Under the pieces are notes generated by a model, which searched no databases, had not been told where the DNA came from, and saw only the letters and a program-made list of their open reading frames with translations. Below, in pieces: positions 1 through 64,000 of a DNA stretch of 64,000 nucleotides (its first letter is position 1; each line of letters starts with the position of its first letter). Position numbers and translations under genes: made by a program. Origin of the DNA: Euprymna scolopes (lineage: Eukaryota); NCBI GenBank assembly GCA_053919585.1, contig CM132825.1, one strand, 5' to 3'.

Positions 1-695
1 ACTTGTACATGTCTCATTCAAATAAATGTATTTTTAAATTTCAAAAATAAATCAATACTTGTACATGTCTCATTCAAAAAAATTATTTTTAAATTTCAAA
101 AGTAAATCAATACTTGTACATGTCTCATTCAAAATAAATGTATTTTTAAATTTCAAAAATAAATCAATACTTGTACATGTCTCATTCAAAAAAATTATTT
201 TTAAATTTCTAAAGTGAATCAATACTTGTACATGTCTCATTCAAAAAAATTATTTTTAAATTTCAAAAATAAATCAATACTTGTACATGTCTCATTCAAA
301 AAAATTTATTTTTAAATTTCAAAAATAAATCAATACTTGTACATGTCTCATTCAAAATAAATTTATTTTTAAATTTCAAAAATAAATCAATACTTGTACA
401 TGTCTCATTCAAAATAAATGTATTTTTAAATTTCAAAAATAAATCAATACTTGTACATGTCTCATTCAAAAAAAATTTATTTTTAAATTTCAAAAATAAA
501 TCAATACTTGTACATGTCTCATTCAAAAAAATTTATTTTTAAATTTCAAAAATAAATCAATACTTGTACATGTCTCATTCAAAAAAATTTATTTTTAAAT
601 TTCAAAAATAAATCAATACTTGTACATGTCTCATTCAAAAAAAATTATTTTTAAATTTCAAAAATAAATCAATACTTGTACATGTCTCATTCAAA
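1..695. repeat. 57-bp AT-rich satellite array (copy 1, truncated by window edge, ~12 monomers)
   Basis: Head-to-tail ACTTGTACATGTCTCATTCAAAATAAATGTATTTTTAAATTTCAAAAATAAATCAAT; monomers vary by about 1 bp through A/T-tract length. Confidence 0.98.
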
Positions 696-856
696 ATGAT
701 GAAATAATGTTTTTCATTTTTCTACATTATTAGAACAAATTTCCAAATCTTCAGTAAAAAATGAAAGGAATAAAAATAACAAAACCCCATTAACAATTGG
801 GGGTGGAGGTGGGGAGTAAGTTTTGAGTCTTTAATCCATGTTTTAATCTTTTAACC
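696..856. repeat. Linker A, short copy (paralog of 30032-30193)
   Basis: ATGATGAAATAATGTTTTTCATTTTTCTACATT...GAGTCTTTAATCCATGTTTTAATCTT matches 30032 onward with about 7 substitutions, then jumps directly into 38-mers. Confidence 0.95.
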
Positions 857-1712
857 AGAGATGATAAGCTGTTGTGTCCAGTCTACATTCAGCAAGAGAT
901 GATAAGCTGTTGTGTCCAGTCTACATTCAACAAGAGATGATAAGCTGTTGTGTCCAATCTACATTCAGTGAAAGTTGATAAGCTGTTGTGGCCAATCTAC
1001 ATTCCGCAAGAGATAATTAGCTGTTGTGTCCAATCTACATTCAGCAAGAGATGATAAGCTGTTGTGTCCAATCTACATTCAGTGAAAGTTGATAAGCTGT
1101 CGTGTCCAAAATAAAATATCGTGTGCTTGAAAGCCAAATCACAACGTAATATTAGGAAAATAAACAAATATTTTACTTGTTTGAGAAAAAAAAGGCATGT
1201 TTGTAATGAGCTGCACGTTGTATCTGAGCAGTTGTATTTTGAAATGTGTCCAGTCTACATTCAACAAGAGATGATAAGCTGTTGTGTCCAATCTACATTC
1301 AGTGAAAGTTGATAAGCTGTTGTGTCCAATCTACATTCAACAAGAGATGATAAGCTGTTGTGTCCAATCTACATTCAGTGAAAGATGATAAGCTATTGTG
1401 TCCAGTCTACATTCAGTGAAAGTTGATAAGCTGTTGTGTCCAATTTACATTCAGCAAGAGATGAAAGCCAATCACAACGTAATATTAGGAAAATAAACAA
1501 ATATTTTACTTGTTTGAGAAAAAAAAGGTATGTTTGTAATGAGCCGCACGTTGTATCTGAGCAGTTGTATTTTGAAATGTGTCCAGTCTACATTCAGTGA
1601 GAGATAACCTGTTGTGTCTAGTCTACATTCAGCGAGAGTTGATAAACTGCTGTGTCCAGTGATCATCCGCTGAGAGTTGATAAGCAGTTGTGTCTAGTGG
1701 ACAGTGATAGGA
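857..1712. repeat. Short, degenerate 38-bp satellite array (~15 monomers) interrupted twice by spacer B
   Basis: Monomers CAAGAGATGATAAGCTGTTGTGTCCARTCTACATTCAR plus local variants (AGTGAAAGTTGATAAG); divergence increases toward 1712. Confidence 0.95.
1129..1578. repeat. Spacer B direct duplication (1129-1246 and 1463-1578, offset 334 bp)
   Basis: GAAAGCCAA(A)TCACAACGTAATATTAGGAAAATAAAC...GCAGTTGTATTTTGAAAT occurs twice, nearly identical. Confidence 0.95.
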
Positions 1713-1747
1713 GAGGAGAGAGATCTGTCTTGTGTGCCATTTGAGTA

Positions 1748-2551
1748 TCACACAGGTTTGTTGTAATTAATTACATCAAAATGCAATCCATCAAATAGAC
1801 ACAGATTAATATATAGAAAAAAGAAAAAAAATATGATTCCTCCAATGAGGAGCACATCAACATAAACTTGCCATTTTATAGTTGGCAGAAGTTCGTCCTC
1901 AGTTTGTCCTATTCTGTTGAGGAAAGGAATACTCTCATTTTTTGTAAATGTTAAATTAGTTTGGGTTTTAACTGTCCTGGATGGAAGGGCTGTTTGGATT
2001 TCGTGTGTTAATGTGGATTGTGTTTGTCTTCCTATTGTTCTAATTGGTTTGGAATTATTAGGTGAATTGGGATGGGTGGTGGAAGTTAGAAAGAATATTT
2101 GATTTGGAATCAGTTCGTTCTCAGTTGCAATAGCTCCTCTTTGTAATGGCAAATTTGTTGGGGGAAGTTGGGTTTCTTTACGATTTAAAGCACTGAAAAT
2201 GGAATCAATGTTTTCTAATGACAAACTGAGCATCAGTGTTTCATCATCACTCCGACTGGTAGAGCTGATTGAAAGAAGAGGAGCGATATTTTTTACATCA
2301 GTTGGGAAGGGTGAAAGAAGTGCGGGTACATTGACCGTAGTTAGTCGTTCACTTCTGGAGGGCACAGCCTCATCGCTTTCTAAGGGCAATGCTTCCAATG
2401 AAATTCTACGTGTAAATGATTTTACAAGAACAGTCGAAAGCATTTGGGGAAATGTTTGGTATTTTCCCGGTGTCACGACTGACATCATGATTTTCGGGGA
2501 AAGGATAAAGCCATGGTTTAATGAATGATTTGTTGCCGACCCTTGCATCAT
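1748..2551 (-). CDS. Hypothetical Ser/Thr/Pro-rich protein with C-terminal hydrophobic (putative transmembrane) segment; possibly a frameshifted remnant of a longer gene
   Basis: 267-codon ORF in AT-rich non-repetitive DNA; S/T/P-rich middle; VYVDVLLIGGIIFFFFFLYINLCLF near the C-terminus. No family recognised. Confidence 0.5.
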   Translation of the reverse strand: MMQGSATNHSLNHGFILSPKIMMSVVTPGKYQTFPQMLSTVLVKSFTRRISLEALPLESDEAVPSRSERLTTVNVPALLSPFPTDVKNIAPLLSISSTSRSDDETLMLSLSLENIDSIFSALNRKETQLPPTNLPLQRGAIATENELIPNQIFFLTSTTHPNSPNNSKPIRTIGRQTQSTLTHEIQTALPSRTVKTQTNLTFTKNESIPFLNRIGQTEDELLPTIKWQVYVDVLLIGGIIFFFFFLYINLCLFDGLHFDVINYNKPV

Positions 2552-2896
2552 TATTCGAGTTGAAGAAATTTACTTTCTTACTGTCTTTCCAAGGGTAATG
2601 TGATTGAGGACAAAAATAATTTACACACTTAAAATCAAAAGTTTTGATGGCTTGCGAGTTTCGTTTGAAACATGCATCAAAAATGCCAAAGATTTTTTAA
2701 AAAAGTTTATGTTTTTCAATGAAATGTTTTTGATTTCATACAATCAACACCATTTGATCTCATGAAATTGCGATATTATAAAATTGTGGATCTTACGTGT
2801 TTGCTCTGTGCACACTGGACGGATGTCTATAACAAATGGATTCACATAGGGATGAAGTCGTTCACTTAAATAGTGTTGCAAGACACTCTGTAAATT

Positions 2897-2992
2897 TTTA
2901 TGACGTCATAAAGGGATGATTTAATTAATGCATAACGTCTATCATCTTAGTAGATTCATGACACCCGGCAAGTCTTTTATGACGTCATAAAA
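2897..2992. promoter_or_regulatory. Pair of extended CRE/ATF palindromes
   Basis: TTTATGACGTCATAAA (2897-2912) and TTTTATGACGTCATAAAA (2975-2992); TGACGTCA is the canonical CREB/ATF site. They lie ~350-440 bp upstream of the minus-strand ORF; function is inferred. Confidence 0.5.
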
Positions 2993-3070
2993 AGAAATTT
3001 TACAAAGAGATGAAAAAAAGGGGAAATAAATGACATGGGGAGGGTGTTTATATTCTAATAAGATGTCAGT

Positions 3071-3120
3071 TTCTTTTTTTTTTTTTTTTTACTCACGTTC
3101 ACCCCTTACAAGGCATATAA
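3071..3120 (-). mobile_element. Isolated 3' tail of a CR1-group LINE
   Basis: Reverse complement reads GCCTTGTAAGGGGTGAACGTGAGT-polyA, resembling tails GCCTTGTTTGGGGTGAAAATGT-polyA (15614-15660, minus) and GCCTTGATAAGTGGTGA (4937-4953). Confidence 0.55.
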
Positions 3121-3126
3121 CAAATT

Positions 3127-4957
3127 GGCAAATAACAAATAGGATCCTGAACAGAAGTGTGCGTTCTATCCCAACCATTATCAATGGACCAGAGGTCATC
3201 TCGTCAGCGTCAGACAAGGCCAAACTATTTGCAAAGAACTTTGCAGCTAATTCTACCCTATGCGACGAAGGCCATCAACTCCCCATATTTCCTCCTATAA
3301 CACAGAACAAGCTAGGTAACATACAAATATCCGTGCATGAGGTCGCCAAGCTAATAAAGAACCTAGATTCCAGTAAAGCAACTGGCCCTGATGGCATCCC
3401 AATTATAGTGTTAAAAAAGCTTCAACCAGAACTTGCTCCCATACTTACGAAACTATTTAAGCACTGCCTTAAGGAGAAGTGCTTTCCGACTCCCTGGAAG
3501 ACCTCATCAGTTTGCCCTGTATTTAAGAATTCAGGTGATAAGTCATCTCCCTCTCAATACAGACCTATAAGTCTCCTGTGTGTTATGAGTAAGTTGCTGC
3601 AATCCATATTAAATAGAGAAATAGTCAACCACCTCAGCAGGAATAATCTTCTTAGTGACACACAATATGGTTTCCGCTCTGCAAGATCTACCGCAGATGT
3701 GCTGACGGTTATATCCCACAGGATTAGTGAATCTCTTGACAAAGGCTTCCTTTCTAGGGCAATTGCTCTCGACATATCAAAGGCCTTCGACAAGGTATGG
3801 CATAAGGGTCTACTTCACAAGATTTCCAGCTACAGTATAATTGGAAATGTTTTCTCAATCATTAAATCATTTCTCTCCGATAGGCTCATAAGAGTAGTGG
3901 TAGATGGACAAAAATCGGAGCCCTGCAATATAAATGCTGGAGTCCCTCAGAGGTCAATCCTGGGCCCAACTCTCTTCCTGATCTACATCAATGACCTCCC
4001 TAAACACATACTTAAATCATTTGTTGACATCTATGCTGATGACACGACCATCTACGGCAACACATCAAAGGCTGTAAATGACAAAGCTCTCTCTGATTCT
4101 CTCTCCTCTGATCTCGAGCGCGTGGTTCAGTGGGGGAAGATATGGCTGGTTACCTTTAATGCATCCAAAACCAAACTCCTATCCTTACATCATCAACACT
4201 CTGATCCCCATCTGGCATCAATTGTGATGGATGGCTCTTGTCTGGGTGAGGCCCCGTGTTTTGACAAGCTTCTGGGTTTGACCTTTACTCCTGATCTGAT
4301 ATGGAACACGTACATCAAGTCTGTTGCCAAGGTCGCTGGAAAGATGGTGGGATCCTTCCACCGCTCCAGAAGATATCTCACTACGGATGCAATTCTCTAT
4401 CTATATAAAAGCCAAGTACGTCCAAGGATGGAATACTGTTGCCATATCTGGGCAGGAGCTGCTAAAAACAGCCTATCCTGCCTTGACAGAATACAAAATA
4501 GACTTCGTGGCTTAGTGGGGGATGCCCTTTTCTCTACCCTGCAACCTCTCTCCCACAGAAGAGACGTTGCGAGCCTGTCCTTGTTTTATCGTTATTTCCA
4601 TGGCAGATGCTCGTCTGAACTCCAATCTCTGGTCCCCCCTCGCCAATCTTTCACGAAAAACACCCGTCTAGCTGAATCCACTGTGAAAAATTTCCCCCAC
4701 TCTATATCTGTGCCTAAATCAAAACGCAGATTCCATTAACAAAGCTTCTTTCTTAGAACTGCACGCCTCTGGAACTCTGTTCCGTCTGCCTGCTTCCCTC
4801 CAGACTACAACTTGGTTGTCTTCAAGTCCAATGTTAACAAATTCCTAATGAACCGCCCCCTTAAGTAAACATATCAGCAAATCTCCTCACTAATGTAATG
4901 TACTTGCAATAACCCTTATCCCTGAGTGGCTTCCGGGCCTTGATAAGTGGTGATCAC

Positions 4958-4988
<31 letters not shown>
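3127..4988 (+). mobile_element. 5'-truncated non-LTR retrotransposon, CR1 group (CR1/Zenon-like), RT domain through polyA
   Basis: ORF 3030-4739 has KATGPDGIP, YRPISLL, QYGFR, ALDISKAFDKVWH, GVPQRSILGP (G>R in PQGS), YADD, MEYCCHIW, LQPLSHRRDVASL. No endonuclease domain. Premature TAA at 4737-4739; the frame resumes to a stop at ~4867; polyA at 4963-4988. Confidence 0.95.
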
Positions 4989-5039
4989 CTACTTGAACGT
5001 AAGGGCTGCTATTTGGGATCATGCCTAGGAAAGATTAAC

Positions 5040-6480
5040 AAGATGTTGGTTTACATTACATTTAAACTTCTGCATAACAGCACAGTCAGGAAAGAAGAAA
5101 AGGTATTCCAAAGTCTAGCTGTTCGAGAGAAGAAACTATTAGAGTAGAAAGCTTTCTGGCATATAGAGACCTCAACAAGGAAGGGTTGTGACTTTGATGC
5201 TAAGCCTATTTTTTGGGGATATGTATGTCAAGGGGGCACAAGTGTAATGAGTTCATCAGAGCACATTCCATTAAAATGCACAAAGATGGAACATTGCGGC
5301 GATGGGACAGGGGTTGGAGCTTAGTTGACAAAGTGGGACCTATTAGATTGAATAAGGAAGAGGAAGAGGCTAGTGGTAAATGCACCAGCCCAGATGTGGT
5401 AACAACACTCCTTGCATGGGTGAATGGTGGCTTTGTAAAGGTAGAGATTACTCTTAGTTGTGATTAGTCTTTTAGCATGATACAGAGAACTCACCTTCTT
5501 TGCAGCAGCCTTTGCAATCTCCTCAATATTGCCCGCGAATGTTAGGCCAAGGAGTTTGAAAGAAGAATTCTCAGATAGGATGTTATTTGTCAGGGTTATC
5601 GATGGTTGGAGAGGCATCTTGTAATTGCTAAAGGAGAGCAACTTAGTCTAACTAGCATTAAATGTTACCATCCTTTTGTGGTCCCATTCCACTACGGTCT
5701 GGAGGTCCTTTTCTAATGATTCTGCCATTGTCTTAGAATTATATGCATCCGTTTTTCACTCATGTATATTATAAAGCGTCGTATCATCAACAAATATACC
5801 CATCTCAGACACAATTTTATCAGGGAGGTCGTTTATGAATATAAGGAAAAATAATGGTTCACAGATCGACCTCTGAGGAACTCCCACATTAATTTTATAT
5901 TATTTGGATGTACGTCCATCAATGACAACCTGGATGGTCCTCATGTCTAAGAAAAATCTTATTATACTTAGTATACATCCACTTATACCGTACAATTTAA
6001 TTTTCATTTGGTCAATCTGAAGTTTAGCAACTGTAAGATGATGAATTAAAGCTTGGTTAATTATGGACGAAAATATTTTGGTGAAAAGCAGGAGGAGGCT
6101 AATGAGGCGATAATTTAATGGGTTAGTTCTTTCACCAGAATTCTTGTAAACTGGTACCACAGAAGCAGTTTTCCAGCAGTAAGGAAAGCAAGATTCGTTA
6201 AGGCATTTGTTGTAAAGGTCGGAGATGACTGGGGCAAACTCAGGAAAGCATTTTTTTAATAGTACAGCTGGGATGAGATCAGGTCCCCATGCTTTTGAAG
6301 TGTCTAGGTTTTTTATGATATCATGCACCTGAGAAGGGGTGATTTTCAGATCGTCTCATGTGATGTCAGTCCGCAAAGGAAAATTAGGGAGGGAGTGGTT
6401 TGTTGGGTCCAATATAGAGTTTGGAGCAAACCGAACAGTAAGCATGTAATCCTTCTCGGTTGCCGTGCAATCAACTTCCA
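5040..6480 (-). mobile_element. Decayed CR1-group LINE (second subfamily), tail-to-tail with the previous element
   Basis: ORF pieces 5900-6328 (KAWGPDLIP, NYRLISLL) and 5321-5641 (KLLGLTF, ECCYHIWAGA), with an internal deletion, stops and frameshifts. Confidence 0.92.
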
Positions 6481-6503
6481 TCTTAAATGACTGAACCACT
6501 GCT

Positions 6504-7560
6504 GATCGTGACTGCATTGATTTTTTGCCGATCTAATGCCGCCATCTTTATTTTAAAGAATTACTCAACACTCGAGATCGTGACTGCATTGATTCTTTGC
6601 TGATTTGATTTACTACCGCCATCTTTGTTCAACATAATGACTCAACATTTAACAGGTTATGCACCGAGTAATCGACTTTGTTTTGACGAATTGGAATCTA
6701 AATTCAAATTGTGAAGGTGAAATTTCTGGGGTATTTAAGCATACGAAAACTACAAAGTTATTCAATCTCCATCAGAAAATCCTAACAACCCTGAATTTAT
6801 CGAAAAGAACGCAACTGTTTTTTGCAGAACTGATTTAATGTTTAGACAATAGAAGTCTGTCTCTGATTATAAGAGATGCCTTGGATGATGGATGCAAAGC
6901 ATTTAACATATTAAGAGAACATTATTTATCAAAAGGGAAACCGAAAATTATAACTCTATATACAGAACTAACTTCTGTAAAACGTAACGAAGATGAGAAT
7001 ATTACTGATTATGTTATAAGGGCAGAAACAACAGCAAATGCATTAAAACTCTCGGGTGAAATAATAAGCAATAACCTGTTAATCTCAATGACGCTCAAGG
7101 GACTTACACCCGATTATAAACTATTTACAACTATTATAACACAAAAAGACAAACCCATAACTTTCAGTGAATTTAAAGTGGTATTGCACAGTTAGGAAGG
7201 GACGAATCGGATACTTGTAAACAATAATTACTTTAGCAATATCATGAAAGAATATATCAGAAATATGTTGTCCAATAAAATATTGGATAAAACCCCATGT
7301 GAAGCGTTTTGAAGTGTAAAACCCAAATTGAACTGAATGCATATATTTGTTAAAAATTAAAAGCTACACGACTACGTTATGGATTACTGTTACTCGTTGA
7401 AAAGTCCAGCAGAAAGTTATAATGAGGCGATTAATTCAGAAAATCACCAAGAATGGGAAAAAATCTATCAAATCCAAATTAAAAGCTTCATCTGAAAATA
7501 ATACATATGAAATGGTGACAAAACCAAAGGATAATAATATCATTTTTTCTCGCTGGGTTT
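6504..7560 (+). mobile_element. Internally deleted Ty1/Copia LTR retrotransposon remnant
   Basis: LTR-like end ...TAACA followed by GGTTATGCACC (6655-6665; degenerate copia-type GGTTATGGGCCC PBS). Gag ORF 6881-7195 (ILREHYLSKGKPKIITLYTELTS...DYVIRAET). Integrase remnant YIRNMLSNKILDKTPCEAF*SVKPKLN*MHIF (~7250-7350). RT start PAESYNEAINSENHQEW...NNTYEMVTKPKDNNIIFSRWV (~7405-7560). Confidence 0.88.
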
Positions 7561-7886
7561 AAAAAAAAAAATCACGCTTCTGGCAGTGAAACTTGTTGCA
7601 TAATTTTTTTCACAAATTTCTGGATTCGAATAATTTGCCACATTTTCACCAACGACAAATTTAACAATTTAACTTTTATTGCAACTTGCCGCTCAATACA
7701 ATTTAAAAATACATCAAATGGGTGTAAAAAAACGCTTATTAAAATGTTCTGATTGACTGCGAGATTTATATTGATCCCCCACCCCCACCCAAAGTATTTA
7801 AAATTAAAAATAAAAATGAAACTATAACAATGAACCATTCACGGTACATTGACAAAAATCCTGCTGAACTTTGGAATGTGAGAGGT

Positions 7887-8250
7887 GGCCGGTGGCGATA
7901 GGTTAGTCGCTAACAACACGGACTGACAACATGGGTGTGTCAAGTTGAAACCCAGTTCGCTTCACAGAAACAACTTTCACTTAGGGATGTTGGCAACGTT
8001 CATGTTATCTCTCCCGAAAGTACCTGATATCCTTCAAGAACTCTTAATGAAAAATATCGGAGAAACCAATGCCAACAAAATCGTCATGAATGATGATGCT
8101 GCTGCTACTGCTGCTGCTGCTGCTCCTCCTCCTCCTCCTTCTCCTCCTCCTCCTTAACAACAACAACGATAACAACAAAAAAAACTGGAAAGAAATGATA
8201 ACAAAAACAAGAACAATAATGACAAACAAACAAACAAACAAACAAAAAAT
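7887..8250 (+). mobile_element. Possible tRNA-derived SINE with compound microsatellite tail
   Basis: A-box-like TGGCGATAGGTTAG (~7893-7906) and B-box-like AGTTGAAACCC (~7943-7953), followed downstream by (GAT)(GCT)(CCT)(CAA)(CAAA) runs at ~8090-8250. Confidence 0.35.
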
Positions 8251-8254
8251 AACA

Positions 8255-8775
8255 TCATCCCAGTTTTAAAGCTGGTTTCTTTCTTGTATTTGTTTTGTTG
8301 TCTCGTGTGACGTTTACAGTGTGCATGTCAAATGTCTACTAGTCCACATGCACCCAATGAGAAAAGTAGGCTGTAGAGAGTGAGCACCTAACTGGCTGGG
8401 AACTACCCAACTTAAGACGGGCGGTAGTGTCCTCTTCAGGTTATATACAGATGGTTGTAGGTTCATTGGCTGAATATTGTTGGGTGATAGCCTGGCTGGT
8501 ATGATATGGAAGACAGCCTCTTACCTACGTAGTATGTACCCCCTCCTCCACGTTGCTGATTCATCCAAAATGAACAGCAATGCTGTTACAGTTTAGCAGT
8601 TGCAAATGCTGCCAGAATCACCAAACTGCCTTAGCAAGTCCACTCTGGATTTCTCCTCAGTTTACTTGTGAAGCCTTTTCTATATGTTAGGTTTATGTGT
8701 TATAAAGCAGTGGAGGTTTGAAATCAGTTTTTCCCTGGGTGAACTGCCTTCCAAGGTTGACGAGCTCCTTTCTCA
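8255..8775 (-). mobile_element. 5' UTR and first codons of an RTE-clade LINE
   Basis: Minus strand begins GAGCTCGTCAACCTTGGAAGGCAGTTCACCCAGGGAAAAACTGATTTCAAACCTCCACTGC, which I recognise as resembling RTE 5' ends, and finishes ...KKPALKLG where the APE motif (LKLG-x-WNVRT) would start. Confidence 0.6.
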
Positions 8776-10750
8776 CATTTCAATCCTTGGTCTTTTCATC
8801 CTTCTTATTTTGTGTATCGCCAGTTTACTCACTAGGAGTAGTCACATATGCCATCATCAAAGATTTCTCTCTGAGAACAACTTGTGGTGTTCTCTGGAGT
8901 TTGAGTGACAGCAAATTTCTTCCGATTTCCATCCTCGGTCTTTTCATCCTTCTTGATACCCCTCACTTATTTGGCGTATCACCAGTTTATGGGTACACAA
9001 AAAAAAAAAAGGGAAGCGCAGGGAGAAGGTGTCAGGGTTACACTCATACAGTGTGAGTTTTTATCATTACATGTGATGTTTCTGTGTGTTTTGGATCTGT
9101 AGCAATTTCTGAACGTCCAGTTTGGGCCTGTAACTCATGTGTATTAGTTTCCACATTCAATGGTTTTTTCCTTAATATTTAAGCCGTTTTCGTTATTGTT
9201 ATCCATCGTAGCTTCTAAGCTATTCCTCTGATTCCAATCTCTCCATTCCTTTTTTTCAAAGTTTTAAGGGAAAGTAACACTAATGTTCAACCTCTGTTGC
9301 CTGAAGCACATAAGCCTAACCCATACAAAAGGCTTCACAAGTTAAAAGACTATTTACATTCAGAGGAATGGTTTAGAGGCTTTTTTTTTTTTTAAATTTT
9401 TACTCATGCTGTTTGGAATGTGCCACATGGTCGTAATTTAATCCTCCCAAGTTACGGCACTTGGACCTTCTAGAGGATGAACGGCTATCTTGGTTCTCCT
9501 GGCGTGTACAATTAACTGACACAGTTTAATATAAATAAATTAAATTAAATTAAAACTACTGATCAAAGGGAAAGACCTTTCATAAAATGTTAGGCCAATT
9601 ATCTCCCTTAGTCATCTTTTTATTGATAAAAAAAATGTTTGGTTTATTAGAATTTGGGGGGAATTTTTGACACTCCTAACACAAAACTGCGAATAAAATA
9701 TAAAAAAATTCGTAATTTTTCTTTTTCAAATGGATTTTTTATTTTCTTTATGGAATATACTTTCAAAATAAACTATTAAAGTTTTTTTTTTAAATAATAG
9801 AAATATTATTTGGAATTTTTTAAAAAACAATGTTTACAAAGTGCCTGCGTGCGTTCAGGCAGCCATTTTTTTTTTGTTTACGTAATGAAATCCATTGAAT
9901 TTTACGAGTTAAATATTTTTCAATTTTTATACATTAAAAATCTATCAAAATTTTTCTCTTGGTTCAATTTTTATGATATTTTTAGGGTCAATGTGACATT
10001 TAATGCTCTTTCCAATAAACCGAATATAATATTTTAGACAAACGTTTATGTACCAAAGTTTTATATATTACAAATTGAAGATAAAACATCAATAAATAAA
10101 ATATTCAAATTTAAAAAAAAAAAAGAAGTGTTTTTTGCAAATTTACCTGTAAAATCCAAAGTGTAAAACCTTTTTTTTAAAAACCACATTGATTTTTTTT
10201 TTTTAATTGGAGGCCTCTGTCTTGCTTATATTATCCATTAAGTAATGGACGATGACGACAATTTTTTCTATTTCATTAAATATTTCTTTTTTAGATATTT
10301 AAAAAAAAAAATTCGCTGTATAAAGAAGAATGAAAACATAGTAAATCAAAAATTTATGTATTCTTTTGAGAAAAGAAAAAAATGCAACAAGTGTTTTTTT
10401 TAAAGGCAAAATCATATCAGTAAAATTTGACTATTTTTAAACTATGGGAACACCTATTTCTCCTGGCAAAAGGCTAGACGACTAACGCAAACATGTGGTT
10501 TTTGCTACCTTCTGTCCTTCCGTAAGTAAACAATGACAAACGACGACTTCCAGTTTTTCGCTAAAGATGTAAAAATTGTTGCGTTATGGTGCTTTTTTTC
10601 AAACAGTCGTTTAAAACAAATTTTTATTTTAAAAATAAATTGAATTTAAAATATAAATATGGATAAATTCTGAATAATACAGAATTGAACTAAACATTCA
10701 ATAGTATTTTTTATAGGTAAGTGATTTTTTCGAAATTATACCATATCTAA

Positions 10751-11085
10751 CATTTTCCTATGGTGGTATAGTGGTCTTTCAATCCTACCTTATGTCACAT
10801 TTCCTATGGTGGTATGGAGGTCTTTCAATCCTACCTCATGTCACATTTTCCTATGGTGGTATGGGGATCTTTCAATCCTATCTTATGTCACATTTTCCTA
10901 TGGTGGTATGGGGATCTTTCAATCCTATCTTATGTCACATTTTCCTAGGGTGGTATGGGGTCTTTCAATCCTACCTCATGTCACATTTTCCTATGGTGGT
11001 ATGGGGTCTTTCAATCCTACCTTATGTCACATTTTCCTATGGTGGTATGGTGGTCTTTCAATCCTACCTCATGTCACATTTTCTA
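10751..11085. repeat. 46/47-bp minisatellite, ~7 copies
   Basis: CATTTTCCTATGGTGGTATGG(N)GGTCTTTCAATCCTACCTYATGTCA starting at 10751, 10798, 10844, 10891, 10938, 10984, 11030. Confidence 0.97.
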
Positions 11086-11159
11086 CATAGATACAAGTAT
11101 CATTTTCATATTTATCTTATTGATTTAAACATCGTTTTTTGTGTTGTTGTTTTTTCCGT

Positions 11160-11630
11160 ACTGCCATGCATTGGACAGCTTAAACAAATTGATTTCCAAA
11201 TTACCCTATCTCTGGTCATGTCTTTATGTATCCTGCTTTCTTTCAAAACCATGCTTATAATTTTTTTTACATGTTTTCTATGGCCTTCTCCTCGTAAACT
11301 GGACCTGCTACCTCAACTGTTCTACAGCTCTCATCCATTCTTTCAATGCGGCCATACCATCAAAATCTTTTGTCCTGCAGACACGTTTCTATACTGTCCA
11401 AGTTTAATCTTTCTCGGAGGTCATCTGAACCAAGCTTGTTTTAAGGACCCACATTACACATTCATCATGTTTTCACATCATTTCTTTCCATGCAACACAT
11501 GTCCTCAACCCTCATCGACCAGATTTAACTGCTTCACACGATGTACACATACCTTATTGACTCTTACGTTGATTAGTAATGGCAGAGTTTCCCTATAACT
11601 TCCGCCATCCAATCCTAACTCTTGCAATCA
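11160..11630 (-). mobile_element. Decayed 3' portion of an RTE-clade LINE ORF
   Basis: Minus-strand translation with lesions: ARVRIGWRK...LPLL...WSMRVEDMCCMERND...MCNV...LRERLNLDSIETCLQDKRF*WYGRIERM, matching the RTE C-terminal pattern (RLRWYGHVERM). Confidence 0.8.
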
Positions 11631-11889
11631 GATATGTAATATCTGAGGACTGGTATATAAATCTACAAGCAGTGTGACAACACCCAAAAGGTGCATAATA
11701 TCGCCAAAAACAGCGACTCCTCCCTGTAGAAAAGTGCCCAGTTGAAGGTGAAGAAATTAATGTTTTTTGCCAGTTTGTAGATATCCGTCGTTTGAAGGGC
11801 GGAGCATTAAAACGATACCGATCTTGTGAAAATCCATCACCTGTCACAAGTTTTAGGCATATATACATTTAAACAGACAGGTGAGATTT

Positions 11890-12470
11890 ATATTATAGAT
11901 AACACTACCTTGCTCACTGAGATGAATAAGACAAAAGATCTTGACCTTCTGGTGGACTCATCCTTCAAGCCATCTAAACATAGCATTCAGGCTGCTAACA
12001 AAGCAAATAGTATCCTACTTTTCATATGACATTTTTTTTGGAAACTCAATCCTGAAATATGTTTTTTGCTTTATGTCTCCCTCATCAGTGCCATGGCCTC
12101 TTCTGCATATCTAATATGTGATATCCAGCATTTGGAGAGAATTCAAAGACTGCCTACTCAAATAGTGCACGGTCTATGAGATTCGCCGTATAAAAGTTGA
12201 CTCTTTTTTCCCTTGAACACCAATGGTTGTACAGTGATCTGATTTTGTCCTACAATCTCCTCAATAGGCATTATGATATATCCCTTGTACCTATTACTCA
12301 CTCCTGCACCAGAAAGAAATCTATGTGGAAAATACATGAAACCTTTTCACTGCCGATTTCGATTGAACCAAAGAAGAGCTGCTTTCTCAGAATCCCTGAA
12401 ACTTGGAATAGACTTCCAAGTGAAGTAATAAATGCAACAATTTAAGGTGAATTTGAACAACTGCTGAACT
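11890..12470 (+). mobile_element. Old classical CR1-type LINE 3' fragment
   Basis: KDLDLLVDSSFKPSKHSIQAANKANSIL...DIQHLERIQR...LFSLEHQWLYSDLILSYNLLN...WNRLPSEVINA matches the CR1 ORF2 C-terminus. Confidence 0.85.
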
Positions 12471-13363
12471 ATTGTGTCCTCTTTTCAGACATTTATTTAT
12501 TACCCTTTCTTTGCATGACGTTGAAGTATGGTTGGTTGTTTTTTGTTTTACGGCATATCAACCCTTTTATGATTGTTTTATATTTTGACAAATGAATTGA
12601 ATTAAACTGAATTTAATATTTAGAAATTTTTTTTTTTACTCCAAAGACAATTTTTAAAAATTAAATTTTTGTTTACATTTTCTAAATTTCCTATAAGACT
12701 GAGAACCTAAACTCGAGAGCCAGCAATCTTTTTCATTGAGTCTCTTTTACAAAGAAAAAAACTGGGAAAAAAAATGGAAAACAAAGAATTTAAAATCACT
12801 GAATTTTATTTCATTCACTAACGTCTACACCATTTGTGAATCAAAATGTTTCATTTGTTTTCATGGGGTGTTTTTGCCACTCAAAAAAAAATTGTTGAAA
12901 ATATAAATGAAACGTTATGAAAAGTGCATTTAATATTTAAGGAAAAAAAAAGGAGGGTCTACATTTCAGATTTTCTAGCACAATTCTTTTCTGTATATTA
13001 GGATTTATTTGGAAGAACATATTTCTAAGCGTCTGAAGTAATATTATATACATATGATTTAAACAATTCTTACAATAGTGTAAAAAGTTGTTTTTTTTAT
13101 AATTTTCAATATGGAAAATGTGTTTGCATGTTTTTCATAATCAAACATAGCAGCACAGCCTACACACACCATGACAGCAAGAGAAGAACTCCTAGATTCG
13201 AATTTCGCCTTCCCTTAAATGTGTTTTATTAACGATTTGAATCTCGCCTTACTTGTCAGGGGCGACAATTCTAAGAACTATCATAGAACATGCTATTCAT
13301 TGTGAACGTACACTTATGTGATGTACCTATATCTGCTTGTGTAAAAAATATATCATATCTCAT

Positions 13364-13367
<4 letters not shown>

Positions 13368-13406
<39 letters not shown>
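13368..13406. repeat. (TG)n microsatellite
   Basis: About 19 TG units. Confidence 0.98.
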
Positions 13407-13409
<3 letters not shown>

Positions 13410-13635
13410 ATTAAGGGCCACTCATTTCACATCCAATAATAAGACATAAAAAATTATTTTTTTTTATAAATCATTTTACCATGTTTGTAGGTTTTGATTT
13501 GGTATTGTTGTCGAAAATGTTCATAAAATTTTTTCTGTCTCCAATTAATTTAAAAGTAATTTGATGAAGCTGAAATCGTAGTAAAAAAAAGAGTCATCAA
13601 ATTTTGAAAAGAAATATATTTGTACATAACATACC

Positions 13636-14611
13636 TACAGCACTGACGACACTACCATTTATGGTAGCACATCTAAGACAGTAAACGACCAAGTTCTCTC
13701 CAATTCTCTCTCCTCTGATCTTGAGCATGTAGTACAATGGGGAAAGGAGTGGCTGGTTACTTTTAATGCATCTAAAACCAAGCTTCTCTCTTTACATCAT
13801 CAACATTCTGATCCCCATCTGGCATCAATTGAAATGAATGGCTCTCGTCTTCAGGAGGCCTCAAGTTTTGACAAGCTTCTAGGCTTGACCATTACTCCTG
13901 ATCTTAAATGGAACACGTACATCAAATCTGTTGTCAAGGCCGCTGGAAAAATGGTGGGATCTTTCTATCGATCCAGTAGATATCTCACTGCTGATGCTAT
14001 TCTCTATCTATATAAGAGCCAGGTACGTCCAAGGATGGAATACTGTTGCCACATCTGGGCAGGAGCTGCTAGAAAGGACTTGTCCTGCCTTGATAGAGTT
14101 CAAAATAGACTTCATAGCCTCGTAGGAGATGTCCTTTTCTCTTCCTTGCAACCTCTATCTCACAGAAGAGATGTTGCGAGTTTGTCTCTGATGTATCGTT
14201 ATTTTCATGGAAAGTGTTCGACTGAGCTTCAATCTATGGTCCCCCCTCGCAAAACTTTCACAAGAAACACTTGTCTAGCTGTAAACACTATCAATAATTC
14301 CCCCCACTCTTTATCTGTGCCTAAACCTAAACGTAGATTCCATGAGCAAAGTTTTTTTTATTAGAACTGCACGCCTGTGGAATTGTCTTCCGTTTTCATG
14401 CTTTCCGGCTGACTACAATATGGTTGTCTTCAAGTCTAACGTAAATAAGTTCTTGATGAGCCGTTCCATATAAGTTATCAAATTTAACAAATTCTCATTA
14501 CCAATGATTATTATATTGTCCAATTTCTACTGTACACTCTTTAACCCTTATCCTTGAGTGGCCTCTTAGCCTTGATAATGTGTTGATACCTATGAAAAAA
14601 AAAAAAGAAAA
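13636..14611 (+). mobile_element. 5'-truncated CR1-group LINE, same family as 3127-4988
   Basis: Starts at DDTTIYG; ORF 13834-14364 is colinear with the C-terminus of ORF 3030-4739; same 3' motif TAACCCTTATCC..GAGTGGC..GCCTTGATAA and A-tail. Confidence 0.95.
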
Positions 14612-14780
14612 AGTCCAATGTGAACAAGTTCTAATTGAATCGTCCCTCTAAGTAATCCAAGTTACAAAATTCCCACTGTTTACTATGCTAAAATCACAAT
14701 GACTAATGTATACCTATTAACCCTTATCCTCGAGTGGCCTCTGGGCCTTGATAAGTGGTGACACCCATGTAAAAAAAAAA
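14612..14780 (+). mobile_element. Very short (~170 bp) third copy of the same LINE family, directly after the previous A-tail
   Basis: AAGTCCAATGTGAACAAGTTC... matches 4824 onward; ends TAACCCTTATCCTCGAGTGGCCTCTGGGCCTTGATAAGTGGTGA...polyA. Confidence 0.9.
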
Positions 14781-15613
14781 ATATATGCAAAAACGTTTTT
14801 GGTTTTATTCCTGAAAGAATGGAAAGAATACATAGATTTGCATACTAAAACCCTTTTATATAGTCAAGCATTGCCAATGTAAAACTAATCAATTAGTCTC
14901 ATTGGTTTTATTGCCGACATTTTAATCACTCCTTCCCTAATTGTATATGCATGGACAAATGATTTTTTTCCACCTTTTTAGGGGTTTGGAGTGGAAAATG
15001 TTTCCTGATAAAAGGGATTGTCAAATGTAAGTACATGCATTCAGCCTGATGAATTCTTTTGTGACAAATATTTGTGCACAGTTAATTTGCTATAAGTATT
15101 TATATTATTACTAAGCTTTACTTATGTATTGAGCATTGTTGAGAATACTGAAAAATGTTTTATATGTAATCTTATAATATAAACACACTTATATTAAATG
15201 ATATAAAATAATTATTTTATATTGGATAGAATATTGATACTTTTTTCTGCTCATTAATGTGTGAAATTTAGTTTTAATCATTATCTTTTTTAATTATTAA
15301 GCTTCTTTGGCATTTATGAATAGTTAAAAATTATTCTGTAAAATTTTTCAAATTAATATTTACCAATAATTAGTAATAATTTTTTTCTGATGCTGATTTC
15401 TCTATTTTAAAAACTATGGATTTAAAGGACTTATATTTTATTTCTTGTTGAAACATTTGTAATAAACGTGTAATGCATGAAAATTTACTTGTTTTTGTTT
15501 TGGACAGTAGTACAGAATCTACTGGAAAGATCAACATTTAACCACTTACAGGTTTCGTTAGGATTCAAAATGAATCTCAGTCAGGAAAAAAATAATTTAA
15601 GTGTGAGATTCAC

Positions 15614-16632
15614 TTTTTTTAAATTTTTTTTTAAAATTACATTTTCACCCCAAACAAGGCACATTGCTACTTTGGTGTAGGGGCCTACTATCAGGGGAAA
15701 CATCTACTGGGGTACTATGTAGGGATTAGGGCAGCGAGATGTCTGTTCACATTACACTTGAACTTCTGCATGTCAGTACAGTTGGGGAAGCAGTGACCTG
15801 GAATGGAATTCCAAAGTCTAGCAGTTCTGGGGAAGAAACTACTGGAGTAGAAAGATCTTTTACATCTAGGGATCTCTACAGTGTGGGGGTGGGATTTTGC
15901 AGCTTGTCGGGTCTGTCGAGGGTGTTCACGTCGTGGGGGCACAAGTGCTTGCAGTTCATCAGAGCATTCACCATTATAATACTTGTAAAACAGGCAGAGG
16001 GATGCAACGTTTCGACGATGGGACAAAGGCTGAAGCTTAGATGCCAGTTTAGGGCCTATCAGATTTGCGACTCTCTTTTGAACCCTGTCAAGGAGCGAGA
16101 GACTAGTAGCCGATGCACCAGCCCAAATATGACAGCAATACTCCATACATGGGCGAATAGTGGCCTTATAGAGGTACAGGATACTTTCGGGTGTTAGAAG
16201 TTTTCTAGCACGGTAGAGAGAGCCCACCTTCTTCGCAGCGGCCCTGGCAATGCTCTCGATGTAATTGTTTCAACTCATGTTTCCTGTGAACGTTAGGCCA
16301 AGGAGCTTGAGAGACGTACTCTCAGATAAAGAGTCGTTGGCCATTGCTATATGTGGTAGAGAAGGTTTCTTGTAATTATTGAATGAAACCAGTTTTGTCT
16401 TGGCGGCATTGAACGTGACCATCCATTTTTGTCCCCATTCCACTACTGATTGGAGGTCATCCTCTAGTGCTTCTGCCATTACTTTAGATATATGTTCATT
16501 TGTTTTCCTGTCGTGCCTGCTATAGAGTGTAGTGTCATCAGCATATATACCCATCTCAGAGGCAATTTTGTCGGGGAGGTCATTTATGAATATCAGGAAC
16601 AGTAGAGGTCCAAGGATAGATCCCTGGGGCAC
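15614..16632 (-). mobile_element. 5'-truncated CR1-group LINE (second subfamily, related to 5040-6480)
   Basis: VPQGSILGPLLFLIFINDLP, YADD, MEYCCHIW, LQPLSHRRNVASL. ORFs 16270-16632 and 15715-16227 are the same frame split by one TGA; A-rich tail at ~15614-15632. Confidence 0.95.
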
Positions 16633-16770
16633 TTGGAGTCCTAACGAGACTTGGAAATGTTGAAATGTTGATCAATTTACATAGACTTCTTAGAATTTTT
16701 AGATAACTTCATAAGCTTTACATGTGTGTATAAAGCACATTTAAAACAATATTGGTGTTTAGATCAGGTT

Positions 16771-16986
16771 NNNNNNNNNNNNNNNNNNNNNNNNNNNNNN
16801 NNNNNNNNNNNNNNNNNNNNNNNNNNNNNNNNNNNNNNNNNNNNNNNNNNNNNNNNNNNNNNNNNNNNNNNNNNNNNNNNNNNNNNNNNNNNNNNNNNNN
16901 NNNNNNNNNNNNNNNNNNNNNNNNNNNNNNNNNNNNNNNNNNNNNNNNNNNNNNNNNNNNNNNNNNNNNNNNNNNNNNNNNNNNNN
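16771..16986. other. Assembly gap (N run)
   Basis: 216 N. Confidence 1.
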
Positions 16987-17244
16987 TTGACAGTGGTGTA
17001 GTTTTTGGTGATTTCTATTTTATTTTCTCTCATAAATGAAACTAATTAGATATTCGGGAGTTTATTTTTTCAGACGATTTTATTTATATTAAATTGAAAA
17101 ATGAATAAAATATTTTTTAAAGTATTTTTTCTCTAAATTTACGTTTGTAAATAAAAATAAAAGAAAAGCTTCGTTTAAAGCTTTAATCGCAGAGAATTCA
17201 GTTGCAATGGCTTGAAAGATAAAGTACGTCAACAATAAGAACAC

Positions 17245-17248
<4 letters not shown>

Positions 17249-17289
<41 letters not shown>

Positions 17290-17322
17290 TAGATATATAG
17301 ATAGATAGATAGATAGATAGAT
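17249..17322. repeat. Compound (AT)n(AGAT)n microsatellite
   Basis: Seen directly. Confidence 0.97.
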
Positions 17323-17910
17323 GTTATTCGTTTTTGCTTAGCGATACTTTTTAAATGAATTCAGTTATTTATACAAAAGTGCAATTTTAATGCGAACTGG
17401 GAATAATTTTCCCTTTGACCAATTTGGTACCTCCAAATGGGGAGCGGCATATATGTTATTTTTAAAATATAATTAAAGTATACACGTACATTATATTAGT
17501 ATTTATGAAAAGTTATATTAGCGTTAAAATTAAAAAATCTTATTATTGGTTTCATACGTAATGTTAGTAATTGACAATTATAATTTAAAATTGATAATTA
17601 TAATTTTAAGATAAAAAAATTATTTGAAAAATAAAAAGGGTATAATTAAGACGTGAACTATGTTATTTTTAATAATGTTTGTTTAAGAAAATTTTATACC
17701 TGTTTTTTTCATGAAAAATCCTAATAGCATTTAGATTTGTACATTTTCTCCAGCTCTCCACAACTCTAACCCAATCTAAGCCAGAAATGGCAATAGCACA
17801 GATGTACACCATCAATGTCATATCGTATCCTCTTTCGGTTATTCTATTTTTTTCCAAACTATGGTCCTCTTCATTCCTTATTCTGCTAGCTTCTTGAAAT
17901 CCCCTCTTTT

Positions 17911-18295
17911 TCATACACATGATATAAAGGGGAGTTGCATGTGTGTTTTTGTATTTCTAGCTAAAATTCAAAAACTACAAAAACACCCACAAAGTTGGTA
18001 TATTCTTGTCCAGGCGAATAATATCTAAAGTTTAGAAAAAATAATCATTTTCTGAGGGTCAACTGGGCCACATTCTGTCAGGTAGGGTTAGTTATGCACT
18101 AATTTGGAAAGAAAATATAGTCTAGCTAGAGAGAAATGGGATGGGTGAAGAAGAAAGGAAACTAGGGAAAGGGAGATGTAAACGGGAGAAGGGAAAGAAA
18201 AAGAAAAAACGTGTAGAGGTAGATAGAGAAATAAAGAAAATGTTTAATAGACATGTTACACTTTTATCCCGGGCAACGCTGGTTAGTCCTGCTAT
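17911..18295 (+). mobile_element. Probable small non-autonomous Helitron
   Basis: 5' TC...ATATAAAGGGGAG..GTGTGTTT; GA-rich interior; 3' CCGGGCAACGCTGG hairpin followed by ...GCTAT, a degenerate form of the CCGGGCAACGCCGGG...CTAG terminus common in invertebrate Helitrons. Confidence 0.5.
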
Positions 18296-19231
18296 TTTTC
18301 TGTATATCTTAGTTTATGGATGTCTATACCAGCATAATTTATTTATACTAAAATTTAGTTGACGATGGAATTAAATCTAAACTACTATTGTCAGTTTTAA
18401 TTCATTATTTTTTTGTTTTTATAAAAGAGATAGGTGGAACTTAAATGTTGGTCCGGAAATGTTATTAGACTGGGGCTTGTGGTCAGGAGAGCTGGAGACA
18501 ATGCTAAAGCCATTAACTACTAACGAGAGATGAGGTTGAACATGCACTTTTCTTTTTCATGGCACCATATCCTTAATCACTAAACATACGGATATTTCTT
18601 GTAAAATCGTTAGCACCTTTAATATATTATGAGATGACATTCACTGCACACCAATTTCTTGAAAAAAAAATGACTTTTAGATATAGAAATACAAAATATA
18701 AAAATTGTTAGTATAATGATATATAATTGCTACAGAAATGAATATACTCTAGTTTATCAACTCATATTTCAAATCTTTTTCAATTTCAAAAGAATTGATG
18801 CAGTCTTCAGAGTCTACTCCAAAACTAGAATTTAGCAGATATCAAAGAGACCATTTAAGGTTGAATAGTCTCGTATGCGTTCTGTGTTTTTGTCATCTTG
18901 ATTCTATCGATTATATAACCTCCAAATAATATCGATAATACCAAATGATTAGAGAGATACTGTAACAACTGATGAAATGGTTAGCTTGCAATTGAAAATA
19001 TTTAAAGAATTAGAGGCATAAGATGTCTTTATTTACCATAAAATGCAAACTACATCATCTCGCAAGACCAATACATGAACACTCTGCAATGTACGTATAT
19101 ATTTACATTAGAAAACACAAGCTACTAAAAACAGTTATGTTGATGCTAAGAAGGGGAGATAATTATGAAATATATGTTTAATATTTAATGTTGGGTGTCC
19201 CACAACAAACAGGAATAAGGAAAGATAAGAC

Positions 19232-19990
19232 ATTTTTCGTGTTTCTTTGCTATCACTCCATCATGGAAAAAATGCACCCTATATATCTGTCAAATTAGGG
19301 AAACCATAAATATGTCATTTTTAATTCGGTTAACATTTTTTTTTCGGCTGACATTTTTTTTTCTTTTTGTAGTTTAGTCTTTTGGATAGTTTATTTTTTT
19401 TTTTGCAAACTTAGATTAATTCACAAAAACACAAACCAAAAGGGAGATTAAAAAAAAGTGTATCTGAAAGGATAAATATAATAAACTTAAGTTGATGTCA
19501 CAATTAAAAAAAAATTCAGTTTCTTATCTGATTCAAGCAACGGCTATTGGTTTACCAAGTGAAAAAACTTGTCCTCAAGTCAAAACCCATCTGGAAGCTT
19601 TGCCTTGTCATTTTTATGTTTCCTTAAGTTATGGCAGCATAAGATCGTTATATTTGATGCTTAGCTCAACGAAGCATTGAAAAGAAGGTTCAAGAAGCAT
19701 CAGGAGGGCAAAAATAATAATCATTTCATGCTATGGTAGTCTAATACATTCATGCTATGGTAGTCTGATACAGAGCCTACGGCATGACGACACAATGTAA
19801 TCTTATCATTTAGATTGAAAATAAAACTATTTGCTAGCAAAATATACTAAGATTCAAAGTGTTTTTGACTAATGAAATGCTTAATCCAAAAAATAAATAA
19901 ATAAAAATAAAATAAAGCCGATCTTAACAACAATAAAAAAGGATGCATTTTTTTTCCATGGTGTGACTGAAAAAAAAACACAAAAAACAC
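19232..19990. repeat. Degenerate long inverted repeat (19232-~19432 versus ~19858-19990), MITE/foldback-like
   Basis: GTGTTT..TCAC.CCA..TGGAAAAAATGCACCCT on the left; reverse complement AGGATGCATTTTTTTTCCATGGTGTGA..AAACAC on the right; inner anchors CGGCT, TTTTGGAT and CAAAAACAC are mirrored. Confidence 0.5.
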
Positions 19991-20179
19991 AAAATTTCTT
20001 TGAACAAAAAAGAAAAAAAAAAAGAAAAAGTGAAGCAAATGTTTAATTTTGCAAAAGCATTTTTTTTTTTACTAACTCTTGAGAGTAGTATTAAACATTA
20101 GAAAAATATTAAATAAGTTTTGGTCTCATGCCATTTTTTTCGTTTTTTTTATGATGAAACTATTAGATAAAAATATTGG

Positions 20180-20591
20180 NNNNNNNNNNNNNNNNNNNNN
20201 NNNNNNNNNNNNNNNNNNNNNNNNNNNNNNNNNNNNNNNNNNNNNNNNNNNNNNNNNNNNNNNNNNNNNNNNNNNNNNNNNNNNNNNNNNNNNNNNNNNN
20301 NNNNNNNNNNNNNNNNNNNNNNNNNNNNNNNNNNNNNNNNNNNNNNNNNNNNNNNNNNNNNNNNNNNNNNNNNNNNNNNNNNNNNNNNNNNNNNNNNNNN
20401 NNNNNNNNNNNNNNNNNNNNNNNNNNNNNNNNNNNNNNNNNNNNNNNNNNNNNNNNNNNNNNNNNNNNNNNNNNNNNNNNNNNNNNNNNNNNNNNNNNNN
20501 NNNNNNNNNNNNNNNNNNNNNNNNNNNNNNNNNNNNNNNNNNNNNNNNNNNNNNNNNNNNNNNNNNNNNNNNNNNNNNNNNNNNNNNNNNN
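20180..20591. other. Assembly gap (N run)
   Basis: 412 N. Confidence 1.
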
Positions 20592-20738
20592 AAAATATTA
20601 AGATTTAATTATTTTAATACTCCAGATTAATAGAAAATAAAAATGGAGATTAATTTAAACCAAAAAATTTGTAATTGTCATGACACTGATGGAGGATTTC
20701 TTTGTAATTAGCTTCTAATATGCTTTCTCTTGTTTCAG

Positions 20739-21719
20739 AGATGTGATCTATTACACGACACACTGAATGTCCAAAAGTATATAGAATGTGTACAAATTTT
20801 TTCTAAAGATTTTGATAAACTCATTAAAGATTTTCATCGATATTTTTTACTAGCGTCCAATGAGAAGTGACATAAAATTTGTACATATGTGCTCAATTGG
20901 TGTCTAATGATGGGATTAAATTTAACGCAAATATTTTATAACAAATTTTCTATATCTTTTTTTATTTTTTACTACTTTGTCATAGCTTTTTCATTTTTAA
21001 AAATATTTTTGTATTTTATTAGTACTATTTTTTTATCACTTTTTATTTTTATTAAGATACTTTATATCTTTTTATATTAATAACTATTTTCATATTTTTT
21101 TATATTAATAATTATTTTCATATTTTTTTAATATTAATAACTATTTTCATATTTTTATATATTTCATAACCATTTTTAAATATATTTTTTAACGATTTTG
21201 TTGTATCTTTTCTATAATTAACCATTTAAAAACAACTTTTTTATATTCTTATAACAATATTTTGCTATTTTATATGACCATTTTTCATATATTTTTACTT
21301 TTTAAAACCAATTTCATATTTTTCTTACTTTTTAAAACCAATTTCATATTTTTCTTACTTTTTAAAACCAATTTCATATTTTTCTTACTTTTTAAAACCA
21401 ATTTCATATTTTTCTTACTTTTTAAAACCAATTTCATATTTTTCTTACTTTTTATAACCATGTTTTTTAAGTCTTATTTTTTTATAACCATTTTTTACTT
21501 TTTGAAACCTTTGTTTTACTTGAACCTAGTTTTCATTTTGTGTTGTTGCTTTAGATCTGTTTTTATAACACTTTGCTGGATGTTATGATGCCAATACTGA
21601 TAGCCATTGGTAAGGAGCTGGTTACTGATAATGAATAGGCACCCAAGAAATCTCAGTATATAATTAACCAGTTCCAAATATCGATGGAGAATGCTGAGTC
21701 AGTCTTTGAAATTGCTGAG
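20739..21719 (+). pseudogene. Two exon-like remnants of an unidentified spliced gene (20739-~20899; 21555-21719)
   Basis: Branch/acceptor TTCTAAT...CTTTCTCTTGTTTCAG then RCDLLHDTLNVQKYIECVQIFSKDFDKLIKDFHRYFLLASNEK*HKICTY. Acceptor TTGCTTTAG then a 165-nt phase-0 segment ICFYNTLLDVMMPILIAIGKELVTDNE*APKKSQYIINQFQISMENAESVFEIAE ending GAG|GTAGTT. Each has one in-frame stop. Confidence 0.45.
21301..21450. repeat. 30-bp minisatellite (~5 copies, first four identical) inside a degenerate T-rich repeat tract (~20950-21500)
   Basis: TTTAAAACCAATTTCATATTTTTCTTACTT repeated. Confidence 0.97.
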
Positions 21720-22143
21720 GTAGTTTACAATTTGAAAACCATGAAAAAAAAACTAACTAATAAGCTGAACTTAATTTTTACAAAATACTAAATATATCAC
21801 AAACTGTTTTGGCAATTTCCGGGATCGAATCAGGTTTCTCTGTTGATACTCACAAATCCATATCAGATGAAACCAATTGGGTGCCAATTTCTTAAAAGTA
21901 CTGCCATTTGCAACAATTCCTACTTTTATGTTTATGTAAAAATCTACCAAGGGTATCTTGAACTTTTCAGCTTTAAGATACTAAAATTGAAACATTATAT
22001 TAATATTGTCCTTGCTTTATATATGCATATAGATACACATACATTTTAATTTTTAAGTTTATAATTCAACACAAAGCTGAAATGTTCAAGATAATCATAT
22101 CAAGTCAATACAAAACAAAGAAAAATGAGAACAATGAACTTTG

Positions 22144-25100
22144 TCAAAAACATTTATTTTTAAATTTCAAAAATAAATCAATACTTGTACATGTCTCATT
22201 CAAAATAAATTTATTTTTAAATTTCAAAAATAAATCAATACTTGTACATGTCTCATTCAAAATAAATGTATTTTTAAATTTCAAAAATAAATCAATACTT
22301 GTACATGTCTCATTCAAAATAAATTTATTTTTAAATTTCAAAAATAAATCAATACTTGTACATGTCTCATTCAAAATAAATGTATTTTTAAATTTCAAAA
22401 ATAAATCAATACTTGTACATGTCTCATTCAAAAAAAATTTATTTTTAAATTTCAAAAATAAATCCATACTTGTACATGTCTCATTCAAAATAAATGTATT
22501 TTTAAATTTCAAAAATAAATCAATACTTGTACATGTCTCATTCAAAAAAAATTTATTTTTAAATTTCAAAAGTAAATCAATACTTGTACATGTCTCATTC
22601 AAAATAAATGTATTTTTAAATTTCAAAAATAAATCAATACTTGTACGTCTCATTCAAAATAAATTTATTTTTAAATTTCAAAAATAAATCAATACTTGTA
22701 CATGTCTCATTCAAAATAAATGTATTTTTAAATTTCAAAAATAAATCAATACTTGTACATGTCTCATTCAAAATAAATGTATTTTTAAATTTCAAAAATA
22801 AATCAATACTTGTACATGTCTCATTCAAAATAAATGTATTTTTAAATTTCAAAAATAAATCCATACTTGTACATGTCTCATTCAAAATAAATTTATTTTT
22901 AAATTTAAAAAGTAAATCAATACTTGTACATGTCTCATTCAAAATAAATTTATTTTTAAATTTCAAAAGTAAATCAATACTTGTACATGTCTCATTCAAA
23001 AAAATTTATTTTTAAATTTCAAAAATAAATCAATACTTGTACATGTCTCATTCAAAATAAATGTATTTTTAAATTTCAAAAATAAATCAATACTTGTACA
23101 TGTCTCATTCAAAATAAATGTATTTTTAAATTTCAAAAAATAAATCAATACTTGTACATGTCTCATTCAAAAAAATTTATTTTTAAATTTCAAAAAATAA
23201 ATCAATACTTGTACATGTCTCATTCAAAAAAATTTATTTTTAAATTTCAAAAGTAAATCAATACTTGTACATGTCTCATTCAAAAAAATTTATTTTTAAA
23301 TTTCAAAAATAAATCAATACTTGTACATGTCTCATTCAAAATAAATGTATTTTTAAATTTCAAAAGTAAATCAATACTTGTACATGTCTCATTCAAAATA
23401 AATGTATTTTTAAATTTCAAAAATAAATCAATACTTGTACATGTCTCATTCAAAATAAATGTATTTTTAAATTTCAAAAATAAATCAATACTTGTACATG
23501 TCTCATTCAAAAAAAATTTATTTTTAAATTTCAAAAATAAATCAATACTTGTACATGTCTCATTCAAAAAAAATTTATTTTAAAATTTCAAAAAGTAAAT
23601 CAATACTTGTACATGTCTCATTCAAAAAAATTTATTTTTAAATTTCAAAAGTAAATCAATACTTGTACATGTCTCATTCAAAATAAATGTATTTTTAAAT
23701 TTCAAAAGTAAATCAATACTTGTACATGTCTCATTCAAAATAAATGTATTTTTAAATTTCAAAAAGTAAATCAATACTTGTACATGTCTCATTCAAAATA
23801 AATGTATTTTTAAATTTCAAAAGTAAATCAATACTTGTACATGTCTCATTCAAAATAAATTTATTTTTAAATTTCAAAAGTAAATCAATACTTGTACATG
23901 TCTCATTCAAAAAAATTTATTTTTAAATTTCACAAATAAATCAATACTTGTACATGTCTCATTCAAAAAAAATTATTTTTAAATTTCAAAAATAAATCAA
24001 TACTTGTACATGTCTCATTCAAAATAAATTTATTTTAAAATTTCAAAAATAAATCAATACTTGTACATGTCTCATTCAAAATAAATTTATTTTTAAATTT
24101 CAAAAATAAATCAATACTTGTACATGTCTCATTCAAAAAAAATTATTTTTAAATTTCAAAAAATAAATCAATACTTGTACATGTCTCATTCAAAAAAATG
24201 TATTTTTAAATTTCAAAAATAAATCAATACTTGTACATGTCTCATTCAAAATAAATGTATTTTCAAATTTCAAAAATAAATCAATACTTGTACATGTCTC
24301 ATTCAAAATAAATGTATTTTTAAATTTCAAAAATAAATCAATACTTGTACATGTCTCATTCAAAAAAAATTATTTTTAAATTTCAAAAATAAATCAATAC
24401 TTGTACATGTCTCATTCAAAAAAAATTTATTTTTAAATTTCAAAAATAAATCAATACTTGTACATGTCTCATTCAAAATAAATTTATTTTTAAGTTTCAA
24501 AAATAAATCAATACTTGTACATGTTTCATTCAAAATAAATTTATTTTTAAATTTCAAAAATAAATCAATACTTGTACATGTCTCATTCAAAATAAATGTA
24601 TTTTTAAATTTCAAAAATAAATCAATACTTGTACATGTTTCATTCAAAATAAATTTATTTTTAAATTTCAAAAATAAATCAATACTTGTACATGTCTCAT
24701 TCAAAATAAATTTATTTTTAAATTTCAAAAATAAATCAATACTTGTACATGTCTCATTCAAAATAAATGTATTTTTAAATTTCAAAAATAAATCAATACT
24801 TGTACATGTTTCATTCAAAATAAATTTATTTTTAAATTTCAAAAATAAATCAATACTTGTACATGTCTCATTCCAAAAAATTTATTTTTAAATTTCAAAA
24901 ATAAATCAATACTTGTACATGTCTCATTCAAAAAAATTTATTTTTAAATTTCAAAAATGAATCAATACTTGTACATGTCTCATTCAAAAAAATTTATTTT
25001 TAAATTTCAAAAAATAAATCAATACTTGTACATGTCTCATTCAAAAAAATTTATTTTTAAATTTCAAAAAATAAATCAATACTTGTACATGTCTCATTCA

Positions 25101-28100
25101 AAAAAATTTATTTTTAAATTTCAAAAATAAATCAATACTTGTACATGTCTCATTATAAATGAATTTATTTTTAAATTTCAAAAATAAATCAATACTTGTA
25201 CATGTCTCATTCAAAAAAAATTATTTTTAAATTTCAAAAATAAATCAATACTTGTACATGTCTCATTCAAAATAAATTTATTTTTAAATTTCAAAAATAA
25301 ATCAATACTTGTACATGTCTAATTCAAAATAAATGTATTTTTAAATTTCAAAAATAAATCAATACTTGTACATGTCTCATTCAAAATAAATGTATTTTTA
25401 AATTTCAAAAATAAATCAATACTTGTACATGTCTCATTCAAAATAAATGTATTTTTAAATTTCAAAAATAAATCAATACTTGTACATGTCTCATTCAAAA
25501 AAAATTATTTTTAAATTTCAAAAAATAAATCAATACTTGTACATGTCTCATTCAAAATAAATTTATTTTTAAATTTCAAAAATAAATCAATACTTGTACA
25601 TGTCTCATTCAAAATAAATTTATTTTTAAATTTCACAAATAAATCAATACTTGTACATGTCTTATTCAAAAAAAATTATTTTTAAATTTCAAAAAATAAA
25701 TCAATACTTGTACATGTCTCATTCAAAAAAATTTATTTTTAAATTTCAAAAATAAATCAATACTTGTACATGTCTCATTCAAAATAAATTTATTTTTAAA
25801 TTTCAAAAATAAATCAATACTTGTACATGTCTCATTCAAAATAAATGTATTTTTAAATTTCAAAAATAAATCAATACTTGTACATGTCTCATTCAAAAAA
25901 AAATATTTTTAAATTTCAAAAATAAATCAATACTTGTACATGTCTCATTCAAAATAAATTTATTTTTAAATTTCAAAAATAAATCAATACTTGTACATGT
26001 CTCATTCAAAAAAAATTATTTTTAAATTTCAAAAATAAATCAATACTTGTACATGTCTCATTCAAAATAAATTTATTTTTAAATTTCAAAAATAAATCAA
26101 TACTTGTACATGTCTCATTCAAAATAAATTTATTTTTAAATTTCAAAAATAAATCAATACTTGTACATGTCTCATTCAAAAAAAATTATTTTTAAATTTC
26201 AAAAATAAATCAATACTTGTACATGTCTCATTCAAAATAAATTTATTTTTAAATTTCAAAAATAAATCAATACTTGTACATGTCTCATTCAAAAAAATTT
26301 ATTTTTAAATTTCAAAAATAAATCAATACTTGTACATGTCTCATTCAAAAAAAATTATTTTTAAATTTCAAAAAATAAATCAGCACTTGTGCATGTCTCA
26401 TTAAAAAAAATTTATTTTTAAATTTCAAAAATAAATCAATACTTGTACCTGTCTCATTCAAAATAAATTTATTTTTAAATTTCAAAAATAAATCAATACT
26501 TGTACATGTCTCATTCAAAAAAAATTATTTTTAAATTTCAAAAATAAATCAATACTTGTACATGTCTCATTCAAAATAAATTTATTTTTAAATTTCAAAA
26601 ATAAATCAATACTTGTACATGTCTCATTCAAAATAAATTTATTTTTAAATTTCAAAAATAAATCAATACTTGTACATGTCTCATTCAAAAAAAATTATTT
26701 TTAAATTTCAAAAATAAATCAATACTTGTACATGTCTCATTCAAAATAAATTTATTTTTAAATTTCAAAAATAAATCAATACTTGTACATGTCTCATTCA
26801 AAAAAATTTATTTTTAAATTTCAAAAATGAATCAATACTTGTACATGTCTCATTCAAAAAAATTTATTTTTAAATTTCAAAAAATAAATCAATACTTGTA
26901 CATGTCTCATTCAAAAAAATTTATTTTTAAATTTCAAAAAATAAATCAATACTTGTACATGTCTCATTCAAAAAAATTTATTTTTAAATTTCAAAAATAA
27001 ATCAATACTTGTACATGTCTCATTATAAATGAATTTATTTTTAAATTTCAAAAATAAATCAATACTTGTACATGTCTCATTCAAAAAAAATTATTTTTAA
27101 ATTTCAAAAATAAATCAATACTTGTACATGTCTCATTCAAAATAAATTTATTTTTAAATTTCAAAAATAAATCAATACTTGTACATGTCTAATTCAAAAT
27201 AAATGTATTTTTAAATTTCAAAAATAAATCAATACTTGTACATGTCTCATTCAAAATAAATGTATTTTTAAATTTCAAAAATAAATCAATACTTGTACAT
27301 GTCTCATTCAAAATAAATGTATTTTTAAATTTCAAAAATAAATCAATACTTGTACATGTCTCATTCAAAAAAAATTATTTTTAAATTTCAAAAAATAAAT
27401 CAATACTTGTACATGTCTCATTCAAAATAAATTTATTTTTAAATTTCAAAAATAAATCAATACTTGTACATGTCTCATTCAAAATAAATTTATTTTTAAA
27501 TTTCACAAATAAATCAATACTTGTACATGTCTTATTCAAAAAAAATTATTTTTAAATTTCAAAAAATAAATCAATACTTGTACATGTCTCATTCAAAAAA
27601 ATTTATTTTTAAATTTCAAAAATAAATCAATACTTGTACATGTCTCATTCAAAATAAATTTATTTTTAAATTTCAAAAATAAATCAATACTTGTACATGT
27701 CTCATTCAAAATAAATGTATTTTTAAATTTCAAAAATAAATCAATACTTGTACATGTCTCATTCAAAAAAAAATATTTTTAAATTTCAAAAATAAATCAA
27801 TACTTGTACATGTCTCATTCAAAATAAATTTATTTTTAAATTTCAAAAATAAATCAATACTTGTACATGTCTCATTCAAAAAAAATTATTTTTAAATTTC
27901 AAAAATAAATCAATACTTGTACATGTCTCATTCAAAATAAATTTATTTTTAAATTTCAAAAATAAATCAATACTTGTACATGTCTCATTCAAAATAAATT
28001 TATTTTTAAATTTCAAAAATAAATCAATACTTGTACATGTCTCATTCAAAAAAAATTATTTTTAAATTTCAAAAATAAATCAATACTTGTACATGTCTCA

Positions 28101-30031
28101 TTCAAAATAAATTTATTTTTAAATTTCAAAAATAAATCAATACTTGTACATGTCTCATTCAAAAAAATTTATTTTTAAATTTCAAAAATAAATCAATACT
28201 TGTACATGTCTCATTCAAAAAAAATTATTTTTAAATTTCAAAAAATAAATCAGCACTTGTGCATGTCTCATTAAAAAAAATTTATTTTTAAATTTCAAAA
28301 ATAAATCAATACTTGTACCTGTCTCATTCAAAATAAATTTATTTTTAAATTTCAAAAATAAATCAATACTTGTACATGTCTCATTCAAAAAAAATTATTT
28401 TTAAATTTCAAAAATAAATCAATACTTGTACATGTCTCATTCAAAATAAATTTATTTTTAAATTTCAAAAATAAATCAATACTTGTACATGTCTCATTCA
28501 AAATAAATTTATTTTTAAATTTCAAAAATAAATCAATACTTGTACATGTCTCATTCAAAAAAAATTATTTTTAAATTTCAAAAATAAATCAATACTTGTA
28601 CATGTCTCATTCAAAATAAATTTATTTTTAAATTTCAAAAATAAATCAATACTTGTACATGTCTCATTCAAAAAAATTTATTTTTAAATTTCAAAAATAA
28701 ATCAATACTTGTACATGTCTCATTCAAAAAAAATTATTTTTAAATTTCAAAAAATAAATCAGCACTTGTGCATGTCTCATTAAAAAAAATTTATTTTTAA
28801 ATTTCAAAAATAAATCAATACTTGTACCTGTCTCATTCAAAATAAATGTATTTTTAAATTTAAAAAATAAATCAATACTTGTACATGTCTCATTCAAAAT
28901 AAATGTATTTTTAAATTTCAAAAATAAATCAATACTTGTACATGTCTCATTCAAAAAAAATTATTTGTAAATTTCAAAAATAAATCAATACTTGTACATG
29001 TCTCATTCAAAATAAATTTATTTTTAAATTTCAAAAATAAATCAATACTTGTACATGTCTCATTCAAAATAAATTTATTTTTAAATTTCAAAAATAAATC
29101 AATACTTGTACATGTCTCATTCAAAATAAATTTATTTTTAAATTTCAAAAATAAATCAATACTTGTACATGTCTCATTCAAAATAAATGTATTTTTAAAT
29201 TTCAAAAATAAATCAATACTTGTACATGTCTCATTCAAAATAAATGTATTTTTAAATTTCAAAAATAAATCAATACTTGTACATGTCTCATTCAAAAAAA
29301 TTTATTTTTAAATTTCAAAAATAAATCAATACTTGTACATGTCTCATTCAAAATAAATGTATTTTTAAATTTCAAAAATAAATCAATACTTGTACATGTC
29401 TCATTCAAAAAAATTTATTTTTAAATTTCAAAAATAAATCAATACTTGTACATGTCTCATTCACAAACATTTATTTTTAAATTTCAAAAATAAATCAATA
29501 CTTGTACATGTCTCATTCAAAAAAATTTATTTTTAAATTTCAAAAATAAATCAATACTTGTACATGTCTCATTCAAAATAAATTTATTTTTAAATTTCAA
29601 AAGTAAATCAATACTTGTACATGTCTCATTCAAAAAAATTTATTTTTAAATTTCAAAAATAAATCAATACTTGTACATGTCTCATTCAAAAAAAATTTAT
29701 TTTTAAATTTCAAAAATAAATCAATACTTGTACATGTCTCATTCAAAATAAATTTATTTTTAAATTTCAAAAATAAATCAATACTTGTACATGTCTCATT
29801 CAAAATAAATTTATTTTTAAATTTCAAAAATAAATCAATACTTGTACATGTCTCATTCAAAATAAATTTATTTTTAAATTTCAAAAATAAATCAATACTT
29901 GTACATGTCTCATTCAAAAAAATTTATTGTTAAATTTCAAAAATAAATCAATACTTGTACATGTCTCATTCAAAATACATGTATTTTTAAATTTCAAAAA
30001 TAAATCAATACTTGTACATGTCTCATTCAAA
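22144..30031. repeat. 57-bp satellite array (copy 2, ~140 monomers)
   Basis: Same monomer as 1-695, with internal 1870-bp and 509-bp duplications. Confidence 0.99.
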
Positions 30032-30572
30032 ATGATGAAATAATGTTTTTCATTTTTCTACATTATTAGAACAAATTTCCAAATCTTCAGTAATAAATGT
30101 AAAGAATAAAAATAACAAAACCCCATTAACAATTGGGGGTGGAGGTGAATAGTAAGTTTTGAGTCTTTAATCCATGTTTTAATCTTGTAACCATAAATCA
30201 ATTCTTGATTATAAGGGAACGAAAATGTTCTTAGACACTTGTTCATAGTTAAAGAAATCCTGGAGAATTTGGTTTTAAAGTAGAAACAGAAAGGGCCACC
30301 TTGAGAAAGGAATGATAGCCATTTTTTATGACATTAAATTGCCAAAGAATATTGACAGAGGAATAACAATTTCTTTTGTGGCAGAGAATAAAATTAAAAC
30401 AAAATATTTCTTTTGTTATCTGATTTTGCTTGTGTTGCTCACCAGTTTGTGCAAATCATTTTGGCATAAGTTGTTCAGATTTTTATATTTTCTTAATAAT
30501 TTACATAGATATAATTTCATAATGTCCAGTGGATATCCAGGTAGAGTTTGTAAGTTGTTGCTTCCGGTGGAC
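30032..30572. repeat. Linker A, full-length (~540 bp) between the 57-mer and 38-mer arrays
   Basis: Left part is shared with 696-856; right 412 bp is re-duplicated at 33485 and 37113; last ~50 bp are decayed 38-mers. Confidence 0.95.
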
Positions 30573-33484
30573 TTCAGCAAGAGATGATAAGCTGTTGTGT
30601 CCAATCTACATTCAACAAGAGATGATAAGCTGTTGTGTCCAATCTACATTCAGCAAGAGATGATAAGCTGTTGTGTCCAATCTACATTCAACAAGAGATG
30701 ATAAGCTGTTGTGTCCAATCTACATTCAACAAGAGATGATAAGCTGTTGTGTCCAATCTACATTCAGCAAGAGATGATAAGCTGTTGTGTCCAGTCTACA
30801 TTCAACAAGAGATGATAAGCTGTTGTGTCCAATCTACATTCAGCAAGAGATGATAAGCTGTTGTGTCCAATCTACATTCAACAAGAGATGATAAGCTGTT
30901 GTGTCCAATCTACATTCAACAAGAGATGACAAGCTGTTGTGTCCAATCTACATTCAGCAAGAGATGATAAGCTGTTGTGTCCAATCTACATTCAACAAGA
31001 GATGATAAGCTGTTGTGTCCAGTCTACATTCAACAAGAGATGATAAGATGTTGTGTCCAGTCTACATTCAACAAGAGATGATGAGCTGTTGTGTCCAGTC
31101 TACATTCAACAAGAGATGATAAGCTGTTGTGTCCAGTCTACATTCAGCAAGAGATGATAAGCTGTTGTGTCCAGTCTACATTCAGCAAGAGATGATAAGC
31201 TGTTGTGTCCAGTCTACATTCAGCAAGAGATGATAAGCTGTTGTGTCCAGTCTACATTCAGCAAGAGATGATAAGCTGTTGTGTCCAGTCTACATTCAGC
31301 AAGAGATGATAAGCTGTTGTGTCCAATCTACATTCAACAAGAGATGATAAGCTGTTGTGTCCAATCTACATTCAACAAGAGATGATAAGCTGTTGTGTCC
31401 AATCAACATTCAGCAAGAGATGATAAGCTGTTGTGTCCAATCTACATTCAACAAGAGATGATAAGCTGTTGTGTCCAGTCTACATTCAGCAAGAGATGAT
31501 AAGCTGTTGTGTCCAATCTACATTCAACAAGAGATGATAAGCTGTTGTGTCCAATCTACATTCAACAAGAGATGATAAGCTGTTGTGTCCAATCTACATT
31601 CAACAAGAGATGATAAGCTGTTGTGTCCAATCTACATTCAGCAAGAGATGATAAGCTGCTGTGTCCAATCTACATTCAACAAGAGATGATAAGCTGTTGT
31701 GTCCAATCTACATTCAGCAAGAGATGAAAAGCTGTTGTGTCCAATCTACATTCAGCAAGAGATGATAAGCTGTTGTGTCCAGTCTACATTCAACAAGAGA
31801 TGATAAGCTGTTGTGTCCAGTCTACATTCAACAAGAGATGATAAGCTGTTGTGTCCAGTCTACATTCAACAAGAGATGATAAGCTGTTGTGTCCAGTCTA
31901 CATTCAGCAAGAGATGATAAGCTGTTGTGTCCAGTCTACATTCAGCAAGAGATGATAAGCGTTTGTGTCCAGTCTACATTCAGCAAGAGATGATAAGCTG
32001 TTGTGTCCAGTCTACATTCAGCAAGAGATGATAAGCTGTTGTGTCCAATCTACATTCAACAAGAGATGATAAGCTGTTGTGTCCAATCTACATTCAGCAA
32101 GAGATGATAAGCTGTTGTGTCCAATCTACATTCAACAAGAGATGATAAGCTGTTGTGTCCAATCTACATTCAACAAGAGATGATAAGCTGTTGTGTCCAA
32201 TCTACATTCAACAAGAGATGATAAGCTGTTGTGTCCAATCTACATTCAACAAGAGATGATAAGCTGTTGTGTCCAATCTACATTCAACAAGAGATGATAA
32301 GCTGTTGTGTCCAATCTACATTCAGCAAGAGATGATAAGCTGCTGTGTCCAATCTACATTCAACAAGAGATGATAAGCTGTTGTGTCCAATCTACATTCA
32401 ACAAGAGATGATAAGCTGTTGTGTCCAATCTACATTCAGCAAGAGATGAAAAGCTGTTGTGTCCAGTCTACATTCAGCAAGAGATGATAAGCTGTTGTGT
32501 CCAGTCTACATTCAACAAGAGATGATAAGCTGTTGTGTCCAGTCTACATTCAACAAGAGATGATAAGCTGTTGTGTCCAGTCTACATTCAACAAGAGATG
32601 ATAAGCTGTTGTGTCCAGTCTTCATTCAGCAAGAGATGATAAGCTGTTGTGTCCAGTGTACATTCAGCAAGAGATGATAAGCTGTTGTGTCCAGTCTACA
32701 TTCAGCAAGAGATGATAAGCTGTTGTGTCCAATCTACATTCAACAAGAGATGATAAGCTGTTGTGTCCAATCTACATTCAACAAGAGATGATAAGCTGTT
32801 GTGTCCAATCTACATTCAGCAAGAGATGATAAGCTGTTGTGTCCAATCTACATTCAACAAGAGATGATAAGCTGTTGTGTCCAGTCTACATTCAACAAGA
32901 GATGATAAGCTGTTGTGTCCAGTCTACATTCAACAAAAGATGATAAGCTGTTGTGTCCAGTCTACATTCAACAAGAGATGATAAGCTGTTGTGTCCAGTC
33001 TACATTCAGCAAGAGATGATAAGCTGTTGTGTCCAGTCTACATTCAGCAAGAGATGATAAGCTGTTGTGTCCAGTCTACATTCAGCAAGAGATGATAAGC
33101 TGTTGTGTCCAGTCTACATTCAGCAAGAGATGATAAGCTGTTGTGTCCAGTCTACATTCAGCAAGAGATGATAAGCTGTTGTGTCCAATCTACATTCAAC
33201 AAGAGATGGTAAGCTGTTGTGTCCAATCTACATTCAACAAGAGATGATAAGCTGTTGTGTCCAATCTACATTCAGCAAGAGATGATAAGCTGTTGTGTCC
33301 AATCTACATTCAACAAGAGATGATAAGCTGTTGTGTCCAGTCTACATTCAGCAAGAGATGATAAGCTGTTGTGTCCAATCTACATTCAACAAGAGATGAT
33401 AAGCTGTTGTGTCCAATCTACATTCAACAAGAGATGATAAGCTGTTGTGTCCAATCTACATTCAACAAGAAATGATAAGCTGTT

Positions 33485-33896
33485 GAGTCTTTAATCCATG
33501 TTTTAATCTTGTAACCATAAATCAATTCTTGATTATAAGGGAACGAAAATGTTCTTAGACACTTGTTCATAGTTAAAGAAATCCTGGAGAATTTGGTTTT
33601 AAAGTAGAAACAGAAAGGGCCACCTTGAGAAAGGAATGATAGCCATTTTTTATGACATTAAATTGCCAAAGAATATTGACAGAGGAATAACAATTTCTTT
33701 TGTGGCAGAGAATAAAATTACAACAAAATATTTCTTTTGTTATCTGATTTTGCTTGTGTTGCTCACCAGTTTGTGCAAATCATTTTGGCATAAGTTGTTC
33801 AGATTTTTATATTTTCTTAATAATTTAAATAGATATAATTTCATAATGTCCAGTGGATATCCAGGTAGAGTTTGTAAGTTGTTGCTTCCGGTGGAC
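33485..33896. repeat. Partial linker A copy 2 inside the 38-mer array
   Basis: Matches 30161-30572 (offset 3324) with two visible substitutions. Confidence 0.97.
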
Positions 33897-36800
33897 TTCA
33901 GCAAGAGATGATAAGCTGTTGTGTCCAATCTACATTCAACAAGAGATGATAAGCTGTTGTGTCCAATCTACATTCAGCAAGAGATGATAAGCTGTTGTGT
34001 CCAATCTACATTCAACAAGAGATGATAAGCTGTTGTGTCCAATCTACATTCAACAAGAGATGATAAGCTGTTGTGTCCAATCTACATTCAACAAGAGATG
34101 ATAAGCTGTTGTGTCCAATCTACATTCAACAAGAGATGATAAGCTGTTGTGTCCAATCTACATTCAGCAAGAGATGATAAGCTGTTGTGTCCAATCTACA
34201 TTCAACAAGAGATGATAAGCTGTTGTGTCCAGTCTACATTCAGCAAGAGATGATAAGCTGTTGTGTCCAATCTACATTCAACAAGAGATGATAAGCTGTT
34301 GTGTCCAATCTACATTCAACAAGAGATGATAAGCTGTTGTGTCCAATCTACATTCAACAAGAGATGATAAGCTGTTGTGTCCAATCTACATTCAGCAAGA
34401 GATGATAAGCTGCTGTGTCCAATCTACATTCAACAAGAGATGATAAGCTGTTGTGTCCAATCTACATTCAGCAAGAGATGAAAAGCTGTTGTGTCCAATC
34501 TACATTCAGCAAGAGATGATAAGCTGTTGTGTCCAGTCTACATTCAACAAGAGATGATAAGCTGTTGTGTCCAGTCTACATTCAACAAGAGATGATAAGC
34601 TGTTGTGTCCAGTCTACATTCAACAAGAGATGATAAGCTGTTGTGTCCAGTCTACATTCAGCAAGAGATGATAAGCTGTTGTGTCCAGTCTACATTCAGC
34701 AAGAGATGATAAGCGTTTGTGTCCAGTCTACATTCAGCAAGAGATGATAAGCTGTTGTGTCCAGTCTACATTCAGCAAGAGATGATAAGCTGTTGTGTCC
34801 AGTCTACATTCAGCAAGAGATGATAAGCTGTTGTGTCCAGTCTACATTCAGCAAGAGATGATAAGCTGTTGTGTCCAGTCTACATTCAGCAAGAGATGAT
34901 AAGCTGTTGTGTCCAGTCTACATTCAGCAAGAGATGATAAGCTGTTGTGTCCAATCTACATTCAACAAGAGATGATAAGCTGTTGTGTCCAATCTACATT
35001 CAACAAGAGATGATAAGCTGTTGTGTCCAATCTACATTCAGCAAGAGATGATAAGCTGTTGTGTCCAATCTACATTCAACAAGAGATGATAAGCTGTTGT
35101 GTCCAGTCTACATTCAGCAAGAGATGATAAGCTGTTGTGTCCAATCTACATTCAACAAGAGATGATAAGCTGTTGTGTCCAATCTACATTCAACAAGAGA
35201 TGATAAGCTGTTGTGTCCAATCTACATTCAACAAGAGATGATAAGCTGTTGTGTCCAATCTACATTCAGCAAGAGATGATAAGCTGCTGTGTCCAATCTA
35301 CATTCAACAAGAGATGATAAGCTGTTGTGTCCAATCTACATTCAGCAAGAGATGAAAAGCTGTTGTGTCCAATCTACATTCAGCAAGAGATGATAAGCTG
35401 TTGTGTCCAGTCTACATTCAACAAGAGATGATAAGCTGTTGTGTCCAGTCTACATTCAACAAGAGATGATAAGCTGTTGTGTCCAGTCTACATTCAACAA
35501 GAGATGATAAGCTGTTGTGTCCAGTCTACATTCAGCAAGAGATGATAAGCTGTTGTGTCCAGTCTACATTCAGCAAGAGATGATAAGCGTTTGTGTCCAG
35601 TCTACATTCAGCAAGAGATGATAAGCTGTTGTGTCCAGTCTACATTCAGCAAGAGATGATAAGCTGTTGTGTCCAATCTACATTCAACAAGAGATGATAA
35701 GCTGTTGTGTCCAATCTACATTCAGCAAGAGATGATAAGCTGTTGTGTCCAATCTACATTCAACAAGAGATGATAAGCTGTTGTGTCCAATCTACATTCA
35801 ACAAGAGATGATAAGCTGTTGTGTCCAATCTACATTCAACAAGAGATGATAAGCTGTTGTGTCCAATCTACATTCAACAAGAGATGATAAGCTGTTGTGT
35901 CCAATCTACATTCAACAAGAGATGATAAGCTGTTGTGTCCAATCTACATTCAGCAAGAGATGATAAGCTGCTGTGTCCAATCTACATTCAACAAGAGATG
36001 ATAAGCTGTTGTGTCCAATCTACATTCAACAAGAGATGATAAGCTGTTGTGTCCAATCTACATTCAGCAAGAGATGAAAAGCTGTTGTGTCCAGTCTACA
36101 TTCAGCAAGAGATGATAAGCTGTTGTGTCCAGTCTACATTCAACAAGAGATGATAAGCTGTTGTGTCCAGTCTACATTCAACAAGAGATGATAAGCTGTT
36201 GTGTCCAGTCTACATTCAACAAGAGATGATAAGCTGTTGTGTCCAGTCTACATTCAGCAAGAGATGATAAGCTGTTGTGTCCAGTCTACATTCAGCAAGA
36301 GATGATAAGCTGTTGTGTCCAGTCTACATTCAGCAAGAGATGATAAGCTGTTGTGTCCAATCTACATTCAACAAGAGATGATAAGCTGTTGTGTCCAATC
36401 TACATTCAACAAGAGATGATAAGCTGTTGTGTCCAATCTACATTCAGCAAGAGATGATAAGCTGTTGTGTCCAATCTACATTCAACAAGAGATGATAAGC
36501 TGTTGTGTCCAGTCTACATTCAACAAGAGATGATAAGCTGTTGTGTCCAGTCTACATTCAACAAAAGATGATAAGCTGTTGTGTCCAGTCTACATTCAAC
36601 AAGAGATGATAAGCTGTTGTGTCCAGTCTACATTCAGCAAGAGATGATAAGCTGTTGTGTCCAGTCTACATTCAGCAAGAGATGATAAGCTGTTGTGTCC
36701 AGTCTACATTCAGCAAGAGATGATAAGCTGTTGTGTCCAGTCTACATTCAGCAAGAGATGATAAGCTGTTGTGTCCAGTCTACATTCAGCAAGAGATGAT

Positions 36801-37112
36801 AAGCTGTTGTGTCCAATCTACATTCAACAAGAGATGGTAAGCTGTTGTGTCCAATCTACATTCAACAAGAGATGATAAGCTGTTGTGTCCAATCTACATT
36901 CAGCAAGAGATGATAAGCTGTTGTGTCCAATCTACATTCAACAAGAGATGATAAGCTGTTGTGTCCAGTCTACATTCATCAAGAGATGATAAGCTGTTGT
37001 GTCCAATCTACATTCAACAAGAGATGATAAGCTGTTGTGTCCAATCTACATTCAACAAGAGATGATAAGCTGTTGTGTCCAATCTACATTCAACAAGAGA
37101 TGATAAGCTGTT

Positions 37113-37524
37113 GAGTCTTTAATCCATGTTTTAATCTTGTAACCATAAATCAATTCTTGATTATAAGGGAACGAAAATGTTCTTAGACACTTGTTCATAG
37201 TTAAAGAAATCCTGGAGAATTTGGTTTTAAAGTAGAAACAGAAAGGGCCACCTTGAGAAAGGAATGATAGCCATTTTTTATGACATTAAATTGCCAAAGA
37301 ATATTGACAGAGGAATAACAATTTCTTTTGTGGCAGAGAATAAAATTACAACAAAATATTTCTTTTGTTATCTGATTTTGCTTGTGTTGCTCACCAGTTT
37401 GTGCAAATCATTTTGGCATAAGTTGTTCAGATTTTTATATTTTCTTAATAATTTAAATAGATATAATTTCATAATGTCCAGTGGATATCCAGGTAGAGTT
37501 TGTAAGTTGTTGCTTCCGGTGGAC
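37113..37524. repeat. Partial linker A copy 3 inside the 38-mer array
   Basis: Appears identical to 33485-33896 (offset 3628). Confidence 0.97.
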
Positions 37525-40500
37525 TTCAGCAAGAGATGATAAGCTGTTGTGTCCAATCTACATTCAACAAGAGATGATAAGCTGTTGTGTCCAATCTACA
37601 TTCAGCAAGAGATGATAAGCTGTTGTGTCCAATCTACATTCAACAAGAGATGATAAGCTGTTGTGTCCAATCTACATTCAACAAGAGATGATAAGCTGTT
37701 GTGTCCAATCTACATTCAACAAGAGATGATAAGCTGTTGTGTCCAATCTACATTCAACAAGAGATGATAAGCTGTTGTGTCCAATCTACATTCAGCAAGA
37801 GATGATAAGCTGTTGTGTCCAATCTACATTCAACAAGAGATGATAAGCTGTTGTGTCCAGTCTACATTCAGCAAGAGATGATAAGCTGTTGTGTCCAATC
37901 TACATTCAACAAGAGATGATAAGCTGTTGTGTCCAATCTACATTCAACAAGAGATGATAAGCTGTTGTGTCCAATCTACATTCAACAAGAGATGATAAGC
38001 TGTTGTGTCCAATCTACATTCAGCAAGAGATGATAAGCTGCTGTGTCCAATCTACATTCAACAAGAGATGATAAGCTGTTGTGTCCAATCTACATTCAAC
38101 AAGAGATGATAAGCTGTTGTGTCCAATCTACATTCAGCAAGAGATGAAAAGCTGTTGTGTCCAATCTACATTCAGCAAGAGATGATAAGCTGTTGTGTCC
38201 AGTCTACATTCAACAAGAGATGATAAGCTGTTGTGTCCAGTCTACATTCAACAAGAGATGATAAGCTGTTGTGTCCAGTCTACATTCAACAAGAGATGAT
38301 AAGCTGTTGTGTCCAGTCTACATTCAGCAAGAGATGATAAGCTGTTGTGTCCAGTCTACATTCAGCAAGAGATGATAAGCTGTTGTGTCCAGTCTACATT
38401 CAGCAAGAGATGATAAGCTGTTGTGTCCAGTCTACATTCAGCAAGAGATGATAAGCTGTTGTGTCCAATCTACATTCAACAAGAGATGATAAGCTGTTGT
38501 GTCCAATCTACATTCAGCAAGAGATGATAAGCTGTTGTGTCCAATCTACATTCAACAAGAGATGATAAGCTGTTGTGTCCAATCTACATTCAACAAGAGA
38601 TGATAAGCTGTTGTGTCCAATCTACATTCAACAAGAGATGATAAGCTGTTGTGTCCAATCTACATTCAACAAGACTTGATAAGCTGTTGTGTCCAATCTA
38701 CATTCAGCAAGAGATGATAAGCTGCTGTGTCCAATCTACATTCAACAAGAGATGATAAGCTGTTGTGTCCAATCTACATTCAACAAGAGATGATAAGCTG
38801 TTGTGTCCAATCTACATTCAGCAAGAGATGAAAAGCTGTTGTGTCTAGTCTACATTCAGTAAGAGATGATAAGCTGTTGTCTCCAGTCTACATTCAACAA
38901 GAGATGATAAGCTGTTGTGTCCAGTCTACATTCAACAGGAGATGATAAGCTGTTGTGTCCAGTCTACATTCAACAAGAGATGATAAGCTGTTGTGTCCAG
39001 TCTACATTCAGCAAGAGATGATAAGCTGTTGTGTCCAGTCTACATTCAGCAAGAGATGATAAGCTGTTGTGTCCAGTCTACATTCAGCAAGAGATTATAA
39101 GCTGTTGTGTCCAGTCTACATTCAGCAAGAGATGATAAGCTGTTGTGTCCAATCTACATTCAACAAGAGATGATAAGCTGTTGTGTCCAATCTACATTCA
39201 GCAAGAGATGATAAGCTGTTGTGTCCAATCTACATTCAACAAGAGATGATAAGCTGTTGTGTCCAATCTACATTCAACAAGAGATGATAAGCTGTTGTGT
39301 CCAATCTACATTCAGCAAGAGATGATAAGCTGTTGTGTCCAGTCTACATTCAACAAGAGATGATAAGCTGTTGTGTCTAATCTACATTCAGCAAGAGATG
39401 ATAAGCTGTTGTGTCCAATCTACATTCAACAAGAGATGATAAGCTGTTGTGTCCAATCTACATTCAGCAAGAGATGATAAGCTGTTGTGTCCAATCTACA
39501 TTCAACAAGAGATGATAAGCTGTTGTGTCCAGTCTACATTCAACAAGAGATGATAAGCTGTTGTGTCCAGTCTACATTCAACAAAAGATGATAAGCTGTT
39601 GTGTCCAGTCTACATTCAACAAGAGATGATAAGCTGTTGTGTCCAGTCTACATTCAGCAAGAGATGATAAGCTGTTGTGTCCAGTCTACATTCAGCAAGA
39701 GATCATAAGCTGTTGTGTCCAGTCTACATTCAGCAAGAGATGATAAGCTGTTGTGTCCAGTCTACATTCAGCAAGAGATGATAAGCTGTTGTGTCCAGTC
39801 TACATTCAGCAAGAGATGATAAGCTGTTGTGTCCAATCTACATTCAACAAGAGATGATAAGCTGTTGTGTCCAATCTACATTCAACAAGAGATGATAAGC
39901 TGTTGTGTCCAATCTACATTCAGCAAGAGATGATAAGCTGTTGTGTCCAATCTACATTCAACAAGAGATGATAAGCTGTTGTGTCCAGTCTACATTCAGC
40001 AAGAGATGATAAGCTGTTGTGTCCAATCTACATTCAACAAGAGATGATAAGCTGTTGTGTCCAATCTACATTCAACAAGAGATGATAAGCTGTTGTGTCC
40101 AATCTACATTCAACAAGAGATGATAAGCTGTTGTGTCCAATCTACATTCAGCAAGAGATGATAAGCTGTTGTGTCAAATCTACATTCAACAAGAGATGAC
40201 AAGCTGTTGTGTCCAATCTACATTCAACAAGAGATGATAAGCTGTTGTGTCCAATCTACATTCAGCAAGAGATGATAAGCTGTAGTGTCCAATCTACATT
40301 CAACAGGGAATGATAAGCTGTTGTGTCCAGTCTACATTCAACAAGAGATGATAAGCTGTTGTGTCCAGTCTACATTCAACAAGAGATGATAAGCTGTTGT
40401 GTCCAGTCTACATTCAGCAAGAGATGATAAGCTGTTGTGTCCAATCTACATTCAGCAAGAGATGATAAGCTGTTGTGTCCAATCTACATTCAACAAGAGA

Positions 40501-43500
40501 TGATAAGCTGTTGTGTCCAATCTACATTCAACAAGAGATGATAAGCTGTTGTGTCCAGTCTACATTCAGCAAGAGATGATAAGCTGTTGTGTCCAATCTA
40601 CATTCAACAAGAGATGATAAGCTGTTGTGTCCAATCTACATTCAACAAGAGATGATAAGCTGTTGTGTCCAATCTACATTCAGCAAGAGATGATAAGCTG
40701 TTGTGTCCAATCTACATTCAACAAGAGATGATAAGCTGTTGTGTCCAGTCTACATTCAGCAAGAGATGATAAGCTGTTGTGTCCAATCTACATTTAACAA
40801 GAGATGATAAGCTGTTGTGTCCAATCTACATTCAGCAAGAGATGATAAGCTGTTGTGTCCAATCTACATTCAACAAGAGATGATAAGCTGTTGTGTCCAA
40901 TCTACATTCAACAAGAGATGATAAGCTGTTGTGTTCAGTCTACATTCAGCAAGAGATGATAAGCTGTTGTGTCCAGTCTACATTCAGCAAGAGATGATAA
41001 GCTGTTGTGTCCAGTCTACATTCAGCAAGAGATGATAAGCTGTTGTGTCCAATCTACATTCAGCAAGAGATGATAAGCTGTTGTGTCCAATCTACATTCA
41101 GCAAGAGATGATAAGCTGTTGTGTCCAATCTACATTCAACAAGAGATGATAAGCTGTTGTGTCCAATCTACATTCAGCAAGAGATGATAAGCTGTTGTGT
41201 CCAATCTACATTCAACAAGAGATGATAAGCTGTTGTGTCCAATCTACATTCAACAAGAGATGATAAGCTGTTGTGTCCAGTCTACATTCAGCAAGAGATG
41301 ATAAGCTGTTGTGTCCAGTCTACATTCAGCAAGAGATGATAAGCTGTTGTGTCCAGTCTACATTCAGCAAGAGATGATAAGCTGTTGTGTCCAATCTACA
41401 TTCAACAAGAGATGATAAGCTGTTGTGTCCAATCTACATTCAACAAGAGATGATAAGCTGTTGTGTCCAATCTACATTCAGCAAGAGATGATAAGCTGTT
41501 GTGTCCAATCTACATTCAACAAGAGATGATAAGCTGTTGTGTCCAGTCTACATTCAGCAAGAGATGATAAGCTGTTGTGTCCAATCTACATTCAACAAGA
41601 GATGATAAGCTGTTGTGTCCAATCTACATTCAACAAGAGATGATAAGCTGTTGTGTCCAATCTACATTCAACAAGAGATGATAAGCTGTTGTGTCCAATC
41701 TACATTCAGCAAGAGATGATAAGCTGTTGTGTCCAATCTACATTCAACTTGAGATAGCAAGCTGTTGTGTCCAATCTACATTCAACAAGAGATGATAAGC
41801 TGTTGTGTCCAATCTACATTCAGCAAGAGATGATAAGCTGTTGTGTCCAATCTACATTCAACAGGAGATGATAAGCTGTTGTGTCCAGTCTACATTCAAC
41901 AAGAGATGATAAGCTGTTGTGTCTAGTCTACATTCAACAAGAGATGATAAGCTGTTGTGTCCAGTCTACATTCAACAAGAGATGATAAGCTGTTGTGTCC
42001 AGTCTACATTCAGCAAGAGATGATAAGCTGTTGTGTCCAGTCTACATTCAGCAAGAGATGATAAGCTGTTGTGTCCAGTCTACATTCAGCAAGAGATGAT
42101 AAGCTGTTGTGTCCAATCTACATTCAACAAGAGATGATAAGCTGTTGTGTCCAATCTACATTCAACAAGAGATGATAAGCTGTTGTGTCCAATCTACATT
42201 CAGCAAGAGATGATAAGCTGTTGTGTCCAATCTACATTCAGCAAGAGATGATAAGCTGTTGTGTCCAATCTACATTCAGCAAGAGATGATAAGCTGTTGT
42301 GTCCAATCTACATTAAACAAGAGAGGATAAGCTGTTGTGTCCAATCTACATTCAACAAGAGATGATAAGCTGTTGTGTCCAATCTACATTCAGCAAGAGA
42401 TGATAAGCTGTTGTGTCTAATCTACATTCAACAAGAGATGATAAGCTGTTGTGTCCAATCTACATTCAACAAGAGATGATAAGCTGTTGTGTCCAATCTA
42501 CATTCAGCAAGAGATGATAAGCTGTTGTGTCCAATCTACATTCAGCAAGAGATGATAAGCTGTTGTGTCCAATCTACATTCAGCAAGAGATGATAAGCTG
42601 TTGTGTCCAATCTACATTCAACAAGAGATGATAAGCTTTTGTGTCCAATCTACATTCAACAAGAGATGATAAGCTGTTGTGTCCAGTCTACATTCAGCAA
42701 GAGATGATAAGCTGTTGTGTCCAATCTACATTCAACAAGAGATGATAAGCTGTTGTGTCCAATCTACATTCAACAAGAGATGATAAGCTGTTGTGTCCAA
42801 TCTACATTCAGCAAGAGATGATAAGCTGTTGTGTCCAATATACATTCAACAAGAGATGATAAGCTGTTGTGTCCAGTCTACATTCAGCAAGAGATGATAA
42901 GCTGTTGTGTCCAATCTACATTTAACAAGAGATGATAAGCTGTTGTGTCCAATCTACATTCAGCAAGAGATGATAAGCTGTTGTGTCCAATCTACATTCA
43001 ACAAGAGATGATAAGCTGTTGTGTCCAATCTACATTCAACAAGAGATGATAAGCTGTTGTGTCCAGTCTACATTCAGCAAGAGATGATAAGCTGTTGTGT
43101 CCAGTCTACATTCAGCAAGAGATGATAAGCTGTTGTGTCCAGTCTACATTCAGCAAGAGATGATAAGCTGTTGTGTCCAATCTACATTCAGCAAGAGATG
43201 ATAAGCTGTTGTGTCCAATCTACATTCAGCAAGAGATGATAAGCTGTTGTGTCCAATCTACATTCAACAAGAGATGATAAGCTGTTGTGTCCAATCTACA
43301 TTCAACAAGAGATGATAAGCTGTTGTGTCCAGTCTACATTCAGCAAGAGATGATAAGCTGTTGTGTCCAGTCTACATTCAGCAAGAGATGATAAGCTGTT
43401 GTGTCCAGTCTACATTCAGCAAGAGATTATAAGCTGTTGTGTCCAATCTACATTCAACAAGAGATGATAAGCTGTTGTGTCCAGTCTACATTCAGCAAGA

Positions 43501-46500
43501 GATGATAAGCTGTTGTGTCCAATCTACATTCAACAAGAGATGATAAGCTGTTGTGTCCAATCTACATTCAACAAGAGATGATAAGCTGTTGTGTCCAATC
43601 TACATTCAGCAAGAGATGATAAGCTGTTGTGTCCAATCTACATTCAACAAGAGATGATAAGCTGTTGTGTCCAGTCTACATTCAGCAAGAGATGATAAGC
43701 TGTTGTGTCCAATCTACATTTAACAAGAGATGATAAGCTGTTGTGTCCAATCTACATTCAGCAAGAGATGATAAGCTGTTGTGTCCAATCTACATTCAAC
43801 AAGAGATGATAAGCTGTTGTGTCCAATCTACATTCAACAAGAGATGATAAGCTGTTGTGTTCAGTCTACATTCAGCAAGAGATGATAAGCTGTTGTGTCC
43901 AGTCTACATTCAGCAAGAGATGATAAGCTGTTGTGTCCAGTCTACATTCAGCAAGAGATGATAAGCTGTTGTGTCCAATCTACATTCAGCAAGAGATGAT
44001 AAGCTGTTGTGTCCAATCTACATTCAGCAAGAGATGATAAGCTGTTGTGTCCAATCTACATTCAACAAGAGATGATAAGCTGTTGTGTCCAATCTACATT
44101 CAGCAAGAGATGATAAGCTGTTGTGTCCAATCTACATTCAACAAGAGATGATAAGCTGTTGTGTCCAATCTACATTCAACAAGAGATGATAAGCTGTTGT
44201 GTCCAGTCTACATTCAGCAAGAGATGATAAGCTGTTGTGTCCAGTCTACATTCAGCAAGAGATGATAAGCTGTTGTGTCCAGTCTACATTCAGCAAGAGA
44301 TGATAAGCTGTTGTGTCCAATCTACATTCAACAAGAGATGATAAGCTGTTGTGTCCAATCTACATTCAACAAGAGATGATAAGCTGTTGTGTCCAATCTA
44401 CATTCAGCAAGAGATGATAAGCTGTTGTGTCCAATCTACATTCAACAAGAGATGATAAGCTGTTGTGTCCAGTCTACATTCAGCAAGAGATGATAAGCTG
44501 TTGTGTCCAATCTACATTCAACAAGAGATGATAAGCTGTTGTGTCCAATCTACATTCAACAAGAGATGATAAGCTGTTGTGTCCAATCTACATTCAACAA
44601 GAGATGATAAGCTGTTGTGTCCAATCTACATTCAGCAAGAGATGATAAGCTGTTGTGTCCAATCTACATTCAACTTGAGATAGCAAGCTGTTGTGTCCAA
44701 TCTACATTCAACAAGAGATGATAAGCTGTTGTGTCCAATCTACATTCAGCAAGAGATGATAAGCTGTTGTGTCCAATCTACATTCAACAGGAGATGATAA
44801 GCTGTTGTGTCCAGTCTACATTCAACAAGAGATGATAAGCTGTTGTGTCTAGTCTACATTCAACAAGAGATGATAAGCTGTTGTGTCCAGTCTACATTCA
44901 ACAAGAGATGATAAGCTGTTGTGTCCAGTCTACATTCAGCAAGAGATGATAAGCTGTTGTGTCCAGTCTACATTCAGCAAGAGATGATAAGCTGTTGTGT
45001 CCAGTCTACATTCAGCAAGAGATGATAAGCTGTTGTGTCCAATCTACATTCAACAAGAGATGATAAGCTGTTGTGTCCAATCTACATTCAACAAGAGATG
45101 ATAAGCTGTTGTGTCCAATCTACATTCAGCAAGAGATGATAAGCTGTTGTGTCCAATCTACATTCAGCAAGAGATGATAAGCTGTTGTGTCCAATCTACA
45201 TTCAGCAAGAGATGATAAGCTGTTGTGTCCAATCTACATTAAACAAGAGAGGATAAGCTGTTGTGTCCAATCTACATTCAACAAGAGATGATAAGCTGTT
45301 GTGTCCAATCTACATTCAGCAAGAGATGATAAGCTGTTGTGTATAATCTACATTCAACAAGAGATGATAAGCTGTTGTGTCCAATCTACATTCAACAAGA
45401 GATGATAAGCTGTTGTGTCCAATCTACATTCAGCAAGAGATGATAAGCTGTTGTGTCCAATCTACATTCAGCAAGAGATGATAAGCTGTTGTGTCCAATC
45501 TACATTCAGCAAGAGATGATAAGCTGTTGTGTCCAATCTACATTCAACAAGAGATGATAAGCTTTTGTGTCCAATCTACATTCAACAAGAGATGATAAGC
45601 TGTTGTGTCCAGTCTACATTCAGCAAGAGATGATAAGCTGTTGTGTCCAATCTACATTCAACAAGAGATGATAAGCTGTTGTGTCCAATCTACATTCAAC
45701 AAGAGATGATAAGCTGTTGTGTCCAATCTACATTCAGCAAGAGATGATAAGCTGTTGTGTCCAATATACATTCAACAAGAGATGATAAGCTGTTGTGTCC
45801 AGTCTACATTCAGCAAGAGATGATAAGCTGTTGTGTCCAATCTACATTTAACAAGAGATGATAAGCTGTTGTGTCCAATCTACATTCAGCAAGAGATGAT
45901 AAGCTGTTGTGTCCAATCTACATTCAACAAGAGATGATAAGCTGTTGTGTCCAATCTACATTCAACAAGAGATGATAAGCTGTTGTGTCCAGTCTACATT
46001 CAGCAAGAGATGATAAGCTGTTGTGTCCAGTCTACATTCAGCAAGAGATGATAAGCTGTTGTGTCCAGTCTACATTCAGCAAGAGATGATAAGCTGTTGT
46101 GTCCAATCTACATTCAGCAAGAGATGATAAGCTGTTGTGTCCAATCTACATTCAGCAAGAGATGATAAGCTGTTGTGTCCAATCTACATTCAACAAGAGA
46201 TGATAAGCTGTTGTGTCCAATCTACATTCAACAAGAGATGATAAGCTGTTGTGTCCAGTCTACATTCAGCAAGAGATGATAAGCTGTTGTGTCCAGTCTA
46301 CATTCAGCAAGAGATGATAAGCTGTTGTGTCCAGTCTACATTCAGCAAGAGATTATAAGCTGTTGTGTCCAATCTACATTCAACAAGAGATGATAAGCTG
46401 TTGTGTCCAATCTACATTCAACAAGAGATGATAAGCTGTTGTGTCCAATCTACATTCAGCAAGAGATGATAAGCTGTTGTGTCCAATCTACATTCAGCAA

Positions 46501-49500
46501 GAGATGATAAGCTGTTGTGTCCAGTCTACATTCAGCAAGAGATGATAAGCTGTTGTGTCCAATCTACATTCAACAAGAGATGATAAGCTGTTGTGTCCAA
46601 TCTACATTCAACAAGAGATGATAAGCTGTTGTGTCCAATCTACATTCAACAAGAGATGATAAGCTGTTGTGTCCAATCTACATTCAGCAAGAGATGATAA
46701 GCTGTTGTGTCCAATCTACATTCAACTTGAGATGACAAGCTGTTGTGTCCAATCTACATTCAACAAGAGATGATAAGCTGTTGTGTCCAATCTACATTCA
46801 GCAAGAGATGATAAGCTGTTGTGTCCAATCTACATTCAACAGGAGATGATAAGCTGTTGTGTCCTATCTACATTCAACAAGAGATGATAAGCTGTTGTGT
46901 CCAATCTACATTCAACAAGAGATGATAAGCTGTTGTGTCCAGTCATCATTCAGCAAGAGATGATAAGCTGTTGTGTCCAGTCTACATTCAGCAAGAGATG
47001 ATAAGCTGTTGTGTCCAATCTACATTCAACAAGAGATGATAAGCTGTTGTGTCCAATCTACATCCCAGCAAGAGATGATAAGCTGTTGTGTCCAATCTAC
47101 ATTCAACAAGAGATGATAAGCTGTTGTGTCCAATCTACATTCAACAAGAGATGAGAGGCTGTTGTGTCCAATCTACATTCAGCAAGAGATGATAAGCTGT
47201 TGTGTCCAGTCTACATTCAACAAGAGATGATAAGCTGTTGTGTCTAATCTACATTCAGCAAGAGATGATAAGCTGTTGTGTCCAATCTACATTCAACAAG
47301 AGATGATAAGCTGTTGTGTCCAATCTACATTCAACGAGAGATGATAAGCTGTTGTGTCCAATCTACATTCAGCAAGAGATGATAAGCTGTTGTGTCCAAT
47401 CTACATTCAACAAGAGATGATAAGCTGTTGTGTCCAGTCTACATTCAACAAGAGATGATAAGCTGTTGTGTCCAGTCTACATTCAACAAGAGATGATAAG
47501 CTGTTGTGTCCAGTCTACATTCAACAAGAGATGATAAGATGTTGTGTCCAGTCTACATTCAGCAAGAGATGATAAGCTGTTGTGTGCAGTCTACATTCAG
47601 CAAGAGATGATAAGCTGTTGTGTCCAGTCTACATTAAGCAAGAGATGATAAGCTGTTGTGTCCAGTCTACATTCAGCAGGAGATGATAAGCTGTTGTGTC
47701 CAGTCTACATTCAGCAAGAGATGATAAGCTGTTGTGTCCAATCTACATTCAACAAGAGATGATAAGCTGTTGTGTCCAATCTACATTCAACAAGAGATGA
47801 TAAGCTGTTGTGTTCAATCTACATTCAGCAAGAGATTATAAGCTGTTGTGTCCAATCTACATTCAACAAGAGATGATAAGCTGTTGTGTCCAGTCTACAT
47901 TAAGCAAGGGATGATAAGCTGTTGTGTCCAATCTACATTCAACAAGAGATGATAAGCTGTTGTGTCCAATCTACATTCAACAAGAGATGATAAGCTGTTG
48001 TGTCCAATCTACATTCAACAAGAGATGATAAGCTGTTGTGTCCAATCTACATTCAGCAAGAGATGATAAGCTGTTGTGTCCAATCTACATTCAACAAGAG
48101 ATCACAAGCTGTTGTGTCCAATCTACATCCAACAAGAGATGATAAGCTGTTGTGTCCAATCTACATTCAGCAAGAGATGATAAGCTGTTGTGTCCAATCT
48201 ACATTCAACAGGAGATGATAAGCTGTTGTGTCCAGTCTACATTCAACAAAACATGATAAGCTGTTGTGTCCAGTCTACATTCAACAAGAGATGATAAGCT
48301 GTTGTGTCCAGTCTACATTCAACAAAAGATGATAAGCTGTTGTGTCCAGTCTACATTCAACAAGAGATGATAAGCTGTTGTGTCCAGTCTACATTCAGCA
48401 AGAGATGATAAGCTGTTGTGTCCAGTCTACATTCAGCAAGAGATGATAAGCTGTTGTGTCCAGTCTACATTCAGCAAGAGATGATAAGCTGTTGTGTCCA
48501 GTCTACACTCAGCAAGAGATGATAAGCTCTTGTGTCCAGTCTACATTCAGCAAGAGATGATAAGCTGTTGTGTCCAATCTACATTCAACAAGAGATGGTA
48601 AGCTGTTGTGTCCAATCTACATTCAACAAGAGATGATAAGCTGTTGTGTCCAATCTACATTCAGCAAGAGATGATAAGCTGTTGTGTCCAATCTACATTC
48701 AACAAGAGATGATAAGCTGTTGTGTCCAGTCTACATTCAGCAAGAGATGATAAGCTGTTGTGTCCAATCTACATTCAACAAGAGATGATAAGCTGTTGTG
48801 TCCAATCTACATTCAACAAGAGATGATAAGCTGTTGTGTCCAATCTACATTCAACAAGAGATGATAAGCTGTTGTGTCCAATCTACATTCAGCAAGAGAT
48901 GATAAGCTGTTGTGTCCAATCTACATTCAACAAGAGATGACAAGCTGTTGTGTCCAATCTACATTCAACAAGAGATGATAAGCTGTTGTGTCCAATCTAC
49001 ATTCAGCAAGAGATGATAAGCTGTAGTGTCCAATCTACATTCAACAGGGAATGATAAGCTGTTGTGTCCAGTCTACATTCAACAAGAGATGATAAGCTGT
49101 TGTGTCCAGTCTACATTCAACAAGAGATGATAAGCTGTTGTGTCCAGTCTACATTCAACAAGAGATGATAAGCTGTTGTGTCCAATCTACATTCAGCAAG
49201 AGATGATAAGCTGTTGTGTCCAATCTACATTCAACAAGAGATGATAAGCTGTTGTGTCCAATCTACATTCAACAAGAGATGATAAGCTGTTGTGTCCAGT
49301 CTACATTCAGCAAGAGATGATAAGCTGTTGTGTCCAATCTACATTCAACAAGAGATGATAAGCTGTTGTGTCCAATCTACATTCAACAAGAGATGATAAG
49401 CTGTTGTGTCCAATCTACATTCAGCAAGAGATGATAAGCTGTTGTGTCCAATCTACATTCAACAAGAGATGATAAGCTGTTGTGTCCAGTCTACATTCAG

Positions 49501-52500
49501 CAAGAGATGATAAGCTGTTGTGTCCAATCTACATTTAACAAGAGATGATAAGCTGTTGTGTCCAATCTACATTCAGCAAGAGATGATAAGCTGTTGTGTC
49601 CAATCTACATTCAACAAGAGATGATAAGCTGTTGTGTCCAATCTACATTCAACAAGAGATGATAAGCTGTTGTGTTCAGTCTACATTCAGCAAGAGATGA
49701 TAAGCTGTTGTGTCCAGTCTACATTCAGCAAGAGATGATAAGCTGTTGTGTCCAGTCTACATTCAGCAAGAGATGATAAGCTGTTGTGTCCAATCTACAT
49801 TCAGCAAGAGATGATAAGCTGTTGTGTCCAATCTACATTCAGCAAGAGATGATAAGCTGTTGTGTCCAATCTACATTCAACAAGAGATGATAAGCTGTTG
49901 TGTCCAATCTACATTCAGCAAGAGATGATAAGCTGTTGTGTCCAATCTACAATCAACAAGAGATGATAAGCTGTTGTGTCCAATCTACATTCAACAAGAG
50001 ATGATAAGCTGTTGTGTCCAGTCTACATTCAGCAAGAGATGATAAGCTGTTGTGTCCAGTCTACATTCAGCAAGAGATGATAAGCTGTTGTGTCCAGTCT
50101 ACATTCAGCAAGAGATGATAAGCTGTTGTGTCCAATCTACATTCAACAAGAGATGATAAGCTGTTGTGTCCAGTCTACATTCAGCAAGAGATGATAAGCT
50201 GTTGTGTCCAATCTACATTCAACAAGAGATGATAAGCTGTTGTGTCACATCTACATTCAACAAGATATGATAAGCTGTTGTGTCCAATCTACATTCAACA
50301 AGAGATGATAAGCTGTTGTGTCCAATCTACATTCAGCAAGAGATGATAAGCTGTTGTGTCCAATCTACATTCAACCTGAGATAGCAAGCTGTTGTGTCCA
50401 ATCTACATTCAACAAGAGATGATAAGCTGTTGTGTCCAATCTACATTCAGCAAGAGATGATAAGCTGTTGTGTCCAATCTACATTCAACAGGAGATGATA
50501 AGCTGTTGTGTCCAGTCTACATTCAACAAGAGATGATAAGCTGTTGTGTCTAGTCTACATTCAACAAGAGATGATAAGCTGTTGTGTCCAGTCTACATTC
50601 AACAAGAGATGATAAGCTGTTGTGTCCAGTCTACATTCAGCAAGAGATGATAAGCTGTTGTGTCCAGTCTACATTCAGCAAGAGATGATAAGCTGTTGTG
50701 TCCAGTCTACATTCAGCAAGAGATGATAAGCTGTTGTGTCCAATCTACATTCAACAAGAGATGATAAGCTGTTGTGTCCAATCTACATTCAACAAGAGAT
50801 GATAAGCTGTTGTGTCCAATCTACATTCAGCAAGAGATGATAAGCTGTTGTGTCCAATCTACATTCAGCAAGAGATGATAAGCTGTTGTGTCCAATCTAC
50901 ATTCAGCAAGAGATGATAAGCTGTTGTGTCCAATCTACATTCAACAAGAGATGATAAGCTGTTGTGTCCAATCTACATTCAACAAGAGATGATAAGCTGT
51001 TGTGTCCAATCTACATTCAGCGAGAGATGATAAGCTGTTGTGTCCAATCTACATTCAACAAGAGATGATAAGCTGTTGTGTCCAATCTACATTCAACAAG
51101 AGATGATAAGCTGTTGTGTCCAATCTACATTCAGCAAGAGATGATAAGCTGTTGTGTCCAATCTACATTCAGCAAGAGATGATAAGCTGTTGTGTCCAAT
51201 CTACATTCAGCAAGAGATGATAAGCTGTTGTGTCCAATCTACATTCAACAAGAGATGATAAGCTGTTGTGTCCAATCTACATTCAACAAGAGATGATAAG
51301 CTGTTGTGTCCAGTCTACATTCAGCAAGAGATGATAAGCTGTTGTGTCCAATCTACATTCAACAAGAGATGATAAGCTGTTGTGTCCAATCTACATTCAA
51401 CAAGAGATGATAAGCTGTTGTGTCCAATCTACATTCAGCAAGAGATGATAAGCTGTTGTGTCCAATATACATTCAACAAGAGATGATAAGCTGTTGTGTC
51501 CAGTCTACATTCAGCAAGAGATGATAAGCTGTTGTGTCCAATCTACATTTAACAAGAGATGATAAGCTGTTGTGTCCAATCTACATTCAGCAAGAGATGA
51601 TAAGCTGTTGTGTCCAATCTACATTCAACAAGAGATGATAAGCTGTTGTGTCCAATCTACATTCAACAAGAGATGATAAGCTGTTGTGTCCAGTCTACAT
51701 TCAGCAAGAGATGATAAGCTGTTGTGTCCAGTCTACATTCAGCAAGAGATGATAAGCTGTTGTGTCCAGTCTACATTCAACAAGAGATGATAAGCTGTTG
51801 TGTCCAATCTACATTCAGCAAGAGATGATAAGCTGTTGTGTCCAATCTACATTCAGCAAGAGATGATAAGCTGTTGTGTCCAATCTACATTCAACAAGAG
51901 ATGATAAGCTGTTGTGTCCAATCTACATTCAGCAAGAGATGATAAGCTGTTGTGTCCAATCTACATTCAACAAGAGATGATAAGCTGTTGTGTCCAATCT
52001 ACATTCAACAAGAGATGATAAGCTGTTGTGTCCAGTCTACATTCAGCAAGAGATGATAAGCTGTTGTGTCCAGTCTACATTCAGCAAGAGATAATAAGCT
52101 GTTGTGTCCAGTCTACATTCAGCAAGAGATTATAAGCTGTTGTGTCCAATCTACATTCAACAAGAGATGATAAGCTGTTGTGTCCAATCTACATTCAACA
52201 AGAGATGATAAGCTGTTGTGTCCAATCTACATTCAGCAAGAGATGATAAGCTGTTGTGTCCAATCTACATTCAACAAGAGATGATAAGCTGTTGTGTCCA
52301 GTCTACATTCAGCAGGAGATGATAAGCTGTTGTGTCCAATCTACATTCAACAAGAGATGATAAGCTGTTGTGTCCAATCTACATTCAACAAGAGATGATA
52401 AGCTGTTGTGTCCAATCTACATTCAACAAGAGATGATAAGCTGTTGTGTCCAATCTACATTCAGCAAGAGATGATAAGCTGTTGTGTCCAATCTACATTC

Positions 52501-55500
52501 AACTTGAGATGACAAGCTGTTGTGTCCAATCTACATTCAACAAGAGATGATAAGCTGTTGTGTCCAATCTACATTCAGCAAGAGATGATAAGCTGTTGTG
52601 TCCAATCTACATTCAACAGGATATGATAAGCTGTTGTGTCCTATCTACATTCAACAAGAGATGATAAGCTGTTGTGTCCAATCTACATTCAACAAGAGAT
52701 GATAAGCTGTTGTGTCCAGTAATCATTCAGCAAGAGATGATAAGCTGTTGTGTCCAGTCTACATTCAGCAAGAGATGATAAGCTGTTGTGTCCAGTCTAC
52801 ATTCAGCAAGAGATGATAAGCTGTTGTGTCCAATCTACATTCAACAAGAGATGATAAGCTTTTGTGTCCAATCTACATTCAACAAGAGATGATAAGCTGT
52901 TGTGTCCAATCTACATTCAACAAGAGATGATAAGCTGTTGTGTCCAATCTACATTCAGCAAGAGATGATAAGCTGTTGTGTCCAATCTACATTCAACAAG
53001 AGATGACAAGCTGTTGTGTCCAATCTACATTCAACAAGAGATGATAAGCTGTTGTGTCCAATCTACATTCAGCAAGAGATGATAAGCTGTAGTGTCCAAT
53101 CTACATTCAACAGGGAATGATAAGCTGTTGTGTCCAGTCTACATTCAACAAGAGATGATAAGCTGTTGTGTCCAGTCTACATTCAACAAGAGATGATAAG
53201 CTGTTGTGTCCAGTCTACATTCAACAAGAGATGATAAGCTGTTGTGTCCAATCTACATTCAGCAAGAGATGATAAGCTGTTGTGTCCAATCTACATTCAA
53301 CAAGAGATGATAAGCTGTTGTGTCCAATCTACATTCAACAAGAGATGATAAGCTGTTGTGTCCAGTCTACATTCAGCAAGAGATGATAAGCTGTTGTGTC
53401 CAATCTACATTCAACAAGAGATGATAAGCTGTTGTGTCCAATCTACATTCAACAAGAGATGATAAGCTGTTGTGTCCAATCTACATTCAGCAAGAGATGA
53501 TAAGCTGTTGTGTCCAATCTACATTCAACAAGAGATGATAAGCTGTTGTGTCCAGTCTACATTCAGCAAGAGATGATAAGCTGTTGTGTCCAATCTACAT
53601 TTAACAAGAGATGATAAGCTGTTGTGTCCAATCTACATTCAGCAAGAGATGATAAGCTGTTGTGTCCAATCTACATTCAACAAGAGATGATAAGCTGTTG
53701 TGTCCAATCTACATTCAACAAGAGATGATAAGCTGTTGTGTTCAGTCTACATTCAGCAAGAGATGATAAGCTGTTGTGTCCAGTCTACATTCAGCAAGAG
53801 ATGATAAGCTGTTGTGTCCAGTCTACATTCAGCAAGAGATGATAAGCTGTTGTGTCCAATCTACATTCAGCAAGAGATGATAAGCTGTTGTGTCCAATCT
53901 ACATTCAGCAAGAGATGATAAGCTGTTGTGTCCAATCTACATTCAACAAGAGATGATAAGCTGTTGTGTCCAATCTACATTCAGCAAGAGATGATAAGCT
54001 GTTGTGTCCAATCTACAATCAACAAGAGATGATAAGCTGTTGTGTCCAATCTACATTCAACAAGAGATGATAAGCTGTTGTGTCCAGTCTACATTCAGCA
54101 AGAGATGATAAGCTGTTGTGTCCAGTCTACATTCAGCAAGAGATGATAAGCTGTTGTGTCCAGTCTACATTCAGCAAGAGATGATAAGCTGTTGTGTCCA
54201 ATCTACATTCAACAAGAGATGATAAGCTGTTGTGTCCAGTCTACATTCAGCAAGAGATGATAAGCTGTTGTGTCCAATCTACATTCAACAAGAGATGATA
54301 AGCTGTTGTGTCCAATCTACATTCAACAAGATATGATAAGCTGTTGTGTCCAATCTACATTCAACAAGAGATGATAAGCTGTTGTGTCCAATCTACATTC
54401 AGCAAGAGATGATAAGCTGTTGTGTCCAATCTACATTCAACCTGAGATAGCAAGCTGTTGTGTCCAATCTACATTCAACAAGAGATGATAAGCTGTTGTG
54501 TCCAATCTACATTCAGCAAGAGATGATAAGCTGTTGTGTCCAATCTACATTCAACAGGAGATGATAAGCTGTTGTGTCCAGTCTACATTCAACAAGAGAT
54601 GATAAGCTGTTGTGTCTAGTCTACATTCAACAAGAGATGATAAGCTGTTGTGTCCAGTCTACATTCAACAAGAGATGATAAGCTGTTGTGTCCAGTCTAC
54701 ATTCAGCAAGAGATGATAAGCTGTTGTGTCCAGTCTACATTCAGCAAGAGATGATAAGCTGTTGTGTCCAGTCTACATTCAGCAAGAGATGATAAGCTGT
54801 TGTGTCCAATCTACATTCAACAAGAGATGATAAGCTGTTGTGTCCAATCTACATTCAACAAGAGATGATAAGCTGTTGTGTCCAATCTACATTCAGCAAG
54901 AGATGATAAGCTGTTGTGTCCAATCTACATTCAGCAAGAGATGATAAGCTGTTGTGTCCAATCTACATTCAGCAAGAGATGATAAGCTGTTGTGTCCAAT
55001 CTACATTCAACAAGAGATGATAAGCTGTTGTGTCCAATCTACATTCAACAAGAGATGATAAGCTGTTGTGTCCAATCTACATTCAGCGAGAGATGATAAG
55101 CTGTTGTGTCCAATCTACATTCAACAAGAGATGATAAGCTGTTGTGTCCAATCTACATTCAACAAGAGATGATAAGCTGTTGTGTCCAATCTACATTCAG
55201 CAAGAGATTATAAGCTGTTGTGTCCAATCTACATTCAGCAAGAGATGATAAGCTGTTGTGTCCAATCTACATTCAGCAAGAGATGATAAGCTGTTGTGTC
55301 CAATCTACATTCAACAAGAGATGATAAGCTGTTGTGTCCAATCTACATTCAACAAGAGATGATAAGCTGTTGTGTCCAGTCTACATTCAGCAAGAGATGA
55401 TAAGCTGTTGTGTCCAATCTACATTCAACAAGAGATGATAAGCTGTTGTGTCCAATCTACATTCAACAAGAGATGATAAGCTGTTGTGTCCAATCTACAT

Positions 55501-58500
55501 TCAGCAAGAGATGATAAGCTGTTGTGTCCAATATACATTCAACAAGAGATGATAAGCTGTTGTGTCCAGTCTACATTCAGCAAGAGATGATAAGCTGTTG
55601 TGTCCAATCTACATTTAACAAGAGATGATAAGCTGTTGTGTCCAATCTACATTCAGCAAGAGATGATAAGCTGTTGTGTCCAATCTACATTCAACAAGAG
55701 ATGATAAGCTGTTGTGTCCAATCTACATTCAACAAGAGATGATAAGCTGTTGTGTCCAGTCTACATTCAGCAAGAGATGATAAGCTGTTGTGTCCAGTCT
55801 ACATTCAGCAAGAGATGATAAGCTGTTGTGTCCAGTCTACATTCAGCAAGAGATGATAAGCTGTTGTGTCCAATCTACATTCAGCAAGAGATGATAAGCT
55901 GTTGTGTCCAATCTACATTCAGCAAGAGATGATAAGCTGTTGTGTCCAATCTACATTCAACAAGAGATGATAAGCTGTTGTGTCCAATCTACATTCAGCA
56001 AGAGATGATAAGCTGTTGTGTCCAATCTACATTCAAAAAGAGATGATAAGCTGTTGTGTCCAATCTACATTCAACAAGAGATGATAAGCTGTTGTGTCCA
56101 GTCTACATTCAGCAAGAGATGATAAGCTGTTGTGTCCAGTCTACATTCAGCAAGAGATAATAAGCTGTTGTGTCCAGTCTACATTCAGCAAGAGATTATA
56201 AGCTGTTGTGTCCAATCTACATTCAACAAGAGATGATAAGCTGTTGTGTCCAATCTACATTCAACAAGAGATGATAAGCTGTTGTGTCCAATCTACATTC
56301 AGCAAGAGATGATAAGCTGTTGTGTCCAATCTACATTCAACAAGAGATGATAAGCTGTTGTGTCCAGTCTACATTCAGCAGGAGATGATAAGCTGTTGTG
56401 TCCAATCTACATTCAACAAGAGATGATAAGCTGTTGTGTCCAATCTACATTCAACAAGAGATGATAAGCTGTTGTGTCCAATCTACATTCAACAAGAGAT
56501 GATAAGCTGTTGTGTCCAATCTACATTCAGCAAGAGATGATAAGCTGTTGTGTCCAATCTACATTCAACTTGAGATGACAAGCTGTTGTGTCCAATCTAC
56601 ATTCAACAAGAGATGATAAGCTGTTGTGTCCAATCTACATTCAGCAAGAGATGATAAGCTGTTGTGTCCAATCTACATTCAACAGGAGATGATAAGCTGT
56701 TGTGTCCTATCTACATTCAACAAGAGATGATAAGCTGTTGTGTCCAATCTACATTCAACAAGAGATGATAAGCTGTTGTGTCCAGTCATCATTCAGCAAG
56801 AGATGATAAGCTGTTGTGTCCAGTCTACATTCAGCAAGAGATGATAAGCTGTTGTGTCCAATCTACATTCAACAAGAGATGATAAGCTGTTGTGTCCAAT
56901 CTACATCCCAGCAAGAGATGATAAGCTGTTGTGTCCAATCTACATTCAACAAGAGATGATAAGCTGTTGTGTCCAATCTACATTCAACAAGAGATGAGAG
57001 GCTGTTGTGTCCAATCTACATTCAGCAAGAGATGATAAGCTGTTGTGTCCAGTCTACATTCAACAAGAGATGATAAGCTGTTGTGTCTAATCTACATTCA
57101 GCAAGAGATGATAAGCTGTTGTGTCCAATCTACATTCAACAAGAGATGATAAGCTGTTGTGTCCAATCTACATTCAACAAGAGATGATAAGCTGTTGTGT
57201 CCAATCTACATTCAGCAAGAGATGATAAGCTGTTGTGTCCAATCTACATTCAACAAGAGATGATAAGCTGTTGTGTCCAGTCTACATTCAACAAGAGATG
57301 ATAAGCTGTTGTGTCCAGTCTACATTCAACAAGAGATGATAAGCTGTTGTGTCCAGTCTACATTCAACAAGAGATGATAAGATGTTGTGTCCAGTCTACA
57401 TTCAGCAAGAGATGATAAGCTGTTGTGTGCAGTCTACATTCAGCAAGAGATGATAAGCTGTTGTGTCCAGTCTACATTCAGCAAGAGATGATAAGCTGTT
57501 GTGTCCAGTCTACATTCAGCAGGAGATGATAAGCTGTTGTGTCCAGTCTACATTCAGCAAGAGATGATAAGCTGTTGTGTCCAATCTACATTCAACAAGA
57601 GATGATAAGCTGTTGTGTCCAATCTACATTCAACAAGAGATGATAAGCTGTTGTGTTCAATCTACATTCAACAAGAGATGATAAGCTGTTGTGTCCAATC
57701 TACATTCAGCAAGAGATGATAAGCTGTTGTGTCCAATCTACATTCAGCAAGAGATGATAAGCTGTTGTGTCCAATCTACATTCAGCAAGAGATGAGAAGC
57801 TGTTGTGTCCAATCTACATTCAACAAGAGATGATAAGCTGTTGTGTCCAATCTACATTCAACAAGAGATGATAAGCTGTTGTGTCCAATCTACATTCAGC
57901 AAGAGATGATAAGCTGTTGTGTCCAATCTACATTCAGCAAGAGATGATAAGCTGTTGTGTCCAATCTACATTCAGCAAGAGATGAGAAGCTGTTGTGTCC
58001 AATCTACATTCAACAAGAGATGATAAGCTGTTGTGTGCAATCTACATTCAGCAAGAGATGATAAGCTGTTGTGTCCAATCTACATTCAATAAGAGATGAT
58101 GAGCTGTTGTGTCCTATCTACATTCAACAAGAGATGATAAGCTGTTGTGTCCAATCATCATTCAACAAGAGATGATAAGCTGTTGTGTCCAGTCTACATT
58201 CAGCAAGAGATGATAAGTTGTTGTGTCCAGTCTACATTCAGCAAGAGATGATAAGCTGTTGTGTCCAGTCTACATTCAGCAAGAGATGATAAGCTGTTGT
58301 GTCCAATCTACATTCAACAAGAGATGATAAGGTGTTGTGTCCAATCTACATTCAACAAGAGATGATAAGCTGTTGTGTCCAATCTACATTCAACAAGAGA
58401 TGATAAGTTGTTGTGTCCAGTCTACATTCAGCAAGAGATGATAAGCTTTTGTGTCCAGTCTACATTCAGCAAGAGATGATAAGCTGTTGTGTCCAATCTA

Positions 58501-61500
58501 CATTCAGCAAGAGATGATAAGGTGTTGTGTCCAATCTACATTCAGCAAGAGATGATAAGCTGTTGTGTCCAATCTACATTCAACAAGAGATGATAAGCTG
58601 TTGTGTCCAATCTACATTCAGCAAGAGATGATAAGCTGTTGTGTCCAATCTACATTCAACAAGAGATGATAAGCTGTTGTGTCCAATCTACATTCAACAA
58701 GAGATGATAAGCTGTTGTGTCCAATCTACATTCAACAAGAGATGATAAGCTGTTGTGTCCAGTCTACTTTCAGCAAGAGATGATAAGCTGTTGTGTCCAA
58801 TCTACATTCAGCAAGAGATGATAAGCTGTTGTGTCCAATCTACATTCAACAAGAGATGATAAGCTGTTGTGTCCAATCTCCATTCAGCAAGAGATGATAA
58901 GCTGTTGTGTCCAGTCTACATTCAGCAAGAGATGATAAGCTGTTGTGTCAAGTCTACATTCAGCAAGAGATGATAAGCTGTTGTGTCCAGTCTACATTCA
59001 GCAAGAGATGATAAGCTGTTGTGTCCAGTCTACATTCAGCAAGAGATGATAAGCTGTTGTGTCCAGTCTACATTCAGCAAGAGATGATAAGCTGTTGTGT
59101 CCAGTCTACATTCAGCAAGAGATGATAAGCTGTTGTGTCCAGTCTACATTCAGCAAGACATGATAAGCTTTTGTGTCCAGTCTACATTCAGCAAGAGATG
59201 ATAAGCTGTGGTGTCCAATCTACATTCAACAAGAGATGATAAGCTGTTGTGTCCAGTCTACATTCAACAAGAGATGATAAGCTGTTGTGTCCAATCTACA
59301 TTCAGCAAGAGATGATAAGCTGTTGTGTCCAGTCTACATTCAACAAGAGATGATAAGCTGTTGTGTCCAGTCTACATTCAGCAAGAGATGATAAGCTGTT
59401 GTGTCCAGTCTACATTCAGCAAGAGATGATAAGCTGTTGTGTCCAGTCTACATTCAGCAAGAGATGATAAGCTGTTGTGTCCAATCTACATTCAACAAGA
59501 GATGATAAGCTGTTGTGTCCAATCTACATTCAACAAGAGATGATAAGCTGTTGTGTCCAATCTACATTCAGCAAGAGATGATAAGCTGTTGTGTCCAATC
59601 TACATTCAGCAAGAGATGATAAGCTGTTGTGTCCAATCTACATTCAGCAAGAGATGATAAGCTGTTGTGTCCAGTCTACATTCAGCAAGACATGATAAGC
59701 TGTTGTGTCCAGTCTACATTCAGCAAGAGATGATAAGCTGTGGTGTCCAATCTACATTCAACAAGAGATGATAAGCTGTTGTGTCCAGTCTACATTCAAC
59801 AAGAGATTATAAGCTGTTGTGTCCAATCTACATTCAGCAAGAGATGATAAGCTGTTGTGTCCAGTCTACATTCAACAAGAGATGATAAGCTGTTGTGTCC
59901 AGTCTACATTCAGCAAGAGATGATAAGCTGTTGTGTCCAGTCTACATTCAGCAAGAGATGATAAGCTGTTGTGTCCAGTCTACATTCAGCAAGAGATGAT
60001 AAGCTGTTGTGTCCAATCTACATTCAACAAGAGATGATAAGCTGTTGTGTCCAATCTACATTCAGCAAGAGAGTATAAGCTGTTGTGTCCAATCTACATT
60101 CAGCAAGACATGATAAGCTGTTGTGTCCAATCTACATTCAGCAAGAGATGATAAGCTGTTGTGTCCAATCTACATTCAACAAGAGATGATAAGCTGTTGT
60201 GTCCAATCTACATTCAGCAAGAGATGATAAGCTGTTGTGTCCAATCTACATTCAACAAGAGATGATAAGCTGTTGTGTCCTATCTACATTCAACAAGAGA
60301 TGATAAGCTGTTGTGTCCAATCTACATTCAACAAGAGATGATAAGCTGTTGTGCCCAGTCTACATTCAGCAAGAGATGATAAGCTGTTGTGTCCAGTCTA
60401 CATTCAACAAGAGATGATAAGCTGTTGTGTCCAATCTACATTCAACAAGAGATGATAAGCTGTGGTGTCCAATCTACATTCAGCAAGAGATGATAAGCTG
60501 TTGTGTCCAATCTACATTCAACAAGAGATGATAAGCTGTTGTGTCCAATCTACATTCAACAAGAGATGATAAGCTGTTGTGTCCAATCTACATTCAGCAA
60601 GAGATGATAAGCTGTTGTGTCCAGTCTACATTCAACAAGAGATGATAAGCTGTTGTGTCTAATCTACATTCAGCAAGAGATGATAAGTTGTTGTGTCCAA
60701 TCTACATTCAACAAGAGATGATAAGCTGTTGTGTCCAATCTACATTCAACAAGAGATGATAAGCTGTTGTGTCCAATCTACATTCAGCAAGAGATGATAA
60801 GCTGTTGTGTCCAATCTACATTCAACAAGAGATGATAAGCTGTTGTGTCCAGTCTACATTCAACAAGAGATGATAAGCTGTTGTGTCCAGTCTACATTCA
60901 ACAAGAGATGATAAGCTGTTGTGTCCAGTCTACATTGAACAAAAGATGATAAGCTGTTGTGTCCAGTCTACATTCAGCAAGAGATGATAAGCTGTTGTGT
61001 CCAGTCTACATTCAGCAAGAGATGATAAGCTGTTGTGTCCAGTCTACATTCAGCGAGAGATGATAAGCTGTTGTGTCCAGTCTACATTCAGCAAGAGATG
61101 ATAAGCTGTTGTGTCCAGTCTACATTCAGCAAGAGATGATAAGCTGTTGTGTCCAATCTACATTCAACAAGAGATGATAAGCTGTTGTGTCCAATCTACA
61201 TTCAACAAGAGATGATAAACTGTTGTGTTCAATCTACATTCAGCAAGAGATGATAAGCTGTTGTGTCCAATCTACATTCAACAAGAGATGATAAGCTGTT
61301 GTGTCCAGTCTACATTAAGCAAGAGATGAAAAGCTGTTGTGTCCAATCTAAATTCAACAAGAGATGATAAGCTGTTGTGTCCAATCTACATTCAACAAGA
61401 GATGATAAGCTGTTGTGTCCAATCTACATTCAACAAGAGATGATAAGCTGTTGTGTCCAATCTACATTCAGCAAGAGATGATAAGCTGTTGTGTCCAATC

Positions 61501-64000
61501 TACATTCAACAAGAGATGACAAGCTGTTGTGTCCAATCTACATTCAACAAGGGATGATAAGCTGTTGTGTCCAATCTACATTCAGCAAGAGATGATAAGC
61601 TGTTGTGTCCAATCTACATTCAACAGGAGATGATAAGCTGTTGTGTCCAGTCTACATTAAACAAGAGATGATTAGCTGTTGTGTCCAGTCTACATTCAAC
61701 AAGAGATGATAAGCTGTTGTGTCCAGTCTACATTCAACAAGAGATGATAAGCTATTGTGTCCAGTCTACATTCAGCAAGAGATGATAAGCTGTTGTGTCC
61801 AGTCTACATTCAGCAAGAGATGATAAGCTGTTGTGTCCAGTCTACATTCAGCAAGAGATGATAAGCTGTTGTGTCCAATCTACATTCAACAAGAGATGAT
61901 AAGCTGTTGTGTCCAATCTACATTCAACAAGAGATGATAAGCTGTTGTGTCCAATCTACATTCAGCAAGAGATGATAAGCTGTTGTGTCCAATCTACATT
62001 CAGCAAGAGATGATAAGCTGTTGTGTCCAATCTACATTCAACAAGATATGATAAGCTCTTGTGTCCAATCTACATTCAACAAGAGATGATAAGCTGTTGT
62101 GTCCAATCTACATTCAGCAAGAGATGATAAGCTGTTGTGTCTAATCTACATTCAACAGGAGATGATAAGCTGTTGTGTCCAGTCTACATTCAACAAGAGA
62201 TGATAAGCTGTTGTGTCCAGTCTACATTCAACAAGAGATGATAAGCTGTTGTGTCCAGTCTACATTACACAAGAGATGATAAGCTGTTGTGTCCAGTCTA
62301 CATTCAGCAAGAGATGATAAGCTGTTGTGTCCAGTCTACATTCAGCAAGAGATGATAAGCTGTTGTGTCCAGGCTACATTCAGCAAGAGATGATAAGCTG
62401 TTGTGTCCAATCTACATTCAACAAGAGATGATAAGCTGTTGTGTCCAATCTACATTCAACAAGAGATGATAAGCTGTTGTGTCCAATCTACATTCAGCAA
62501 GAGATGATAAGCTGTTGTGTCCAATCTACATTCAGCAAGAGATGATAAGCTGTTGTGTTCAATCTACATTCAGCAAGAGATGATAAGCTGTTGTGTCCAA
62601 TCTACATTCAACAAGAGATGATAAGCTGTTGTGTCCAATCTACATTCAGCAAGAGATGATAAGCTGTTGTGTCCAATCTACATTCAGCAAGAGATGATAA
62701 GCTGTTGTGTTCAATCTACATTCAGCAAGAGATGATAAGCTGTTGTGTCCAATCTACATTCAACAAGAGATGATAAGCTGTTGTGTCCAATCTACATTCA
62801 GCAAGAGATGATAAGCTGTTGTGTCCAATCTACATTCAACAAGAGATTATAAGCTGTTGTGTCCTATCTACATTCAACAAGAGATGATAAGCTGTTGTGT
62901 CCAATCTACATTCAACAAGAGATGATAAGCTGTTGTGTCCAATCTTCATTCAGCAAGAGATGATAAGCTGTTGTGTCCAATCTACATTCAACAAGAGATG
63001 ATAAGCTGTTGTGTCCAATCTACATTAAACAAGAGATGATAAGCTGTTGTGTCCAATCTACATTCAGCAAGAGATGATAAGCTGTTGTGTCCAATCTACA
63101 TTCAACAAGAGATGATAAGCTGTTGTGTCTAATCTACATTCAGCAAGAGATGATAAGCTGTTGTGTCCAATCTACATTCAACAAGAGATGATAAGCTGTT
63201 GTGTCCAATCTAAATTCAACCAGAGATGATAAGCTGTTGTGTCCAATCTACATTCAGCAAGAGATGATAAGCTGTTGTGTCCAATCTACATTCAACAAGA
63301 GATGATAAGCTGTTGTGTCCAGTCTACATTCAACAAGAGATGATAAGCTGTTGTGTCCAATCTACATTCAACAAGAGATGATAAGCTGTTGTGTCCAATC
63401 TACATTCAGCAAGAGATGATAAGCTGTTGTGTCCAATCTACATTCAACAAGAGATGATAAGCTGTTGTGTCCAGTCTACATTCAGCAAGAGATGATAAGC
63501 TGTTGTGTCCAATCTACATTCAACAAGAGATGATAAGCTGTTGTGTCCAATCTACATTCAACAAGAGATGATAAGCTGTTGTGTCCAATCTACATTCAAC
63601 AAGAGATGATAAGCTGTTGTCTCCAATCTACATTCAGCAAGAGATGATAAGCTGTTGTGTCCAATTTACATTCAACAAGAGATGACAAGCTGTTGTGTCC
63701 AATCTACATTCAACAAGAGATGATAAGCTGTTGTGTCCAATCTACATTCAGCAAGAGATGATAAGCTGTTGTGTCCAATCTACATTCAACAGGAGATCAT
63801 AAGCTGTCGTGTCCAGTCTACATTCAACAAGAGATGATAAGCTGTTTTGTCCAGTCTACATTCAACAAGAGATGATAAGCTGTTGTGTCCAGTCTACATT
63901 CAACAAGAGATGATAAGCTGTTGTGTCCAGTCTACATTCAGCAAGAGATGATAAGCTGTTGTGTCCAGTCTACATTCAGCAAGAGATGATAAGCTGTTGT

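What the first reader, a model, noticed from the sequence alone, without database searches (positions are those of the whole stretch)
1..64000. Duplicated two-satellite cassette: the same unit carries ~15 versus ~850 copies of the 38-mer
Seen: the order [57-mer array]-[linker A]-[38-mer array] occurs at 1-1712 and at 22144-64000+ in the same orientation. The 57-mer/linker junction (CATTCAAAATGATGAAATAATG) is identical in both, 29,336 bp apart, and the linkers differ at ~7 of 160 positions, so they are true paralogs rather than an assembly echo. Copy 1 continues into spacer B, an intronless ORF and CRE palindromes. Inference: this is a multi-copy composite unit (segmental duplication, or an unrecognised large mobile/viral-type element) whose internal minisatellites expand independently, capturing both the seed state and the fully amplified satellite. 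TE-borne tandem repeats seeding satellites is established (e.g. Helitrons/Helentrons), but I see no Rep/Hel, integrase, polB or termini here.
Basis: partly seen in the sequence, partly recalled or inferred. Interest (0 to 1): 0.72.

Follow-up and report, generated by a model that had tools for sequence, protein, structure and literature searches.

The report
Megabase tandem array with nested minisatellites
The "duplicated cassette" is two neighbouring units of a tandem array about 1 Mb long with units of about 20 kb, confined to one chromosome region of a large animal genome. Three small internal repeats change copy number independently, and one has grown to about 45 kb, so this is an ordinary kind of structure and not a new mobile element.

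Summary
The order [57-mer array]-[linker A]-[38-mer array] stands at 1-1698 and at 22144-64000+, with an identical junction 29,336 bp apart.

It is not a two-copy duplication or a mobile element.
- At least 38 head-to-tail units, all on the + strand, fill C43:54.21-55.25 Mb. Most units are 19-24 kb, six are 43-59 kb and one is 72 kb.
- The same LINE and copia fragments sit in every unit. The first unit is partial and abuts unique DNA.
- Outside the array there are only two inverted units 2.5 Mb away and one 80-85% paralogue on C33.

Three minisatellites are confined to this locus and vary between units.
- The 57-mer has 1 to 139 copies.
- The 47-mer has 7 to 50 copies.
- The 38-mer segment is 0.4-1.4 kb in every measured unit except the window's second, where it is about 45 kb.

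"Spacer B" is a dispersed small repeat with about 6,900 genomic matches, inserted into the 38-mers.

The 267-aa ORF is open in 36 units. It evolves neutrally and has no relatives anywhere.

Verdict: a macrosatellite-like segmental array with nested VNTRs. Read support could not be tested. The scan noted other gene macrosatellites in this genome, but not this one.

The parts
1..696 (+). 57-mer minisatellite of the window's first unit. It continues left of the window and is 2,719 bp in all.
   Evidence: TRF; length from pre57 end C43:54371978 to linker start 54374698
697..856 (+). Linker A, short form (160 bp), the derived form carried by most units
   Evidence: junction motif at 688
857..1698 (+). 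38-mer minisatellite segment (about 19 monomers, degenerate at its 3' edge), organised as a 334-bp higher-order repeat
   Evidence: TRF (periods 38 and 334)
1109..1246 (.). 'Spacer B': one copy of a small dispersed repeat inserted into a 38-mer and flanked by a duplicated TGTGTCCA. A second, 5'-truncated copy lies at 1462-1579.
   Evidence: its 40-nt core has 6,871 genomic matches on both strands against 0 in the controls; flanks read; copies listed
1748..2551 (-). ORF267: orphan open frame, S/T/P-rich with one C-terminal hydrophobic helix. The 38-mers lie just 3' of its stop codon.
   Evidence: open in 36 units; neutral; no family, no relatives
2409..2693 (-). Upstream Cys-containing frame that overlaps the start of ORF267 in another frame. 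In the unit after the giant array it is fused with ORF267 into a 329-aa frame.
2552..3124 (.). Unit-specific region 5' of ORF267 with two TGACGTCA palindromes at 2901-2908 and 2980-2987
   Evidence: 2 found, about 0.2 expected in 22 kb
3125..4989 (+). LINE fragment (reverse transcriptase ORF 3030-4739) present at the same place in every unit
   Evidence: Pfam RVT_1 E=2e-33; 99% identical between units but only 80-82% to other LINE copies
5321..7355 (.). Further passenger retroelement debris: an unidentified minus-strand ORF with no significant Pfam match and a copia-type gag piece (6881-7195)
   Evidence: shared between units
10739..11083 (+). Third nested minisatellite (47-mer): 7.4 copies here and 9-50 in other units
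   Evidence: locus-specific with 320 genomic matches
13643..16770 (.). Unit tail of type T1, with LINE pieces. 15617-16770 is a LINE fragment private to this unit.
16771..16986 (.). Assembly gap or mask (N), left unfilled
   Evidence: homology with paralogous units resumes at 16987
20180..20591 (.). Assembly gap or mask (N), left unfilled. Both flanks are collinear with two paralogous units.
21600..22143 (+). Unique sequence before the 57-mers ('pre57'), subtype B. It is 99% identical to three other units and 92% to the common subtype A.
22144..30033 (+). 57-mer minisatellite of the second unit, 139 copies
30034..30572 (+). Linker A, long form (160 + 380 bp). It is probably ancestral, because the C33 paralogue matches positions 1-482.
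30573..64000 (+). Giant 38-mer array: 856 monomers in the window, continuing for about 11.8 kb beyond it. It was built by 2.9-4.1 kb block duplications. Two extra copies of the linker's 3' part lie at 33483-33896 and 37111-37524.
   Evidence: its end is inferred from the ORF marker at C43:54449812

Best explanation
The window covers parts of two neighbouring units of a locus-specific tandem array. It can be called a macrosatellite or a tandem segmental-duplication array. It spans at least C43:54,211,138-55,252,037, about 1.04 Mb, and holds at least 38 units in one orientation.

Shown:
- An older single-copy locus had the order pre57 - one 57-mer - long linker - 38-mer region - ORF. That order survives in a paralogue on C33 that is 80-85% identical.
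- The locus had already picked up LINE and copia fragments before it was amplified head to tail.
- Amplification happened at several scales, both single units and multi-unit blocks.

Inferred: the mechanism was unequal crossing-over or replication-based tandem duplication.

Three minisatellites inside the units (57, 38 and 47 bp) gain and lose copies independently, presumably by slippage and unequal sister-chromatid exchange. The single-copy 57-mer is flanked by the short direct repeat TCAAAA, which is the classical seed for such expansion. In one unit the 38-mer ran away to about 45 kb by repeated duplication of 3-4 kb blocks.

The ORF is most likely a passenger. It is a young orphan gene or pseudogene under no detectable constraint.
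For: Copy map. Linker A, the ORF region and pre57 each recur about 40 times on the + strand between 54.22 and 55.25 Mb, in the same order. Combined, they give the unit table.

Whole-unit homology. In the 264 kb I could read, whole units are 95-99.5% identical, including the LINE and copia pieces. Units differ at 0.2-1.1% of sites over 4.1 kb.

Left edge. There is a sharp change from unique DNA to unit coordinate about 10,090.

Multi-unit blocks. Runs of units with the same linker form and repeat lengths recur, for example from 54673093 and from 54987313.

Minisatellite variation.
- 57-mer: 63 bp to 7.9 kb.
- 38-mer segment: 0.39-1.39 kb in 33 measured units and 45.2 kb in one.
- 47-mer: 7-50 copies.

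Locus specificity. Genome-wide matches number 1,378 for the 38-mer, 1,344 for the 57-mer and 320 for the 47-mer, with no control hits. Every listed place lies in these C43 regions, and the window plus the left 200 kb already account for their share.

Block growth of the giant array. The monomer-variant string repeats at lags of 77-107 monomers. Stretches of 2-3 kb are 99.8-100% identical at offsets of 3628, 2926 and 4066 bp, against about 95% background.

The ORF.
- It is open in 36 units.
- Among 8 copies there are 13 nonsynonymous and 4 synonymous variable codons, against a neutral expectation of 13:4.
- It is no less variable than its flanks, 2.2% against 1.6%.
- It has no Pfam family, no word-search hit, no Atlas hit and no phmmer hit in 1.84 billion proteins.
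- Older copies are full of stops.
Against: The unit count and the 45-kb length therefore rest on the assembly alone, and a 45-kb array of 38-mers is longer than a typical accurate long read.

The rest is a coordinate map from searches that score at most 40 candidates each.

The extra 25-35 kb in six long units is uncharacterised, and the right edge was not seen.

A 273-codon open frame is very unlikely by chance in this AT-rich DNA (about 0.002 per unit), and it is kept open even in rearranged variants of 268-329 aa. A functional gene array is therefore not excluded.
Confidence: 0.8

Rival explanations
1. The array is a functional ampliconic gene family. ORF267, or its 329-aa form, is an expressed lineage-specific membrane protein driven by the CRE-bearing upstream region, and the unit was amplified and kept for dosage. 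This would resemble testis-expressed amplicons on sex chromosomes.
For: - Open frames of 268-329 aa stand in 36 units, including rearranged variants.
- The frame is far longer than chance allows.
- Two perfect TGACGTCA palindromes lie 350-430 bp upstream where about 0.2 are expected.
- Weak open-frame matches to its N-terminal part occur on C36.
Against: - dN/dS is about 1, and a value of 0.3 or lower is rejected at p of about 0.025 by my binomial estimate on the counts.
- The ORF is not more conserved than flanking DNA.
- Most units carry the frame split from its upstream part.
- No homologue exists in any searched proteome, and the Atlas recognition score is low.
- Older paralogues are pseudogenes.
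- Expression could not be tested.
Confidence: 0.12
2. The cassette belongs to a large mobile or virus-like element (Helitron/Helentron-type or another giant transposon) that carries its own tandem repeats and has inserted many times.
For: The unit also exists at two other places, inverted at C43:51.77-51.80 Mb and on C33.
Against: - The copies abut head to tail with continuous homology and no discrete termini.
- The first unit is truncated at an arbitrary internal point.
- The only coding remnants are LINE RT and copia gag, which are shared passengers.
- There are no dispersed copies in 5.9 Gb.
- The C33 copy is old (80-85% identity) and degenerate.
Confidence: 0.03
3. Much of the structure is an assembly artefact. 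A shorter array, or the two haplotypes, were expanded or mis-joined, and the 45-kb 38-mer block is an over-extension.
For: - There are N runs inside a unit.
- The array is longer than accurate long reads.
- Blocks inside the 38-mer array that are 99.8-100% identical are what a looped assembly graph could also produce.
- No read check was possible.
Against: - The units are not clones of each other. They differ by 8-45 substitutions per 4.1 kb with tree-like sharing.
- They carry three linker forms, two pre57 subtypes 8% apart, private insertions, and very different minisatellite lengths.
- The monomer-variant pattern along the big array is mostly non-repeating.
Confidence: 0.05

Closest known systems
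Macrosatellites whose units hold an ORF and transposon debris (human TAF11-like, RS447/USP17, D4Z4/DUX4; review PMC5687341)
   Same: Multi-kb units lie head to tail at one or a few loci with about 99% identity between units. Each unit carries an ORF and fragments of LTR, DNA or SINE elements as passengers.
   Different: - The units here are 19-24 kb (up to 72 kb), against 1.4-4.7 kb for the arrays read in that review.
- Unit length is very uneven.
- The array is at least 1 Mb long and lies in an invertebrate genome.
- The ORF is an orphan showing no constraint.
Mouse Dxz4 macrosatellite with an internal VNTR (PMC3491370) and the RNU2 macrosatellite with an embedded CT microsatellite (PMC5687341)
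   Same: A smaller tandem repeat is nested in each monomer of a large tandem repeat, and its copy number explains the differences in monomer size.
   Different: Dxz4 has one roughly 900-bp repeat at 1-3 copies in about 7 monomers. Here three minisatellites range over 1-139, 7-50 and about 10 to about 1,190 copies in at least 38 monomers.
Ampliconic gene arrays such as the human TSPY/DYZ5 20-kb array and the chicken Z amplicon; rDNA with variable intergenic sub-repeats (from general knowledge, not checked here)
   Same: Units of about 20 kb or more repeated tens of times, homogenised by unequal exchange and gene conversion, with internal sub-repeats that vary between units.
   Different: Those arrays hold conserved, expressed genes. 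Here neither expression nor constraint is shown, and whether C43 is a sex chromosome is unknown.
Helitron/Helentron-borne tandem repeats that seed satellites in molluscs
   Same: Short tandem repeats sit inside a larger repeated unit, in both low-copy and expanded states.
   Different: There is no Rep/Hel gene, no termini and no dispersed insertions. The copies are contiguous tandem duplicates, and the repeats are confined to one locus.

Membership tests
Macrosatellite / tandem segmental-duplication array | Units of several kb or more arranged head to tail in one orientation | tested here: met
   At least 38 units on the + strand, mostly with periods of 18.7-24.2 kb. Homology is continuous across whole units.
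Macrosatellite / tandem segmental-duplication array | High sequence identity between units (homogenisation or recent origin) | tested here: met
   0.2-1.1% substitutions over 4.1 kb among 8 units. Unit subtypes differ by up to 8% in pre57.
Macrosatellite / tandem segmental-duplication array | Confined to one or a few chromosomal loci | tested here: met
   Every match lies at C43:54.21-55.25 Mb, apart from two inverted units at 51.77-51.80 Mb and one old paralogue on C33.
Macrosatellite / tandem segmental-duplication array | Copy-number polymorphism between individuals | not testable with these tools
Helitron/Helentron-type or other large mobile element carrying tandem repeats | Element-encoded Rep/helicase, integrase or polymerase (in autonomous copies) | tested here: not met
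   The ORFs of 100 aa or more in the window's unit, and of 90 aa or more in the alternative unit tail, are LINE RT, copia gag, the orphan ORF, or nothing recognisable. The ORFs were judged by eye against the window's RT, not scanned. The long units were not read.
Helitron/Helentron-type or other large mobile element carrying tandem repeats | Discrete termini and independent insertions at unrelated sites | tested here: not met
   The units abut without termini, the array starts at an arbitrary internal point of a unit, and no dispersed copies exist.
Satellite DNA family (genome-wide or pericentromeric) | Long arrays of the monomer at many loci or chromosomes | tested here: not met
   The 38-mer has 1,378 matches and the 57-mer 1,344 matches in 5.9 Gb. 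All listed places are at this locus, and the window plus the left 200 kb account for their share.
Protein-coding gene family (ORF267) | Purifying selection and/or homologues in other proteomes | tested here: not met
   13 nonsynonymous against 4 synonymous variable codons equals the neutral expectation. There are no hits in Pfam, the word search, the Atlas or phmmer.
Protein-coding gene family (ORF267) | Transcription or translation | not testable with these tools
   No runs could be obtained.

The most novel reading that the evidence does not exclude
The array is a young, lineage-specific ampliconic gene cluster. About 36 open copies of an orphan single-pass membrane protein each sit behind a CRE-containing promoter, with a variable 38-mer array in the 3' region. 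The cluster would be maintained for dosage, possibly on the Z sex chromosome. Chromosome 43 is the Z in two squid assemblies (PMC13122204), but this genome's identity and numbering are unknown. That would make it a cephalopod counterpart of the chicken Z amplicon or human TSPY.
Probability: 0.1. Interest if true: 0.6.

Novelty: new member of a known kind. Interest (0 to 1): 0.33.

Why it matters
The locus is a clean natural series for how minisatellites are born and run away. Near-identical 20-kb contexts hold the same 57-mer as 1, 2, 10 ... 139 copies, and the same 38-mer as about 10-35 copies or about 1,190. The single-copy state is flanked by a 6-bp direct repeat, and the giant state was visibly built from 3-4 kb block duplications.

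It also warns annotators in three ways:
- A 'two-satellite cassette' seen in one window can be a slice of a megabase array.
- A 'spacer' can be a transposon.
- Dozens of intact ORF copies can be neutral passengers.

It does not reveal a new kind of element.

Tried and rejected
Everything right of the window is therefore a coordinate map only.
- Whether C43 is the cephalopod Z chromosome, and which species this is: published Z-linked qPCR primers for Sepia officinalis, Euprymna berryi and Ascarosepion bandense (PMC13122204) gave no match or only chance-level 2-mismatch matches on other contigs. The question stays open.
- Function of the ORF: Pfam on ORF267 and on the upstream frame, the word search, the ESM Atlas and the full phmmer search were all blank.
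- An RNA-gene array such as RNU2 or 5S: Rfam at gathering threshold and ARAGORN found nothing in 1-31000.
- BLAST inside the 38-mer array to date the block duplications: every register gives about 96%, so it was uninformative. I replaced it with fixed-offset identity.
- A regular 126-kb super-repeat: units u1 and u7 are each other's closest relatives, but their neighbours do not correspond. Multi-unit blocks do recur, though not with one fixed period.
- Searches for cephalopod satellite literature found nothing on this repeat.
Full report
**Gaps first.** The window has two N runs, 16771-16986 and 20180-20591. Neither lies in the cassette or in the ORF.
- The sequence after the first gap (16987-20179) and on both sides of the second (to 20179, from 20592) aligns to two paralogous units on the same strand and in the same order. 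The second gap therefore does not join unrelated DNA.
- The left flank of the first gap (15617-16770) is a LINE fragment found only in this unit. Continuity across that gap cannot be shown from paralogues.
- The 'ORFs' across the gaps are runs of X.

TRF finds the 57-mer at 1-696 and 22144-30033 (139 copies), and the 38-mer at 857-1698 and 30573-64000 (879 copies, 94% matches).
- The two linkers (697-856, 30034-30192) are 95.6% identical over 159 bp.
- The junction motif stands at 688 and 30024, which is 29,336 bp apart.
- The GC profile separates a 16-18% GC block (57-mers) from a 37-39% block (38-mers).

**It is not a pair but an array.** The window is C43:54374001-54438000 of a 5.9-Gb assembly. 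Three probes were searched in the whole genome: linker A, the ORF region 1690-3030 and the sequence before the 57-mers (pre57).
- Each recurs about 40 times on the + strand between 54.22 and 55.25 Mb, always in the order pre57 - 57-mers - linker - 38-mers - ORF.
- Merging the coordinates gives at least 38 units. Twenty-nine have periods of 18.7-24.4 kb, six have 43-59 kb, and the window's second unit has 71.6 kb.
- These are lower bounds, because each search scores only 40 candidates.

- In the resulting 264 kb, homology runs through whole units at 95-99.5% identity.
- This includes the LINE with its reverse-transcriptase ORF (3030-4739, Pfam RVT_1) and a copia gag piece.
- Those TE fragments are 99% alike between units but only 80-82% like other LINE copies. 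They were therefore present before the unit was amplified.
- Eight units differ at 8-45 sites in 4.1 kb.

**Edges and other copies.**
- Left of C43:54,211,138 the DNA is unique apart from dispersed LINEs. Unit homology starts there abruptly at unit coordinate about 10,090 (window numbering), so the array begins with a partial unit.
- Elsewhere in 5.9 Gb there are only two inverted units at C43:51.765-51.802 Mb and one paralogue on C33:47.6697-47.6742 Mb.
- The C33 copy is 80-85% identical and keeps the same order. It has about 78 bp (one 57-mer) between pre57 and linker, and it matches positions 1-482 of the long linker.
- The order of parts therefore predates the array, and the long linker is probably ancestral. 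The short form (160 bp) and an intermediate form (339 bp) are deletions that spread with their units.
- The linker form goes with the unit tail that precedes it, and pre57 has two subtypes 8% apart.
- Runs of units with the same linker form and repeat lengths recur, for example those starting at 54673093 and 54987313. Amplification therefore also copied multi-unit blocks.

**Nested minisatellites.**
- The 57-mer tract is 63 bp (exactly one copy) in ten units, 120 bp in three, and 575 bp to 7.9 kb in the rest.
- The single copy is flanked on both sides by TCAAAA. A short direct repeat like this is what slippage needs.
- A third repeat, a 47-mer (10739-11083), has 7 to 50 copies.
- The 38-mer segment is 0.39-1.39 kb in 33 measured units and 45.2 kb in one, from the linker end at 54404572 to the ORF marker at 54449812.
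- Whether spacer B is also there could not be seen. None lies in the 33 kb of the array inside the window.

Genome-wide, with up to 3 mismatches, the 38-mer has 1,378 matches, the 57-mer core 1,344 and the 47-mer core 320. The reversed-pattern controls have none. The window alone holds 845 and 145 of the first two. These are single-locus minisatellites, not satellite families.

**How the giant array grew.** Four monomer variants, made by two A/G sites, account for 673 of the 856 monomers.
- Their order repeats locally at lags of 77, 84 and 107 monomers.
- At fixed offsets of 3628, 2926 and 4066 bp there are 2-3 kb stretches that are 99.8-100% identical, against about 95% elsewhere.
- The first 7 kb consist of three blocks that each begin with the 3' 414 bp of the linker (30159, 33483, 37111).
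- This is the signature of repeated unequal exchange, or re-replication, of 3-4 kb blocks rather than monomer-by-monomer slippage. The mechanism is inferred.

**Spacer B.** Its 40-nt core has 6,871 matches on both strands across all the chromosomes listed. The insert interrupts a 38-mer after TGTGTCCA, and the same eight bases follow it. It is a small dispersed element that landed in the minisatellite. It was then copied as part of a 334-bp higher-order repeat.

**The ORF.** ORF267 (1748-2551, minus strand) ends about 50 bp from the degenerate edge of the 38-mers, so the array lies 3' of it.
- It is open in 30 units as a 273-codon frame and in six variants of 268-329 aa.
- The 329-aa form, in the unit after the giant array, fuses it with the upstream Cys-containing frame 2409-2693.
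- A frame this long is unlikely by chance, about 0.002 per unit.
- Among eight copies there are 13 nonsynonymous and 4 synonymous variable codons, exactly the neutral ratio for 615:186 sites.
- The ORF is as variable as its flanks, 2.2% against 1.6%.
- The C33 copy, and a 1,148-bp tandem repeat derived from the same sequence at C43:28.73 Mb, are full of stops.
- Pfam, the word search, the Atlas and a full phmmer scan of 1.84 billion proteins find nothing.
- Two perfect CRE palindromes lie 350-430 bp upstream.

I read it as a young orphan gene or pseudogene carried as a passenger. A functional gene array keeps about 0.12 probability because expression could not be tested.

**Comparison with known kinds.** The review of macrosatellites (PMC5687341) describes multi-kb tandem units that carry an ORF and TE debris (TAF11-like, RS447, D4Z4) and a microsatellite embedded in the RNU2 unit. 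Mouse Dxz4 has an internal VNTR that explains monomer size differences (PMC3491370). This locus fits that kind, with larger and more uneven units and three nested repeats. It fails the tests for a Helitron-like or other mobile element, and for a genome-wide satellite.
- No snRNA, rRNA or tRNA gene lies in the unit.
- Earlier notes of this scan describe other gene macrosatellites in the same genome and call it squid- or cuttlefish-like. I did not verify the species.
- Z-linked primers of three cephalopods did not match. Whether C43 is the Z chromosome, as chromosome 43 is in two squid assemblies, stays open.

**Limits.** No read evidence was available. Only a quarter of the array was read. The content of the long units and the right edge are unknown. 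The exact length of the 45-kb array depends on the assembly.

Noticed in passing
G000:C43:28733819-28746272 (not fetched): A tandem repeat with a period of 1,148 bp (at least 8 copies) whose units match ORF267 at 52-54% amino-acid identity and carry 7-8 stops each. The ORF-like sequence has therefore itself become a satellite unit elsewhere on the same chromosome.
   Followed up: no
window 1109-1246 and 1462-1579: 'Spacer B' belongs to a dispersed family about 130 bp long with about 6,900 genomic matches on both strands. It is flanked here by an 8-bp duplication. Its class (SINE or MITE) was not determined.
   Followed up: partly
G000:C43:51765672-51801725 (not fetched): Two units of the same repeat in inverted orientation, 2.4 Mb proximal to the array, with their own 57-mer, 38-mer and 47-mer tracts. 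The ORF there carries an internal deletion (positions 439-608 of the probe).
   Followed up: partly
G000:C33:47669656-47674239 (not fetched): An old paralogue of the cassette on another chromosome (80-85% identity) with the same order of parts, about one 57-mer, the long linker form, and a degenerate ORF with 5 stops.
   Followed up: partly
L013:6076-8876 and L015:8318-9005: An unrelated 119-bp tandem repeat (23.6 and 5.8 copies, 94-95% matches) in the unique flank left of the array.
   Followed up: no
G000:C43:54449873-54450817 (not fetched): The unit that carries the giant 38-mer array is also the only one where the upstream Cys-containing frame and ORF267 form one 329-aa open frame. Its ORF region is the most divergent full-length copy (95% amino-acid identity).
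   Followed up: partly
window 10771-11598: The 275-aa 'ORF' listed here is an artefact of the 47-mer minisatellite read in frame. It has no Pfam match.
   Followed up: yes
G000:C36:19275015-19275306, 21518999-21519169, 22347693-22348119: Weak matches (39-44% identity) to the N-terminal part of ORF267. The ORF267-frame matches have no stops, while the upstream-frame matches carry three. They may be distant paralogues of the ancestral gene.
   Followed up: no
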